This document shows, piece after piece, positions 1 to 64,000 of a DNA stretch of 64,000 bases (its first letter is position 1; every line of letters starts with the position of its first letter). The DNA comes from Bdellovibrionales bacterium. GTDB lineage: Bacteria > Bdellovibrionota > Bdellovibrionia > Bdellovibrionales > UBA1609. The position numbers and the translations under genes were made by a program. The stretch lies in contig CBDHDF010000002.1 of assembly GCA_965261545.1 (NCBI GenBank), forward strand, positions 576,001-640,000. The letters run 5' to 3'. Below the pieces are notes generated by a model that was not told the DNA's origin, ran no database searches, and saw nothing but the letters and a program-made list of their open reading frames with translations.

Positions 1-300
1 GTTAACTTACTGTCTCCTATAACAATTGGTGATCCATCTGCATCAAATCGACGTAAAGCTGATTGGGTAGCTATACAACCTGCTTCATTAAGGCCATCTC
101 TTATCATCTCTTCTGTCTTTAACATTGAACTGGATAATGGAATTATCAACTCAATAGTGACTGAGTTTGAACTACTTGATTTTAACTTTGCCTTTGGTTT
201 TGACATAATACCCTCCTTGGTCGTAAGTCCAGCTAAAATAAAGTATCCCAAGGAATAAGGTATTTGTCTACAAATAATTACAGTATATCATTAGCACACC
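1..300 (-). mobile_element. ISKra4-family IS, left end, runs off window; transposase 5' part at <1..206 (-)
   Basis: Minus-strand ATG at 206 with AAGGAGG RBS reads MSKPKAK..SMLKTEEMIRDGLNEAGCIATQSALRRFDADGSPIVIG, resembling ISKra4 N-termini. End GGGTGTGCTAATG at 300 truncates the adjacent IS4. Confidence 0.7.
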
Positions 301-1798
301 CGTGCAGCCTTTCTCTCATTGTTATGGGCAAAGAGATCAAAATCCACAGGAATCTTCGACTGTAGTTGGTACAGGCAACTGACAAGACCTTGAGGGTACC
401 ATGCTTTTTCCCATGGTTGCTGATACCCATTATCTACGAGTTGACGTGGTAAATTTATTTTCGATCCATCCACTGCGAAAACCTTATGGCCCTTCCATAA
501 GGTACTAGAATTGGATATACCGTCTTGTTTAAGAATTTCATCATGCAAAACTTTAAATATATTTTCATCTACTTTAGCCCGTGCACTACACATAGTGGAT
601 GCCCGAACTGTTTTAGGTTGAGGGAGTTCAATGTCTAATATGCGACACTGCTCCCAAAGTTCAATCAAAGTTGTATCATAACCTTGTTTTCCTTTAGAGA
701 AAACAAGTCGGAAGATGAAAAGTATAATCAACAATGTATTCAAGACACGTTGACGCTTTTGCCAGGTTCGGTCGTACTCATCTGCAATGATAACCACTGT
801 CTTGATGATGTTTTGCCAAAGATGCACAAAAGAGTCCTCTAGCATAGGCTCAGCCAAGTTCTTATGTGGCTTGATGGTGGGTTTCCCGACGGGTTTCTTG
901 ATAGCGCATTGGGGGCCATTCAATAAGATAGACTGATAATTTTTTGTCAGAGGTTGAACATAAACACCTTTTTGAGTTTTTCCCTTTACATTTTTGTAGG
1001 CACGACTCCCATTTGTTTTGCCCAAATAAAGCCAGTTGGCAGCACGATAGCTCGTGGCATTAAATTTGGTAAGGTCGACAAAAGTCTCCATGAGTACAGG
1101 TTTGAAAGCATGTTTTAACTCCCAGTCTGTGGGAAGTTGGCGAGTTGCCATAGATAAAGCCATCGAAGCAAGATGGCGAACCTTTACCCAGGGAAAGATC
1201 AAAAATCGACTATTGTTCACCACTAAATTCAAGTGCTTTTTGTAAGCTCGATTTTGCCAACCGATCCATTCATCACGGCAAGGCAAAGTGGATGTGCCAG
1301 CTTCAAATAAAAGACAACCCAATTTCCGCCCACAATTATCTAGGATGAAATAGCGCAAATGGGGACCAAAGGGACGTCTGTAATTGAGATAATGATGCCG
1401 ATCGACAACTTCATTCCATTCCTTAATGGCCTCTTGATCAGTTACGATTTGCAAAGAAAGTGGGGTCAATGAGTCTAGTTTATCGTTGATGAGAGGCTTT
1501 TCATCTGTTCGGTGTGTCCAAGTGATTTTTTTGGAGGGGACACTCCGCTTTGACATGTCTTTTTCTGGCAGGGATAGAATGTCAAGTTCCTCTAGCGTCT
1601 CAAGCATACGAAGGCACGATTGGATGCGATGATCACCTTTGGGAGTTAGCCAACCAAGATGTTCACAAACTGTATAACCCAGTTCACGGCGACTTAAAGA
1701 AGGAAATAGCGCCACCGTCTTTTGAATGTCGGCAATTTGCTTGCGCGTCAAGCGTCTTCCAAAAAAAGTTGTTGAAGGCAATGTCTCTATGCGTGGGT

Positions 1799-3441
1799 CA
1801 GAAATTCCCGCCGAGCTTGAAAAAACATTGAAATTCCTCCAAATCTCAGTGTGAGAATTGCACTGCATCGAATAAGGTAAACCTCCCCGTCTTCGCCATT
1901 TAGAGGCGAATATCCAGACTTTAGTTTAGGGCAAATACGTTAAACTCTTTGGGGCACTTTGAGAGAAATGGCTGCTCATGATGTGTCGAAAACATCTGAG
2001 GCAGCAATAGGCTTAATCCCATAAGCCATTATGGCGAGGAGTTCCTGCCAATTTTTAAAGTATAGGGTATGGAAATACCCCCTCATATGATCCCATAGAT
2101 AAGATAGTCTCCTCTCTTTTTCTACCGCCTTTTGAAATAATTTACAGGCCAAATGTTGAAGTTGGTCCACTAAAAATACCAGCATCATAATCACGGCTAA
2201 ATTGTTACACAAATTTTGCTTGCCGTGGCCAAAATTGTGCTCAAAGTTGTAACCCAAATTCTTTAACGTATTAAATGTTTCATTTTCTATCTTCCAGCGT
2301 GCTCTTCCCCCCCTCATTATTTGCATTATGTTGTCTTCGTTGATCTCAATGTCAGTCACCCAGCTAAAGTGCTGAACCTTACCGTTTGCTTTCGTTTCTT
2401 TGTATTCAATAAAATTCACTCGACAATCAGGATTTGAATCATTGAGTGAAACATCATTTATGAATCGAAATTCATGTGTCACTCCATTCTCTACCACGGT
2501 GAAGTGAGAAACTGTTCCTAAGCTATCTGCTCCATTTACAAACTCAAATAAAACTTTGTGGTCTCCCATCTTACAGCCTAAAATATAACTTAATTTTAAT
2601 TCGTTAAGAAGAGTGATGTGAGGAGCATTGGAAGCCAATCCATCCTCAATAACAATCACTGGAAGGTGAGGGTGTTCCCTGCGAAAATCTTCAAGGAGTC
2701 GTTTGGCTGCATTACGCTCACAATCATTTTTGCTCGATCCATCTGTGTTTGAAATGGGCTCTGGAGCAATAGGTATAACCTGTTTCTTATCGGGGTGAAC
2801 AATCACTCCTGCTAACATTTGATGATAGTAGGTCTTCGTCTCATCACGATGATTCTTTATACAACAATTCTCACAATGAATAGTCGAGGAGCTAAAGGCG
2901 CCTGTTCCATCAATGCTGAGAAGATATTTTCCACCCAAATATGGGTAACCCTCCAAAACCTTCCCTCTTTGAGCTACGGTAAACAAAGATTTAAAAAAAT
3001 TTTGAAACTCACGGGTTGGAACAGGATCTAAAATCTCTCGCATAGCCGTATCACTAGGAATTTGGCCTATTTGAAACAAATGGTGTAGGTTGTTTTTTGC
3101 CACTGGGTCATGGACACGATCACAAAACTGAAGCATGGATGGATCTTTCAAGGCAAACATTGCCACAGATGACATAATGGCATCGCTCAGAGGAATCCTA
3201 TGGGGACGCTGCGATCTTATATCTGGAACTGCAAGAGATTTACTGTGTAACAGGGAATACATTCCTGAAGCGGATAGACCTTTTCTAAAATGTTGATGCG
3301 ACATGACGAACCCTCCTTGGTCTGATGTGCAACAACAAATATTCAAACAGATACTTAGGCAAAAGTCTACGAACTCTTTTTGAGGCGAATCTTTTGGAAG
3401 CCACTACTGTGGCCTAAACTATTTTTCGACGGGAATTGCTG
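1799..3441 (-). mobile_element. ISNCY-like DDE insertion sequence, 1643 bp
   Basis: IRs CAGAAATTCCCGCCGA / TCGACGGGAATTGCTG; 9-bp TSD TGCGTGGGT at 1790-1798 and 3442-3450. Confidence 0.88.
1976..3346 (-). CDS. DDE transposase (likely start 3304, MSHQHFRK)
   Basis: Motifs SIDGTG, IEDGL, RARWKIENETFNTLK; GGAGG RBS before 3304. Confidence 0.9.
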   Translation of the reverse strand: MNICCCTSDQGGFVMSHQHFRKGLSASGMYSLLHSKSLAVPDIRSQRPHRIPLSDAIMSSVAMFALKDPSMLQFCDRVHDPVAKNNLHHLFQIGQIPSDTAMREILDPVPTREFQNFFKSLFTVAQRGKVLEGYPYLGGKYLLSIDGTGAFSSSTIHCENCCIKNHRDETKTYYHQMLAGVIVHPDKKQVIPIAPEPISNTDGSSKNDCERNAAKRLLEDFRREHPHLPVIVIEDGLASNAPHITLLNELKLSYILGCKMGDHKVLFEFVNGADSLGTVSHFTVVENGVTHEFRFINDVSLNDSNPDCRVNFIEYKETKANGKVQHFSWVTDIEINEDNIMQIMRGGRARWKIENETFNTLKNLGYNFEHNFGHGKQNLCNNLAVIMMLVFLVDQLQHLACKLFQKAVEKERRLSYLWDHMRGYFHTLYFKNWQELLAIMAYGIKPIAASDVFDTS

Positions 3442-3654
3442 TGCGTGGGTCCATTTGAGTCTCTCCCCTTTGGGAATGGTTCAAATATAATGTGACACAA
3501 CGATGGGGTGGACTCAAGTATTTTTTTTCGGAAAAAGAAAAAAGATAAAAGCCCCCTTAACTCAGTATGTTAGAGGGAGTCAGAAAAATGTGGAAAAACC
3601 TTCTGCAAAAACGAATGCCATTGTTCTTTGGGGGTCTCTACAACAAAAAGGGCA

Positions 3655-3683
3655 TTGACAAAAAGTAACAAAAACATTACTTT
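3655..3683 (+). promoter_or_regulatory. Sigma70-like promoter of the TA operon with overlapping palindrome
   Basis: TTGACA-17 nt-TACTTT; AGTAA-N8-TTACT inverted repeat overlaps spacer and -10 (possible autorepression operator). Confidence 0.55.
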
Positions 3684-3700
3684 AGGAATGAGGGGGATGC

Positions 3701-4030
3701 ATGAAGAAAGTTGAAATGTACCAGTCTTCTCGTGGGAATGTCCCTTTTGAAGATTGGCTAATGAGGCTTCCTGAAAGCACCCAAGTACGAATTTTTAAGT
3801 ACATCAAACGGGTTGCTGCTGGTGGCTCCAAAAAGAATATTAAATATCTTGGAGATAGCATTTTTGAAATTAAAATGAACTATGCATCCGGTTACCGGGT
3901 ATATTTTAGCGAACTTGGGAATGTCATCATTTTGCTTCTTTTAGGTGGTGATAAGTCTACCCAAAAAAGAGATATCATAACGGCAAAAAAATATTGGAGG
4001 TTATACAATGAAGAGAACGAAGTCCTTTGA
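3701..4030 (+). CDS. Type II toxin, RelE/ParE/HigB-like addiction module killer protein
   Basis: PFEDWL..GDSIFEIK..GYRVYF..IILLLLGGDKSTQKRDI..AK.YW pattern; overlaps downstream HTH gene. Confidence 0.85.
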   Translation: MKKVEMYQSSRGNVPFEDWLMRLPESTQVRIFKYIKRVAAGGSKKNIKYLGDSIFEIKMNYASGYRVYFSELGNVIILLLLGGDKSTQKRDIITAKKYWRLYNEENEVL

Positions 4031-4304
4031 TAAGATGTTATCTAAGAAACTCCACAATCCTAAGTTTGCAAGAGAGTATATTATGGCATCCATGGAAGGA
4101 GAGGAAGCACAGACTCTTATTGAAGCTATGATAGAAGTTATAAATGTTATGGGACATAAAGAGTTTGCGGAACTTGTAGGAATAGAAAGGGCTGCCATCT
4201 CAAGAATTTCAAAGAATGGGGACATTCCAAAAATTGAAACTCTTAATAATCTTCTCGCACCTTTTCGGCTAAGGGCAAAGCTTGATGTTGAAGAAGTGGC
4301 TTAA
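4008..4304 (+). CDS. HTH antitoxin (addiction module antidote, HigA-like)
   Basis: FAELVGIERAAISRI..GDIPKIETL HTH; toxin-first two-gene layout. Confidence 0.8.
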   Translation: MKRTKSFDKMLSKKLHNPKFAREYIMASMEGEEAQTLIEAMIEVINVMGHKEFAELVGIERAAISRISKNGDIPKIETLNNLLAPFRLRAKLDVEEVA

Positions 4305-4541
4305 TCCTTCTATGGGATTTGAAGACCTCCAAAAGAGGCTCAGAGAAATACCTCGAGGGTATTTTTACTACCATTGGGAAGGTATAGGACTTTGTCTCTG
4401 AAAGGTCCTTACTGCCAAGGTGGGGAGGCCCATTTGAAAGGGTATGCCCAATAGAACTTGGTAGATTTTGAGGTGGACCCCAATGTCAGACTGAAAAACT
4501 TGATTTTTAAGCTACACCACAGCGCACAAAGAAGCCCCGTG

Positions 4542-5390
4542 TTAATGTGTTAAATCCACCTCTCCCATATGCACCTGATAAGGGGTGCAATCCTGAAGAG
4601 ACTGGTGTGGCCTTTTATTATTATAAAAATTAAAATACGTTTTAAAACCTTTGTTGGCTTGAACCATTGATTTGTCTTGATAGCCTTTCAAGTAAACCTC
4701 TTCGTACTTAACAGACCGCCAAAGCCGCTCGATCATAATGTTGTCTAAACACCTGCCTTTGCCGTCCATACTGATCGAGATTCCATGATTTTTCAATAAT
4801 TTTGTGAAAACCTCAGAAGTGAATTGGCACCCTTGATCAGTATTGACGATATCAGGGCAACCAAATGTTTCTATGGCTTCCTCAAAGACTTCTAAACAAA
4901 AAGTTGTCTCAAGGCTATTAGAAAGTCTCCAAGACAGAACAAATCGGCTAAACCAATCTATCACAGCTACCAAGTAAGCAAAGCCACCAGACAACCTTAT
5001 AAAAGTAATATCAGTAGCCCACACTTGGTTGGGGGAGCAGATATTAAGCCCCTTAAGTAGGTAGGGATAAACCTTATGCTGATGGTTTCGCTGACTGGTG
5101 TTTGGACCTGGGAAGATAGCGAAAAGACACATCTTTTCCATGAGCCGCTGAATCCTCTTGCGGTTGACCCCATGGCCATTAAGTCTTAAGTGAGCTGCCA
5201 TTTTACGGCTCCCATAAAAAGGGGTCTCCAAGTACTGTTTGTCAATTAAACTCATCAGTTTTAAGTTGTAGGCACTCTCAGGTATGGGCTTGTAGTACAA
5301 GGCTCCCTTAGAGAGTCCTAGCAACTCACATTGGCGAGTGACACAAATATTTGGATGTTTCCAATTGATAGCGGCTTTTTTCTCAGGCAT
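4542..5390 (-). CDS. IS3 OrfB integrase-core transposase
   Basis: [33 protein letters not shown]. Confidence 0.93.
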
Positions 5391-5673
5391 TGAAGCTCTC
5401 AGATTTTTTTTTTAACCAATCATTTTCAACCTTTAACTGCCCTATTTGCCGATACAATTCATCAATGGTTTTTCTTTGTTCTTCTACCTCGTTGTTGTCC
5501 TTTTTTTTGCTCGCTAAGGCCTTAGGAATGGCTTCAATAGCTTGCTTCTTCCAATCTTGGATTTGGATGCGGTGAACTCCATGCTTGGAGGCCAACTCTG
5601 CCATTGTGTCAGTCTCACGAATGGCGTCAAGTGCGACTCTGGCCTTAAATTGTGCGCTGTGTTTCTTTCTCAT
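5383..5673 (-). CDS. IS3 OrfA HTH
   Basis: [32 protein letters not shown]. Confidence 0.9.
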
Positions 5674-5878
5674 TATCCCCTCCTATGAGGGGCTTTTTAC
5701 CCGCTGCGGTGTAACTTAGCAACCAGTCTGTTTTTGGGGTCCACTATATTTCCCACCACCGGGGCCTCCCTTTGGAGAATCTTGTATGATACGGCATAGT
5801 TTAGCCGCCCAAGTCCTCCATATGATTCTGAGGATTATTATAAAATAATCGTCTCTGTCAAGGGAATGTAATCATTCG

Positions 5879-6355
5879 CAGAAATTCCCGCCGAGCTTGA
5901 AAAAACATTGAAATTCCTCCAAATCTCAGTGTGAGAATTGCACTGCATCGAATAAGGTAAACCTCCCCGTCTTCGCCATTTAGAGGCGAATATCCAGACT
6001 TTAGTTTAGGGCAAATACGTTAAACTCTTTGGGGCACTTTGAGAGAAATGGCTGCTCATGATGTGTCGAAAACATCTGAGGCAGCAATAGGCTTAATCCC
6101 ATAAGCCATTATGGCGAGGAGTTCCTGCCAATTTTTAAAGTATAGGGTATGGAAATACCCCCTCATATGATCCCATAGATAAGATAGTCTCCTCTCTTTT
6201 TCTACCGCCTTTTGAAATAATTTACAGGCCAAATGTTGAAGTTGGTCCACTAAAAATACCAGCATCATAATCACGGCTAAATTGTTACACAAATTTTGCT
6301 TGCCGTGGCCAAAATTGTGCTCAAAGTTGTAACCCAAATTCTTTAACGTATTAAA
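5879..6355 (-). mobile_element. Partial right-end copy of the ISNCY-like element
   Basis: Identical to 1799..2275, including the IR and transposase C-terminus. Confidence 0.88.
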
Positions 6356-6430
6356 TCCCGAGTTTGACAGCAGCATCGTATTGGGTCATAAGTAAACGAC
6401 ACCAAGGAGCGGTTTGTCATTTTGCTCATC

Positions 6431-6570
6431 TTATGCCACCTCCTTGATATTTTCCTGTCGTACTAATTTGAAAAACTCTTTAAGTTTTAGTTCAAGTCCC
6501 CTCTTTAGCTCAAAGGGGTTGAGTTCAGCTTTACGCCTCCTCAGTGCTTCATCCTCCTCATGGTTTAATA
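6431..6570 (-). pseudogene. C-terminal fragment of a probable integrase-type transposase
   Basis: Minus frame ..LRRRKAELNPFELKRGLELKLKEFF..EVA*, cut off by the IS1634 end. Confidence 0.35.
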
Positions 6571-7845
6571 CCTGAATTCTACAAAAATGGTAACAAGGAT
6601 TCTGGCCTAAGGTCCTGACATTGTGAAGCGACGGCTGGGATTAATATTTGTACTTACATTGAACGCCTTCAAAATATCTTTTTGCTTTTTTGACACTTCA
6701 CCAAGTATGGGAGTGCCTGTGGCTAGCTCATACAACTTGAGACGGTCTAATATCTTATAAAGTTCGGCTTTTGTCATTTTTTTGTATAGCTCATTTTTCT
6801 TCATCACATGATCAACCCATGTAATCAAAATTAAAGAGATAAAATTAATGAAAATACTTCCTCTCATTGCGATCAACGAATGTGTCCTATTTCTTTTCTC
6901 ATCTATGTCATGCTTAAAAGCACGAAAAACTTTTTCTACACAATCTTTTCTTCTATATAATCTTAAAATTTCATCCCGATCCATTTGAATGTTATTAGTG
7001 ATGAGAATCAAGCAGCCCATCTTTATCATCTCATCTCGAAAAACATTGAGGTTTCTCTCAATTACAAATTTATTCTCGGATTCTTCAATGAAAAAAAAAT
7101 TTTTCTTAGTTTTTAATGTCTCTTTCAAATAAAGAGATGCATCATCCTTACTTGAAAAATTTTTTTCTAAAAAAAGATTTTCTAAATCTGATATCTTTCT
7201 TATAAAAATAGACTCCTGATCAGACCGCCTCTTACCTTCTAAAAAAACATGAGCCATACAACTTTCACTTCCAATTTCTATTTCTTTCTTAGAGTAGGAG
7301 TATACTTGCTCATAGAAAGCAAATAATGATCCAGGAGATAATAACTTGTCATGCAAGTCAAATAAAATTTCTTTAGATTTCTGAGTGCTGAAGCTCATAG
7401 GAACTATATAGCTCAAGCCTTGTTTGTTCATATTCTTTATGTTTTCTTGACTATAAAACCCTTTGTCCATCACTAAAATATCAAGATTTAACTTATATCT
7501 ACCCACAAGATCTGTTACATTCCTCAGTGTCGTTACATCCTGTTAGGCGCCAATTAAAATTGGCCATTTTTAGAAGCCGTCGCCAATGAAAAACGGCCAG
7601 TTGATGATGTACTGATTTAGTTATTCTTCGTTCAGAGTTTAGTCAAGTGTCTTTATTTTGCTCATCATTTAACTCGGACTATGCCACAAGATTCTGAGGA
7701 ATGATTTTCTGCCCACCACTTTTGGCATGACCCCAAATGCATCCTTCAGCCCTATGGCAGAGGTAAATGGAGTATTTTTCAGGATTCCTTGGCGCAGCTA
7801 ATGTCTAAAGCTCCGCGAGAGTGACGAGCAAATAGTACGGTAAAA

Positions 7846-7943
7846 GCCAGTTATCCATAAATTTATCCATGGCGACACTGCGGCTGTGACCCCGATGTCT
7901 AGCAACGCAGTGCTGCTGTGGATAAATTTTGTGGATAACTGGC
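7846..7943. repeat. DnaA-box-containing 98-bp hairpin (IS21-A copy 1)
   Basis: GCCAGTTATCCA...TGGATAACTGGC arms; reverse complement of 33701..33798. Confidence 0.8.
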
Positions 7944-7970
7944 GAGTTCCTTCCCCAAAAGTGGGGATCT

Positions 7971-8751
7971 CTAATGAACTTCTTTGGTTGAACTTTCCTC
8001 TTTGCTCTGTTTAGACTTGGCTTTTGCCGATTCGGTTCTCCAACTTTCTTTTCCTTCAATGTTGAGGGTTTCACAGTTGTGAATGATTCGATCAACAGCA
8101 GCAGCGGTGGTAATAGGGTTAAGAAACACCTTATCCCATTCAGAGTATGTTAAGTTTGTAGTGATCATGAGACTTTTCCTTTCATATCGCTGAGATATGA
8201 ATTGAAAGAAAAGATCTGCCCCCTCTGCAGGAAGCTGTATAGCCAAGTTCATCACAAGCAATAAGATCAAAACGGTCTAATTTCTTAAAAAGAGCATTCA
8301 ATGAGAGTTCTTTCTTGCTTTCACGCATTGTTTCAATAAGTTCATGAGTGGTGACCCATAAACATCGATAGCCTTGTTCACAGAGTGAACGAACTAGGGA
8401 CATGGCCAAATGACTTTTCCCCATTCCAAAGCTTCCGTAAAACACAACATTACAGGCTTTTCTGACCCACTCTCCCTCTGCCATCCAATTAATTTGCTGA
8501 GCTGTCACTCCCGTTCTTTTCTGGAAGTTATAAGTTTGGAGTGATTTAAGTTGAGGAAGCTTGGCCCCCTTAAGCAATCTTTTCACTCTCTGGGAATGCT
8601 TGTCAGCAAGCTCATTTTGAACGAGTATACCTAAATACTGTTCATACGTCTTTTTTGTTTTTTCGGCAACTCTAGCCGTTGCAACATATTCATCCGCCAT
8701 CGCTGGAAGTCGGAGTTTTTTAAGAGAACCTATAAGTTCTTCGTGATTCAT
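7971..8751 (-). pseudogene. istB: IstB ATPase, frameshifted
   Basis: 2-nt deletion near 8227 relative to intact 32891..33673. Confidence 0.85.
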
Positions 8752-10355
8752 TAAGAACCTCCTATGTTTGGAACAAGACTGTCATATTGAGACAATCTAG
8801 GTTGAAGTGGTTTTTGTTGGTCATTCAAATTAATTTTGGTGGGATTGCCTAAGAGCAAATCTTTTATGGATTTAAAGTCGAAAATCTCACGACTTTCTAA
8901 TTGAAGCTCCATGGCTGTAGATAAGTCCTGCCAACTCACATGCTGAATCAAGTTGATAACTCTTAAATATTCATGCTCGGCACGGCTTGAATCTTGTTGC
9001 TTGAGGTATTGATAAAAATTTTCAAACACATTTGTTGGAAAAAGAATGGATCGGTGAGCCCATCTTACCATGGCTTGCGGCTTACGAACTAAAGAGGGAA
9101 GGATATGTTCAAGAAGAAGACTATGCTCCCCATCAGGTTTTCTTTGATGGCGAGCGACAATTTCTTGCTTCCCTCCTGCACGATAGATCGTGACATGATA
9201 GGGACCCTGTACGGTTTTACAGGGAGCTTGGATCACCTCATCAGGTATGGAATATGTGGTTTTACCTATTCTCAAAGTCCCATAACCATTACTTTGACAA
9301 ATATTCACCTTACAGAGAATATCTTCATCTCGTGGAGGCAAAGGCTTAAGAACTTTGGCCTCCTCCTCAAAGCGAGATTTGGTGGAGTCACTCTGATGCT
9401 GATCCATATAAGACTCTAAAAACTGATTCAAATGATCCCAGTCTTTAAAAACAATTCCTTTGTTTCTAACAATATTTTTTATCCGAGAACTGAAGGTTCG
9501 AATATCACGCTCCACATCTCCCTTGTCAGAGCCCTTCCCTGCGCGGCAGGGAAGAACCTTAAATCCATAGTATTGGATGGCTCGATCAAAAGATTGGGTG
9601 TAAATTCGCTGATTTCCTTTAAGAACTTTCTTCACACAGGGAGATAAATTATCAATACGGATGTTCGCACTCATCCCACCTATCTTTTCAAAAAAAGCAT
9701 GCACCCCATCGATGAAACACTCATAGACAAGAAAGGGGTAGGCACGAACCCAACAGGTGCCACTACAAGGCAATGTTCCAAAATGGAGATGAACGATCTG
9801 AACACCATCGGCAAATGGTAAAGCAACCTTCTCCTTAAAATCAAACTGAGCCTGTTCTCCAGGATCATATCTTTGGCTGAAAAAACGCTCCTTGGGGCGA
9901 GAACCAAGAATCTCACACACTCTTCTCTGAACCGTTCTCTCACTCCCACGATAACCCTCCTCAACTAATAGCTCATATATTTCACGGGCGGTGTTACTTG
10001 GGTTCAACTTCAAAAAGTACTTCACCCGATCCATATATCCATTAAGGGGATCTGGGCGAGTTCTTTTGGACCTCGCCTTGTACTTCGGTGGGGTGTTGGA
10101 CTCACAGTACTTGCGCACCGTCTTACGATTGATCCCTAATTCACGAGATATTTCTGTCTTATTTTTACCACTGTGACTCAGGTCACGAATGCGGCCGAAA
10201 GTGTATTGACTAATCATAAGATCCTCCTCATTGCTAACCTTTTGAGTTGCAAGAGGGAGGGACTCTGTGAGCTTAGTATCTATATCAGAAGAAGAGACTT
10301 CATTGTCTAGTATTTGAACACTCCCTGAAGATTGGTCACTTTTCATTGGCGACAA
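8751..10355 (-). CDS. istA: IS21 transposase IstA (probable start MISQY, about 10217)
   Basis: HTH ISRELGINRKTVRKY, PGEQAQFDF, DNL, DKGDVE. Confidence 0.92.
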   Translation of the reverse strand: MSPMKSDQSSGSVQILDNEVSSSDIDTKLTESLPLATQKVSNEEDLMISQYTFGRIRDLSHSGKNKTEISRELGINRKTVRKYCESNTPPKYKARSKRTRPDPLNGYMDRVKYFLKLNPSNTAREIYELLVEEGYRGSERTVQRRVCEILGSRPKERFFSQRYDPGEQAQFDFKEKVALPFADGVQIVHLHFGTLPCSGTCWVRAYPFLVYECFIDGVHAFFEKIGGMSANIRIDNLSPCVKKVLKGNQRIYTQSFDRAIQYYGFKVLPCRAGKGSDKGDVERDIRTFSSRIKNIVRNKGIVFKDWDHLNQFLESYMDQHQSDSTKSRFEEEAKVLKPLPPRDEDILCKVNICQSNGYGTLRIGKTTYSIPDEVIQAPCKTVQGPYHVTIYRAGGKQEIVARHQRKPDGEHSLLLEHILPSLVRKPQAMVRWAHRSILFPTNVFENFYQYLKQQDSSRAEHEYLRVINLIQHVSWQDLSTAMELQLESREIFDFKSIKDLLLGNPTKINLNDQQKPLQPRLSQYDSLVPNIGGS

Positions 10356-10717
10356 CCTCCATATTGAAAGTGGGACATTTTAATTGGCGACGGCTTTAAG
10401 GGAAGCCTGTCTTTAGAAAGAAATTCCATGAAAATTGAGGCAAATGTTGGAATCTTGTGGAATTTAAATACTTTAGAAAATGGGCACAGCCTAAACAGGC
10501 TTTTCTTGACTATATATTTAACCTCATTGAAATCCAGAAACAGTCTACAAATGACAAATATGGAACCTGAATAGGCTGTCATGGAAGGACTCTCCAACAC
10601 GGAGCCCCTTTCCAGGTCGACAAGAACCCAAAAGGAGTTCTTATCAGCTCGGAGCCTTTTTATGAGTAATATCAATTGATTATATGCGTCTCGGTTGACA
10701 ATGCCAAAAATCACCAT
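10343..10717 (-). CDS. Hypothetical passenger ORF inside the IS21-A left end
   Basis: 124 aa with strong AGGAGG RBS, between terminal and internal IS21 repeats. Confidence 0.4.
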   Translation of the reverse strand: MVIFGIVNRDAYNQLILLIKRLRADKNSFWVLVDLERGSVLESPSMTAYSGSIFVICRLFLDFNEVKYIVKKSLFRLCPFSKVFKFHKIPTFASIFMEFLSKDRLPLKPSPIKMSHFQYGGCRQ

Positions 10718-11965
10718 AGGTCCTCCTCTGAAAAGTGGCCACTTTTCATTGGCGACGGTGGGGCATTTTAATTGTCAGCTAACACATCCGTAATACTGCC
10801 AGGGTATACCCTGTAAGCTAAAGGTAAGCCTATTGAATTAGTGCTGGAAGCTCGTGCAATCAAACCCAAATTTACTTGTTCTAAATTTTCGCCATCTCTA
10901 TTGTAACCTCGTTCCAAAAATTCATTTTTGGACCCATAAGAAGAAATAGATGTAATATCAAATAGGATAGAGCCAGTAGATTTAAGCTCTTTTATCCAAT
11001 TTGTAAAAAAAATATCTATTTTTTTCTCGTCTTGACCAATAGAGTGTAAAAGTCTACTAGTTTTGGTCGATCCCATAGAAATTTCTTTGGAAACGTAAGA
11101 CTCTTCACACCAAGACTTATAAAAATAATAAGGCTCTTTCTTTATAATCTTAAAACATGACAAATGAAGAATCTTTTCATATTCCTCAGGAAAAACTTGT
11201 TTGACAACTTTAAGTAGTTTGGATTGTTTACAAATTTCTTTCAGAAAATATAAAGATCCAACAGTATAGGAGCCAATGCCGTTTCCTTAAGAAAAATCTC
11301 TTGAAATCATTAGATAAATCGACAAGAATAAGACTTGTTTTATTTTACACCCAACCCTCAACCAAGGAGTAAGTCACATGCAATCCAATATTGATCTCGA
11401 AAGCCCCCAAATGACGAGTTCGCGTCACAGATGACCATTTTATTCTACCAAAACTTGATTCTTCCTTCAAGCCAGAGCACCTTGTCGATCCAGAAAAACA
11501 AAAAAGGAATCGAAAATTTAATCCTCAAATTTTCTTTTTTACCATTATCTATCTTATTTCCGGAACAAATTACGAAGGCTACCAAATCGCTCTTAAGACG
11601 GTATGGACTCATTTTGGTGACCTGCTTCTCATGCCAGTCAAAAGCAGTCTCAGCAAGATACGTCAAAGTATTTCTTACCTATTTTTCAAAGATATCTTTG
11701 AATCTCTGATTACAGACTACGAACCATTGAGAAAAACGTTTCATGGTTTTTATATCTATGCCATAGATGGCGACCAATTAGCACTTCCTCGCTCTAAAGA
11801 TCTTTTAAAGGAGGGTTATTGTGGGTACCCTTGCCCAAATGAGATGGAAACTCATTTCTTACGTATGTATCTATCTCATGCTTATGACGTTTTATCGGGT
11901 GTGACAAAGAATCTTTGCTTTTCTCCCGCTCTCAACGAAATCGCCAATCCTATTCAAATGATAGG

Positions 11966-14114
11966 TAGTTCCTGTCCAGGGAAGAAAGTTAAGTAGTTTT
12001 AAGTATTTACATGCCTTCCCTTTAGATTTTATGCTTTAAAATGGAGTCCATCAAACATAATCCGTGTAAATTCAGTTACTTACATAAAACGGAAAAATAA
12101 AATAAGTTCCCCCCCCTCTCTTGACGAACCTTTCACAGCCCCTCCCTTTCAGTGACTTATGTGGCTATCAACTGGTTACTTGATATGAGAGGAAGAGTTG
12201 GATCAACCTGTGTTTCCACCGTGGTGATTTCAAACCTCCTTCAGGGAAATAACATTACGTTGCGCATCAACTTCAAAAAATACTTGACGTGTTTTTTCAG
12301 AGAAATAATTTTTGATATTTTATTCTTCATTTATTTTTTATGTAGGTTTTAGGAGGCGTGGGAACCTCTCTATGAGGTAGAATTCTTATCCATGTTCTCC
12401 GAGAACCTCTCTGATTTTTTTCTTCTTAAAAGACATCCTTGCTCACTTTTTTCCCTCAAAAAAACGTATGTTAATATAAAAATTAAAGAGAAACTTTCAC
12501 CAAAGGGGGGACTATGCGCCATTTGAAGAAGACACAGTTGGGACTCTTTTCCCAATATCCTAACCACCAACTCAGTACAGAATTGCAGCAAATTAATAAC
12601 ATCATTGATCGCCATCCAGAGTTTGCCCATATGGTTCATGAAGACCTTGTTAAAGAAAAGAAAGATTCTGGTGATATTGGTATGACATCGGAGCAAGTTC
12701 TCAAGGTGGCTATTCTTAAATCCATAAGAGGTCTTTCCTATCGTGCGTTAGCCTTTAATCTTGTCGATTCAGTATCCACCAGAGCTTTTCTGGGCCTTGA
12801 ATTGGAAGAAAATTACGCTCACTCCACCTTACAGGACTTGATTGTTCAAATAAGTGAAGAAACTTGGGGAATTATTAGCGCCTCTTTAGTTTCAGATGCA
12901 AGAGATCAAAAGATTGAGCCGTGTAAGAAAATGAGATTGGACAGTACAGTGACGAAATCAAATATTCATCATCCAACGGATGCATCGCTTTTATATGACT
13001 GCATAAGAGTTACAGAAAGAGAATTTAAAAAAGTTCGTAAAAATGTCATGAAAGATTTTTGGCGACTTATTTCAAGAGAAGATCTTAAGAGAGCAAAAAC
13101 CTTTCTTTACAAAATTAATAATTCCAAAAATGATGCGGAAAGACTACCTTGCTATAAGGAGCTTTTAAAAATCGCTACCAAATTGAACAAAGGATTACCT
13201 GATACCATCAGAAAGATAAAAAAAGAACAAAAATGTGTGAAGATGAATGCTTTGAAAAAGAGTCTAAAACAGTTAGAAAATGTTGCCTTCTACCTGGAAA
13301 AAATCATCTTTCAAACTCAAAAAAGAGTTATTGAGGGGAAAAAAGTATCTTCTGAAAAAAAGGTCCTATCCATCTTTGAACCGCATACAGACATTATTGT
13401 AAAGGGGCAAAGAGAAGTCGAGTTTGGGCATAAAATCTTTCTGACCTCAGGGCAAAGCAACATGATTTTAGATTGTCAGATCCCTGATGGCAACCCCGCA
13501 GACTCTGATATGTTTTTAAAAGTTATGAATTCAGTGACACAAACCTATGGGGCTTGCCCTGTAAAAGTAAGTGCAGATGGTGGGTTTGCTTCAAAAGAAA
13601 ATCTTGAAGAGGCCAAAGAGATGGGGGCTAAAGATGTTTGCTTCCCAGAAAAAAAAGGAATGAAAATATTAAAGATGGTTAAAAGTGCTTGGGTCTTTAA
13701 AAATCTTCTCAATTGGAGAGCCGGAATAGAGGCTGTTATTTCATTCCTTAAGAGATGTTTTGGTATGAGAGTTGCTTACTGGAAAGGGCATGATGGTTTT
13801 AAGAGGTATGTAAAGAATGCCGTTTGTGCCTATAATTTTGTTGTCTTGGCAAGACATGAATTATCAACTGTCACCTAAATTTATCCATTAGGAATAACAG
13901 CAATGGACCAGGTCGAAGGTGCTAAAATCTTCCAAAGGTAGGGGTGCGTCTTCAAATCGAAAAAACTAGGGCGCAAGTCGCTTAAAGACCTTTTTCCCCT
14001 TAATCTGTAGAGTTTGTGTGGCAAATCTCCAACTCTCACTCCCCCATTGAGGCATTGGGAGGCTCAATGGGGAGTGTCAGAGAACAAAAAATGGGCCTTT
14101 CTGGACAGAAACTA
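11966..14114 (+). mobile_element. ISNCY/IS5-like IS, 2149 bp
   Basis: IRs TAGTTCCTGTCCAG / CTGGACAGAAACTA; GG duplicated relative to the empty IS4 site. Confidence 0.88.
12514..13878 (+). CDS. DDE transposase (ISNCY/IS5-like)
   Basis: RLDSTV..NIHHPTD, SIFEPHTDII, ADGGFAS, WRAGIEAVISFLKR. Confidence 0.9.
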   Translation: MRHLKKTQLGLFSQYPNHQLSTELQQINNIIDRHPEFAHMVHEDLVKEKKDSGDIGMTSEQVLKVAILKSIRGLSYRALAFNLVDSVSTRAFLGLELEENYAHSTLQDLIVQISEETWGIISASLVSDARDQKIEPCKKMRLDSTVTKSNIHHPTDASLLYDCIRVTEREFKKVRKNVMKDFWRLISREDLKRAKTFLYKINNSKNDAERLPCYKELLKIATKLNKGLPDTIRKIKKEQKCVKMNALKKSLKQLENVAFYLEKIIFQTQKRVIEGKKVSSEKKVLSIFEPHTDIIVKGQREVEFGHKIFLTSGQSNMILDCQIPDGNPADSDMFLKVMNSVTQTYGACPVKVSADGGFASKENLEEAKEMGAKDVCFPEKKGMKILKMVKSAWVFKNLLNWRAGIEAVISFLKRCFGMRVAYWKGHDGFKRYVKNAVCAYNFVVLARHELSTVT

Positions 14115-14852
14115 GGTAGTTTTGAGAGTAATAGCATAACTCTCTACGATAGGCTTTATTTATCTACAGAGATTATTAAGGCCCATGCTCAAGCCAGTAA
14201 CTTCTTTATTGCGCGTTGTAAGCGAGGCTCTACTTTTATCCCCATCGTAAATTTATTTAATGGCCCAGGTTGGTATTCACAAATGGTTATTGAGGGGGTG
14301 GTCATTCATCTCTATAAGTATAAAAACCCAAAGACTGGGGAGTTCTCTGTTTTGGCCACTAATCTTCCGCATGGCTCCTTGGACAAGAAGGATATGGTTG
14401 CTCTTTACTCTCGTCGTTGGGAAATAGAAACGACATTTCGTGATTTTACATCGACAATGAAAATGGAGCAGTGGCACTCAACAAGCCTTAATGGAATATT
14501 GCAAGAGCTGTATTCTTATTTTTGGCTCTTCAATTATACAAAGATTCAAATGAGCATAAATGAGGATGAAGACAGTGTGAATCAGTTGGTAAAAAATGAC
14601 TACAAAAAACCTAACTTTAAACTGATTCTTGATTTCATAATGGATAGCATCCCTCTTTTTGTTGCGGGGCTCTATCAGAAATTTAGGAAGCAGATAAAGT
14701 TGCTGATGAAGATTTCAATGGAGAAGAGGAGGCACTTCAAAAGAAGCTATGAAAGGTCTATCAAAAGGGCTGGGAGTTCTTTTAAAAGAAATAGCTTAAC
14801 GCAGAGGCAGAGGGGTGTGGTGGCTTAAGGAAACGGCATTGACTCCAATCAA

Positions 14853-15446
14853 GTGAAAGAAGGAGAAAAATACGAGAAATTAAGAACTGTTTACTCCCTT
14901 GTTTTCAGTACTGTGGACCTTCCTGAGCTACGCAAAGACAACGATTATTACCATACATGCAGCATGAGGCAGGATCGATACCCTCATTTGAGGCTCACCG
15001 ATGGTATGCAATTTGTCATTGTAGAATTGAACAAGTTCATTGGCAAATTAGACAGCCTTGTTGACCAACGTGAAGCGTGGTGTTATTTCTTAAAGAGATC
15101 GGATGAGTTGGATCAACAAACCAGCCAAGAGCTAGCCAAAAAAGGAAGGGATATGGGAAGAGCCGTCAAAAATTTGTGGAATTTGTCTCAAGACGAACTC
15201 ATGCGAGAGCGACTTGAAGCTGAAGATAAGCAGCGTCGAGATCGTTTATCACAGATCGACACAGCCCATGAAGAGGGGCGTGAAGAAGGGCGTGAAGAGG
15301 GGCGTGAAGTAGGGCGTGAAGAAGGGCGAAGGGAAGAGAGAGAGGCCATTGCTTTAAAGATGATTTTAAAAGGACAGGAAGCTTTGGAGATATCCGAAGC
15401 AACAGGGCTTTCTGAAGACGAAATTAAGGCTCTTCAAAAAAAGTAA
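14853..15446 (+). pseudogene. Rpn-family PD-(D/E)XK nuclease / putative transposase, 5'-truncated
   Basis: VIVELNKF, W.YFL, EEGR repeats, C-terminal IALKMI..ISEATGLSEDEI; N-terminus lost at the IS4 end. Confidence 0.8.
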
Positions 15447-15453
15447 AAATTTT

Positions 15454-15658
15454 TAACCTGACCTAGTTATCGTGTGTTCATTCTATGTAAACTACTAATA
15501 TTATTGTGGAATAACTGTCAACTCGCACTCTATTAATATGAGATATACTGTTGTTCTATAATTTATAGGAAGTATCAATTAGGTCGGCTGTTGGGCATAT
15601 CTCTTGATTAATGTACAGAGTTTAGACACTATGAACACACGATAACTAGGTCAAGTTA
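15454..15658. mobile_element. Putative MITE with 28-bp terminal IRs
   Basis: TAACCTGACCTAGTTATCGTGTGTTCAT (15454-15481) against its reverse complement at 15631-15658, 1 mismatch; no ORF inside. Confidence 0.6.
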
Positions 15659-15708
15659 GATTTTTTGTATCTATTCAGGGGGGGCATGAGTTTACAGAGA
15701 GAGATTTA

Positions 15709-17597
15709 GAGCCTGTAAACTATTTTGTGTAACTGCCGAATCATATTAGGATGAACTATCATCCTGAAAGGAGAAGGCAGAATGGATATCAAGACAATAG
15801 GCAAGGAACTAGCGAAGAACGTCAAGACCCAAAAGGATTTATCCGACATAACGGGTCAACTGATGAAGGTTGTTTTAGAGACGGCCCTTAATGCGGAAAT
15901 GGACGATCACCTAGGTTATGAGAGGCATGAGAAGTCTGAGACCCGCAAATCCAACACTCGCAATGGTTACAGTAGAAAGACCATAAAGGGAGAGAAAGGC
16001 GAGGTGGAGCTTCAGGTCCCCCGTGACCGAAGTGCCTCCTTTGAACCTCAAGTCATTCCCAAGGGTAAGACTCGTCTTGAGGGCTTTGAAGACAGTATCC
16101 TGACCCTCTATGCGAGGGGAATGACGACCAGGGATATTCAAGGAGCTATCAAAGACCTCTACCATGGTGCAGAGATATCCCACTCAGTGATAGCCAACGT
16201 GACGGATGCTGTTATTGATGAAGTTACGGCTTGGCAGAACCGCCCCTTGGATAGCACTTACCCTATCGTATTTTTGGACTGTATCGTGGTGAAGGTCCAT
16301 CAAGACAAGAGAGTTATTAATAAGGCGATTTACCTAGCTCTTGGTATTACAGAGGAGGGTCAGAAAGACTTGTTGGGCCTATGGATTTCTGAAAATGAGG
16401 GTTCAAAGTTTTGGTTGAGTGTTTTGACTGAGCTGCAAAATCGAGGGTTGAAAGATGTATTTATATTTTCTGTAGATGGTCTTACAGGTTTTCCTCAAGC
16501 CATTTCAGCGGCTTTTCCCAAGTCTAAAGTGCAACTGTGCATTGTCCATATGGTCCGCAATTCCCTTCGCTATGTTCCTTCCAAGGATATGAAAGCTGTC
16601 GCCCAAGACCTCAAGTCCATTTATGGCTCTACGACTCTGACAGAAGCTGAAAAGGCCCTTGAGGAATTTTGTACCAAGTGGTCTTCAAAGTATCCTAATA
16701 TTGAAAAGTCTTGGCGTAGGAATTGGGACAATCTCATCACTATTTTCGATTATCCGGATGAAATCAGAAAGATTTTTTATACCACAAACGCCATAGAGTC
16801 GTTAAATAGCGTGATCCGCAAGGCGATCAGAAATCGTAAGATATTTCCCAGTGATCGGTCGGCTTTAAAAGTTGTATATTTAGCGATAAAAATGGCCTCT
16901 AAGCGATGGACACGACCATTACACAACTGGAAGCCAGCCATGAACAGGTTTGCCATTGAATACGGTGATCGTTTTGACAACTAAGTTTTTTAATAAGGTC
17001 CACCACCTGCCTTATAAGGGGGCTTAAAAGCCCCTCTAAGGCGTTGACAGAAGTACTGGAATACCGAGACTATGGTTAGGGTAATATAGTATGGGAACCT
17101 AAATACATGCCCTCTTGGTGCAGATTTGGGTTTCCATTTTTTTTCATATTTCATCCCAATTCTGGTATTTCTCGAATATACTAAGTTAAAAAAAATAAAA
17201 AAAAGGGGGTAATATAGTATGGGAACCTAAACACATGAACCCTTTGATGAGATTGGAATTTCCATTTTTTTGAGAGAGCCATTGCTGATTTTTTTTCAAC
17301 CAAGATGATAATTATTTATTTGAGTTCTTTCCAGTTCTGATATGATCCCATTACGGCTCCATAATACAATCAAAAGTCCAGAGTAACTAAAGAGGCCAAT
17401 TATATAGACCAGCGAAGATGTCCACCTCCCCATTAACTTATAATGCATTGTGACTGACAAAATCGCTTGAAGGAAAAAATGTCAATTATACATTGACGAA
17501 TAATATGGGACTGTGCTTTTTACCAGGAGTGGAGCCACATAAGTGGCTTTAAGATTTAAGAAAAAAATTGCAGTTACACAATTATTTTTACAGTCCC
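15709..17597 (+). mobile_element. IS256-family IS copy 1 (1889 bp)
   Basis: IRs GAGCCTGTAAACTATTTTGTGTAACT / AGTTACACAATTATTTTTACAGTCCC; TSD GAGATTTA. Confidence 0.94.
15782..16984 (+). CDS. IS256 (mutator-type) transposase
   Basis: RNGYS, VPRDR, IVFLD, DGLTGF, QLCIVH, YTTNAIES. Confidence 0.95.
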   Translation: MDIKTIGKELAKNVKTQKDLSDITGQLMKVVLETALNAEMDDHLGYERHEKSETRKSNTRNGYSRKTIKGEKGEVELQVPRDRSASFEPQVIPKGKTRLEGFEDSILTLYARGMTTRDIQGAIKDLYHGAEISHSVIANVTDAVIDEVTAWQNRPLDSTYPIVFLDCIVVKVHQDKRVINKAIYLALGITEEGQKDLLGLWISENEGSKFWLSVLTELQNRGLKDVFIFSVDGLTGFPQAISAAFPKSKVQLCIVHMVRNSLRYVPSKDMKAVAQDLKSIYGSTTLTEAEKALEEFCTKWSSKYPNIEKSWRRNWDNLITIFDYPDEIRKIFYTTNAIESLNSVIRKAIRNRKIFPSDRSALKVVYLAIKMASKRWTRPLHNWKPAMNRFAIEYGDRFDN

Positions 17598-17661
17598 GAG
17601 ATTTATATTTTCTCTGATAAGAAGGAGCAATTTACCTCTTGAACTCTGCTACCCCCTGAAC

Positions 17662-19078
17662 CAATGCCGTTTCCTTAAGCCACCACACCCCTCTGCCTCT
17701 GCGTTAAGCTATTTCTTTTAAAAGAACTCCCAGCCCTTTTGATAGACCTTTCATAGCTTCTTTTGAAGTGCCTCCTCTTCTCCATTGAAATCTTCATCAG
17801 CAACTTTATCTGCTTCCTAAATTTCTGATAGAGCCCCGCAACAAAAAGAGGGATGCTATCCATTATGAAATCAAGAATCAGTTTAAAGTTAGGTTTTTTG
17901 TAGTCATTTTTTACCAACTGATTCACACTGTCTTCATCCTCATTTATGCTCATTTGAATCTTTGTATAATTGAAGAGCCAAAAATAAGAATACAGCTCTT
18001 GCAATATTCCATTAAGGCTTGTTGAGTGCCACTGCTCCATTTTCATTGTCGATGTAAAATCACGAAATGTCGTTTCTATTTCCCAACGACGAGAGTAAAG
18101 AGCAACCATATCCTTCTTGTCCAAGGAGCCATGCGGAAGATTAGTGGCCAAAACAGAGAACTCCCCAGTCTTTGGGTTTTTATACTTATAGAGATGAATG
18201 ACCACCCCCTCAATAACCATTCGTGAATACCAACCTGGGCCATTAAATAAATTTACAATGGGGATAAAAGTAGAGCCTCGCTTACAACGCGCAATAAAGA
18301 AGTTACTGGCTTGAGCATGGGCCTTAATAATCTCTGTAGATAAATAAAGCCTATCGTAGAGAGTTATGCTATTACTCTCAAAACTACCTATCATTTGAAT
18401 AGCATTGGCGATTTCGTTGAGAGCGGGAGAAAAGCAAAGATTCTTTGTCACACCCGATAAAACGTCATAAGCATGAGATAGATACATACGTAAGAAATGA
18501 GTTTCCATCTCATTTGGGCAAGGGTACCCACAATAACCCTCCTTTAAAAGATCTTTAGAGCGAGGAAGTGCTAATTGGTCGCCATCTATGGCATAGATAT
18601 AAAAACCATGAAACGTTTTTCTCAATGGTTCGTAGTCTGTAATCAGAGATTCAAAGATATCTTTGAAAAATAGGTAAGAAATACTTTGACGTATCTTGCT
18701 GAGACTGCTTTTGACTGGCATGAGAAGCAGGTCACCAAAATGAGTCCATACCGTCTTAAGAGCGATTTGGTAGCCTTCGTAATTTGTTCCGGAAATAAGA
18801 TAGATAATGGTAAAAAAGAAAATTTGAGGATTAAATTTTCGATTCCTTTTTTGTTTTTCTGGATCGACAAGGTGCTCTGGCTTGAAGGAAGAATCAAGTT
18901 TTGGTAGAATAAAATGGTCATCTGTGACGCGAACTCGTCATTTGGGGGCTTTCGAGATCAATATTGGATTGCATGTGACTTACTCCTTGGTTGAGGGTTG
19001 GGTGTAAAATAAAACAAGTCTTATTCTTTTCGATTTATCTAATGATTTCAAGAGATTTTTCTTAAGGAAACGGCATTG
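17662..19078 (-). mobile_element. IS4-family IS copy 2 (1417 bp, intact)
   Basis: Perfect 18-bp IRs; 10-bp TSD CCCCCTGAAC. Confidence 0.94.
17675..18721 (-). CDS. IS4 transposase (frame stays open upstream to about 18937 without an in-frame ATG)
   Basis: AIDG, YDRLY, YSRRWEIETTFR. Confidence 0.9.
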   Translation of the reverse strand: MPVKSSLSKIRQSISYLFFKDIFESLITDYEPLRKTFHGFYIYAIDGDQLALPRSKDLLKEGYCGYPCPNEMETHFLRMYLSHAYDVLSGVTKNLCFSPALNEIANAIQMIGSFESNSITLYDRLYLSTEIIKAHAQASNFFIARCKRGSTFIPIVNLFNGPGWYSRMVIEGVVIHLYKYKNPKTGEFSVLATNLPHGSLDKKDMVALYSRRWEIETTFRDFTSTMKMEQWHSTSLNGILQELYSYFWLFNYTKIQMSINEDEDSVNQLVKNDYKKPNFKLILDFIMDSIPLFVAGLYQKFRKQIKLLMKISMEKRRHFKRSYERSIKRAGSSFKRNSLTQRQRGVVA

Positions 19079-19093
19079 CCCCCTGAACAGTTA

Positions 19094-20982
19094 GAGCCTG
19101 TAAACTATTTTGTGTAACTGCCGAATCATATTAGGATGAACTATCATCCTGAAAGGAGAAGGCAGAATGGATATCAAGACAATAGGCAAGGAACTAGCGA
19201 AGAACGTCAAGACCCAAAAGGATTTATCCGACATAACGGGTCAACTGATGAAGGTTGTTTTAGAGACGGCCCTTAATGCGGAAATGGACGATCACCTAGG
19301 TTATGAGAGGCATGAGAAGTCTGAGACCCGCAAATCCAACACTCGCAATGGTTACAGTAGAAAGACCATAAAGGGAGAGAAAGGCGAGGTGGAGCTTCAG
19401 GTCCCCCGTGACCGAAGTGCCTCCTTTGAACCTCAAGTCATTCCCAAGGGTAAGACTCGTCTTGAGGGCTTTGAAGACAGTATCCTGACCCTCTATGCGA
19501 GGGGAATGACGACCAGGGATATTCAAGGAGCTATCAAAGACCTCTACCATGGTGCAGAGATATCCCACTCAGTGATAGCCAACGTGACGGATGCTGTTAT
19601 TGATGAAGTTACGGCTTGGCAGAACCGCCCCTTGGATAGCACTTACCCTATCGTATTTTTGGACTGTATCGTGGTGAAGGTCCATCAAGACAAGAGAGTT
19701 ATTAATAAGGCGATTTACCTAGCTCTTGGTATTACAGAGGAGGGTCAGAAAGACTTGTTGGGCCTATGGATTTCTGAAAATGAGGGTTCAAAGTTTTGGT
19801 TGAGTGTTTTGACTGAGCTGCAAAATCGAGGGTTGAAAGATGTATTTATATTTTCTGTAGATGGTCTTACAGGTTTTCCTCAAGCCATTTCAGCGGCTTT
19901 TCCCAAGTCTAAAGTGCAACTGTGCATTGTCCATATGGTCCGCAATTCCCTTCGCTATGTTCCTTCCAAGGATATGAAAGCTGTCGCCCAAGACCTCAAG
20001 TCCATTTATGGCTCTACGACTCTGACAGAAGCTGAAAAGGCCCTTGAGGAATTTTGTACCAAGTGGTCTTCAAAGTATCCTAATATTGAAAAGTCTTGGC
20101 GTAGGAATTGGGACAATCTCATCACTATTTTCGATTATCCGGATGAAATCAGAAAGATTTTTTATACCACAAACGCCATAGAGTCGTTAAATAGCGTGAT
20201 CCGCAAGGCGATCAGAAATCGTAAGATATTTCCCAGTGATCGGTCGGCTTTAAAAGTTGTATATTTAGCGATAAAAATGGCCTCTAAGCGATGGACACGA
20301 CCATTACACAACTGGAAGCCAGCCATGAACAGGTTTGCCATTGAATACGGTGACCGTTTTGACAACTAAGTTTTTTAATAAGGTCCACCACCTGCCTTAT
20401 AAGGGGGCTTAAAAGCCCCTCTAAGGCGTTGACAGAAGTACTGGAATACCGAGACTATGGTTAGGGTAATATAGTATGGGAACCTAAATACATGCCCTCT
20501 TGGTGCAGATTTGGGTTTCCATTTTTTTTCATATTTCATCCCAATTCTGGTATTTCTCGAATATCCTAAGTTAAAAAAAATAAAAAAAAGGGGGTAATAT
20601 AGTATGGGAACCTAAACACATGAACCCTTTGATGAGATTGGAATTTCCATTTTTTTGAGAGAGCCATTGCTGATTTTTTTTCAACCAAGATGATAATTAT
20701 TTATTTGAGTTCTTTCCAGTTCTGATATGATCCCATTACGGCTCCATAATACAATCAAAAGTCCAGAGTAACTAAAGAGGCCAATTATATAGACCAGCGA
20801 AGATGTCCACCTCCCCATTAACTTATAATGCATTGTGACTGACAAAATCGCTTGAAGGAAAAAATGTCAATTATACATTGACGAATAATATGGGACTGTG
20901 CTTTTTACCAGGAGTGGAGCCACATAAGTGGCTTTAAGATTTAAGAAAAAAATTGCAGTTACACAATTATTTTTACAGTCCC
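19094..20982 (+). mobile_element. IS256-family IS copy 2 (1889 bp)
   Basis: Near-identical to copy 1; TSD AACAGTTA. Confidence 0.94.
19167..20369 (+). CDS. IS256 transposase
   Basis: Protein identical to 15782..16984. Confidence 0.95.
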   Translation: MDIKTIGKELAKNVKTQKDLSDITGQLMKVVLETALNAEMDDHLGYERHEKSETRKSNTRNGYSRKTIKGEKGEVELQVPRDRSASFEPQVIPKGKTRLEGFEDSILTLYARGMTTRDIQGAIKDLYHGAEISHSVIANVTDAVIDEVTAWQNRPLDSTYPIVFLDCIVVKVHQDKRVINKAIYLALGITEEGQKDLLGLWISENEGSKFWLSVLTELQNRGLKDVFIFSVDGLTGFPQAISAAFPKSKVQLCIVHMVRNSLRYVPSKDMKAVAQDLKSIYGSTTLTEAEKALEEFCTKWSSKYPNIEKSWRRNWDNLITIFDYPDEIRKIFYTTNAIESLNSVIRKAIRNRKIFPSDRSALKVVYLAIKMASKRWTRPLHNWKPAMNRFAIEYGDRFDN

Positions 20983-20991
20983 AACAGTTAC

Positions 20992-21107
20992 GATTTTTTT
21001 AAACAAGAGATACGAACAGTTGCAGACGATGGGCTCATTCAAGTGGGAAACAGTTACTATTGCGCCTACCCTTCTGATCTAAAGAGCCAAGTCATTGTAC
21101 GTATTTA
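20992..21107 (+). pseudogene. Short IstA-like internal fragment
   Basis: EIRTVADDGLIQVGNSYY..VIVRIY resembles the IstA C-terminal beta domain. Confidence 0.45.
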
Positions 21108-22947
21108 CCTGAAATCTTCTTCAGTTATCGCTAGGTTGTGGATTAAAGTCTAGTTTTTGATCTGAAGTCGAATATATTGAATGCTTATCCTTTTAAAGTC
21201 TTGACAACGCGTTGCATTCATATCCATAATTGTGGTCATGTCTTCTATATATGAGCAAGAAATAAAGGGCCAAACTTACCTCTATAGGTCCACAAGCTAT
21301 TGGGACAAAGAGAAGAAACAATCTCGTTCTAAAAAGGTTTACCTTGGCAAAAAGGACCCATCAACAGGTAAACTAATTCCTAAATCTCAACCCAGTATTC
21401 CAACATCTTCCCAAGATATTGGTTCTCTCCATTTATTGAAATATATTAGCAAGAGATTAGGTTTGATACAAATACTTAAAAAATCTTTTCCAGATGATTA
21501 TGAACAAATTCTTTATTTATCTTTTTTTAAAATCATTACAAAAGAGCCCTATTACCTTTACCCTTTATGGTGTGAGGCTTCTTATGTTTCAAATGATCAT
21601 AATCTGAATTCAAAATTAATAAGTAAATTTCTATCTATTATTGGTAATGATGAAGATGCTATAGAAAATTTTTTTATGAATTGGATTCAAAGCCATAAGG
21701 ATAGTTCTCAAGCCGTCATGTTCGACATTACTTCTATTTCCTCTTATGGTTCTGAGAATGACTTCTTGGAAAGAGGTTACAATAGAGATGGCGAGAATTT
21801 GGCTCAAACCAATTTAGGTATTTTAAGTCAAAACTTCAAAGTAGATTCCAATATTAAGAGTGCTAGCCTTCCAATAGCTTACAGATTATATCCGGGAAGT
21901 ATTACAGATGTGATAACATTAAGTAATATTATTCTTTTGTCCAAAGAATATAATCTAGATTTAAAACACCTTATTTTGGATAAAGGTTTTTATAGCCAAG
22001 AGAACATTAAAAGTTTACATAAACAGAATTTATCTTATATTATTCCTATGAGTTTTAGCTCCAAGCTACCAAGAGCCCTTATAAGTTCTCTATCAGATCA
22101 TTTATCATCAGCAAAATCAGCTTTTTCTTTTCATGATGAAACTTATTGGTATTGTCAGCAAAGAGTAGAAATAGGGTCAATAAATTGTATGGCTCATATA
22201 TATTTAGATAAGAGAAGGCAAGTGGAACAGGAATCTAATCTTATTAAGAAAATATATGAATTTGAGAATATTTTTTCTCAAAAAGAGTTCAAAAATAAAG
22301 ATGATTGTAATACATACATAAGTGAAACTCTTAAGGGTCAAAGGAAGTTTTTTACTGTTCAAGAAAAAGGCGGTTGTTTTTTTGTAGAAAGAGATTTGGA
22401 GAATATTGAAGAAGAAATTAAGCGAATGGGTTGTATTATTCTTTTAACTGATATTAATACAAATATTTCGAGAAATGATGTATTATCCTTATACAGGAAT
22501 AAAGATAGTATAGAAAAAATATTTTCATCTTTAAAACATGATCTTGGGGAGAGAAGGAACAGAACCCACTCCCTCCAAAATATGAGAGGAAGTTTGTTCA
22601 TTAACTTCATTTCTTTAATTCTAATTTCTTGGATTGATCATGTTATGAAGGAGAAAAAACTTTATAAGAAATTTTCTAAATCTGAGGTTTATAAAATTTT
22701 GAACCAACTCAAGTTTTATAAAATGGCAACGGGTAAGGTCTTTTTAGGAGAGTTATCAGCGAAACAAAAAGTCATTTACTCAGCCTTTAACGTAGATAAG
22801 AGGATAGACTCTACTTTCAAATTTTAAGCCAAGTGTGAATTTATCCACTTGCCTTTTAAGAGCATACACAGACCTATATCTAGGTGTTTTACACTTTGCC
22901 CAAGACTTTAGGCCCGAAGCCTAGCGATAACTGAAGGGGATTTCAGG
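21108..22947 (+). mobile_element. IS1634-family IS (intact)
   Basis: 28-bp IRs CCTGAAATC..TTCAGTTATCGCTAGG; TTTA on both flanks. Confidence 0.9.
21232..22827 (+). CDS. IS1634 transposase
   Basis: Y.Y.STSYWDKEKKQSR..YLGK, FDITS, DKGFYS, YRNKDSIEKIF. Confidence 0.92.
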   Translation: MVMSSIYEQEIKGQTYLYRSTSYWDKEKKQSRSKKVYLGKKDPSTGKLIPKSQPSIPTSSQDIGSLHLLKYISKRLGLIQILKKSFPDDYEQILYLSFFKIITKEPYYLYPLWCEASYVSNDHNLNSKLISKFLSIIGNDEDAIENFFMNWIQSHKDSSQAVMFDITSISSYGSENDFLERGYNRDGENLAQTNLGILSQNFKVDSNIKSASLPIAYRLYPGSITDVITLSNIILLSKEYNLDLKHLILDKGFYSQENIKSLHKQNLSYIIPMSFSSKLPRALISSLSDHLSSAKSAFSFHDETYWYCQQRVEIGSINCMAHIYLDKRRQVEQESNLIKKIYEFENIFSQKEFKNKDDCNTYISETLKGQRKFFTVQEKGGCFFVERDLENIEEEIKRMGCIILLTDINTNISRNDVLSLYRNKDSIEKIFSSLKHDLGERRNRTHSLQNMRGSLFINFISLILISWIDHVMKEKKLYKKFSKSEVYKILNQLKFYKMATGKVFLGELSAKQKVIYSAFNVDKRIDSTFKF

Positions 22948-22953
22948 TTTAAA

Positions 22954-23037
22954 CGGTAAATCGAAAAAGATGGTAATTTTTTGCAACATGGATAGGTATA
23001 TTTTCTTGACATACTTTTTCATAGACGAATGGCATTG
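22954..23037 (-). repeat. Solo left end of IS4 family 3, containing the empty IS1111 target
   Basis: Identical to 23849-23869 joined to 27798-27860. Confidence 0.85.
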
Positions 23038-23415
23038 AGCGTCTCAAGCATACGAAGGCACGATTGGATGCGATGATCACCTTTGGGAGTTAGCCAACCA
23101 AGATGTTCACAAACTGTATAACCCAGTTCACGGCGACTTAAAGAAGGAAATAGCGCCACCGTCTTTTGAATGTCGGCAATTTGCTTGCGCGTCAAGCGTC
23201 TTCCAAAAAAAGTTGTTGAAGGCAATGTCTCTATGCGTGGGTCCATTTGAGTCTCTCCCCTTTGGGAATGGTTCAAATATAATGTGACACAACGATGGGG
23301 TGGACTCAAGTATTTTTTTTCGGAAAAAAAAAAAAGATAAAAGCCCCCTTAACTCAGTATGTTAGAGGGAGTCAGAAAAATGTGGAAAAACCTTCTGCAA
23401 AAACGAATGCCATTG
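23038..23415 (-). mobile_element. Left-end fragment of the DUF4338-IS4 element
   Basis: Near-identical to about 54727..55104. Confidence 0.88.
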
Positions 23416-24292
23416 CCCCCAAGAGTCTTTGAGATGATTGTCGAAAATATTTTTAAAAAAATAAAAGGATATTTTTTGTCTGAAGACACATAAAGAGCTT
23501 TGTGCAAGAGAGGGAAACTCCTCAATAAGGGTTTGAAGTATTTGGGCATTTGATGAGTAACCTGCAAAGGTCATATTGCAGGCGAGTTGAAGAATGAAAA
23601 AGAAAAATATTTTTGGGGTGATTTTCCTGTTTCTTAGAGTTTTATTTTCATTAACGCAGTGATTCTTGTTGAATTCTTTGGGTAAATAAGAAATAATATT
23701 CTTGTGGTTTGTGATGCGAACTTGTCATTTTGTTCGCTCCTTTGTAAATTTAAAATTTTGAAGTCTCCAATGCTCCTTTAAAAATAATGTCACATATTTT
23801 ATTTGCTAAAACAACACCTTTCTTAGGATAAATTCAACCATTCTTAAGCGGTAAATCGAAAAAGATGGTCACCCAAAGTCTCGTTCAAACATACATGCCA
23901 TATGCAAAAAAAATAGTCTTGAGCCTCCGAGTTCCCCAAGAGAACTTCAAGCATTTAAATGTGACTAAAGTACAGAAATCGCTTAGGAACTTGGTTGCCC
24001 TCACACAATTTAGATGTAGACAGCCGATCAAGATGCTTAGCACTCTTTTCCCAGTCCTCAATTATCGTGGCCAGCCGCTCCGCGTCCGTCACTCTAATTG
24101 CCGCTTCGCTAGACGGACTGGGGAGTGCAGCGCATCTTTCACTCTTTCCCTTGCTCGCTGGGGCCTCCTCTCACGGGTGAGAGGCCCCAAACGAGCAAGC
24201 CAAAAACCGATAAGCAGGCGAAAAATTTATTATTACAATGAATGGCAGAGAACAAATTTAGTTACAAAGAACCACCTAAGGAGGAGGAACCT

Positions 24293-25300
24293 ATGAAGTA
24301 CGATCATTATATCGCCGTTGACTGGGCGCAAAGCAACATGGCCATTGCAAGAATGACAGTCAAATCTAATGCCATCAAGGCCACTGATGTGAAAGCTGAT
24401 GTTAGTGAACTCCAAATCTACTTGAAGAGTCTCAAAGGCACAAAAGCTCTCACCATTGAAGAAAGTACGGCTTCACAGTGGCTATATACAGAGTTAAAAG
24501 ATCATGTTGATGAACTCTTGATTTGTGATCCCTGTCGCAATAAATTACTGAGTGAGGGACCCAAGAATGATAAAATTGATGCTCAGAAGCTGGTTCATCT
24601 GTTGCGTTCAGGTCTTTTAAAAAGAGTCTTTCATTCAGGGGATGATTTTATTTATCTTAGAAAAATTATCAGTGGATATGAAGATGTTATCAAAGCAGGA
24701 GTTCGAAGCAAAAACCAGAGATCAGCATTGTTTCGAGCCTCCCATGAAAATGCGAAGAAAAAAACAGAGTTAAAAAGATCAGAAGATATATTCGTACTCC
24801 TTGGATTGGATACGAGCATTGCCTTTTATGAAGAAGAGAAAAAGCGTTATGACGCAGAATTCAAGAGACTGGCCAGAAAACACAAAGAAATTAAACACCT
24901 CCAGGGAATTCCAGGAATTGGACACATCAATGCTGTTAAAATCGTAGCTCGTGTTGTAGACCCTCATCGATTTGAACGCAATTCTTGGTGGAGTTACTGT
25001 GGACTAGTGAAGCTGGCTAGAGTTAGTGGTGGAAAAATTTATGGAAAGAAAAACTCTAGATCTTGTCGGCAAATGAAATGTGTTTTTAAGGTGGCTGCAT
25101 TGACAGTTATTGGTGGGAAAAATGAATTCAATGACTGGTATGAGCAGTTAATTACAGAAAGAAATTATCCACCACACAAAGCCAGGAACGCCATTTCAAG
25201 AAGAATAGCTGCTTTAGCATTAGGAGTTTTGAAGTCTGAAGAAAAATTTAAACCCTACAGGAAATACAAAAATGTAAAATATATTAAAACAGCCTCATAA
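24293..25300 (+). CDS. IS110 DEDD recombinase/transposase
   Basis: AVDW, IEE, KNDKIDA, IPGIG, YCGL..RVSGGK; AGGAGG RBS before ATG 24293. Confidence 0.92.
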   Translation: MKYDHYIAVDWAQSNMAIARMTVKSNAIKATDVKADVSELQIYLKSLKGTKALTIEESTASQWLYTELKDHVDELLICDPCRNKLLSEGPKNDKIDAQKLVHLLRSGLLKRVFHSGDDFIYLRKIISGYEDVIKAGVRSKNQRSALFRASHENAKKKTELKRSEDIFVLLGLDTSIAFYEEEKKRYDAEFKRLARKHKEIKHLQGIPGIGHINAVKIVARVVDPHRFERNSWWSYCGLVKLARVSGGKIYGKKNSRSCRQMKCVFKVAALTVIGGKNEFNDWYEQLITERNYPPHKARNAISRRIAALALGVLKSEEKFKPYRKYKNVKYIKTAS

Positions 25301-25840
25301 AAATCTCAGTAGTTCTTTAAGCATATAGCGAAAAGTAGACAATGACTTTATTATGAGGTGAGGATAGATAGCTCGTGCGCCACGAAGCGCAAATACATCG
25401 GTGGTGAAAGTCCACACGAGGAAGTGCCTCAGCACACCTCGCAGCGAGTCTTGGGCTCAAGGAGGTAACGACATGAGTTAAGCGTAGATAGCAAGAAAGA
25501 AGGGCCGTAAGCCGCAAGGTTGAAGTGATTGAGCCTCGAAAGCATTCCATGTGTGGTGGTCGACACTGTGAGTAAGGTGGAAGACAACATCATTCTGCTC
25601 TCACTGAGGAGGACAGGGTGGCACCGCCGGGGTCTGAGAGCACGGCACTTCTTGAAGATGTATTTGTGAACGTGGGAGACCCTCATAGTTCCCTAGGATG
25701 GGGTATTGCCAAACAAGCCTAAACAGCAAGGATGGTGAAATAGCTGTGGGGGAGTCAGCGAATCCATAGTACTGATGAAGCGAGTAATGATCGTGGAGGG
25801 AAGGGATTCAGGTAATTTTAACTTTGGAAGGGAAACGTAA

Positions 25841-27435
25841 ATGGGAGAGACAAAGTCCAATAACATTACGGAAACGAAACTGAAGAAGGTAGCTCAACTA
25901 TCTGGTAAGAATCCCGAGATGGTTTTCATGGGGCTTATGCCTCACGTGAACAGGGAGTCACTCACCAGATGTTTCCACGAGTTGGATGAGAGGAAGGCCG
26001 TGGGAATAGATCGAGTGACCAAGGAGGAGTATAGGCAAGACCTTGCCAAGAATATAGATAATCTAATTCTTCGCATGAAAACTATGACCTACTGCCCCTC
26101 CCCGGTCAGAGAAGTGCTCATTCCCAAAGACCTCTTTCAACGGCCAGTTCAGGCCACTGGGGATCAGCAACCTAGAGGATAAGATGGTCCAGCGTATGTT
26201 CAGTAAAATTCTCGAAGCCATCTATGAACCGATTTTCCAAGACTGTTCATTTGGATTCCGTCGAGGAGTAGGCTGTCACAAGGAGAAATCCTGCCATCAG
26301 GCAGTGCTACCAGCATCTCTATCATGGGAAAGTGGGCTATATCATTGATTTGGATTTAGAAAATTACTTTGGTTCTATCGACCATAAGAAATTAGTGTCC
26401 ATACTCAAGATGAAAATCACGGATGATCGGATGAAGATCTGAGAATCAAAGTTCAGCAGAAAATATCTGGGTGCTTTCGTTCGTTGATGGGAGCCAAGAC
26501 ATTTTGTAGAAACCGAAGCTTTCTCCTGACTTGCCAGAAAAATGGCATAGAACCTAAAGATGCTAAATATGCTATTTCAAGGAAAACTTCCCTCATTTAT
26601 GACTCGAATTCGCCCACCCCCTGAATAGTTACGATTTGGATTTAGAAAATTACTTTGGTTCTATCTGTCCATACTCAAGATGAAAATCACGGATGAAAGA
26701 TTCATAAGGTATATTGTGAGAATGCTGAAGGCTGGAGTTTTGTCTGATGGGGAGCTCAGGATGACCGATGAGGGTACACCTCAAGGCTCATGTGTCAGCC
26801 CCGTCCTTTCGAATATCTTTGCACACTACGCCTTTGACATTTGGTTCAAAGGTGCAGTCAAGAAGTACACGAGAGGACAAGTGGAAATGTATCGCTACTG
26901 CGATGACATCATATTCTGCTGTGAACTTCAGGAGGATGCTGAGAAGGTTTACAGATCACTCCAAGGACGAACCGAGAGGTTTTCCCTTAAGATGAATGTA
27001 GAGAAAACCAAGCGTATCACCTTTTCTAAAGCCAAGGCTCGACGAGGTGAGAAGCAAGGTACCTTCGACTTCTTAGGTTTCACCTTCTACATAAGTAAAC
27101 GCAGAGGGCGCATACTGCCCAAGATTAAATCCAATGGACGTAGAATAAGGAAGAAGCTACAGGTAGTCAAAGAGTGGTGCCGAGCCAACCGTCACAGAGG
27201 TACATTGTGCGAGCTGTGGGAGAGGTTTTGCAAGAAGCTCAGAGGACACGCCCAGTACTATGCTGTCTCCGATAATTACAAAGGAGTGAAGAATTTCTTT
27301 CACTACGCCATTAGGATTTTCTTCAAATGGATGAACAGACGTAGTCAGCGAAGATCTTTTGATTGGAATAAGTTTAACAGGTTCCTTGCTAACTTTCCTC
27401 CACCAAGGGTTCGCATAGTACACAAGCTGTATTGA
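25841..27435 (+). pseudogene. ltrA: Intron reverse transcriptase/maturase, disrupted
   Basis: KAVGID, VLIPK, GTPQG..SP.LSNI, RYCDD, FDFLGF, RRSQR; frameshifts, IS66 insert and local duplication. Confidence 0.88.
26427..26632 (+). mobile_element. IS66 right-end remnant inside the intron RT
   Basis: KVQQKISGCFRS (TnpC C-terminus) and terminus CCCCCTGAATAGTTAC. Confidence 0.75.
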
Positions 27436-28197
27436 TATAGTTGAGTGAGTAGAGTTATCGTCCGCCTATTGCCTTAATTGGGCACGATGGGTGGGAACGG
27501 GGGTTGGGTCGGGTAACCGGCCCTTCTACCCAATAATCCATTCGATAGCCATAAAGGTTCATTTAAGCGATTAGTACGTCCTCTATTCCTTAACATTTAC
27601 GATGACCCAAATTGAAGATTGTAGGAAGGAGCATTTTCCAACCGGTCTTGAATTAAGAGTGTCCAAATAGACGAATCATAGGAATATGTTGTTTTAGAGA
27701 TGTAAATAAAAAGCCATTAACCATGAAGAAGAAGTGCTAGAAAGAACTTGGTGAGAGATTTCGGAAGGACGGGTGACCGTATGCAGCAAAAGATGGTAAT
27801 TTTTTGCAACATGGATAGGTATATTTTCTTGACATACTTTTTCATAGACGAATGGCATTGATATCTAGTAGTTCTTTTATATTAAGCCATTTATGTTAGC
27901 TGACAATTAAAATGCCCCACCGTCGCCAATGAAAAGTGGCCACTTTTCAGAGGAGGACCTATGGTGATTTTTGGCATTGTCAACCGAGACGCATATAATC
28001 AATTGATATTACTCATAAAAAGGCTCCGAGCTGATAAGAACTCCTTTTGGGTGCAAAATTTCACCTAGTTTGACCCACCCAATTTCACCTAGTTTGACCC
28101 ACCCGATTTCACGAAGTTTGACCCACTGAATTTCACCAAACATTGACCCACTTAGATCTTCATAGATATTCTTTCTGCGCTACGCATTAACGAGGAG

Positions 28198-29721
28198 GTG
28201 TCTATGGGCAAACAAGGTAAGAAAAAAGGAGCAAGAATGATCAACAATATTAAGAAATACATAGAGCTTGGACTCAGTTCGAGACAAATAGCTCGAGCTA
28301 TGGGTGTTAGTCGGAACACTGTGAAGAAGTATGTGAAGGATAGTCCCGGAGGCCCTAACAGCCGCTCAAAGGGGTCGCATGGGCCCTACCAAGCCCCATG
28401 GTCATCCAAGGTGAATTGGACAGATGTTCGCCTCAAGCAAAGCCTAGGGACTCAATTGGCTCATTACTGGGAGCGACATATTCAGTCCGAGATTGACGGT
28501 GTGAGTTATCTTTCTTTTTGGAGAGAGTTTCGTCGGAGGCACCCAAGTATAAAGCTTGATATGCACCAGACATTCACCCCTGGTGAACGGAGTGAGTTTG
28601 ACTATAAGGGAAAAGACTCTTGTTTTGGCTATACAGATGCCAAGACTGGGGAGTTCATCCCATGTCGATTATTTGGAATGATACTTCCATCGAGTCAGTT
28701 TTTCTTTCCATGCGCCACATTAACAGAGCAGCGGGAAGATGTTTTTTCCTCCATAGCTTCTGGTTTTGAGTTTTTTGGTGGTGTGACCGGAACCATTGCT
28801 TTTGATAACGCAAAGGTTCAAGTGACAAGAGCTGATACTTATGACCCCGATATTAACTCTGAGTTTCACCTCTTGTGTGATCACTACAATGTGGCTCCTT
28901 TGGCGATGAGGCCATCTCGCCCCAAAGACAAGAGTCTTATCGAAAATACCCTTGGAGTCTTTTGGCGCTGGTCTTGGCCCCAGATAAGAGAGCGGCAAAT
29001 GTATTCTCTAGCAGACATCAACGCTGAGTTGAAGCATTTGGCAGCTATTTTCAATGATCGTATTCAAAAAAAGTATGGGTTGAGTCGTCGACAGAAGTTT
29101 GAATCTTTTGAGAAGTCAAAATTGAATCCTCTTCCTGAAAGACGCTATGAGAGTGGATTCTGGAAGCATTCCAAGGTTCATCCGGATTGTCACATTCAAT
29201 ATAACTACAATTTTTACTCTGTTCCTTATAAGCATCGCGGCAAGAAGTTAGATATTCGTATTAGCCAACAATGCTTGGAGGTTTATTCAGAATTAGAGCG
29301 GGTGGCGATACATCACATCCCCCAGGGCAGTCGAGGGCGCTACTTTACGACAAAATCTCATCTCCCTGAGTCCCACCGGGCCATTTTAGAGCAAACGCCA
29401 CAAAATGTACTTAAAGAGGCATCAAGCCTTGGAGAAAGCATTCACAAAGTTGCCGAGCGGCTTATCAAAGAGCCTCGCCATCCGCTTATGTATCTTCGTC
29501 GTGTTCAGGGGATACTCAATCTAAGAAAACGGTATTCAACAGCTTCTTTGGAGCAGGCTTGCTCATTTTTTGTAGATGCAGCTTTAAGTGACATTAGGGT
29601 TCGTGGAGTTGAGAAAGTCATTTCAGCAAAAAGTCATCGAAAAGAGGAGCCAAGAGTCTGCCGTCAACCTAATGAAAATTTAAGAGGTTCAGAGCACTGG
29701 GAGAATGCTTGCCGCCACTAA
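28198..29721 (+). CDS. istA: IS21 transposase IstA
   Basis: SSRQIARAMGVSRNTVKKY, PGERSEFDY, FDNAK, PKDKSLIE. Confidence 0.93.
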   Translation: MSMGKQGKKKGARMINNIKKYIELGLSSRQIARAMGVSRNTVKKYVKDSPGGPNSRSKGSHGPYQAPWSSKVNWTDVRLKQSLGTQLAHYWERHIQSEIDGVSYLSFWREFRRRHPSIKLDMHQTFTPGERSEFDYKGKDSCFGYTDAKTGEFIPCRLFGMILPSSQFFFPCATLTEQREDVFSSIASGFEFFGGVTGTIAFDNAKVQVTRADTYDPDINSEFHLLCDHYNVAPLAMRPSRPKDKSLIENTLGVFWRWSWPQIRERQMYSLADINAELKHLAAIFNDRIQKKYGLSRRQKFESFEKSKLNPLPERRYESGFWKHSKVHPDCHIQYNYNFYSVPYKHRGKKLDIRISQQCLEVYSELERVAIHHIPQGSRGRYFTTKSHLPESHRAILEQTPQNVLKEASSLGESIHKVAERLIKEPRHPLMYLRRVQGILNLRKRYSTASLEQACSFFVDAALSDIRVRGVEKVISAKSHRKEEPRVCRQPNENLRGSEHWENACRH

Positions 29722-29802
29722 TCACATAGCCCCGGTGGGTGGTTCTCAACCACCTAACGGGTCATTTTGACCTCCATAAGAGAGGTCGTATAGGAGAAGA
29801 AA

Positions 29803-30531
29803 ATGATTAAACAAACAGAAAATTTATTAGAGATATTAAAAATGAGGGGAGTTTTAGCAACCTTGAGCCAGAGGCTCAAAGAAGCTGAGGAGCAGGATCT
29901 TGGTTACGAGGACTTTCTAAATGTCATCTTTGAGGACGAAAAAATCCATCGTGAAAATCAGAAGGTCTCAAGACTTATCAAAAGAGCAGCTTTGCAGCAA
30001 AAAGCAAGCCTTGAGGCCTTTGAAACCAAATCCAACCGAGGAGTCGATCGAAGAGTTTTGAGTGATCTAGCCCTTATGAGATTTGCTCAAAGAGGTCAAA
30101 ATATAATTATCTCTGGCCCAACGGGTGTTGGAAAGTCATATTTGGCTTGTGCCATAGGTAATCACGCCTGTCGCCAAGGTTTTTCCACTCAGTTCTTCAG
30201 AATGAATACTCTTGTTGAAAAATTCAACTTAGAAAGAGCCCAGGGGACATATCTAAACTTCCTTAAAAGGCTAAAATCAGTCTCGATACTTGTGTTGGAT
30301 GATTTTGGTATCAAGCCCCTTACCTCTAACCAATATCAAGACCTTTACGATGTGATTGATGAACGAGGCCCTGACCTGAGCCTCATTCTTACAACCCAAC
30401 TTCCAATAAAAAATTGGAGTGAAGTCATTGAGGATCCCATCGTTTGTGAAGCTATTATGGATCGCATAACCTCTCAAGCTATCAAAATAGCCATGTCTGG
30501 AAGCTCATTTAGGCAGAGAAAGACGATTTAA
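29803..30531 (+). CDS. istB: IS21 IstB AAA+ ATPase
   Basis: GPTGVGKS, LVLDDFG, AIMDRI. Confidence 0.94.
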   Translation: MIKQTENLLEILKMRGVLATLSQRLKEAEEQDLGYEDFLNVIFEDEKIHRENQKVSRLIKRAALQQKASLEAFETKSNRGVDRRVLSDLALMRFAQRGQNIIISGPTGVGKSYLACAIGNHACRQGFSTQFFRMNTLVEKFNLERAQGTYLNFLKRLKSVSILVLDDFGIKPLTSNQYQDLYDVIDERGPDLSLILTTQLPIKNWSEVIEDPIVCEAIMDRITSQAIKIAMSGSSFRQRKTI

Positions 30532-30607
30532 GGAGAATCCATGCAAAGGCAGACCTTGGAAGACACCATCGGGAGACACTCCATCGGAACTATTGAATCA
30601 TGTACCC

Positions 30608-30705
30608 GCCAGTTATCCACAAAATTTACCCACGGCAGCGCTGCGTTGATAGACATCGGGGTCACAGACGCAGCGTCACCATGGATAAATTTGTGGATAA
30701 CTGGC
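30608..30705. repeat. DnaA-box-containing 98-bp hairpin (IS21-B)
   Basis: TTATCCACA 30613-21 and TGTGGATAA 30692-700 in the arms. Confidence 0.8.
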
Positions 30706-31286
30706 TCGCTATTCTCTGCCATTTTGAGCAATGGATTCAACATCCCCATCGAAAAACCCTCCATTGAAACCTCAGAAATGGGGAGGGTCGAGATTCTCAA
30801 TGACAAAGTGGCCAATTTTAGTTGGCATCTAACATTCTGGCAAATAAGCCTTAACCCACCGTTGGGACATCGTGACATTGAGGGTGTAAAAGTTACTGAG
30901 TCAGCAGAAAAAAGAAGGTTTAAATTGACAAAGTTTGAGCCACCGTGAAATTCAAAATTGGACCTCAAATTGACTGACTGAGGGGTGGGTCAAACTTCGT
31001 GAAATTCAGCATGGGTTCTTGTCGACCTGGAAAGGGGCTCCGTGTTGGAGAGTCCTTCCATGACAGCCTATTCAGGTTCCATATTTGTCATTTGTAGACT
31101 GTTTCTGGATTTCAATGAGGTTAAATATATAGTCAAGAAAAGCCTGTTTAGGCTGTGCCCATTTTCTAAAGTATTTAAATTCCACAAGATTCCAACATTT
31201 GCCTCAATTTTCATGGAATTTCTTTCTGAAGACAGGCTTCCCTTAAAGCCGTCGCCAATTAAAATGTCCCACTTTCAATATGGAGG

Positions 31287-32891
31287 TTGTCGCCAATGAA
31301 AAGTGATCAATCTTCAGGGAGTGTTCAAATACTAGACAATGAAGTCTCTTCTTCTGATATAGATACTAAGCTCACAGAGTCCCTCCCTTTTGCAACTCAA
31401 AAGGTTAGCAATGAGGAGGATCTTATGATTAGTCAATACACTTTCGGCCGCATTCGTGACCTGAGTCACAGTGGTAAAAATAAGACAGAAATATCTCGTG
31501 AATTAGGGATCAATCGTAAGACGGTGCGCAAGTACTGTGAGTCCAACACCCCACCGAAGTACAAGGCGAGGTCCAAAAGAACTCGCCCAGATCCCCTTAA
31601 TGGATATATGGATCGGGTGAAGTACTTTTTGAAGTTGAACCCAAGTAACACCGCCCGTGAAATATATGAGCTATTAGTTGAGGAGGGTTATCGTGGGAGT
31701 GAGAGAACGGTTCAGAGAAGAGTTTGTGAGATTCTTGGTTCTCGCCCCAAGGAGCGTTTTTTCAGCCAAAGATATGATCCTGGAGAACAGGCTCAGTTTG
31801 ATTTTAAGGAGAAGGTTGCTTTACCATTTGCCGATGGTGTTCAGATCGTTCATCTCCATTTTGGAACATTGCCTTGTAGTGGCACCTGTTGGGTTCGTGC
31901 CTACCCCTTTCTTGTCTATGAGTGTTTCATCGATGGGGTGCATGCTTTTTTTGAAAAGATAGGTGGGATGAGTGCGAACATCCGTATTGATAATTTATCT
32001 CCCTGTGTGAAGAAAGTTCTTAAAGGAAATCAGCGAATTTACACCCAATCTTTTGATCGAGCCATCCAATACTATGGATTTAAGGTTCTTCCCTGCCGCG
32101 CAGGGAAGGGCTCTGACAAGGGAGATGTGGAGCGTGATATTCGAACCTTCAGTTCTCGGATAAAAAATATTGTTAGAAACAAAGGAATTGTTTTTAAAGA
32201 CTGGGATCATTTGAATCAGTTTTTAGAGTCTTATATGGATCAGCATCAGAGTGACTCCACCAAATCTCGCTTTGAGGAGGAGGCCAAAGTTCTTAAGCCT
32301 TTGCCTCCACGAGATGAAGATATTCTCTGTAAGGTGAATATTTGTCAAAGTAATGGTTATGGGACTTTGAGAATAGGTAAAACCACATATTCCATACCTG
32401 ATGAGGTGATCCAATCTCCCTGTAAAACCGTACAGGGTCCCTATCATGTCACGATCTATCGTGCAGGAGGGAAGCAAGAAATTGTCGCTCGCCATCAAAG
32501 AAAACCTGATGGGGAGCATAGTCTTCTTCTTGAACATATCCTTCCCTCTTTAGTTCGTAAGCCGCAAGCCATGGTAAGATGGGCTCACCGATCCATTCTT
32601 TTTCCAACAAATGTGTTTGAAAATTTTTATCAATACCTCAAGCAACAAGATTCAAGCCGTGCCGAGCATGAATATTTAAGAGTTATCAACTTGATTCAGC
32701 ATGTGAGTTGGCAGGACTTATCTACAGCCATGGAGCTTCAATTAGAAAGTCGTGAGATTTTCGACTTTAAATCCATAAAAGATTTGCTCTTAGGCAATCC
32801 CACCAAAATTAATTTGAATGACCAACAAAAACCACTTCAACCTAGATTGTCTCAATATGACAGTCTTGTTCCAAACATAGGAGGTTCTTAA
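31287..32891 (+). CDS. istA: IS21 transposase IstA
   Basis: Near-identical to 8751..10355. Confidence 0.92.
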   Translation: MSPMKSDQSSGSVQILDNEVSSSDIDTKLTESLPFATQKVSNEEDLMISQYTFGRIRDLSHSGKNKTEISRELGINRKTVRKYCESNTPPKYKARSKRTRPDPLNGYMDRVKYFLKLNPSNTAREIYELLVEEGYRGSERTVQRRVCEILGSRPKERFFSQRYDPGEQAQFDFKEKVALPFADGVQIVHLHFGTLPCSGTCWVRAYPFLVYECFIDGVHAFFEKIGGMSANIRIDNLSPCVKKVLKGNQRIYTQSFDRAIQYYGFKVLPCRAGKGSDKGDVERDIRTFSSRIKNIVRNKGIVFKDWDHLNQFLESYMDQHQSDSTKSRFEEEAKVLKPLPPRDEDILCKVNICQSNGYGTLRIGKTTYSIPDEVIQSPCKTVQGPYHVTIYRAGGKQEIVARHQRKPDGEHSLLLEHILPSLVRKPQAMVRWAHRSILFPTNVFENFYQYLKQQDSSRAEHEYLRVINLIQHVSWQDLSTAMELQLESREIFDFKSIKDLLLGNPTKINLNDQQKPLQPRLSQYDSLVPNIGGS

Positions 32892-33673
32892 TGAATCACG
32901 AAGAACTTATAGGTTCTCTTAAAAAACTCCGACTTCCAGCGATGGCGGATGAATATGTTGCAACGGCTAGAGTTGCCGAAAAAACAAAAAAGACGTATGA
33001 ACAGTATTTAGGTATACTCGTTCAAAATGAGCTTGCTGACAAGCATTCCCAGAGAGTGAAAAGATTGCTTAAGGGGGCCAAGCTTCCTCAACTTAAATCA
33101 CTCCAAACTTATAACTTCCAGAAAAGAACGGGAGTGACAGCTCAGCAAATTAATTGGATGGCAGAGGGAGAGTGGGTCAGAAAAGCCTGTAATGTTGTGT
33201 TTTACGGAAGCTTTGGAATGGGGAAAAGTCATTTGGCCATGTCCCTAGTTCGTTCACTCTGTGAACAAGGCTATCGATGTTTATGGGTCACCACTCATGA
33301 ACTTATTGAAACAATGCGTGAAAGCAAGAAAGAACTCTCATTGAATGCTCTTTTTAAGAAATTAGACCGTTTTGATCTTATTGCTTGTGATGAACTTGGC
33401 TATACAGCTTCCTGCACAGAGGGGGCAGATCTTTTCTTTCAATTCATATCTCAGCGATATGAAAGGAAAAGTCTCATGATCACTACAAACTTAACTTACT
33501 CTGAATGGGATAAGGTGTTTCTTAACCCTATTACCACCGCTGCTGCTGTTGATCGAATTATTCACAACTGTGAAACCCTCAACATTGAAGGAAAAGAAAG
33601 TTGGAGAACCGAATCGGCAAAAGCCAAGTCTAAACAGAGCAAAGAGGAAAGTTCAACCAAAGAAGTTCATTAG
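32891..33673 (+). CDS. istB: IS21 IstB AAA+ ATPase
   Basis: GSFGMGKSHLA, IACDELGY, AAVDRIIH. Confidence 0.94.
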   Translation: MNHEELIGSLKKLRLPAMADEYVATARVAEKTKKTYEQYLGILVQNELADKHSQRVKRLLKGAKLPQLKSLQTYNFQKRTGVTAQQINWMAEGEWVRKACNVVFYGSFGMGKSHLAMSLVRSLCEQGYRCLWVTTHELIETMRESKKELSLNALFKKLDRFDLIACDELGYTASCTEGADLFFQFISQRYERKSLMITTNLTYSEWDKVFLNPITTAAAVDRIIHNCETLNIEGKESWRTESAKAKSKQSKEESSTKEVH

Positions 33674-33700
33674 AGATCCCCACTTTTGGGGAAGGAACTC

Positions 33701-33798
33701 GCCAGTTATCCACAAAATTTATCCACAGCAGCACTGCGTTGCTAGACATCGGGGTCACAGCCGCAGTGTCGCCATGGATAAATTTATGGATAACTGGC
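33701..33798. repeat. DnaA-box-containing 98-bp hairpin (IS21-A copy 2)
   Basis: Two perfect TTATCCACA at 33706 and 33719; degenerate inverted boxes in the right arm. Confidence 0.8.
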
Positions 33799-34619
33799 TT
33801 TTACCGTACTATTTGCTCGTCACTCTCGCGGAGCTTTAGACATTAGCTGCGCCAAGGAATCCTGAAAAATACTCCATTTACCTCTGCCATAGGGCTGAAG
33901 GATGCATTTGGGGTCATGCCAAAAGTGGTGGGCAGAAAATCATTCCTCAGAATCTTGTGGCATAGTCCGAGTTAAATGATGAGCAAAATAAAGACACTTG
34001 ACTAAACTCTGAACGAAGAATAACTAAATCAGTACATCATCAACTGGCCGTTTTTCATTGGCGACGGCTTCTAAAAATGGCCAATTTTAATTGGCGCCTA
34101 ACAATTTATAAGGTGTCCGCCTTAAACGGTAAACGGTAGTAGAGGTTAAATCCGTCTATGTAAACATTTGTTTTCAATTTTTTGAGCCTTAAAAAGAAAC
34201 GAAAGCGGCCCTTCAGCCGCCTCGCACTCGCACCTACCCAACGAACCAAGTAGGAATGTTACTTTACATCGGCTACTTGTTGGAAAAAGTCAATCCTTAA
34301 AACTCTATGACATAAGTCCATAGGCTAAATATTAAATAATTTCAAACACTTAGATGACTCGTGCGGTTAATCAAAAGCCTGGCCGCGACGGAGATGGGAG
34401 ATGCCATCGAAGAATTTACGGGCACATTCGATTTTCGATTTTGGTTTTCTCAATTTCGTGTAATTTAATTGTCGCTTAACATCGCCTAACAACATTGGAG
34501 CCCTCATTGCTTACTGTTTAAGAAATAGGAAGCCTAGCATCCAATTAGTGAGCATGAGGAAAGCCTTCTAAAGGCTTTCTAAAAAAACCGAAACTGGGAA
34601 GCTATCGTCGGAAAATACT

Positions 34620-36617
34620 TTAACCACCATCATCGACACTTTCATCGAGTCCACCGTCACTAATATTCCAACTACGATCTATGAGGGCGCTTCGTGCATC
34701 AATAGCACTACTATTGTATTTTGAGTTTCCACCATGGAGTGAAATATCATTCTGCTGTGAGGTGGTGTGGATTTGATTGAGTAGGCTGCTGTATATTGTC
34801 GTGGGAAGAGTGAGTCCTTCAAGCATGTGACTCATCTTTGTGACGTTACGGAAATTCCATTGGGTCATATCGGGTTGAGCCACTGGGGCTTGCCTAAACA
34901 TAGAACTCATGTTTGTGACATTGGAGACATCCCAACCTCTGACGTCGGGATTGGCAACACCTGCCCCAGTAAACATCTCTTCCATGGTTGTGACGTTGGA
35001 TGTATTCCAACCGCTAACATCGGGATTGGCAGCCCTTGTCTCATAAAACATAGCACTCATGTTTGTGACATTGGATGTATCCCAACCACTGACATCGGGA
35101 TTGGTAACATCTGCCCCAGAAAACATATATTCCATGTTTGTGACATTGGAGACATCCCAACCGCTGACATCGGGATTGGCAACATCTGTCCTACTAAACA
35201 TAAAACCCATGTCTGTGACATTGGAGACATTCCAAAGGCTTACGTCGGGATTGGCAACATCTGCCCCATCAAACATATAATTCATGTCTGTGACATTGGA
35301 GACATCCCAACCGCTGACATCGGGATTGGCAACATCTGCCTCATAAAACATATCTTCCATGTTTGTGACATTGGAGACATCCCAACCGCTGACATCGGGA
35401 TTGGCAGTTGCCGTCTCTTCAAACATAGAACCCATGTCTGTCACCTTGGATGTATCCCAACCTCCAATGTCGAGATGAATAGATTCTGTATATCCAAACA
35501 TAGAACTCATGTCTGTAACTCCAGAAACATTTCCTCCACTTAGATACTCAATGGCCTTGCATTGCCTAAAGGCTCCTTTTAAACTCCGCCACCCCACATC
35601 ACCAAGATCTTTCACAGAGATGAGTTTTAACCTATGTGCTGTAGCCTCGTTATCGAAATTCCAAGCCTCAAGGGTCCCCGAAATGCTGACAGTGTAATCT
35701 CCAGCTTCGGCGTAGATATGAGTGATATCGCTGTCATCATGGGACGTGATCTCACTGGAGGAATCATCCCCCCAATCCACAGTAAAATTATACTTGTATC
35801 CTGAGGGCAAGGGGAGAGCGATGGCTTCACTTGCTTGAGAAGTTCTCCAAACAGAGACAAAGAAAGAAAACCCTCCATCGTTGATATTCCACCCTCGTTC
35901 TTTTAAGAGTTGTCGGATACTTTCGGAACGGCTGTCGTACTTAGAGTTCCCCACATCCAATGTGAAACTTTCCTGGGTGGAGGTTTCATAAAGCTGCTGA
36001 AGGAGTGTGTTATAGACCACTGTGGGAAGGGTAACTTCATTGAAAGTCTCATCCATTTTTGCCAAAAGAGCGAAATTCCATCCACTGAAGTCGATTTTCT
36101 TTATAGAAGTCGCCCCTTTAAACATGCGATCCATGTTTGTGACATTGGAGACGTCTCCTCCTCCGACTTGACGAAGGTTGCTGCAACCCTCAAAGGCTCC
36201 CTCTAAGTTGATCCACCCCATATTCCCTAAGTCGGTTACAGAAATGAGTTTGTCTTTGCTCCCACTGTTGTTGAAATACCAAGCCTCAAGCTCCCCCGAA
36301 ATAGTGACGATGTGGTCTCCAGACTCGGCATAGGTATGAGTGATATCGCTGTCATCATGGGATGTGATTTCATTAGAGGCACCATCACCCCAGTCCACAG
36401 TGAAATTATAATTATACCCTGGTCGCAACGGAAGAGTGATGGACTCATTTTCACTGGACAAACGCCACACAGAGATAAAGGGAGAAGTTGCCTCAGAAGC
36501 TGCCACAGGAGTAGTTTGCTCTGTATCACCACAGCCTAAAAAACTCGCCATGATGAGTCCAACAGAGAGACCCATGGTGAGTAAAGGTAGGGCTGCAAAA
36601 GTTTGTAATGGAGTCAA
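34620..36617 (-). CDS. DUF285/BspA-like repeat surface lipoprotein
   Basis: Lipobox FLGC; two PKD-like VDWGD modules; 25-aa W(D/N)VSNVTNM..MF repeats; GGAGGAGG RBS. Confidence 0.88.
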   Translation of the reverse strand: MTPLQTFAALPLLTMGLSVGLIMASFLGCGDTEQTTPVAASEATSPFISVWRLSSENESITLPLRPGYNYNFTVDWGDGASNEITSHDDSDITHTYAESGDHIVTISGELEAWYFNNSGSKDKLISVTDLGNMGWINLEGAFEGCSNLRQVGGGDVSNVTNMDRMFKGATSIKKIDFSGWNFALLAKMDETFNEVTLPTVVYNTLLQQLYETSTQESFTLDVGNSKYDSRSESIRQLLKERGWNINDGGFSFFVSVWRTSQASEAIALPLPSGYKYNFTVDWGDDSSSEITSHDDSDITHIYAEAGDYTVSISGTLEAWNFDNEATAHRLKLISVKDLGDVGWRSLKGAFRQCKAIEYLSGGNVSGVTDMSSMFGYTESIHLDIGGWDTSKVTDMGSMFEETATANPDVSGWDVSNVTNMEDMFYEADVANPDVSGWDVSNVTDMNYMFDGADVANPDVSLWNVSNVTDMGFMFSRTDVANPDVSGWDVSNVTNMEYMFSGADVTNPDVSGWDTSNVTNMSAMFYETRAANPDVSGWNTSNVTTMEEMFTGAGVANPDVRGWDVSNVTNMSSMFRQAPVAQPDMTQWNFRNVTKMSHMLEGLTLPTTIYSSLLNQIHTTSQQNDISLHGGNSKYNSSAIDARSALIDRSWNISDGGLDESVDDGG

Positions 36618-36775
36618 AGCTTACCTCCTCCGCTCATATTTTCTTCTTCTCACCTTGATATAAGAATATATAATATATTATATGTGCACTCTGGTTAAGG
36701 TGAAAACGCTGACTTAAATTTATGGACTTTATGCCTGTAAACGGAACTCTAAACCAATCCATATCATCTCTGGAT

Positions 36776-36878
36776 GTATCTATTCAGGGGGGCATGAGTT
36801 TACAGAGAGAGATTTATATTTTCTCTGATAAGAAGGAGCAATTTACCTCTTGAACTCTGCTACCCCCTGAACAGTTAC
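36776..36878. mobile_element. IS66-type MITE, 103 bp
   Basis: IRs GTATCTATTCAGGGGG / CCCCCTGAACAGTTAC; 8-bp TSD CTCTGGAT; empty site near 39808 in the paralogous unit. Confidence 0.9.
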
Positions 36879-36946
36879 CTCTGGATCATCATCAAAAACT
36901 AAGACCTTTTGTAAGTACTCATTTTATTCTCCCCTTCATGTAAGCC

Positions 36947-37178
36947 TCAACATCGACACTTTTCATCGAGTCCACCGTCACTAATACTCCAACGACGATC
37001 TATGAGGGCGCTTCGTGCATCAATGGCACTACTATTGTACTTTGAATTTCCACCATGGAATGAGATATTATTCTGTTGTGAGGTGGTATGGATTTGGTTG
37101 AGCAGGCTGCTGTATATTGCCGTGGGAAGGGTGAGTTCTTCAAGCATGTTACTCATCTTTGTGGCACTACGGAAATTC
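36947..37178 (-). pseudogene. Orphan 3' end of a DUF285 gene
   Basis: Matches the last about 75 codons of the DUF285 genes; frameshift near its end. Confidence 0.8.
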
Positions 37179-37817
37179 TGCGACGTCGAAATTAGGCCCT
37201 TTTTTGTTGAAAAAGTCGGATATAGCCATAATGGCTGTAAAGTCTTTATTTTAATAATATCATGGGGCTTTGTAAGGACTATATCTAGTAGTTCTTTTAT
37301 ATTAAGCCATTTATAAGGTGTCCGCCTTAAACGGTAAACGGTAGTAGAGGTTAAATCCGTCTATGTAAACATTTGTTTTCAATTTTTTGAGCCTTAAAAA
37401 GAAACGAAAGCGGCCCTTCAGCCGCCTCGCACTCGCACCTACCCAACGAACCAAGTAGGAATGTTACTTTACATCGGCTACTTGTTGGAAAAAGTCAATC
37501 CTTAAAACTCTATGACATAAGTTCATAGGCTAAATATTAAATAATTTCAAACACTTAGATGACTCGTGCGGTTAATCAAAAGCCTGGCCGCGACGGAGAT
37601 GCCATCGAAGAATTTACGGGCACATTCGATTTTCGATTTTGGTTTTCTCAATTTCGCGTAATTTAATTGTCGCTTAACATCGCCTAACAACATTGGAGCC
37701 CTCATTGCTTACTGTTTAAGAAATAGGAAGCCTAGCATCCAATTAGTGAGCATGAGGAAAGCCTTCTAAAGGCTTTCTAAAAAAACCGAAACTGGGAAGC
37801 TATCGTCGGAAAATACT

Positions 37818-39656
37818 TTAACCACCATCATCGACACTTTCATCGAGTCCATCGTCACTAATACTCCAACGACGATCTATGAGGGCGCTTCGTGCATCAA
37901 TAGCACTACTATTGTATTTTGAATTTCCACCATGGAATGAGATATCATTCTGTTGTGAGGTGGTATGGATTTGGTTGAGCAGGCTGCTGTATATTGCCGT
38001 GGGAAGGGTAAGTCCTTCAAACATATTATCCATCCTTGTGACACTAAGGAAATTCCATTGAGTCATATCGGGTTGAGCCATTGGGGTTTGCTTAAACATA
38101 GAACTCATGTCTGTGACTTTAGATGTATCCCAAGCACTGACATCGGGGTTGGCAACACCTGCGAGTGTAAACATAGATTCCATGTTTATGACGTTGGATG
38201 TATCCCAACCGCTGACATCGGGATTGGCAACATCTGTCCTACTAAACATAAAACCCATGTCTGTGACATTGGAGACATTCCAAAGGCTTACGTCGGGATT
38301 GGCAACATCTGCCCCATCAAACATATAATTCATGTCTGTGACATTGGAGACATCCCAACCGCTGACATCTGGATTGGCAACATCTGCCTCATAAAACATA
38401 TCTTCCATGTTTGTGACATTGGAGACATCCCAACCGCTGACATCGGGATTGGCAGTTGCCGTCTCTTCAAACATAGAACCCATGTCTGTCACCTTGGATG
38501 TATCCCAACCTCCAACGTCGAGATGAATAGATTCTGCATATCCAAACATAGAACTCATATCTGTAACCCCAGAAACATTTCCTCCACTTAGATACTCAAG
38601 GGCCTTGCATTGCCTAAAGGCTCCTTTTAAACTCCGCCACCCCACATCACCAAGATCTTTCACAGAGATGAGTTGTAACCTATGTGTTGTAGCCTCGCTA
38701 TCGAAATTCCAAGCTTCAAGGGTCCCCGAAATGGTGACAGTGTAATCTCCAGCTTCGGCGTAGATATGAGTGATATCGCTGTCATCATGGGACGTGATTT
38801 CGCTGGAGGAATCATCCCCCCAATCCACAGTAAAATTATACTTGTATCCTGAGGGCAAGGGGAGAGCAATGGCTTCACTTGTTTGAGAAGTTCTCCAAAC
38901 AGAGACAAAGAAAGAGAACCCTCCATCACTGATACTCCACCCTCGTTCTTTTAAGAGTTGTCGGATATTTTCGGAACGGCTGTCGTACTTAGAGTTCCCC
39001 ATATCCAATGTGAAATTTTCATGGGTGGAGGTTTCATAAAGTCGCTGAAGGAGTGTGTTATAGACCCCTGTGGGAAGGGTGACTTCACTGAAAGTCTCAT
39101 CCATCTTTGCCAAAAGAGCAAAATTCCATCCACTGAAGTCTATTTTCTTTATAGAAGCCGCCCCTTTAAACATGCGATCCATGTTTGTGACATTGGAGAC
39201 GTCTCCTCCTCCGACTTGACGAAGGTTGCTGCAACCCTCAAAGGCTCCCTCTAAGTTGAGCCACCCCATGTTCCCTAAGTCGGTCACAGAAATAAGTTTG
39301 TTTTTGCTCCCACTGTTGTTGAAATACCAAGCCTCAAGCTCCCCCGAAATAGTGACGGTGTGGTCTCCAGACTCGGCATAGGTATGAGTGATATCGCTGT
39401 CATCATGGGATGTGATTTCACTAGAGGCACCATCACCCCAATCCACAGTGAAATTATAATTATACCCTGATCGCAACGGAAGAGTGATGGACTCATTTTC
39501 ATTGGACAAACGCCACACAGAGATAAAGGAAGAAGCTGCCACAGAAGCAGTTTTCTCATCACCACAGCCTAAAAGATTCGCCATGATGAGGCCAACAGAG
39601 AGACCCATGGTAAGTAAAGGCAGGGTGCATCTTGCAAAAGTTTGTAATGAAGTCAA
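37818..39656 (-). CDS. DUF285/BspA-like repeat surface lipoprotein, paralogue
   Basis: Lipobox LLGC; same architecture with two fewer repeats. Confidence 0.88.
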   Translation of the reverse strand: MTSLQTFARCTLPLLTMGLSVGLIMANLLGCGDEKTASVAASSFISVWRLSNENESITLPLRSGYNYNFTVDWGDGASSEITSHDDSDITHTYAESGDHTVTISGELEAWYFNNSGSKNKLISVTDLGNMGWLNLEGAFEGCSNLRQVGGGDVSNVTNMDRMFKGAASIKKIDFSGWNFALLAKMDETFSEVTLPTGVYNTLLQRLYETSTHENFTLDMGNSKYDSRSENIRQLLKERGWSISDGGFSFFVSVWRTSQTSEAIALPLPSGYKYNFTVDWGDDSSSEITSHDDSDITHIYAEAGDYTVTISGTLEAWNFDSEATTHRLQLISVKDLGDVGWRSLKGAFRQCKALEYLSGGNVSGVTDMSSMFGYAESIHLDVGGWDTSKVTDMGSMFEETATANPDVSGWDVSNVTNMEDMFYEADVANPDVSGWDVSNVTDMNYMFDGADVANPDVSLWNVSNVTDMGFMFSRTDVANPDVSGWDTSNVINMESMFTLAGVANPDVSAWDTSKVTDMSSMFKQTPMAQPDMTQWNFLSVTRMDNMFEGLTLPTAIYSSLLNQIHTTSQQNDISFHGGNSKYNSSAIDARSALIDRRWSISDDGLDESVDDGG

Positions 39657-39849
39657 AGCTTACCTCCTCCGCTCATATTTTCTTCTTCTCATCTTGATAT
39701 AAGAATATGTAATATATATTATATGTACACTCTGGTTAAGGTGAAAACGCTGACTTGGATTTATGGACTTTATGCCTGTAAACGGAATTCTAAACTCATC
39801 CAAATCATCTCTGGATCATCATCAAAAACTTAAGACCTTTTGTAAGTAC

Positions 39850-40110
39850 TCATTTTATTCTCCCCTTCATGTAAGCCTCAACATCGACACTTTCATCGAG
39901 TCCACCGTCACTAATACTCCAACTACGATCTATGAGGGTGCTTCGTGCATCAATGGCACTACTATTGTATTTTGAATTTCCACCATGGAATGAGATATTA
40001 TTCTGTTGTGAGGTGCTATGGATTTGGTTGAGCAGGCTGCTGTATATTGCCGTGGGAAGAGTGAGTCCTTCAAGCATGTTACTCATCTTTGTGGCACTAC
40101 GGCAATTCTG
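39850..40110 (-). pseudogene. Orphan 3' end of a DUF285 gene
   Basis: Paralogous to 36947..37178. Confidence 0.8.
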
Positions 40111-40395
40111 CGGCGTCGAAATTAGGCCCATTTTTTGTTGATAAAGTCGGATATACCCATTTTATTGAGAGTGGTCCAAGTCAAAACGATTTTATAATAA
40201 ATTTATTTTTTATGTATTTTTTTGATCACAGACCCTTATCATTTAATTTTATTCAACCGAGTGATGAGTATAAACTTTAATAAGTGAACTCATGAATGTT
40301 TCTGGATCAACAACAAATGCAAATCCAAATTATTGATGGAATATTTTTCTATCATAATGATGGGTGTCTAAAAAAATGAGAAGGAAGCAACAACT

Positions 40396-42408
40396 ATGAA
40401 TAAAACAAAAAATGTATCATCTAAAAACAATTACTTTTACTTTTTATTTAGCTTATCTTTGATTCTTTTTGTGGGTTTAGGTTGCAAGGATCGTTCTAGT
40501 AAAAGACAAGAAAGAAAGCTTGTTGAACCACCCCCCATTGAAAATCCCGTCGACCCTCCCTCTGAATCCTCCCCTGGAAACAGTGAAAACAACACCCCTG
40601 GAAGCAACCCTGGGAACAGTGAAAACAGCAACTCTGAAAATACTGAGAACAACTCTGGTGGTACCACCACTCAAGCGTCCACACTGAGTATCAACGCACA
40701 ATTACCCCCCATTTCTTCAAACAATGTAGGAGCCTACACTGTAGGAGGAACCTGTAATTCAAGCACAACAGAAAGTGTATCTATATTCATTGAAGAACTT
40801 AAAACCAATCCTGTAGAAGTCTCTTGTGATTCCAATTCCTTTACAGGAACAATCGACGCAAGAGGGGTCGTTTCTCAAATAGCTACCATCAAAGTCACCC
40901 ATGGAAATGAGAACACAAGTGCTGAAGTTAATAATAGTATCACTTTTTCTGCGACACTGAAATTTCTATCATTGCCTCCACTTTCTTCCGATAACATGAA
41001 TCAATATATTATAAGTGGAACTTGTGACCCAAGCCTTGGAAATGTCACAATTATTATTGGGAAACCAAATGTAGAAAAAGATTTACCTTGTGATTCAAGA
41101 AATACATTTTTAGGAAATTTGAATGTAGAAAACGTATCATCCCATCCATCTGCTATTCAAGCAAGTCAAACTCAAGGAAGTACAATCGTTTCTTCCATGG
41201 ATAATAATATTAATCTCTTTGTAACAAAATGGAATTTTCCAAGTAATTTTGAATTCACTATACCTCTTAAAAATAAGTCATCATTAAGATATAACTTTAC
41301 TGTGGACTGGGGAGATAATACTAGCGTCAGTGAAGTTACATCTTTCGATGATCCAGATAAAGTACATACCTATCAAAACACCGGAGTATATACAATCAAG
41401 ATCCAAGGCACATGCGAAGGATTCCAAAACACCTTAGAATCCACAAAAGAGCGTTTGCTAGAGGTGGTCAACTTAGGAAATATGGGATGGAAAGATCTCT
41501 CTGAAGCTTTTCAGAGAAATATTTTTCTCTCAAATGTTTTTGGAGGAAATACATCCAATGTCACCAATATGAAGGGCATGTTTAGCTATACTCAAAAGGC
41601 GAATCCAAACACCGAAGGTTGGGACACTTCTAAGGTCACAGATATGTCTTATATGTTTGATATTGCTCAGGGGGCCAACCCAGATACCAGTGGTTGGGAT
41701 ACTTCCAAAGTGACAAATATGGGAGCTATGTTTCGGGTTGCTCAGAAGGCCAACCCAGAGACCAGTGGTTGGGATACTTCTAAGGTCACAGACATGAGAG
41801 CTATGTTTGCTCTGATCTCCAAAGAAGCCAACCCCGATGTCAGTCAATGGAATACTTCTAGGGTCAAAAATATGAGAGCTATGTTTTATGAATCCGTGAA
41901 AGCAAACCCAAATACAAGCCAATGGGATACCTCCAAAGTTTTGGATATGGCAGAGATGTTTTATGGTGCCACTGAGGCGAATCCGGATGTAAGTCAATGG
42001 GATATTTCCGGAGTCCAGGATATGTCATCCATGTTTCACAATGCCACCAATGCAAATCCAGATGTAAGTCAATGGAAGACTGGACTTCTCATGAATGTGT
42101 CAAATATGTTTCACAATGCCAGCAATGCAAATCCAGATACAAGTAGCTGGGCCTTTCCAGTCCTCAGATATCCTTTAGATAATATGTTTCTATCATCAGG
42201 ATTGTCTGTTGAAAATTATTCAAAATTTTTAATAAGTATCAATAAAAGGAAACTTAGAGGTCTTCCTGGCTACTATTCCCCTCCAAGCACTAAGAATATC
42301 AATGTAAACACATTGCAATACAACTCCAGTGCTAAAGCCGCCCGTGAAAGCTTAATAAGTAAAGGGTGGACCATTACAGATGGAGATCTTGAGGAGAATA
42401 GTCAGTAG
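40396..42408 (+). CDS. DUF285/BspA-like lipoprotein with Pro/Ser/Asn linker and Ig-like modules
   Basis: Lipobox GLGC; two Y...GTC..C modules; VDWGD; WDTSKVTDM..MF repeats. Confidence 0.87.
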   Translation: MNKTKNVSSKNNYFYFLFSLSLILFVGLGCKDRSSKRQERKLVEPPPIENPVDPPSESSPGNSENNTPGSNPGNSENSNSENTENNSGGTTTQASTLSINAQLPPISSNNVGAYTVGGTCNSSTTESVSIFIEELKTNPVEVSCDSNSFTGTIDARGVVSQIATIKVTHGNENTSAEVNNSITFSATLKFLSLPPLSSDNMNQYIISGTCDPSLGNVTIIIGKPNVEKDLPCDSRNTFLGNLNVENVSSHPSAIQASQTQGSTIVSSMDNNINLFVTKWNFPSNFEFTIPLKNKSSLRYNFTVDWGDNTSVSEVTSFDDPDKVHTYQNTGVYTIKIQGTCEGFQNTLESTKERLLEVVNLGNMGWKDLSEAFQRNIFLSNVFGGNTSNVTNMKGMFSYTQKANPNTEGWDTSKVTDMSYMFDIAQGANPDTSGWDTSKVTNMGAMFRVAQKANPETSGWDTSKVTDMRAMFALISKEANPDVSQWNTSRVKNMRAMFYESVKANPNTSQWDTSKVLDMAEMFYGATEANPDVSQWDISGVQDMSSMFHNATNANPDVSQWKTGLLMNVSNMFHNASNANPDTSSWAFPVLRYPLDNMFLSSGLSVENYSKFLISINKRKLRGLPGYYSPPSTKNINVNTLQYNSSAKAARESLISKGWTITDGDLEENSQ

Positions 42409-42568
42409 CTGTTAGGCGACAGTAGCTACCTGAAATTTCCTTTTTGGGATTTCAGGAAGTAAGAGCGTACCCACTCATCGAGTCTCGGACTGGCTTTCAT
42501 AGATGCCTTATATGTAGCGAGAGAGAGAGAAATATATAGGATCTCATTTTATCTTATAAAGTCTCATT

Positions 42569-42619
42569 GTAACATTCATGGGCGTGGGTGGGGAAGCAAG
42601 GCGCCCCCATGAATGTTAC
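42569..42619. mobile_element. 51-bp micro-MITE with IS66-like termini
   Basis: GTAACATTCATGGG..CCCATGAATGTTAC flanked by 8-bp direct repeat GTCTCATT. Confidence 0.7.
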
Positions 42620-42859
42620 GTCTCATTTTTATCTATTAAGAATATGACGCAATTGGCCGTATAGTATAATAGTGTATAAGTATAAGATAGTTTATATTGA
42701 AAGAGCTTCATACAATAACCCAATACGAAGAGGCCACGGTATGCTTTAAAGCATACTTTATAAGTATAATCTAAGGCTTATAAGCATGTGAATACTATTA
42801 CCCCGATGGGCGGGTTCACCATCGGTGATTAAGTAGGACGTTTCGAGGGGATTGTTGTT

Positions 42860-45220
42860 TTGAAAATAAATCGACTCAAAATCTATCTAAGGTTTATAAA
42901 TAGCCCTACAAGACCCATGGGACTGAAACTTTCTGGTCTCGCTAAACTATCTGGCTTTACTCTCATATCTATGTTGGTGGCCCTTTTCATCATGGGGCTC
43001 TCCCTATCTGTTGTAGTTTCTCTGATGGTTCGTCAGGAACAAGCGTCATTTGTCTTAGATGAAAAAATTGCAATAAATCATTTAAAAGAAAAAATTATTC
43101 GTACAATGACAAACTTCGAGACATGCTCTTGTCAATTTACCACCATGAAGATCAAACTCGATTCAGACAGACCCTCTAGGATCGCTCTAAGTACTCTTCG
43201 AGACAGCTGCGAGACTTCATCTCCAGATAATATTCTTGTGAAGAACAGAGTCCCTATTCTTGGCCTCAAAGGATGGGAGGGAGCACACATCCTCGTTAAC
43301 GATTTTCAAAACATAGGAGGATATCAATACGCAGGAAAGTTTTCGGTATTTTTGAAAAATCGAGATAAAAATTATACATTGAATTTTGTCTCTTTTCCCA
43401 TAGTTGTGGAGTTGGATCCAAGATCTGTAAAAAGAGGGTCGCACTATGAAGTTAAGTTTTGCCGAACCACTAAAAATGTAAAAAAGGAAGCAACAATATG
43501 GGACTGTTTGAACATAGATTCCTTGGCGAATCAGTCTGAAGGGAAAACCCTCTTTGGTTGTGGAGGCACCATAGAGAACTCCCACCCCCATAGCACGTCT
43601 TTTGGCTTTGGTGCGGGAGTATCTTCAGGGGCTGGGGACAATACCTATTTTGGTTATTTCGCAGGAAATGGACACAGTGGGATGAAAAGTACTTTTGTGG
43701 GTTATTCGGGAGGGGAGCTTGCGGGGAGTGCTGTGGCAAACACGGTCGTTGGCTATCATGCGGGAAGGAAGGCCCAAGGTGGGGAGCAGGTTCTTGTGGG
43801 TGTTTCAGCAGGGAAAGAGTCCACAGGAGAGCAAAATGTTATCATAGGAGCCGACGAAGCCGTCCAAAAAGAAAAAGGAAGCAACAGAAGTGTCATTTTA
43901 TCTTACCAGACCGAAGACGAGATTAGCGGGCTAGTGTTTTGGAATTTTAATTATAATCAAGAGGCCCATGACAATGTTATTCTTGGTGGGTTCAATCATG
44001 CATACGGTAATAAGGGTGAAAATGTAACCTTGGGTTACAGATCATGCCAAAATTTTAAAAAAAAGGGTCATATTTGTGTAGGTACATTGGCAGGAGCTTC
44101 TGGAAGTACAAATAATAGAAATATTTTTATAGGTAAGGAGAGTGGGTACTTGAGTGGAGGTGATGACAATATCTTCATAGGTGTTGAGGCGGGTCGAGAC
44201 CAAAGTGATAGAAGTGAGAAGAATGTTTTCTTAGGGTACGGAGCGGGAACTACGAATCAAGACAACGGCTCAGCAAATGCAGACAAAAATACATTCTTGG
44301 GAAATGGCACAGGAAATGGTGGCGGCATTTGGCGCTTTAACACATTGGTGGGGGCAAATATAGGATACACATCTAGTCAGACCATAAAGAATAATGTTGT
44401 TGTAGGTGCTCAAGCGCTTCTCAGAATGAAAGATAACCGTGGGAACGTCGTATTGGGTCATAACTCCCTGAACAATACTCACAAGGATCATACAAATGAG
44501 CATAGTATTTTTATAGGGCAGGGAGTGGAAAGATCATCTGTTGATATGGCCGCTTCTTCTGAATTCGCTGTGGGATCCTCTGACGCCTCAAGGTGGTTGA
44601 CAGGAACGATTGGAAGTGAGCTTTATGTCAATGGTGTTTCGGTGACTCCCCCTGCAAGCTCTCGACGATTAAAGAAAAACATCCATCCGGTGAAGAGTAT
44701 CAAGCAGTATGTAGATAGCCTTATTGAATCACCCCTATTTACCTATCAGTACAAAGATAAGAATCTTCATCCCAAAAAGGTTCGTATGGGATTTATTTCT
44801 GAAGAACTTCCTGAACATTTACAGATCAAGAAAGAAGGACAACTCTCCTATCCGGATTGGCCGAGTATTTATGGGTCTTTCTGGTCGAGTATTCAATATC
44901 TTTATGGTATGTTAAAGAGTTTTCAAGGAGATATCTTCTTTGAGGCAAAGAAATTAGCAGATCATATGCAATCTTTTGAGGACAAGCAAAGTCGTTTTAT
45001 GGAAAAGACCATGGGTTCTAAAAAAGAACTTTTAGAGATGAAGACACACCTCTCCCAGGCGTCCCAAGAGCTTGAGGATACCAAGAAAGATCTTATGGAA
45101 TTGAAAGAAAGCATAAAGAAGAATTGGAAAGAGGTGGAAGAAAGGTTTCCTAAAATGAAAAAATGGGCAAAATCAAAATCAGCATCCATATCTTTAAGTG
45201 ATGGAGTTTTCCATGAATGA
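42860..45220 (+). CDS. Pilin-like/fibre/S74-chaperone protein A1
   Basis: G|FTLISMLVALFIMG; CSCQF; GxxAG repeats; SSRRLKKNI..PLFTYQY..MGFISEELP; coiled-coil tail. Confidence 0.85.
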   Translation: MKINRLKIYLRFINSPTRPMGLKLSGLAKLSGFTLISMLVALFIMGLSLSVVVSLMVRQEQASFVLDEKIAINHLKEKIIRTMTNFETCSCQFTTMKIKLDSDRPSRIALSTLRDSCETSSPDNILVKNRVPILGLKGWEGAHILVNDFQNIGGYQYAGKFSVFLKNRDKNYTLNFVSFPIVVELDPRSVKRGSHYEVKFCRTTKNVKKEATIWDCLNIDSLANQSEGKTLFGCGGTIENSHPHSTSFGFGAGVSSGAGDNTYFGYFAGNGHSGMKSTFVGYSGGELAGSAVANTVVGYHAGRKAQGGEQVLVGVSAGKESTGEQNVIIGADEAVQKEKGSNRSVILSYQTEDEISGLVFWNFNYNQEAHDNVILGGFNHAYGNKGENVTLGYRSCQNFKKKGHICVGTLAGASGSTNNRNIFIGKESGYLSGGDDNIFIGVEAGRDQSDRSEKNVFLGYGAGTTNQDNGSANADKNTFLGNGTGNGGGIWRFNTLVGANIGYTSSQTIKNNVVVGAQALLRMKDNRGNVVLGHNSLNNTHKDHTNEHSIFIGQGVERSSVDMAASSEFAVGSSDASRWLTGTIGSELYVNGVSVTPPASSRRLKKNIHPVKSIKQYVDSLIESPLFTYQYKDKNLHPKKVRMGFISEELPEHLQIKKEGQLSYPDWPSIYGSFWSSIQYLYGMLKSFQGDIFFEAKKLADHMQSFEDKQSRFMEKTMGSKKELLEMKTHLSQASQELEDTKKDLMELKESIKKNWKEVEERFPKMKKWAKSKSASISLSDGVFHE

Positions 45221-47840
45221 CCTGGGGCCATGGAGCGTGATGGCCTTAATTTCTCAAAGGGGAATTTCTCTCATATCCTCTTTGATAGCTTTGTTTGTCG
45301 TTAGCATGGGTTCCCTGGCCTTTATCTCTATGCGAGTGGGTCAAGAAAAAGAAGCCCTCGCTTTAAAACAGAAGCTCGCCAATATTCATTTGGAATCCTC
45401 GATCACAGAAGTTTTTTACAATGGTTTTTGTTCTTGTCATTTTGATGCCAGTATCAACAGAATCACTCCTTCAGGGAGTCTTCTCTTGGACACAGCTCAA
45501 CTCAGCAATATAAATTTGGGGGTTATCAGACCAAATTGTGTGTTTAAAAGCAGTAAGACTGATCTTGTAAAGTCCAATACGCGATTGCGAAATGGGGGAG
45601 GTTTGGTGGTGAAGGACATTATGGTGAAAGATTTAATGTCCATAGGATCAAGAGGATCCGTCAATGAGTACTCTGGAAATCTCGTGATAAGCTACAAGGA
45701 ATCCAGTCAGGTACGTCTCCTTGAGCCCATATCTATACCTCTCATTTTTTCTGTGGATCCGACTTCAAAAGCTTTTTCTACCAAAAAACCAATTCAATAC
45801 TGCTGGGAGGAGGGTGTCCATTATGATGATGGGCCTGAATGTCTTCAACTGGGAGAAGACAATGCAATTCTACATTCTGAGAGAACGAGTCTCCTTGGCT
45901 GTGGTGTCACAATAAAATCGACAAAGAAAGAGAAGACAGCCCTAGGCTTTGATGTGGCAGCTCAGAACTGGGGTTCTCAGGGCAAAACAAACGTAAGTGT
46001 GGGTACCTACCTGGGTTTTCAATCTGGGAACCAAACCCCCCGAGATAGAGAGGGGACACAGGAGAAAAATACTTTTTTAGGTTTTAAATCGGGTGATAAA
46101 ATAACGGATTCCGACTTAACTATGATTGGTTATCATTCAACCCCACCCCATGGTGGAGATATTAGCAAATTTGTATGGATAGGAGTGGATATAGGGAAAG
46201 GGAAGAATGATAAGAAGGACGGCTTAAACAGTTATGGTGTCGTGATAGGTAGCCATGCAGGAGAAGTGCCAAATACGCATGCTATCTTTGTGGGAACAGA
46301 GGCTGGACGCAACGCCAACTCAGGGATTATCTTAGGTGATCAAGCGGGACTTCATGCTGCTAATCATGGTAGTGGTTACCATGAGGAGCAAATATTTATA
46401 GGAACTAGAGCCGGCTTGAATCGACGCATCAGAGGTACGAGCCGTGGCCTTCTTCGTACCAACGATGTTATTATTGGCCACGAGGCTGGAGTGAATGTTG
46501 GAACAATTAGGCTTTGGAAAGATAAAATTTATCTTCTTGCGAAAGGAGTTAATAAGGGGGACCCCGTTGTCATGGCGGGAGATCGTATTTTAATCGGTCA
46601 GGGTGCTGGCCAGGCTGGAGGGGGCCTTGGTTTGATGATAGGTTTTGAGGCTGGTCAAAAGGATTTTTCTGGACTCAATTCTTTTGATTATGAGACATAT
46701 ATGAGGGACGGGGTTGAAAGAAATGTAGTAGTTTCTATGAGTTTCTTAATCTTTAAGGATGAAAGTAAAAATGATCATACAATAAATCTAAGTAATACAG
46801 TTCGAGCTTATGGTGCGAATTTCTTTGTGGGCGGGCAGTCAGGCTCCAATTTTATAAGGGGGATGATGAATACTTTTTTAGGTTTTCAATCTGGATATTC
46901 AAAGCTAGGTGGAGACAGTAATACCTATATTGGAGCCTTTGCAGGCTACAGTGATGGCACAGATTCACATTCACATAACAATACCTGTATCGGTTGGAAA
47001 TCTTGCTATGCCAACCAAGGGAGTGTGACGATGCCCTTTTCTTTGCCTTCTGGCATAAAGGTTGTTGCCTGGCGTCAGGATGAGGAGTCAATTCGAACAG
47101 GAAGCAAGAACACCATCCTCGGGGCCCTTGCTGGAAAGGCGAATATCCATGGTTCTCACAATATACTTATTGGCAAAGGAGTGGGATCTTCAGCGATGTA
47201 TAGCGATATTAATAATAAATTCATGGTGGGCACTGAAAATAACCAAGAATGGTTGAGCGGAGATATCAATGCAACATCAACACTGTCAGTCAACGGGGCA
47301 GCTTTAACCACCCCAAGTTCAAGGGCCTTGAAGAAAAATATAGTTCCTGTGAAGAATTTTAAAAAATACCTTCAATCTATACTGGAAACTCCACTTTTTA
47401 CTTATCAATACAAAGAGTTGAACCTCCACCCCGACAAAGTGCGTATGGGTGTTATTTCTGAGGAACTTCCTAAATACTTACAAATCAAACAGAAGGGAAG
47501 ATTGTCTCGTCCTGATTGGCCAAGTATCTATGGGGTTTTTGCAGCCAGTATCAAGTGGATTTATGAATCGACCATGACTCTTGAGAAAACCATGCTCACC
47601 AAGTTGAATGAATTTATGAACTCATTGGATCAACTTGAAAGAGGGTATAAAAATATGAAGAAAGATGTTGATAGATGGATGAAAACTATAAATGTGACAA
47701 AAAATCATATCAAGCAATCTAAAAAGGTGATCAAAGAAATGAGAGGTGAAATATCAAAGACAAAATCTTACACACAAAGAAAATGGGAAGAACTCATAGG
47801 CGATGATCCACGAGAAGATAAAGGTGAGTCCCATGAATAA
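45198..47840 (+). CDS. Pilin-like/fibre/S74-chaperone protein B1 (likely start 45213)
   Basis: G|ISLISSLIALFVV; CSCHF; SSRALKKNI. Confidence 0.85.
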   Translation: MMEFSMNDLGPWSVMALISQRGISLISSLIALFVVSMGSLAFISMRVGQEKEALALKQKLANIHLESSITEVFYNGFCSCHFDASINRITPSGSLLLDTAQLSNINLGVIRPNCVFKSSKTDLVKSNTRLRNGGGLVVKDIMVKDLMSIGSRGSVNEYSGNLVISYKESSQVRLLEPISIPLIFSVDPTSKAFSTKKPIQYCWEEGVHYDDGPECLQLGEDNAILHSERTSLLGCGVTIKSTKKEKTALGFDVAAQNWGSQGKTNVSVGTYLGFQSGNQTPRDREGTQEKNTFLGFKSGDKITDSDLTMIGYHSTPPHGGDISKFVWIGVDIGKGKNDKKDGLNSYGVVIGSHAGEVPNTHAIFVGTEAGRNANSGIILGDQAGLHAANHGSGYHEEQIFIGTRAGLNRRIRGTSRGLLRTNDVIIGHEAGVNVGTIRLWKDKIYLLAKGVNKGDPVVMAGDRILIGQGAGQAGGGLGLMIGFEAGQKDFSGLNSFDYETYMRDGVERNVVVSMSFLIFKDESKNDHTINLSNTVRAYGANFFVGGQSGSNFIRGMMNTFLGFQSGYSKLGGDSNTYIGAFAGYSDGTDSHSHNNTCIGWKSCYANQGSVTMPFSLPSGIKVVAWRQDEESIRTGSKNTILGALAGKANIHGSHNILIGKGVGSSAMYSDINNKFMVGTENNQEWLSGDINATSTLSVNGAALTTPSSRALKKNIVPVKNFKKYLQSILETPLFTYQYKELNLHPDKVRMGVISEELPKYLQIKQKGRLSRPDWPSIYGVFAASIKWIYESTMTLEKTMLTKLNEFMNSLDQLERGYKNMKKDVDRWMKTINVTKNHIKQSKKVIKEMRGEISKTKSYTQRKWEELIGDDPREDKGESHE

Positions 47841-50256
47841 TGTTTCTCAAGAACATTATGGCTTTGCCATGGTTTCCGCGCTCTTATTTATTTTTCTTAT
47901 GGGTCTATCTATGTTGTCTTTTTTATCCAAGGTTAATATGAGGGATAAAGACAACCTTGGTTTAGCTAAGGATATTCGAAAGCAGCGTGTTGAGTTATCT
48001 GTTAAAAAAATGATGAATCATAAGAGATGCCTATGTCATTTTGATCCAGCACAAAATACTTCAGTTTCTGTACCACTGGGAATTGATACAGTGAATTTTC
48101 ATGATATTCCATTGGGCATCATAAGAAAAGATTGTGATTTTAGTTCCTCCGATAATGTTCTTATTCAAAATGGAAGTGCTTTGGGCAAAGGTTTTGCGGT
48201 CGATAAAATCAAGGTGACGAACCTTAGGGGCCAACGAGGCTCCTACCGATCCTATTTGGGGGAAATTCTCATCACTTATTCAAGCCAAAACAATAGAGAA
48301 AGACCCCCTTCCCCCTCTTCGATTCCCCTCGTTTTTGTCGTTAACGACAATATGGGAACGGATGAAAACCGACCTGTTTTGTCCTGTTGGAGCGCTGCTT
48401 ACTCAACTCCTAAAGAGTTGGCATTATTTGATGAATCTTGTTACTTTGTAGATGAAGAGGCCGATACGACGCAGGATCCAGATGCGAAGTCGAAGGGTCG
48501 GATTCTTGTGGGCTGTGAGGGAACCGTAGGTACCACAAATGCCCCTCGCCCTCCAACGACCACGGCCTTTGGATTTCAGGCTGGAAAATCTCTCACGGAT
48601 CCTGCCCATATAGGAAATACTTATTTTGGGTATCAAGCAGGAATGAATCACCAAGGAGATAAAACCACAATGATAGGTTACATGGCAGGTAAAATGTCTG
48701 ATTCTGCAAAAAGTATAAGTGTACGAAAAAGTAATTTTATTGGATATCGTGCAGGGGAGTCTTTGATCGAGGGTGAAAATTTACATTTTGTGGGAGCCGA
48801 GGCCGGTCTCAATACAGTGGTGGCCAACAATAATATTTTTGTGGGTGCTTCGGCGGGGAAGAACCACACCAAGGGAAATAGGAATGTGTTTTTGGGTTAT
48901 GCAGCGGGGAGAGATGGTTTTCCAGATCCTGCATCCAGTGACACCATCGATGACAATATTCTTGTGGGATATAAGGCGGGGTTAAAGAACAGGGGAGATC
49001 GAAATATTTTTATTGGCTCTCAGGCGGGAGAGGCCAATATAGATGGTTCAGGTTCTGTGGTGATGGGTTTTCAATCAGGTCAGAAAAATAGTTCCATCGA
49101 CAAGAGTGTTCTTATAGGATATGAGGTGGGAAAGAAGAGTCAAGGAGGTGAATACTCCGTGTTTATAGGTCATAGGGCTGGAAGAGAAAATACAGGAGAT
49201 AAAAATACATTTGTAGGTAATTCTTCTGGGTTGAAGAATAAAAGTGGCCAAGAGAATGCTTTTTCAGGGCATGAATCAGGTAAATCCAATACCACGGGTT
49301 CACAAAATACTTTTATTGGAGCTTCTGCGGGGCAGAAGAACACATCGGGTTCCTACAATACTTTTGTAGGAAAAGAGGCAGGGGCTGCCAATACGACAGG
49401 GGATGCAAACACCATGATTGGTATGCAAGCAGGGGCTCAGAATACCACAGGAAGCAATAATATATATATAGGGTTTGGTGCTGCCAATATCAGTGACACC
49501 GATACTTATAAGACGGGTAGCAATCAATTTGTTGTTGGTAATAGTACGAATAAAACTTGGTTGACGGGAGAGATGACTTTCACAGGGGATCTTTTTGTGG
49601 AGGTGGGGGGGGCCAAGATCAAAGCCGGGTCGGCTGCAAGTTCACGTTTTCTGAAAAAGAATATTCGGCCTGTCACCGACTTTAGGAAATACTTAGATGA
49701 TATCTTAGATACTCCTCTTTTTACATATCAATATAAGGACCCCATGAATCACCCCCATAAGACACGCATGGGAATTATCTCTGAGGAACTGCCCGAGCAT
49801 TTACAAATCAAAAGCAAGGTACGAATTCTTGATGGTATCACAGATGAAATATCCCGTCCCGATTGGCCCAGTATCTATGGCTATTTTTGGGCTGGTCTCA
49901 AGGCTCTCCATCAAATAAAAACAGAGTTGGAAGAAGATCTTCTTTCAAAGATTCAAGATTTTCTCTCTCGGATTCAATCCATCAAGGAGAAGCAAGTTCG
50001 CTTTATTGAGGTATGGACCCAGAATAAAAAAGAAATGTCATCGATTCAATCCAAGCTCCATCAGGTGAATCGAGAAATGGAGCAGGTCCAACGGGAAATC
50101 GTCAAGACAAGAAAGGATTTTGATAGGGATTGGGAGGAATTGATGGCAAGAATTTCTTCCTCCCGGTCGGCTTCTTCTTCTATGCCACCCCCACCTTCAC
50201 TCTCGTCCTCGGCTTCTTCTTCTGTGCGCCCCTACCCACCTTCGTCATCACCATGA
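47803..50256 (+). CDS. Pilin-like/fibre/S74-chaperone protein C1 (likely start 47833)
   Basis: G|FAMVSALLFIFLMG; CLCHF; regular NTFVG..AG..NTTG repeats; SSRFLKKNI; Ser/Pro tail. Confidence 0.85.
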   Translation: MIHEKIKVSPMNNVSQEHYGFAMVSALLFIFLMGLSMLSFLSKVNMRDKDNLGLAKDIRKQRVELSVKKMMNHKRCLCHFDPAQNTSVSVPLGIDTVNFHDIPLGIIRKDCDFSSSDNVLIQNGSALGKGFAVDKIKVTNLRGQRGSYRSYLGEILITYSSQNNRERPPSPSSIPLVFVVNDNMGTDENRPVLSCWSAAYSTPKELALFDESCYFVDEEADTTQDPDAKSKGRILVGCEGTVGTTNAPRPPTTTAFGFQAGKSLTDPAHIGNTYFGYQAGMNHQGDKTTMIGYMAGKMSDSAKSISVRKSNFIGYRAGESLIEGENLHFVGAEAGLNTVVANNNIFVGASAGKNHTKGNRNVFLGYAAGRDGFPDPASSDTIDDNILVGYKAGLKNRGDRNIFIGSQAGEANIDGSGSVVMGFQSGQKNSSIDKSVLIGYEVGKKSQGGEYSVFIGHRAGRENTGDKNTFVGNSSGLKNKSGQENAFSGHESGKSNTTGSQNTFIGASAGQKNTSGSYNTFVGKEAGAANTTGDANTMIGMQAGAQNTTGSNNIYIGFGAANISDTDTYKTGSNQFVVGNSTNKTWLTGEMTFTGDLFVEVGGAKIKAGSAASSRFLKKNIRPVTDFRKYLDDILDTPLFTYQYKDPMNHPHKTRMGIISEELPEHLQIKSKVRILDGITDEISRPDWPSIYGYFWAGLKALHQIKTELEEDLLSKIQDFLSRIQSIKEKQVRFIEVWTQNKKEMSSIQSKLHQVNREMEQVQREIVKTRKDFDRDWEELMARISSSRSASSSMPPPPSLSSSASSSVRPYPPSSSP

Positions 50257-50904
50257 TGTGATATCCTGATATCCCCCACCCCCGACTGCTGTCGTGACCC
50301 CCTTTGGTCGTATCGTCAGATAGTTGAAATTCATAGAGGTTGAAATCCAACAGAGTGTGAAATCCAACAGAGTGTGAAAAATGTGAGTATTGTGAACTGT
50401 TCTCATTATGAATGTTACAGTAGTTCCTGTCCAGGGAAGAAAGTTAAGTAGTTTTAAGTATTTACATGCCTTCCCTTTAGATTTTATGCTTTAAAATGGA
50501 GTCCATCAAACATAATCCGTGTAAATTCAGTTACTTACATAAAACGGAAAAATAAAATAAGTTCCCCCCCCCCCTCCTCTCTCTTGACGAACCTTTCACA
50601 GCCCCTCCCTTTCAGTGACTTATGTGGCTATCAACTACGTTACTTGATATGAGAGGAAGAGTTGGATCAACCTGTGTTTCCACCGTGGTGATTTCAAACC
50701 TCCTTCAGACCCGGAGGGGCGGACAAAACCATCCATTTGTGGGCTAACAAAACCATCCATTTAGGGTGATCTGACAAGATGGGCTCAGCCTACATTTAAT
50801 TTTTTATCTTGACAAGTCGGTTTGAAGCTTCCTTCAATCGGTAGCTTTTTCCCTCAAATTTTAATAGTTGGCTGCAGTGGAGAAGGCGATCCAGGATGGC
50901 AGAG

Positions 50905-52184
50905 TATAGTGGACCCCAAAAACAGACTGGTTGCTAAGTTACACCGCAGCGGGTAAAAAGCCCCTCATAGGAGGGGATAATGAGAAAGAAACACAGCGCA
51001 CAATTTAAGGCCAGAGTCGCACTTGACGCCATTCGTGAGACTGACACAATGGCAGAGTTGGCCTCCAAGCATGGAGTTCACCGCATCCAAATCCAAGATT
51101 GGAAGAAGCAAGCTATTGAAGCCATTCCTAAGGCCTTAGCGAGCAAAAAAAAGGACAACAACGAGGTAGAAGAACAAAGAAAAACCATTGATGAATTGTA
51201 TCGGCAAATAGGGCAGTTAAAGGTTGAAAATGATTGGTTAAAAAAAAAATCTGAGAGCTTCAATGCCTGAGAAAAAAGCCGCTATCAATTGGAAACATCC
51301 AAATATTTGTGTCACTCGCCAATGTGAGTTGCTAGGACTCTCTAAGGGAGCCTTGTACTACAAGCCCATACCTGAGAGTGCCTACAACTTAAAACTGATG
51401 AGTTTAATTGACAAACAGTACTTGGAGACCCCTTTTTATGGGAGCCGTAAAATGGCAGCTCACTTAAGACTTAATGGCCATGGGGTCAACCGCAAGAGGA
51501 TTCAGCGGCTCATGGAAAAGATGTGTCTTTTCGCTATCTTCCCAGGTCCAAACACCAGTCAGCGAAACCATCAGCATAAGGTTTATCCCTACCTACTTAA
51601 GGGGCTTAATATCTGCTCCCCCAACCAAGTGTGGGCTACTGATATTACTTTTATAAGGTTGTCTGGTGGCTTTGCTTACTTGGTAGCTGTGATAGATTGG
51701 TTTAGCCGATTTGTTCTGTCTTGGAGACTTTCTAATAGCCTTGAGACAACTTTTTGTTTAGAAGTCTTTGAGGAAGCCATAGAAACATTTGGTTGCCCTG
51801 ATATCGTCAATACTGATCAAGGGTGCCAATTCACTTCTGAGGTTTTCACAAAATTATTGAAAAATCATGGAATCTCGATCAGTATGGACGGCAAAGGCAG
51901 GTGTTTAGACAACATTATGATCGAGCGGCTTTGGCGGTCTGTTAAGTACGAAGAGGTTTACTTGAAAGGCTATCAAGACAAATCAATGGTTCAAGCCAAC
52001 AAAGGTTTTAAAACGTATTTTAATTTTTATAATAATAAAAGGCCACACCAGTCTCTTCAGGATTGCACCCCTTATCAGGTGCATATGGGAGAGGTGGATT
52101 TAACACATTAACACGGGGCTTCTTTGTGCGCTGTGGTGTAGCTTAAAAATCAAGTTTTTCAGTCTGACATTGGGGTCCACCTCA
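50905..52184 (+). mobile_element. IS3-family IS copy 2 (orfA 50980..51270, orfB 51263..52111)
   Basis: Same proteins and ends as 4469..5748; TSD GAG inside istB. Confidence 0.93.
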
Positions 52185-52550
52185 GAGGCCACGGTATTAT
52201 CGCCCAAACACTTTCCCCAGTCCTCAATAATGCGATTGGAGGTAATAAGAGTGCTTTTTCTCGCTGAGTATCGATCCAGAATGATTTCCTGGAAGTCATC
52301 GCAAGCCTCTGGCGGAATGCGCTTTCTAAGAAAAAGATCATCAATGATCAACAGGTCCACATGGATGAGTTGGGTGTAGAACCTCTTTCTGCGCCCCAGC
52401 TGCCTGGCCTCAAAGAGATTTTCAAAGAGCTTGTGAGCTTCTTGATACAAAACCTTGTAATTTGATATGGAACAGACCTTGGTGGCTATAGCTTTTGCAA
52501 TGTGGCTTTTTCCAGTTCCAGGGGAGCCAATAAGCAAGGCTCCCTCCCCC

Positions 52551-55104
52551 CAATGGCATTCGTTTAGTGAGAGATCCCATTCGGTTAAGGATTTGAACCT
52601 CTAACTCCTCGGGGGTGGGCTAACCCCAAGTTTTTTTCTTTGATCCATGTGATTATCCGTTGGCCATAGCCCCCCTAACCTCTTTACTGGGTCTCCATAC
52701 TCCGATGGGTTTTCTAGAAACTCGGTCGTAATGCCTATTCGGACGTAGCCTTTGTCGGCAGGTCTTCATATTTGTAATGATGCAATTGAGGGTTTTACTA
52801 AGCACTACCTTTTGTTGAAGAAAAAGACCTTCAATATTTCTTGCAATTGTCAGTAAATTGTTTTTAAAGTTTTTCTGCATGGTTTGTTTTTTACTATGGG
52901 ATTGAGATGTATTAAGACGGTCTTCCGTGTAGTTGGAAAATAATCTTGTCAGAGTGATAAGTGTGAAGTGTGCAAACAATTCTTGTTTGACTCCCCTTTC
53001 ACTTTGAGAATGAAACTCTTCAATGGTCATCAGTTCTTTGGATATTTTGTACAGTTCCTCTATACTCCAGCGTCCATGATAGAGATTGGCCAGATCATCA
53101 ATGGAATATTTTTTTTGATCCATTAAGGTTGTTCCTAGAACAAAAGTAGTTTGTCCAATTTTATATTTGACCAAACGCAAAGCGTAGGCTTTGAAGTCGT
53201 CTTGTGGCTTTTTTTTATGTAGTTCTTTCAGAATTTGCTTGCTAGGAATGACTTGGATCACTGAGTCTTTTTGATCATTATTAATAAATTCATCAAAAAC
53301 AGTGTTGGCATTTCTCCTTATCCTAAACACCGCATGCAGACTTCGCACCTTATGCTCATGAAGCATTTCGTAGGAATAATAGCCACGATCATAAACCACA
53401 ACATCGTTTTCAAACAATTTTTTGAAATGAGTTTGTGCAGCCTTTCTCTCATTGTTATGGGCAAAGAGATCAAAATCCACAGGAATCTTCGACTGTAGTT
53501 GGTACAGGCAACTGACAAGACCTTGAGGGTACCATGCTTTTTCCCATGGTTGCTGATACCCATTATCTACGAGTTGACGTGGTAAATTTATTTTCGATCC
53601 ATCCACTGCGAAAACCTTATGGCCCTTCCATAAGGTACTAGAATTGGATATACCGTCTTGTTTAAGAATTTCATCATGCAAAACTTTAAATATATTTTCA
53701 TCTACTTTAGCCCGTGCACTACACATAGTGGATGCCCGAACTGTTTTAGGTTGAGGGAGTTCAATGTCTAATATGCGACACTGCTCCCAAAGTTCAATCA
53801 AAGTTGTATCATAACCTTGTTTTCCTTTAGAGAAAACAAGTCGGAAGATGAAAAGTATAATCAACAATGTATTCAAGACACGTTGACGCTTTTGCCAGGT
53901 TCGGTCGTACTCATCTGCAATGATAACCACTGTCTTGATGATGTTTTGCCAAAGATGCACAAAAGAGTCCTCTAGCATAGGCTCAGCCAAGTTCTTATGT
54001 GGCTTGATGGTGGGTTTCCCGACGGGTTTCTTGATAGCGCATTGGGGGCCATTCAATAAGATAGACTGATAATTCTTTGTCAGAGGTTGAACATAAACAC
54101 CTTTTTGAGTTTTTCCCTTTACATTTTTGTAGGCACGACTCCCATTTGTTTTGCCCAAATAAAGCCAGTTGGCAGCACGATAGCTCGTGGCATTAAATTT
54201 GGTAAGGTCGACAAAAGTCTCCATGAGTACAGGTTTGAAAGCATGTTTTAACTCCCAGTCTGTGGGAAGTTGGCGAGTTGCCATAGATAAAGCCATCGAA
54301 GCAAGATGGCGAACCTTTACCCAGGGAAAGATCAAAAATCGACTATTGTTCACCACTAAATTCAAGTGCTTTTTGTAAGCTCGATTTTGCCAACCGATCC
54401 ATTCATCACGGCAAGGCAAAGTGGATGTGCCAGCTTCAAATAAAAGACAACCCAATCTTCGCCCACAATTATCTAAGATGAAATAGCGTAAGTGGGGACC
54501 AAAGGGACGTCTGTAATTGAGATAATGATGCCGATCGACAACTTCATTCCATTCCTTAATGGCCTCTTGATCAGTTACGATTTGCAAAGAAAGTGGGGTC
54601 AATGAGTCTAGTTTATCGTTGATGAGAGGCTTTTCATCTGTTCGGTGTGTCCAAGTGATTTTTTTGGAGGGGACACTCCGCTTTGACATGTCTTTTTCTG
54701 GCAGGGATAGAATGTCAAGTTCCTCTAGCGTCTCAAGCATACGAAGGCACGATTGGATGCGATGATCACCTTTGGGAGTTAGCCAACCAAGATGCTCACA
54801 AACTGTATAACCCAGTTCACGGCGACTTAAAGAAGGAAATAGCGCCACCGTCTTTTGAATGTCGGCAATTTGCTTGCGCGTCAAGCGTCTTCCAAAAAAA
54901 GTTGTTGAAGGCAATGTCTCTATGCGTGGGTCCATTTGAGTCTCTCCCCTTTGGGAATGGTTCAAATATAATGTGACACAACGATGGGGTGGACTCAAGT
55001 ATTTTTTTTCGGAAAAAGAAAAAAGATAAAAGCCCCCTTAACTCAGTATGTTAGAGGGAGTCAGAAAAATGTGGAAAAATCTTCTGCAAAAACGAATGCC
55101 ATTG
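52551..55104 (-). mobile_element. IS4-type element with DUF4338-transposase fusion (2554 bp)
   Basis: 15-bp IRs CAATGGCATTCGTTT; no TSD visible. Confidence 0.9.
52653..54998 (-). CDS. DUF4338-like N-domain fused to IS4 transposase (probable start MDPRIE, about 54935)
   Basis: HHYLNY..NNSRFLIFPWV..ETFVD..YRAANW, then AVDGS, YDRGY, YHGRWSIEELYK. Confidence 0.88.
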   Translation of the reverse strand: MSPPHRCVTLYLNHSQRGETQMDPRIETLPSTTFFGRRLTRKQIADIQKTVALFPSLSRRELGYTVCEHLGWLTPKGDHRIQSCLRMLETLEELDILSLPEKDMSKRSVPSKKITWTHRTDEKPLINDKLDSLTPLSLQIVTDQEAIKEWNEVVDRHHYLNYRRPFGPHLRYFILDNCGRRLGCLLFEAGTSTLPCRDEWIGWQNRAYKKHLNLVVNNSRFLIFPWVKVRHLASMALSMATRQLPTDWELKHAFKPVLMETFVDLTKFNATSYRAANWLYLGKTNGSRAYKNVKGKTQKGVYVQPLTKNYQSILLNGPQCAIKKPVGKPTIKPHKNLAEPMLEDSFVHLWQNIIKTVVIIADEYDRTWQKRQRVLNTLLIILFIFRLVFSKGKQGYDTTLIELWEQCRILDIELPQPKTVRASTMCSARAKVDENIFKVLHDEILKQDGISNSSTLWKGHKVFAVDGSKINLPRQLVDNGYQQPWEKAWYPQGLVSCLYQLQSKIPVDFDLFAHNNERKAAQTHFKKLFENDVVVYDRGYYSYEMLHEHKVRSLHAVFRIRRNANTVFDEFINNDQKDSVIQVIPSKQILKELHKKKPQDDFKAYALRLVKYKIGQTTFVLGTTLMDQKKYSIDDLANLYHGRWSIEELYKISKELMTIEEFHSQSERGVKQELFAHFTLITLTRLFSNYTEDRLNTSQSHSKKQTMQKNFKNNLLTIARNIEGLFLQQKVVLSKTLNCIITNMKTCRQRLRPNRHYDRVSRKPIGVWRPSKEVRGAMANG

Positions 55105-55664
55105 GCCCATCGGGGCGCTATTTTACGAAATGAGTGACCTGCTATAATTAATGTTAATATCTCTTCTTGTTTTTGTTTATTCAAGACGTTCATCCTTCCC
55201 TCCCAGGTTGTTTTCTAGAAGGTATTTTACAATACGCCTTGTCAGATATTAAATTTTAAATGGCCTGGTTTGCCCTCCCCTCCGGGCACATTCATAAATT
55301 CATTCTCTAGGTCCTTTCTAGGGAATCTCTTAATTTCTTTATGGGTCAGACAAATGTCAAAATGATTGTGCATTTTGAAATAATACCAAGGCGATCTTCT
55401 TTGTACAGAAAAATTTTGAATATTCATGATTTTTTTTCACTCTACTGATAGCTATGAATCTCAGGTATAGCCTGAATTTTTGGATTTGCCTCTTGTCTGG
55501 AACTCTTCGCACGAAGAGTTCCCTCCATGAAATATTCATGCTGTGGCCCTTGTCATAATAGAGAGTTCTTTTCCGTTCGCTCAGACTAGACTATGGTCGT
55601 GTGAAAGGGATGCCAACTTCATCCCCTCCGCCTAGCCAAATTTTACTTTCAGTCAGAACTCACA

Positions 55665-55823
55665 AAGAAAGTATCAGGTTGCTTCAGGACAGCAAAAATG
55701 GCAAAGCACTTTTGTCGGATTACCAGTTATGTCAAGACTATGAGAAACAAGGGGTTCTCTTCCTTAGAGGCCATCAATATGGCTCTCAAGGGAGAAATTC
55801 CTATGTAAGGTGCGAGCAGTTAC
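55665..55823 (+). mobile_element. IS66 right-end remnant
   Basis: KKVSGCFRT..FCRITSYVKT and terminus GAGCAGTTAC. Confidence 0.7.
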
Positions 55824-56222
55824 GTTTTAAGAGGTATGTAAAGAATGCCGTTTGTGCCTATAATTGTGTTGTCTTGGCAAGACATGAATTATCAACTGTC
55901 ACCTAAATTTATCCATTAGGAATAACAGCAATGGACCAGGTCGAAGGTGCTAAAATCTTCCAAAGGTTAGGGGTGCGTCTTCAAATCGAAAAAACTAGGG
56001 CGCAAGTCGCTTAAAGACCTTTTTCCCCTTAATCTGTAGAGTTTGTGTGGCAAATCTCCAACTCTCACTCCCCCATTGAGGCATTGGGAGGCTCAATGGG
56101 GAGTGTCAGAGAACAAAAAATGGGCCTTTTTGGACAGAAACTAACTATAGACAAATGTATAGTATTTAATTATATATAATATTATAATTGATGTGTTAAA
56201 TTAATATTTATAATATTAAGTA

Positions 56223-58562
56223 ATGAAGATAATTATATGTTTATGTTGGCTCTATTCTTTTAAATTCCTTAAAGCGTGGGTGAATTTTGCCATTGGACTT
56301 TATATTTTTATTTTCTTAAGAACAAAAGCATCTGGTTTTTCTCTTATATCCATGCTCATAGCTCTTTCTATCATGGGTTTTTCCATGACGGCTCTTATTT
56401 CCCTTATGGTAAACCATGAAAAAGGCAACCTGACTTTAAATAGAAAAATGGAAAATATTCGCCTCAAAAACAATTTGATAAGAACGATAAGGGATACAGA
56501 TATATGTTCTTGTCATTTCACTTCTTCTAGAGCCACTGCCATCAATTTAGATACAAAGGGCTTAGGGGATATCACAATGGCCTCCATTCGAAGAAGCTGC
56601 GACTTTTCATCTTCCTCTAATATTCTCTTCAAGAGTGGAGCCTTTGTTCCTGGAAGCAATCAATTGAGAGTAGCTAGCATCAAGGTCACAGGCATTAAGT
56701 TTACTGGAACAAAAAATCAATATTGGGGAAATCTCACGGTCAATTATAACCAAGATAGTTTGTCTTCAATTCTTTCACCTATTTCTGTTCCCTTTACTTT
56801 CTCTGTGGACGGGACCTCAGGAACAGAGAGTGCTCGTCCCATTCAATCCTGTTGGAATACGTCAGTGGTGCAAATTCAACAGCAAGATAATAATTGTATG
56901 ACTGTGGATCCAGCAGGGCCGGAGACTAAAGGGAGAACTCTTTTGGGGTGTGGGGGAACTTCTAATGCTTCCCACAAACATAGTACGGCCTTTGGTTATG
57001 CTGCTGGGGTTTCTTCAGGAAGTGGTAATAACACTTATCTTGGTTATCGTGCGGGGACTCAACACAGTGGAAGCCAAAGTACTTTTGTGGGATACAAAGC
57101 AGGGGAGTCCGCAGGTAATGCTTCATCCAACACAGTGGTGGGATCTCATGCAGGAAGACTTGCAACAGGGGGGGAGCAGGTTCTTATAGGAATTGAGGCA
57201 GGGGAAAAGTCCACTGGAAATAAGAATGTTTTTGTAGGATACCAGACGGGGCAAAGAAATACTAGTGGAAGTAGAAATGTAGCGTTCGGTAACTCTGCAG
57301 GACGAAACAATAGCAAAAATCACGACAATGTGCTATTGGGCCATAATGCCTTTTCCCATAATTCCTTTTCATATTATGGTGACGGGAGCGAAAATGTTGT
57401 TGTGGGTGAAAGTTCGGGTCTCAGCAGCCGAAGAAGTCGAGGCATTTTTATTCAATCAAAAGGATTCGGGACGTTTCGAAATCTTGCTATAGGTGAGTTA
57501 TCAGGAGGACACGGATCAGATAATGTGGCCATAGGTTATAAGGCAATGGGTAGTAGGAAGCAGACTGCTGGCTTCAAAAATGTTGCAGTAGGACAGTGGG
57601 CTGGAAGGAACAAAACAAAAGGTGATGAAAATACTTATGTAGGATTTAGGGCAGGAGAGTCTGGTAACGGATCCAACGTTAATGAGAATACAGCTATAGG
57701 CTCATTTGCCATGATAGGGAATGTGGGTGGCAAGAAAAATGTCATGTTAGGTTTTTCGGCAGCAGAGAAATCACCTTATGGTAATGGGAATGTTTTGGTG
57801 GGCGCTGGAGCTGGGAGGTTTCTTTCTCTGAAAAATGATAGTATTTATATAGGCGATTCGGTAGCCACTACGGGTAGCACTAAAAATTCTCAATTCATTG
57901 TGGGTGTTTTGTCGTATCTAATTATGAAGCCAAGAATTTGGATAAGAGGAACCATGACTCCAACAGGCAATCTTTATATTAATGACCAGCAAGTTGCTAT
58001 AACAAGTTCTCGACACTTGAAGAAGAATCTACGTCCCGTGAGGGATGTAAAAAAATATGTGGATCATCTCATCAAAACACCCTTGTTTACCTATGAGTAC
58101 AAAAGTAAGAATCTTCATCCTAAAAAGAATCGTATGGGATTTATATCTGAGGAGCTCCCTGAAAGCCTACAGCTTAGGAGCAAAGGTCAACTGTCCCATC
58201 CCGATTGGCCAAGTATTTATGGATATTTTTGGGCAAGCATTAAGTATCTTTACGATATGTTGGAAGGCATTAGGAAGATACTCAATGTTGAAGTGAACAA
58301 AATGAAGAATCACATAAGCCTTTTTCAAGCAAAGCACGATCGATGGTTGAACAAGACCATGGCTTCTAAGCAAGCGATTGCATATCTTAGTACTCACTTA
58401 TCTCAAGTATCCCAAGAGCTTGAAGATTCCAAGCGAGATCTTAGGGAACTCAAAAGGGATATAAAAGAGCAGTGGGAAGAAATAGAGAAACAGTTTCCTG
58501 GTGGATGGGTGCTATCGAGCTTAGAAGTCAGGGAGTTTAGTGATGGGGCTCAAAATGAGTAA
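56223..58562 (+). CDS. Pilin-like/fibre/S74-chaperone protein A2
   Basis: G|FSLISMLIALSIMG; CSCHF; SSRHLKKNL; positional paralogue of A1. Confidence 0.85.
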   Translation: MKIIICLCWLYSFKFLKAWVNFAIGLYIFIFLRTKASGFSLISMLIALSIMGFSMTALISLMVNHEKGNLTLNRKMENIRLKNNLIRTIRDTDICSCHFTSSRATAINLDTKGLGDITMASIRRSCDFSSSSNILFKSGAFVPGSNQLRVASIKVTGIKFTGTKNQYWGNLTVNYNQDSLSSILSPISVPFTFSVDGTSGTESARPIQSCWNTSVVQIQQQDNNCMTVDPAGPETKGRTLLGCGGTSNASHKHSTAFGYAAGVSSGSGNNTYLGYRAGTQHSGSQSTFVGYKAGESAGNASSNTVVGSHAGRLATGGEQVLIGIEAGEKSTGNKNVFVGYQTGQRNTSGSRNVAFGNSAGRNNSKNHDNVLLGHNAFSHNSFSYYGDGSENVVVGESSGLSSRRSRGIFIQSKGFGTFRNLAIGELSGGHGSDNVAIGYKAMGSRKQTAGFKNVAVGQWAGRNKTKGDENTYVGFRAGESGNGSNVNENTAIGSFAMIGNVGGKKNVMLGFSAAEKSPYGNGNVLVGAGAGRFLSLKNDSIYIGDSVATTGSTKNSQFIVGVLSYLIMKPRIWIRGTMTPTGNLYINDQQVAITSSRHLKKNLRPVRDVKKYVDHLIKTPLFTYEYKSKNLHPKKNRMGFISEELPESLQLRSKGQLSHPDWPSIYGYFWASIKYLYDMLEGIRKILNVEVNKMKNHISLFQAKHDRWLNKTMASKQAIAYLSTHLSQVSQELEDSKRDLRELKRDIKEQWEEIEKQFPGGWVLSSLEVREFSDGAQNE

Positions 58563-60894
58563 GCCTAGGCTACCACGGAGAACGATGATATTATTATCTC
58601 CAAGGGGAATATCTCTTGTATCTGCCTTGGTAGCTATGACTGTAATTGGTATGGCTGCACTTTCTTTTGTCTCCATGGAAGTGAGTCAAAAAAAAGAAAG
58701 TATTCTTTTAAAGCAAAGGCTCACTCATATTGGTTTGGAATCATTTATAACACAGACCTTGTATACGGGAACTTGCTCCTGTCACTTTGACCCTACTGTG
58801 AATACGTCAGCAGCTGCGGGGACACTCAATCTTAATACAAGTACATTGGCTGATATTAATTTGCAATCCATACGAACAGGCTGTGCGTTTAGTAGTGATG
58901 ACAATGTAATTCTAAAGGTCAACAAGGAGGTTCCTGACAGTGTAGGTCTTATTGTGAGCCGCATTGCTGTCAAGAATTTAACACCCACAGGAAGCACCGA
59001 TGAATACTCTGGAAATCTTGTTGTCAACTACACGAAATCGAGCCAAAAGCGTCTCCTCAATCCCATTTCTATACCCCTCATTTTTTCTATTGATTCCACA
59101 TTGGGAACTCCCTTGGCAAGGTCCATTCAATCTTGTTGGAAAGATAAATTGACACAAGATCAATATCCTCCTGAATGTGCTCAAATGACGGGGGATGGCC
59201 AGAAGAATCATCTTGTGGGGTGTCAGATATCACAGCCCCCCTTTTACGGAAATACAACACTTGGCTTTAACTCGGGAGTGACGGGGCAGTTTGATTGGAA
59301 TAGAAAAGGAACCAGCTTAGGCTTTCAGGCCGGGAAAGGAAAGTATATAGGCCAAGAGCGAGGGTACCTGAGTTCTTCTGAGAATACTCTCTTAGGTTTT
59401 AAGTCAGCCAATAGATTTGGAGGTGGTCGCCGTTTAACTCTCATTGGTCCTCAATTCATAGGTCCGGTTATGGCTAATGGGGCCCCTAACAAGACAGATG
59501 AAGCAACATTGATTGGTTTGAATATGGGACGTGACTATGTTCTAAGTACAAGGGCGACTGTAGCTATAGGCACTGATTCGGGACGAAACCCCTCAAAAAA
59601 ATTTCTCGCCGTTCATAAGTCTCTTTTTATTGGCACTAGTACTGTTGGCAACGGTCACCAAGATCCCCGCCAAACGATCATAGGTTACCAGGCAAAGGCA
59701 AGGCCAAAGATCGAGAATATCTCTGAGACCACATCCATTGGAACGCAAGCAAAATCAAAGTATGGAATATCTATTGGTCACAATAGTGGGAATAATTCTT
59801 CAAGAGGCCTTTTCATCGGTAGTGGTGCTGGAAAAAATACACTTATTGAGAACGTGCTGGCAATTGGTTTTGAAGCATCTCCAAAACAGCAGTCTACTGG
59901 AGATTATAATACTTTTTTAGGTGCAAGATCGGCTCATAACTTTGTGGGTGGGGGGCCACCTGGATCCTTTGTCTATGCCTATCATTTGAGTTCTGGATGG
60001 AATACTGCTTCCATCGCTGGGGATGGGGCGAGGAATGTGTTTATCGGTGCTGACTCTGGGCTTTCGCTGGTATCTGGAGGCTACAATCTCTACGTAGGTG
60101 CTTCTTCAGCTTCTTATGTTGTCCATAGCAGCAAGAATGTTTGTATAGGTTGGAATTCTTGTAAAAAAGCCACAACTTCCATAGGAGGTAATACCATAAT
60201 AGGAGCTGATGCTGGAACGGGAATTGGTGGGCGTAGCAATATATATATTGGTTATGGCGTGGGAAAAGCAGGAACTCATCAGAGTCATTATGATGATCGA
60301 TTTGTGTTGGGAACCCACAATCGTGACCAATGGCTGAATGGATCAATGGATATACTTTCAACACTTTATGTCAATAACAGGCCGCTAAACACAGCAAGTT
60401 CAAGGGCTTTAAAGAAAAACATAGGCTCTGTAATGAATCTTAAAAAATACTTTCAATTTATACTAAAAACCCCTCTCTTTACCTATCAATACAAAGATCC
60501 CAGTCGTTATCCTGACAAAATACGCATGGGTGTGATCTCTGAGGAGCTTCCTAACTATTTGCAAATTAAAAAAGAAGGGGAACTCTCTCAACCCGATTGG
60601 GTAAGTATCTATGGACTCTTTGCGGCCAGCATTAAATGGATATACAACTCTATCATAATTTCCGAGAAAATTGCGTTTGATAAAGTGAAAGCATTCACAG
60701 ATTTATTAATTGACCTTGGACAGAATGACAAGAATATGAATGCGGATATGGATCAATGGACTAAAGATTTTGCCATAGCAAAGAATCATATCCATACTTC
60801 GAAAAGTAAGATGAAAAAAGTAAGAGGTCAAATATCAGATGTGAGAAATTATATAAGGAAAAAATGGAAAATTTTTTATGATCAGAGTCAATAA
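58540..60894 (+). CDS. Pilin-like/fibre/S74-chaperone protein B2 (likely start 58555)
   Basis: G|ISLVSALVAMTVIG; CSCHF; SSRALKKNI; paralogue of B1. Confidence 0.85.
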   Translation: MMGLKMSKPRLPRRTMILLSPRGISLVSALVAMTVIGMAALSFVSMEVSQKKESILLKQRLTHIGLESFITQTLYTGTCSCHFDPTVNTSAAAGTLNLNTSTLADINLQSIRTGCAFSSDDNVILKVNKEVPDSVGLIVSRIAVKNLTPTGSTDEYSGNLVVNYTKSSQKRLLNPISIPLIFSIDSTLGTPLARSIQSCWKDKLTQDQYPPECAQMTGDGQKNHLVGCQISQPPFYGNTTLGFNSGVTGQFDWNRKGTSLGFQAGKGKYIGQERGYLSSSENTLLGFKSANRFGGGRRLTLIGPQFIGPVMANGAPNKTDEATLIGLNMGRDYVLSTRATVAIGTDSGRNPSKKFLAVHKSLFIGTSTVGNGHQDPRQTIIGYQAKARPKIENISETTSIGTQAKSKYGISIGHNSGNNSSRGLFIGSGAGKNTLIENVLAIGFEASPKQQSTGDYNTFLGARSAHNFVGGGPPGSFVYAYHLSSGWNTASIAGDGARNVFIGADSGLSLVSGGYNLYVGASSASYVVHSSKNVCIGWNSCKKATTSIGGNTIIGADAGTGIGGRSNIYIGYGVGKAGTHQSHYDDRFVLGTHNRDQWLNGSMDILSTLYVNNRPLNTASSRALKKNIGSVMNLKKYFQFILKTPLFTYQYKDPSRYPDKIRMGVISEELPNYLQIKKEGELSQPDWVSIYGLFAASIKWIYNSIIISEKIAFDKVKAFTDLLIDLGQNDKNMNADMDQWTKDFAIAKNHIHTSKSKMKKVRGQISDVRNYIRKKWKIFYDQSQ

Positions 60895-63169
60895 AAACCA
60901 TATCAATAAAAATCATGGTTTCGCCATCACATCCATTCTCTTGGCCATTTCTATTATGAGTACTTCCATGTTGTCTTTTTTATCACGATTGAACATAAGT
61001 CATAAAGAAACCAATGAATTGGCTAAAAAATTTAGAAGTCGTAGCATTGAGATGGTTGTTAACCAATTAATGGACAATGATCGATGCTCTTGTCACTTTG
61101 ATCCCACAAAAAATACAGAGACTTCCACCTCCTCGCTGAGTATCAATACAGTGCAACCACAGGATATCTCACTGGGAAGTATAAGGTCAGGTTGTGATTT
61201 CACTTCTTCTAATAACATTTTCCTTAAAAATGGAACCTCTGTGGGCGAAGGTTTGGTCGTGGATAAAATCAAGGTATCTAGTATTAAGGCTGCAACCAAT
61301 TCTCAAAATGTTTTTAATGGGAATATAGTCATTAGTTATTCGAGTCAAAATACAACATCCATACCAAGTGCTTCTTTAATTCCCATGACCTTTACTATTG
61401 ATACCAATGAAGGGTCCAATCAAAGTCGGCCCATAAAAGCTTGCATGAGTTCAAAATATCATCTTTTATTGTCATCATCATCAGGATCTTGCTATCTCTT
61501 TGATACAAGTATGACTGATAAGAGTGGAGGCCGGACTCTTATAGGCTGTGGAGGTAGTGTGAGTACAGATCGTGCAAGGTTTACCACAGCCTTTGGTTTT
61601 AGGGCTGGAAGTTCCACCGTATCTCACATAGGAAATACCTACTTTGGATATGAATCAGGACTCAAACACGACGGCGAAAAAACCACCATGGTGGGTTATA
61701 AGACTGGAAGGCTTGCCACATCCCTAAAACAGAGTACTCTTATTGGATATCGGGCTGGAGAGCAAACTCAATCAGGTCAAAACTTCTACGCTATTGGAGC
61801 TGAGGCGGGTACCAATACACAGTTTGGAAATGAGAATATTTTTATAGGGACTCTGGCGGGAAATAATAATAGGCAGGGATCTAGAAATATTTACCTGGGT
61901 CATGAGGCAGGCCGATATGGAATACGTGGCAATGACAATATTTTTGCAGGATATCAGGCTGGTCTCCAGAATCGTGGATCTCGAAATATTTTCATAGGCT
62001 CCAGAGCGGGACAAAAGAATCTCACAGGGGAAGACTCTGTCCTGATAGGTTGTCAAGCAGGACTTTCCAATACGTTCATCCATAAAAGTGTTTTTATGGG
62101 GTATCAAGCAGGAAAGTCCAGTCAAGGAGGTCAATCTTCTACTCTTATTGGTTATCAGACAGGTTTCAATAATAAGGCAGCTAAAAATACATTTATAGGT
62201 AATTATTCTGGATATAATAATAAGAAAGGTCATCATAATGTTTTTGTGGGGCACGCCTCAGGTCAGAAAAACACAACCGGCTCATACAATACTTTTTTAG
62301 GAACTTATGCAGGGTACCAAAATAAGATAGGTTCTTACAATACTTTTGCGGGAAATAGATCGGGCTACAATAACACTAGGGGGCAAGGTAATACCTTCAT
62401 GGGATATAAGGCCGGAGCTAGTAACACCACAGGAAGTTATAATGTATTCATAGGCCATCAGGCCGCCAACAACTCCAACTACTCCACTGCCAGTTATAAG
62501 CTTGTTATTGGTAGTCCCAGTGCAAAAACTTGGATGACCGGTGATATTACGGCTACGGGAGGTCTTTATATCAATGGTCAGGAGGTAGGTAGTCCTCCTT
62601 CTTCCAAGTTTTTAAAGAAAAATATTCGGCCTGTGACCAACTTTAAGAAGTACTTAAACAGTGTGCTCAAGACTCCTCTTTTCACATATCAGTACAAAAG
62701 TTCCATGAATTTTCCCCACAAAACTCGTATGGGAATCATCTCTGAGGAGTTACCCAAACAACTACAGATCGTGCCCAAGGGGAAGCTTTCCCATCCAGAT
62801 TGGCCTAGTATTTACGGTTATTTTTGGGCCAGCTTTAAAGCTCTCCATGAGATCAGGCAAGAGTTGAAGAACACACTTCTTTTAAGAATCCAAGATTCTC
62901 TTTTACAACTTAAGTTCATAAAGGAGAAACAAGCTCGTTTTATTGAGAAATGGATTCACAATAGACAGAAAATGTCGTTGATCCAGTCTGAAATTCGACG
63001 GGTGTATGAAGAAATGGAGCAGGTGAAAAAAGAAACAGCACAGGTCAAAAAGAACTTTGACAGAGATTGGGAAAATTTAATGATTAGGCTTTCTCCTTCA
63101 CCTCTCTCACCATCGCAACCTTCCCCATCATCCACCACTTCTTCTTCGATCGTAGATGCGAGGAACTAG
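60878..63169 (+). CDS. Pilin-like/fibre/S74-chaperone protein C2
   Basis: G|FAITSILLAISIM; CSCHF; SSKFLKKNI; Ser/Pro tail; paralogue of C1. Confidence 0.85.
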   Translation: MIRVNKNHINKNHGFAITSILLAISIMSTSMLSFLSRLNISHKETNELAKKFRSRSIEMVVNQLMDNDRCSCHFDPTKNTETSTSSLSINTVQPQDISLGSIRSGCDFTSSNNIFLKNGTSVGEGLVVDKIKVSSIKAATNSQNVFNGNIVISYSSQNTTSIPSASLIPMTFTIDTNEGSNQSRPIKACMSSKYHLLLSSSSGSCYLFDTSMTDKSGGRTLIGCGGSVSTDRARFTTAFGFRAGSSTVSHIGNTYFGYESGLKHDGEKTTMVGYKTGRLATSLKQSTLIGYRAGEQTQSGQNFYAIGAEAGTNTQFGNENIFIGTLAGNNNRQGSRNIYLGHEAGRYGIRGNDNIFAGYQAGLQNRGSRNIFIGSRAGQKNLTGEDSVLIGCQAGLSNTFIHKSVFMGYQAGKSSQGGQSSTLIGYQTGFNNKAAKNTFIGNYSGYNNKKGHHNVFVGHASGQKNTTGSYNTFLGTYAGYQNKIGSYNTFAGNRSGYNNTRGQGNTFMGYKAGASNTTGSYNVFIGHQAANNSNYSTASYKLVIGSPSAKTWMTGDITATGGLYINGQEVGSPPSSKFLKKNIRPVTNFKKYLNSVLKTPLFTYQYKSSMNFPHKTRMGIISEELPKQLQIVPKGKLSHPDWPSIYGYFWASFKALHEIRQELKNTLLLRIQDSLLQLKFIKEKQARFIEKWIHNRQKMSLIQSEIRRVYEEMEQVKKETAQVKKNFDRDWENLMIRLSPSPLSPSQPSPSSTTSSSIVDARN

Positions 63170-63468
63170 GAGGATTCAAGGTCCAGGGAATAGGAAGGAT
63201 AAAAGGTCTTTTTTAGAAATCCGCAAGGCATATCAGTAAAAACTGCAGAGGCCAGCGAAAGCTCCAATAGAATTTTTGGGCTTAACTGGTGGTTTAGGGT
63301 GGTGTTGGGCAAAGTTTGAGAAAAATAAGGCCAGAAAAATATGTTGTTTTATGGTGTTGAGCCTACATTCCGCAGTAAAAAATGAAAAAAGTTCTTCCTT
63401 ACAGTCTGAGCGGCAATCAAATAACACACAATATCATTTAGAGAATTTTGATAACGGCACCCCCATTA

Positions 63469-63529
63469 TGAGGTGGACCCCAATGTCAGACTGAAAAACT
63501 TGATTTTTAAGTTACACCACAGCGCACAA
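63469..63529. mobile_element. Solo IS3 right-end fragment
   Basis: Matches 4469-4529 with one mismatch. Confidence 0.85.
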
Positions 63530-64000
63530 CCCCGATGGGCGGGTTAAACCAGGCCATTTGTGGGCGGGCAAACCAGGCCATTTAGGGCGATCTGACAAGA
63601 TGGGCTCACCCTACATTTAATTTTTTATCTTGACAAGTCGGTTTGAAGCTTCCTTCAATCGGTAGCTTTTTCCCTCAAATTTTAATAGTTGGCTGCAGTG
63701 GAGAAGGCGATCCAGGATGGCAGAGGCCACGGTATTATCGCCCAAACACTTTCCCCAGTCCTCAATAATGCGATTGGAGGTAATAAGAGTGCTTTTTCTC
63801 GCTGAGTATCGATCCAGAATGATTTCCTGGAAGTCATCGCAAGCCTCTGGCGGAATGCGCTTTCTAAGAAAAAGATCATCAATGATCAATAGGTCCACAT
63901 GGATGAGTTGGGTGTAGAACCTCTTTCTGCGCCCCAGCTGCCTGGCCTCAAAGAGATTTTCAAAGAGCTTGTGAGCTTCCTGATACAAAACCTTGTAATT
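63530..64000 (-). mobile_element. istB: IS21 family C right end with istB 3' part (63617..>64000)
   Basis: LLIIDDL, ITSNR, AILDRLLH; end repeats AAACCAGGCCATTT. Confidence 0.85.

Follow-up and report, generated by a model that had tools for sequence, protein, structure and literature searches.

A group II intron in the predicted 3' guide-RNA gene of a divergent IS1111-type insertion sequence from a Bdellovibrionales bacterium

One copy of an IS1111-type insertion sequence probably carries a sense-oriented group II intron within its 3' guide-RNA gene, and an intact guide can probably be made from this copy only once the intron has been spliced out. The copy lies on contig CBDHDF010000002.1 of assembly GCA_965261545.1, from a Bdellovibrionales bacterium, in a stretch of 64,000 nt that was analysed as a whole and is called the window here. 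Descriptions of the guide RNAs of IS110/IS1111 elements date only from 2024, and work to engineer them as programmable recombinases is under way. If this reading is true, an intron in such a guide would provide a natural example of control by RNA splicing that acts on the guide instead of the enzyme. In the literature on group II introns together with bridge RNA or IS110, no published case of an intron in a bridge RNA or seekRNA gene was found.

The insertion sequence occupies positions 23851-27850 on the plus strand (4000 bp, or 1840 bp minus the intron). Its ends were set by comparing the occupied site with two empty sites on C4, and by homology to both ends of a 1509-bp relative, G176; each junction has the dinucleotide CG, of which the empty site has a single copy. 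The left end starts GTAAATCG and the right end reads CATAGACG. Subterminal inverted repeats, GGTCACCC at 23867-23874 (+) and its inverse GGGTGACC at 27773-27780 (+), sit 16 and 70 nt inside these ends; G176 carries GGTCTCC and GGAGACC as its subterminal inverted repeats. The initial annotation had taken the right-hand repeat as the right end of the element, and the repeat is real, but it is subterminal, which put the end 63 nt short of the true one. Because the true right end is at 27850, the 3' non-coding end restored by removing the intron, which is kept in relatives, measures 390 nt and not about 327 nt as had been estimated. An element spanning 23870-27796 was also considered, in which the internal 10-nt repeat AAAAGATGGT (27788-27797, +, with a second copy at 23860-23869) would be a target duplication; it was rejected because the ends of relatives are homologous beyond these limits and the empty sites on C4 give 23851 and 27850. 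The rest of the right end (27689-27850, +) has a homologous counterpart in G176 and holds an outward TTGACA at 27829-27834.

The left non-coding end (23851-24241, +) is 391 nt long, about 240-290 nt more than in relatives, and is followed by an intact transposase gene (24242-25300, +) encoding 352 aa, with a DEDD/RuvC-like N-terminal domain and an IS110-type C-terminal domain. Pfam matches to PF01548 (31.6 bits, cutoff 29) and PF02371 (40.7 bits, cutoff 21.3) were found, and the score with the NCBIfam equivalog NF033542 (IS110 family RNA-guided transposase) was 100.4 bits, which does not reach the cutoff of 140. The sole PDB match was the IS621 transposase, through the C-terminal domain alone (E 8.1e-5). 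Compared by eye with the motif GL-P----S(t)G, the segment GLVKLARVSG has the GL and the SG spacing right, with K for P. From these matches, the transposase is a divergent member of the IS110 family whose Pfam domains pass. A search of the contigs of this genome with the transposase gave a best relative of 29% identity, unusable for the non-coding ends. The relatives compared have 46-72% transposase identity, short left ends (about 155 nt in G109, about 97 nt in G176) and a conserved 3' non-coding RNA with two internal loops. In G109, the relative of 72% identity, the homologous stretch comprises the transposase and 253 nt of the 3' end and crosses the intron site, and the ten G176 copies that were examined are constant in length. 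Judged from sequence, the element represents a divergent family of IS1111 type that is new; covariation is seen in its two-loop 3' RNA, and its targets are legible in several genomes.

The target of this family member is the inverted repeat of another insertion sequence. The inner part of one end of an IS4-like element, called Z here, lies at 23416-23850 (-) and matches G000:C4:3518-3951 at 97%; Z on C4 is 1391 bp long with 17-bp inverted ends and a PF01609 match. The element has inserted 10 bp from the tip of the Z inverted repeat, in the target TTAAG-CG-AATGGCATTG, of which the left half TTAAG and the core CG are at 23844-23850, and the right half, the last 10 bp of the repeat tip (AATGGCATTG), is at 27851-27860 (+). 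The empty site on C4 reads CATTCTTAAGCG/AATGGCATTG, where the slash marks the junction. Across the genome, all nine right-end junctions (9/9) read ATAGACG/AATGGCATTG and are divergent beyond; the sequence is TTAARCG/GTAAATCG at five left junctions and TTAARCG/AATGGCATTG at two empty sites. Insertion is site- and orientation-specific, with no target duplication past the common CG core. The genome is very repeat-rich and full of broken mobile elements.

The intron extends from 25375 to 27534 on the plus strand (2160 nt), as defined by an Rfam match, intron-free alleles, reverse transcriptase (RT) fragments, the D5/D6 fold and an intact copy elsewhere in the genome (C7:387778-389650). It begins with GTGCG and ends with CCCAAT, in agreement with the conserved GUGYG and AY ends. 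RF02005 (group-II-D1D4-6) matches 25407-25642 (+) at 135.6 bits (gathering score 49), over model positions 1-225 of 225, and domains D1-D4a cover about 25375-25840 (+). D5 is a hairpin with a 2-nt bulge at 27461-27495 (+), and D6 a hairpin at 27499-27531 (+) with an unpaired A at 27528, the seventh nucleotide from the intron 3' end (z = -2.78 for the fold of 27436-27534); the scan of the D5/D6 region 27440-27534 listed no Rfam match at E up to 5. Intron-free copies, a check that had been proposed with the initial annotation, were found at three places in the same genome (C10:506277/6, C11:785161/0 and C10:515034/3), where the sequence reads GATAGCTC/AATCCATTC and the join is AGCTC/AATCC. Because these three copies show the same flanks without the intron, the borders are exact and the insertion was precise, and the placement first given, on the transposase strand and 74 nt past its stop codon (TAA, 25298-25300), was confirmed.

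The RT/maturase open reading frame of the intron (25841-27435, +) had been called broken, which the comparison with the intact 435-aa frame of the C7 copy bears out: the window copy has 7 extra nucleotides near 26131, 10 near 26281 and a 270-nt MITE-like insert at 26396-26665. Its fragments match PF00078, and TIGR04416 at 152.7 and 36.8 bits (cutoff 300). The two introns differ by 7 mismatches over the first 1052 nt and are about 98% identical in the ribozyme domains. The initial annotation also held that a maturase would be needed in trans, and one is available, since the 435-aa frame of the C7 copy scores 315.9 bits with TIGR04416, above the cutoff of 300.

It is barely conceivable that the junctions between insertion sequence and intron are chimeric joins between repeats made during assembly. 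Repeat richness could favor such joins, and in public contigs from four runs of one sample the matches listed break at 25374/25375, none of them bridging this point, while the intron-free join from other copies is present. Against this, each junction coincides with a canonical intron end, the two map to a single point of the intron-free sequence, and the exon here has just 7 nt in common with another intron flank.

The predicted guide RNA, seekRNA- or bridge-like, has its exon 1 at 25340-25374 (+), a block that is kept in G109 and G198, where the sequence upstream of it is not. Exon 2 would provide a target-binding loop (27535-27583, +), defined by target matches and covariation, followed by a donor-binding loop (27584-27688, +). 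In an alignment of eight sequences from seven genomes, two of them near-identical, RNAalifold found unaided a closing stem that spans the insertion site. Its 5' strand is in exon 1 (25360-25373, +) and comprises the P1 strand GAGGAT (25360-25365) with G 25367 and the P1b strand GCT (25371-25373), as placed by RNAalifold and pair counts; exon 2 supplies the 3' strands of both P1b and P1 (27573-27583, +). Paired cells amounted to 94.2% in this stem versus 41-61% in slid controls, 7 pairs were changed on both sides versus 0-3 in the controls, and none of 500 shuffles matched the observed value; in the core helix all cells (100%) are paired and 5 of 7 pairs covary. Because the two strands of the closing stem are in different exons, the intron likely splits the predicted guide RNA of this copy. 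The proposal that the intron interrupts the guide region was therefore upheld by this stem. The stem originally drawn, TTATG..GGAT with ATCC..CATAA, does occur in the minimum-energy fold of this copy, but it is not kept in relatives (65.5% paired, GGAT/ATCC 53%). Within the target loop, 27547-27550 pairs with 27556-27559 (+) in a small hairpin, and at the base of the donor loop TATTCC (27584-27589) pairs with GGAATA (27681-27686) in single-sequence folds of all eight homologues (8/8).

Scanning with existing bridge RNA and seekRNA models, as had been suggested, was unproductive: no such Rfam family matched in the window, nor, with E up to 10 allowed, in L006:1100-1700, which is an intron-free copy, and a covariance model of our own, R1, built for the guide RNA of this family, was used. 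R1 has a single match in the window, at 27498-27688 (86.3 bits), versus 138.3 bits on two intron-free copies. It is highly improbable that the working guide lies in the left non-coding end and that the 3' end is not a guide. The left end is long and strongly folded (391 nt, -106.6 kcal/mol versus -66.4 for the joined 3' end), and it contains the 7-nt matches TAGACGG, equal to the circle junction, and TCGCTTA and ATGCCAT, antisense to the target; however, such 7-mers are expected by chance, both target matches would pair with one strand, unlike those of known guides, the segment is absent from relatives (whose left ends are about 97-155 nt), and the window scan gave no R1 match there. A guide in the left end was thus rejected on the R1 scan and the match statistics, and the 3' location that had been expected from the start is retained.

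Two segments of the target loop, the T guide CCATTCG (27538-27544, +, 7 nt) and the B guide TTAAGCGA (27563-27570, +, 8 nt), match opposite strands of the target region TTAAG-CG-AATGG; T lies 5' of B and the two overlap on the CG core. In the available account of IS1111-type seekRNAs, the top-strand match likewise lies 5' of the bottom-strand match, with overlap on the core (PMC11187229). Since shuffles of the non-coding end gave matches of at least 7 nt to both strands within 40 nt in 86 of 2000 cases, the assignment rests on homologous positions in relatives. In G176, T and B each match the target at 7-8 of 8 positions in all ten copies (10/10), and at the homologous positions the T segments of G088 and G213 match 8/8 and 8 nucleotides and the B segment of G109 matches 7. 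In the donor loop, ATTTAC (27595-27600) is complementary to GTAAAT of the left end (6 nt), and ATAGACG (27667-27673) equals the right end plus core (7 nt). The corresponding segments of G176 are ATTTAT, against the left end ATAAAT, and ATAGGTG, against the right end, with one covarying position. The donor-loop guides are only 6-7 nt long, and the right-end motif is weakly informative because it is conserved across the family and does not covary. A variable position in the B guide (27567) is G at a G-type site in the window copy, A at an A-type site in copy C+D, and A at a G-type site in copy B+G; this covariation is weak because G is unseen in the public contigs (four runs, one sample), which have A only among the matches listed. 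A guide lying wholly on one side of the insertion had been named as evidence against an interrupted guide, and here the result is divided: the four guide segments are all in exon 2, but the 5' strand of the closing stem belongs to exon 1, which holds scaffold only.

From these features, a sequence of events can be proposed. The transposase-guide transcript would contain the intron, and its RNA would be the seekRNA- or bridge-like guide of the element, with 27584-27688 as the second, donor-binding loop. When unspliced, the strands of the closing stem would be 2160 nt apart and the guide would probably be inactive, and splicing would restore exactly the join of the intron-free copies. Because the ribozyme domains are so close to those of the intact copy, the intron is probably spliced, in which case the maturase would come from the C7 copy. 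Splicing here may be as poor as that of RmInt1, for which ligation of less than 1% of exons in vivo is given in the available account (PMC4238363). It is also conceivable that guide function is retained by a transcript of exon 2, or by an unspliced RNA whose parts the folded intron keeps together.

The intron would be irrelevant to mobility if the guide were supplied in trans from two solo genes, or if an exon-2 transcript were enough, and we regard this as rather unlikely. Two intact intron-free guide genes are present at C10:506123-506298 and C11:785007-785182 (R1 138.3 bits each), and all guide segments of the interrupted copy are in exon 2. According to the accessible text of PMC11187229, the non-coding region of ISEc11 is needed and works in cis or in trans, and that of PMC12288879 describes extra solo copies of the small RNA gene of ISPpu9. 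In contrast, the solo genes are without an evident promoter of their own: when an intron-free copy was scanned for promoters and terminators, nothing exceeded chance, with 1 promoter-like site versus 2.0 expected. Their B guide is also one base different (TTTAAACGA versus TTTAAGCGA), and the closing stem can be argued to be needed because it covaries.

That the intron and this copy of its host element are both dead debris, with no useful transcription or splicing and no consequence beyond disruption, is a possibility of some weight, but a doubtful one. Every copy of this element that the genome carries is damaged, each differently (an intron in the guide; a 2-kb insertion sequence in the guide hairpin together with an inversion; a transposase broken twice; a truncated transposase), the intron frame has three disruptions, the MITE-like insert included, and just two empty targets are left. 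However, the transposase of the window copy is intact, and its protein is identical to that of a second full copy. The two ends, the pair of subterminal repeats and every guide segment are likewise intact, and a nearly identical ribozyme has its maturase in the genome. We favor a copy in which an intact guide would follow splicing.

As to how the intron arrived, the insertion has the look of a single ectopic retrotransposition, at a site with a partial match to the exon-binding sequence of the intron, and not of a partnership. The preferred exon-binding sequence is GAGUAA, probably in a loop at about 25571-25578, and its pairing at the insertion site is imperfect (5/6, one mismatch); another candidate, GAGTTA (intron positions 101-106), was set aside since a stem of the Rfam consensus contains it. 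The other intron ends examined in the genome (six 5' ends and eleven 3' ends) are all at unrelated sites. The initial annotation had raised the idea that the intron hitchhikes on an RNA-guided recombinase. In its fuller form, in which the intron rides the element or has evolved into a splicing control on its transposition, this is very unlikely. It might be encouraged by RmInt1 in ISRm2011-2, which the available part of PMC4238363 reads as limiting the spread of its host element, and by the tolerance of ISEc11 for cargo as given in PMC11187229. However, only one of the four sequences in this genome that span the insertion site has the intron, no second copy of the element with the intron was found in the genome, and the full-length, high-scoring R1 copies in relatives, as well as the ten G176 copies, are without it; weaker R1 matches in G198 are interrupted by an IS4-like element and not by an intron. 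Hitchhiking is thus unsupported because the intron is in one copy only. The pattern suggests a single event in a decaying population of elements, probably an accidental insertion. A broader proposal is that, with an intron placed between scaffold stem and guides, an IS1111-type recombinase can recognize its target only if splicing takes place with the help of a maturase, and that this arrangement recurs across bacterial phyla as a natural switch; we offer it as a speculation that is unlikely to hold.

The closest known parallel is RmInt1 in ISRm2011-2 of Sinorhizobium meliloti, a group II intron in an insertion sequence whose mobility depends on splicing, according to the available account (PMC4238363). 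Both are sense-oriented bacterial group II introns inside an insertion sequence. In that account, RmInt1 interrupts transposase coding sequence in a DDE element of the IS630 type, at a regular homing site and in many copies, whereas the element described here is an RNA-guided DEDD one and the intron is in its non-coding gene for the guide RNA, in one copy, at an imperfectly matching site and with its own RT broken. For a non-coding gene, it could be regarded as the equivalent of RmInt1 in ISRm2011-2, and conditional guides could be modelled on it as it stands. The host element resembles the IS1111 elements with a 3' seekRNA (ISEc11, ISPa11, ISKpn4 and ISPst6), as these appear in the accessible text of PMC11187229, in its DEDD transposase of about 350 aa, its subterminal inverted repeats, its long non-coding region downstream of tnp and its segments for both target strands overlapping on the core; like IS4321/IS5075, which use the inverted repeats of the Tn21 family, it has its target inside another repeat (PMC11187229). 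It is unlike them in its divergent transposase (NF033542 below cutoff, relatives at no more than 72% identity), in having the inverted repeat of an IS4-like element as target, in its intron-split guide gene, and in a second long non-coding region upstream, although a layout with long upstream and downstream non-coding regions is given for 26 of about 350 insertion sequences in PMC11187229. ISPpu9 of Pseudomonas putida, with the small-RNA gene Ssr9 downstream of tnp and solo copies elsewhere (PMC12288879), also has solo guide genes, and in the available description it is without an intron. With regard to architecture, the predicted RNA has two loops, for target and donor, as in IS621, but it lies downstream of the gene, with weak sequence similarity and no Rfam match. 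The bridge RNA of IS621, in the work attributed to Durrant 2024 and Hiraizumi 2024 (PDB 8wt6 family), is said to form two stem-loops whose internal loops pair with opposite strands around a core dinucleotide, one loop serving the target and the other the donor, and it is reportedly encoded upstream of the gene.

A group II intron (25375-27534, + strand) interrupts a predicted guide-RNA gene in the 3' non-coding end of an IS1111-type insertion sequence, and its presence in this end agrees with the initial annotation. It begins 74 nt past the transposase stop on the same strand, has the termini GTGCG (at 25375) and CCCAAT (ending at 27534), matches RF02005 at 25407-25642 with 135.6 bits, and folds near its 3' terminus into a D5-like hairpin (27461-27495) and a D6 (27499-27531) in which A27528 is unpaired, all on the + strand. 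A search for intron-free copies had been suggested, and when the flanks were compared by BLAST with the 4.3-Mb genome that contains the window (11 contigs), three were found besides the window, in which exon 1 and exon 2, the parts of the gene 5' and 3' of the intron, are contiguous (GATAGCTC/AATCCATTC). Therefore, the intron borders are exact to the base. The reverse transcriptase is broken, as had been read from the sequence: relative to a 1873-nt copy with an intact 435-aa ORF on contig C7 (C7:387778-389650), the ORF in the window has gained 7 nt near 26131, 10 nt near 26281 and a 270-nt insert (26396-26665), which combines a MITE-like repeat (26447-26632, ~186 bp; present elsewhere in the genome in at least 11 copies at ~97%) with an imperfect ~84-bp duplication of intron sequence. 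For the maturase thus needed in trans, the C7 protein, which scored 315.9 bits on TIGR04416 (cutoff 300), is a candidate. Among the intron ends examined (seven 5' and twelve 3'), the sites differ; upstream flanks ending in ATAGCTC are shared by two sites and those ending in ATTACTT by two, and a loop GAGUAA would pair at 6/6 positions with the ATTACTT sites and at 5/6 with the window site. The insertion in the window looks like ectopic retrotransposition.

The transposase gene (24242-25300, + strand, 352 aa) matched PF01548 (31.6 bits) and PF02371 (40.7 bits) above their cutoffs and NF033542 below its cutoff (100.4 versus 140 bits), and its sole PDB match was the IS621 transposase (E 8.1e-5). 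The right end of the element had been placed at about 27787. A 10-nt repeat, AAAAGATGGT (23860-23869 and 27788-27797), was rejected as a target duplication on two lines of evidence, because homology with the relative G176 (51% transposase identity; 10 copies examined, all 1509 bp) continues past both repeat positions, and because two empty sites on contig C4 (CATTCTTAAGCG/AATGGCATTG and GGGTTTAAACG/AATGGCATTG) place the ends elsewhere. The homologous G176 sequence beyond these points includes a comparable internal repeat and, close to the right end, an outward-facing TTGACA. Therefore, the element extends from 23851 to 27850 (+ strand; 4000 bp, of which 1840 bp remain when the intron is removed), and the 8-bp inverted repeats (23867-23874 and 27773-27780) are subterminal. 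Each junction has the dinucleotide CG, of which the empty site has a single copy. Across the genome, the sequence at all nine right-end junctions is ATAGACG/AATGGCATTG, after which they diverge, and that at the five left junctions is TTAARCG/GTAAATCG.

Both empty sites are 17-bp inverted-repeat tips of one IS4-like element (1391 bp, PF01609, C4:3508-4898), and therefore the IS1111-type element targets the inverted repeats of another element, inserting 10 bp from the tip; the target halves beside it (23844-23850 and 27851-27860) belong to the IS4-like element. This resembles the insertion of IS4321 and IS5075 in Tn21-family repeats, the subject of a paper cited by PMC11187229.

Several derivatives and neighbors were also observed. 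An 86-bp miniature (22953-23038), in which ~26 nt from the left end of the IS run via AAAAGATGGT into the final 64 nt of its right end, occupies the target site GGTTTAAACG/.../AATGGCATTG. A deletion derivative on contig C11 (C11:725260-725713), corresponding to window 23671-24116, ends its left part at an internal TAGACG (window 24111-24116), which abuts the target half AATGGCATTG in the manner of a pseudo right end. At C10:533861-534068, a truncated guide gene adjoins three to four tandem copies of a 66-bp right-end unit (AGCAAAAGATGG...CATAGAC). A ~380-bp repeat (23039-23419; roughly 25 genome copies), with a 96-aa ORF without a Pfam match (23019-23309, minus strand), truncates the IS4-like element at 23416, and further mobile elements on either side of the locus, at 21232-22827 and 28198-29721, encode a 531-aa DDE transposase (PF01609) and an IS21-like IstA-type transposase (PF22483, HTH domains), respectively.

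Both non-coding ends are long (391 nt left; 390 nt right with the intron removed). The right end was favored, in keeping with the initial annotation, by the short left ends of the two relatives in which these were delimited (~155 nt in G109, ~97 nt in G176) and by a covariance model. Nucleotide homology with G109 (72% transposase identity) covers the gene and continues for 253 nt into the 3' end, past the intron site, and the 3' ends of G109 and the other relatives (G198, G088, G176, G213 and G235 at 46-59%) have conserved blocks interspersed with short variable segments. An alignment of 8 RNAs, with the window's genome represented by a natural intron-free copy, yielded a long-range closing stem by RNAalifold, unaided (5' strand 25360-25365, 25367 and 25371-25373 in exon 1; 3' strand 27573-27575 and 27577-27583 in exon 2; both +). 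Its cells were paired in 94.2% of cases versus 41-61% with slid partners, 7 pairs changed on both sides versus 0-3 in these controls, and 0 of 500 shuffles reached the observed value; together with a small inner hairpin, 10 pairs were double-changed, and covariation was seen in 5 of 7 pairs of the core helix, which was 100% paired. The covariance model built from this alignment gave 138.3 bits on two intron-free copies, matches in 8 of 109 family genomes, and a single match in the window (27498-27688, 86.3 bits), where the first 22 model positions were forced to align with intron D6 through non-standard pairs; the left non-coding end gave no match. No Rfam family matched the guide RNA of an intron-free copy. 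The local stem first proposed (TTATG..GGAT/ATCC..CATAA) is in the sequence's minimum-energy fold but is unconserved in relatives. The left non-coding end (23875-24241) is ~240-290 nt longer than those of relatives, with a fold of -106.6 kcal/mol for 381 nt and a GC-rich hairpin at ~24150-24200.

Two unpaired segments lie between the stem strands: CCATTCG (27538-27544), the complement of top-strand CG+AATGG, and TTAAGCGA (27563-27570), which has the top-strand sequence of TTAAG+CG+A. These predicted top-strand (T) and bottom-strand (B) guides overlap at the core, with T on the 5' side of B, the order reported for IS1111-type seekRNAs (PMC11187229) if "top" denotes the transposase-gene strand. 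Such a pair arose in 86 of 2000 shuffles and is not rare alone. Homologous positions in relatives match the relatives' own targets: 7-8 of 8 for each of B and T in 10/10 G176 copies, 8 of 8 (T) in G088, 8 nt (T) in G213 and 7 nt (B) in G109. A second stem-loop (27584-27688, + strand), with its basal stem in 8/8 homologue folds, is the predicted donor loop, for which the evidence is weaker than for the target loop: ATTTAC is complementary to GTAAAT of the left end and ATAGACG equals the right end plus core, and G176 has ATTTAT for ATAAAT and ATAGGTG for its own right end.

Because the intron separates the 5' strand of the closing stem from the first guide segment, the predicted guide-RNA gene is split. 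The proposed interruption thus holds for the closing stem but not for the guide segments, all of which lie in exon 2. Production of a whole guide from this copy would probably require splicing. For competence count a ribozyme ~98% identical to the intact C7 copy, intact D5 and D6, and the C7 maturase available in trans, and splicing may therefore occur. By analogy, the low exon ligation of RmInt1 in vivo (under 1%; PMC4238363) would argue against efficient splicing. Two intron-free guide genes in the genome, together with the report that the ISEc11 non-coding region functions in trans (PMC11187229), count against dependence on splicing.

It had also been suggested that the intron hitchhikes on an RNA-guided recombinase. 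This is unsupported, because the window copy is the only one carrying the intron. Every copy in the genome is damaged in its own way: the window copy by the intron, the second full copy by a 2-kb high-copy IS (44 BLAST matches) in the guide hairpin and an inversion, the third by two breaks in the transposase gene, and the fourth by truncation of this gene. Judged from sequence, the insertion is probably a one-off event within a decaying population, and the window copy would be the sole one whose lesion could be reversed at the RNA level. In G198, at least five guide-RNA genes (G198:C1:172564-173336 and four others) are interrupted 2 nt from the intron-equivalent position, where an IS4/IS1634-like element, present in both orientations, has its end (...CGAAYTTAGG/TTAATTAGAGTG). 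The pattern is explained either by a breakpoint that recurs or by amplification of one composite. Many G198 transposase copies have 5-7 in-frame TAG but 0-1 TGA and 1 TAA, a bias more suggestive of directed mutation or unusual decoding than of random decay.

Group II introns within IS elements are already known, as are 3' seekRNAs of IS1111 elements (PMC11187229). In the literature searched, no intron inside a guide-RNA gene was found. A close comparison is RmInt1, which, according to PMC4238363, interrupts the transposase gene of ISRm2011-2, whose mobility needs splicing, whereas the intron in the window interrupts a predicted guide-RNA gene.

Follow-up and report, generated by a model that had tools for sequence, protein, structure and literature searches.

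Modular type IV pilins that carry a peptidase S74 domain have been counted in InterPro under the pair IPR012902-IPR030392 (Raynaud et al. 2021, PMC8179133), and Dataset S1 of that study holds 29 proteins with a pilin motif and S74, and 4 with IPR008640 in between. These proteins share with those described here an N-terminal pilin motif fused to peptidase S74, whereas their second module was read as a peptidase and no member was tested there (PMC8179133). The accessible part of that account is silent on fibres, trimers, operons and Bdellovibrionales. The pilin-S74 fusion, described in the first-pass annotation of this DNA, is already known, as an InterPro count. Beyond that count, a literature search whose coverage left out most subscription journals returned nothing on the fusion or on a mixed S74 trimer; supplementary tables of the MAT paper cited next may list such proteins from other strains.

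Bdellovibrio bacteriovorus makes trimeric surface fibres of MAT proteins; of 21 such proteins, 13 carry a self-cleaving S74 domain at the end, and the authors who described them consider that they may act together with type IV pili (Caulton et al. 2024, PMC10769870). The proteins studied here come from the same order of bacteria, have S74 ends and are predicted to form trimeric surface fibres as well. At its N-terminus, however, a MAT protein has a signal peptide followed by a conserved beta-rich domain (about 130 aa), and its S74 motif is SDxxxK instead of SSxxxK (PMC10769870). Judged from the MAT definition rather than by profile comparison, our proteins, with a prepilin-like leader and a helix-first domain, fall outside the MAT N-terminal type. 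The words 'pilin', 'operon' and 'heterotrimer' are absent from the main text of that paper as available (PMC10769870).

Among pilus tips, CofB of the ETEC CFA/III pilus and TcpB of the Vibrio cholerae TCP pilus combine a pilin domain with beta-rich C-terminal modules in a pilus-tip trimer with helically arranged pilin domains (PMC9565799, PMC7248040); in a model, the TcpB homotrimer, which uses Glu5, takes the place of three TcpA in helical arrangement (PMC9565799). Unlike the triplet proteins, they are type IVb, homotrimeric products of one gene that lack an S74 chaperone and a long repeat fibre, and TcpB keeps Glu5. Neither appeared in the rows shown by our fold, Foldseek and solved-structure sequence searches; the triplet proteins may work like CofB and TcpB without being placed as members. 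In Myxococcus, likewise a predator, four paralogous three-gene kilLMN clusters of the Kil (Tad) system are predicted to form interchangeable heterotrimeric minor-pilin tips, Tip1-4 (PMC12075869). That likeness is one of arrangement, and KilLMN are Tad pilins with one large tip chain, whereas the chains of our triplets are three equally long paralogues that have type IVa-like leaders and a putative S74-folded fibre. GspI/J/K and PilA/B/C of Streptococcus sanguinis also place three different pilins in a staggered tip complex, but their chains are of unequal size, some bear extra domains, and they form no three-fold fibre. Sets of three linked and distinct pilin genes, as expected of a heterotrimeric minor-pilin tip of the GspIJK or KilLMN type, are found at 4/4 loci of the genome examined here and in separate triplet systems of other genomes.

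Two overlapping gene triplets in the window

The window (the whole stretch analysed, 64,000 nucleotides from a Bdellovibrionales bacterium) contains six ORFs in two overlapping triplets on the + strand (42860-50256 and 56223-63169), encoding proteins of 763-880 aa. The features of the system and its surroundings, including one gene elsewhere in the genome, are as follows.

42860..45220, + strand: A1, 786 aa from TTG (alternative ATG 42917); Gly32 at 42953; pilin-like domain 42956-43468; Gly repeats about 43550-44656; S74 Ser600 at 44657, Lys605; coiled coil from 44879
45198..47840, + strand: B1, 880 aa; probable start at ATG 45213, which overlaps the stop codon of A1; Gly22 at 45261; S74 Ser707 at 47316; coil from 47538
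47803..50256, + strand: C1, 817 aa; probable start at ATG 47833, which overlaps the stop codon of B1; Gly20 at 47860; S74 Ser613 at 49639; coil from 49885
50980..54998, strand not given: insertion sequences between the triplets (Pfam), outside the fibre system; IS3-type orfA/orfB 50980-52111, IstB fragment 52100-52537, DDE transposase with a DruA-domain N-terminus 52653-54998
56154..56173, + strand: 20-base AT-rich element
56223..58562, + strand: A2, 779 aa; Gly38 at 56334; repeats about 56940-58004; S74 Ser595 at 58005; coil from 58227
56337..56858, + strand: A2 pilin-like domain, 174 aa, structure model
58540..60894, + strand: B2, 784 aa; probable start at ATG 58555, which overlaps the stop codon of A2; Gly23 at 58606; pilin-like domain 58609-59142; S74 Ser620 at 60397; coil from 60619
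60878..63169, + strand: C2, 763 aa; Gly14 at 60917; pilin-like domain 60920-61450; S74 Ser575 at 62600; coil from 62822
C7:492521-492766: pilD-like gene

The genes overlap by ATGAATGA at 45213 (A1/B1), ATGAATAA at 47833 (B1/C1), ATGAGTAA at 58555 (A2/B2) and 17 bases from 60878 (B2/C2), and the two triplets are made non-contiguous by the insertion sequences. An end-to-end alignment recovered in 6/6 proteins the Gly with its hydrophobic run, CxC[H/Q]F, a later GC, S-S-[R/K]-x-L-K-K-N, PLFTY.Y and MG.ISEELP, with the longest repeat-region insertions in B1. The common layout in overlapping triplets that had been proposed for the six proteins is thus borne out.

The Pfam S74 profile (PF13884) matched all six window proteins, five of them above the 22-bit cut-off and A2 at 15.8; in the genome search, 12/12 proteins exceeded the cut-off near the C-terminus, one only with its neighbours in frame. 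A Ser..Lys(+5) dyad followed by a C-terminal coiled coil is present, for example Ser600/Lys605 of A1, with the same spacing as in MyRF (S587/K592) and endoNF (S911/K916) (PMC8326128), although the motif here is S-S, Ser at +1 replacing the usual Asp. These profile matches and the dyad spacing back the S74 chaperone that the annotation had recognized. MyRF trimerises through its C-terminal coiled coil and is cleaved only as a trimer (PMC8326128), so that a class-specific coil is where the choice of chain would sit. Other weak Pfam matches at the C-terminus (Bacillus_HBL, KxDL, THOC7 and others) all fell under the cut-off and were dismissed as coiled-coil noise.

The Gly repeats are spaced mostly at 16-17 residues, C2 having the most regular 17-residue repeats. 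Turn counts are 15-18 in 11/12 ABC chains (A1, mis-cut, is left out) and 6-41 family-wide. The full-length A1 monomer model is of low confidence (pLDDT 50.7); in a fold search it matched parallel beta-helices, at best with Z 12.8, rmsd 4.2 and 223 aligned residues. A sequence search of solved structures returned only coiled coils and weak solenoid matches, including a weak one to the YadA head (E 0.024).

Pilin-like N-termini and pilus machinery

A Gly-ended leader followed by about 21 hydrophobic residues is present in the alignment of all 12 genome copies; the leaders of A2 (unusually) and A3 are long and partly hydrophobic. Pfam N_methyl matched two of the six window proteins weakly (A1 17.7 and A2 20.8 bits, cut-off 21.2). 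In a six-frame search of the genome, 4/4 A-class proteins exceeded the cut-off, one B fell under it, and no C was among the matches listed. The N_methyl (PF07963) signal anticipated for the leaders is therefore found for all four A chains, while B and C stay under the cut-off or unlisted.

Glu5 is kept in GspI and GspJ, and tip pilins without it exist, such as GspK and PilX. Residue 5 after the leader Gly is Ser in 11/12 genome copies and Ala in the remaining one, with Glu in 0/12. With Glu5 missing from all 12 chains, the proposed likeness to GspI/J/K is imperfect. Canonical G|FSLxE leaders are borne by homologues across the pilin family; the usual Glu5 is kept in many of them, and in two or three chains of several other triplets.

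The AlphaFold model of the A2 pilin-like domain (mean pLDDT 93.8) comprises a helix at 2-52, a short helix and a beta-sheet. In a fold search, all its matches were weak (Z <=5.0). The best row was a T6SS baseplate chain, and type IV pilins or pseudopilins made up 7 of the best 18 rows, XcpV being the best of them (Z 4.4, rmsd 3.3, 82 aligned) and EpsJ, GspK, PilA and PilB also appearing. Foldseek gave no match at E<=0.001 for this domain or for the full-length A1 model. Taken together, the N_methyl matches and the long-helix/beta-sheet model support the pilin-like N-terminus of the annotation, with a weak fold match. A complex prediction for the A2+B2+C2 pilin domains scored 0.08 against a mark of 0.32 and, its controls being unfolded, speaks neither for nor against a complex.

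The genome carries pilB-pilT-pilC-like, pilD-pilMNOPQ-like and pilA-like genes, as well as ATPases and secretins of the T2SS and Tad types. A GspG-K-like set belongs to the T2SS cluster itself. For the type IVa system, no FimU/PilV/PilW/PilX-like cluster came up in a genome motif scan, and the sole match of the PilX_N profile in the genome was the GspK-like gene. No pilus machinery genes adjoin the triplets.

Triplets, pairs and single genes

All 12 S74 genes of this genome fall in four A-B-C triplets, with no singles and no incomplete sets, so the strict triplets claimed from the window hold at 4/4 loci. The 12 genes are intact, with leaders and start-to-stop overlaps. A, B and C form separate clades in both the N-terminal and the C-terminal tree, and copies 3 and 4 pair within each class. 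Same-class chains are 37-65% identical over their aligned length, and the pilin domains of different classes 22-39%. Coil identity is 34-69% within and 11-25% between classes, gapless and with a common end point, whereas the S74 core is 53-86% identical throughout the 12 chains. In the N-terminal tree, proteins of other assemblies lie beside A (P0004), beside C (P0003, P0124 and P0126) and weakly beside B (P0125). An assembly artefact was ruled out because the 12 genes are only 25-65% identical.

Homologues bearing S74 in other genomes are arranged differently. In a first scan, they had no adjacent partner at 20/20 loci in seven genomes (one locus lay at a contig end and one had a broken second copy 4 kb away), and later loci added about nine further singles, two complete pairs and one array (genome G120) of about 14 copies with S74 cores 88-100% identical, which also holds repeats, broken copies and near-identical tails. 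Single genes are the majority of the S74-bearing homologues inspected. Given these single genes, pairs and array, homotrimers must work and the gene number is not fixed.

In the pilin family as a whole, 10 genomes held 16 triplets, 8 pairs and no runs of four or five, a census biased in that the genomes were hand-picked for many matches and related triplets are non-independent. Triplets without S74 occur in two genomes (G063 and G335). The triplet X1-X3 of genome G128 has orthologues in G061; their pilin helices are 74-88% identical at the same position across genomes but only 36-56% from one position to another, and within a genome the S74 cores reach 93-96% identity. Two tandem I-II-III sets in G088 show 61-73% identity at the same position and 42-45% across positions. 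In a tree of 24 pilin domains, four triplets correspond to starred clades and a single clade of first-position genes was rejected (p-AU 9e-65), a result that gene conversion within operons could mimic. These comparisons support the view that position-specific triplets arose, or were kept, separately in several pilin-family lineages. One scan of the JGI metagenome collection confirmed 0 relatives among 262 pattern matches. On whether the fusion occurs in triplets across genomes, a check suggested by the annotation, the outcome is mixed: position-specific triplets recur in separate lineages of the pilin family, but its S74-bearing members are mostly single; the annotation had held single or variably numbered homologues to count against it, and that pattern is partly what was found.

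A proposed trimeric tip pilin and its alternatives

We lean towards the reading that the three products of a triplet are the chains of a single trimeric tip pilin, which would serve a type IV filament and most likely one of type IVa. The overlapping genes would yield roughly equal amounts of the chains, each entering the inner membrane by way of its pilin helix and, to judge from the motif and the pilD-like gene, cut after Gly by PilD. In the periplasm, A, B and C would meet through their C-terminal coiled coils and S74 domains and zip the repeats into one three-stranded beta-solenoid fibre, trimeric by analogy with solved S74 proteins and, we infer, of 1:1:1 stoichiometry. The S74 domains would then cut themselves off before Ser, leaving chains of 556-684 aa, and the three different pilin feet would fill three staggered positions at the top of the filament, prime its assembly and display the fibre. 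Our best reading, by analogy, is that tips of this family would be homotrimers where there is one gene, a single protein taking all three positions as in CofB and TcpB, and 1:1:1 heterotrimers where there are three, as in GspIJK and KilLMN, the triplets being versions with their own gene for each tip position. By analogy with Myxococcus Tip1-4 and the MAT fibres, the four triplets may be interchangeable tips for different surfaces or prey. We hold more tentatively the fuller proposal of obligate 1:1:1 S74-folded heterotrimers whose coil picks A+B+C before self-cleavage, and of a Bdellovibrionales-wide one-or-three minor-pilin family that primes type IVa pili in place of FimU/PilV/PilW/PilX-PilY1 and forms a second, pilus-borne predator adhesin repertoire beside the MAT fibres.

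Tests of the coil sequences gave no preference for ABC over AAA. Layer-volume complementarity of ABC was no better than shuffled (P 0.29-0.92), only two layers were complementary by eye (T/V,M,L,R/W and S/W/N,H), and the e-g charge pairs favour AAA (net 36, against 20 for ABC, 12 for CCC and 9 for BBB). The self-complementary charges of the A coils agree with a rather unlikely alternative in which A3, B3 and C3 are independent, co-expressed homotrimers, or random mixtures, that tip pili, the triplet being an old tandem triplication block-copied in an IS-rich genome. The insertion sequences that fill the window could copy blocks, the single-gene majority, the pairs and the long array fit independence, and the near-identical chaperones of G128 could not distinguish chains. 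Yet each of the four old copies, as diverged as their same-class identities indicate, retains three members in the same order; in the 10-genome census, triplets are more frequent than pairs and fours are absent; and the position-specific pilin helices are conserved across genomes.

Whether the fibres enter a type IVa pilus at all bears on another, improbable reading, in which the Glu5-less helix is a mere inner-membrane anchor or the complex sits on the T2SS pseudopilus or a Tad pilus. The absence of Glu5, the B and C chains that mostly miss the N_methyl profile, the weak fold match, the long A2 and A3 leaders, the T2SS and Tad-type ATPases and secretins and the distance of the triplets from pilus machinery genes are all compatible with it, but the canonical leaders of homologues point to a pilus, and it is the type IVa system that is without a detected minor-pilin cluster, the T2SS having its own. 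It is very improbable that the genes are a silent or spare store for tip variation by recombination, with no structural meaning in their number: the G120 array and the S74 cores homogenised within genomes would suit this, but the 12 genes here are intact, with leaders and start-to-stop overlaps, and their classes are too far apart in the pilin domain for easy exchange.

The trimeric tip pilin touches on how Bdellovibrio-like predators grip prey by type IV pili and on the nature of the pilus tip. The fibre-pilus link raised in the available text of the MAT paper is met by a pilin-S74 family that unites both in one polypeptide. True heterotrimers, if that is what the triplets form, would be, within the literature searched, the first S74-chaperoned fibres of three different chains, a simple system for chain selection by a disposable coiled coil, and a one-gene versus three-gene series leading from a homotrimeric CofB/TcpB-type tip to a GspIJK-type tip.

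A promoter and terminator scan of 42300-62000 gave counts at chance level (44 vs 44.2 and 19 vs 17.4). The 20-base AT-rich element has only two copies in the genome at up to 2 mismatches, both 69 bases upstream of the first ATG of an A gene (A2, and A3 on contig C7), and is a candidate promoter part or duplication relic.

Chain anatomy

The six open reading frames had the lengths and overlaps given by the first-pass annotation, all motifs quoted there were found, and the six chains align from end to end. Peptidase S74 was recognized by the Pfam scan in all six, whereas the prepilin signature expected at each N-terminus (N_methyl) scored only weakly, in the two A chains. With the leader and the S74 part removed, the predicted chains have 567, 684, 592, 556, 596 and 560 residues. 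The N-terminal domain of A2, the first gene of the second triplet, was folded with 39 sequences (mean pLDDT 93.8), and its 51-residue helix, short helix and beta-sheet suggest a type IV pilin outline. In a fold search with the pilin-domain model, pilins or pseudopilins occupied 7 of the top 18 rows (XcpV: Z 4.4, rmsd 3.3, 82 residues aligned) and the top row was a T6SS baseplate chain (Z 5.0), a result that is only suggestive of pilin identity. At position 5 of the mature chain, where pilins usually have Glu, each of the genome's 12 chains carries Ser or Ala. Because many homologues have the canonical G↓FSLxE motif and also pass N_methyl, the ancestry of the leader is settled, though not its use. 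The A2 and A3 leaders are long (38 and 31 aa; window 56223-56336 and positions 6089-6181 of locus L041), contain hydrophobic stretches and are atypical of class III signal peptides; an upstream element common to both genes lies 69 bases before each first ATG.

The middle region is a solenoid with turns of 16-17 residues. Parallel beta-helices were matched by a low-confidence model of the repeat chain and a YadA head gave a weak match to the repeat-region profile, so that the turns may run with either handedness. The spacing of the S74 dyad equals that of MyRF and endoNF, in which, according to PMC8326128, cleavage requires a trimer and the C-terminal coil drives trimer formation.

Triplets in the genome and its relatives

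The genome containing the window (4.3 Mb, 96.8% complete) gave 12 S74 matches genome-wide, all of them triplet genes, and nine further genes have the same N-terminal pilin domain without Glu5 and without S74. The tails of these stand-alone genes are unrelated or truncated, and several genes adjoin insertion sequences.

Triplet and pilin-domain genes of the genome
Window: triplets 1 and 2, order A-B-C
Contig C7, 320089-327097 and 426754-433639: triplets 3 and 4, order A-B-C
Contig C11, 1008640-1009656, and eight others (loci L053-L060, C10:660819): stand-alone pilin-domain genes

The expectation that homologues occur in triplets was contradicted in part, since most S74-bearing homologues among the loci inspected are single genes. 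A first scan of relatives gave 20 loci in 7 genomes, all with the leader-repeats-S74-coil layout, and an adjacent partner was present in none of the 20, one of which ends at a contig edge and one of which has a broken copy 4 kb away. Strong full-length matches were confined to two genera among the 109 family genomes searched; among 384 genomes of the order, 31 match at E<=1e-25, many of them through the repeats or pilin domain alone. Cultured Bdellovibrio strains are among the carriers of short family members (matches in family f10). Further S74-bearing loci that were opened comprised about nine singles, two complete pairs (S74 identified by Pfam in one and deduced from the coil tail in the other) and two pairs located at the ends of contigs. 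Three more triplets were found, a tandem of two in G088 and a single one in G128. G120 has an array of about 14 pilin-repeat-S74 copies without overlap (contig C7 of that genome, about 822000-887000, L092-L095), the S74 cores of which are 88-100% identical (13 compared). The array genes vary greatly in repeat number, some are broken, and they have repetitive N-terminal extensions. In G061 the orthologues of the G128 triplet are divided between two contig ends. Comparison of these two genomes shows that the pilin helix is specific to the position in the triplet and that the S74 core is homogenised inside each genome. In G088 the S-D motifs are canonical and each triplet has one Glu5-less chain.

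The same pilin domain also forms triplets with other tails, namely repeats without S74 (G063), YdcK-type beta-solenoids (G335) and short Cys-rich tails (G105, G090, G092 and G001). The Glu5-less triplets of G335 are nearest to the A-B-C system and have no S74; two further loci there are pairs with a split first gene (all among L115, L143, L137 and L138). A census of 10 genomes, picked for their many matches, covered 132 matches. It gave 16 triplets, of which 14 were opened and 2 were read from their coordinates alone, and 8 pairs, one of them lying at a contig end and two having a first gene that is split. A further 64 matches stood alone, some being weak or located on short contigs, and runs of four or five genes were absent. 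One type II secretion cluster and one unopened cluster made up of three short hits were excluded. Pilin-domain trees cluster by triplet system rather than position (60 domains, FastTree), and a single clade of first genes was rejected (p-AU 9e-65; 24 of the 60 domains, IQ-TREE). Judged from these sequences, either many triplications halted at three or one old triplet was homogenised inside operons; both histories would point to a three-slot structure, and 1:1:1 is unproven by either.

Behind a single-gene fibre pilin there is often a Cys-rich gene that overlaps it and looks secreted (L006 11854-13476; similar in L010 and L013-L019). The one partner tested has a Vint/Hint domain, and by analogy with CofJ or TcpF such partners could be carried at the tip.

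A proposed three-chain fibre and its alternatives

Each part of the system has a precedent. TcpB is a homotrimer, modelled as replacing three major pilins in a helical arrangement (PMC9565799), and the heterotrimer formed by GspIJK is staggered (PMC7248040). In Myxococcus, four paralogous clusters of three genes are predicted to encode tips (PMC12075869). Raynaud 2021 counts 29 pilin-S74 fusion proteins, plus 4 with IPR008640 between the modules, and reads the S74 module as a peptidase. MAT fibres, as described, share S74 and the host group with the triplet chains but lack the pilin anchor. Literature searches for a mixed-chain S74 fibre or for this family listed no paper on either, and the combination, with its recurring triplets, appears to be without precedent.

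A trimeric tip pilin would be the simplest single account of both one-gene and three-gene members. At the end of a filament, three pilin feet occupy three non-equivalent places, so that splitting the gene into three would let each foot adapt. From the architecture, gene order, class-specific conservation and distribution observed here, we infer that A, B and C may be processed, trimerise, self-cleave, combine in a 1:1:1 ratio and be displayed on a pilus for adhesion. This whole chain of steps, ending in a three-chain pilus-tip fibre, is the reading that we favour by a modest degree.

A, B and C form separate clades in both N-terminal and C-terminal trees, and the four old triplet copies have no lost or reordered member. 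Their coils are equal in length, with identities of 34-69% inside a class and 11-25% across classes, and repeat-turn counts are 15-18 in 11 of the 12 chains (A1 was mis-cut by the count) versus 6-41 across the family. Coil tests run to support the proposed 1:1:1 fibre gave no support: core-layer volumes gave no significant result in permutation tests (P 0.29-0.92), and a simple count of e-g charges was higher for an A homotrimer (36) than for the ABC heterotrimer (20), both tests being crude and based on a heptad assignment of our own. Independent homotrimers or mixtures of the three chains are a possible, if rather unlikely, arrangement. That the triplets are spare cassettes seems very improbable.

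Location of the fibre outside a type IVa pilus is doubtful, to a degree between these two. Pfam and ORF reading identified pilB-pilT-pilC-like, pilD-pilMNOPQ-like and pilA-like genes in the genome, and also a cluster for type II secretion that includes pseudopilins of its own; extra ATPases and secretins were read as Tad-type. A FimU/PilV/PilW/PilX-like cluster was looked for in this genome and none was found.

Surroundings of the triplets

Transposases make up most of the window's first 34 kb, and insertion sequences lie between triplets 1 and 2. Because DUF285 genes adjoin triplet 1 and similar-looking surface genes flank triplet 4 (contig C7, 421450-423213 and 433662-444432), these two triplets are suggested to sit in surface-protein islands.

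Other features of the window
1-34000, 50980-54998 and 63617-64000: almost entirely insertion sequences (IS3, IS21, IS256, IS110, IS4/IS5-type DDE)
52653-54998, also 291-1868, fragment near 23019-23309: multi-copy DDE transposase with N-terminal DruA (Druantia) domain (Pfam)
3701-4304: probable toxin-antitoxin pair, consisting of a Gp49/RelE-like gene and a gene resembling addiction-module antidotes
25407-27435: group II intron RNA domain (Rfam RF02005, 135.6 bits), then a fragmented reverse transcriptase gene
34620-42408: three DUF285 lipoprotein-like surface genes, two with PKD over cut-off, directly upstream of triplet 1

Many of the insertion sequences in the window are identical to other copies in the genome.
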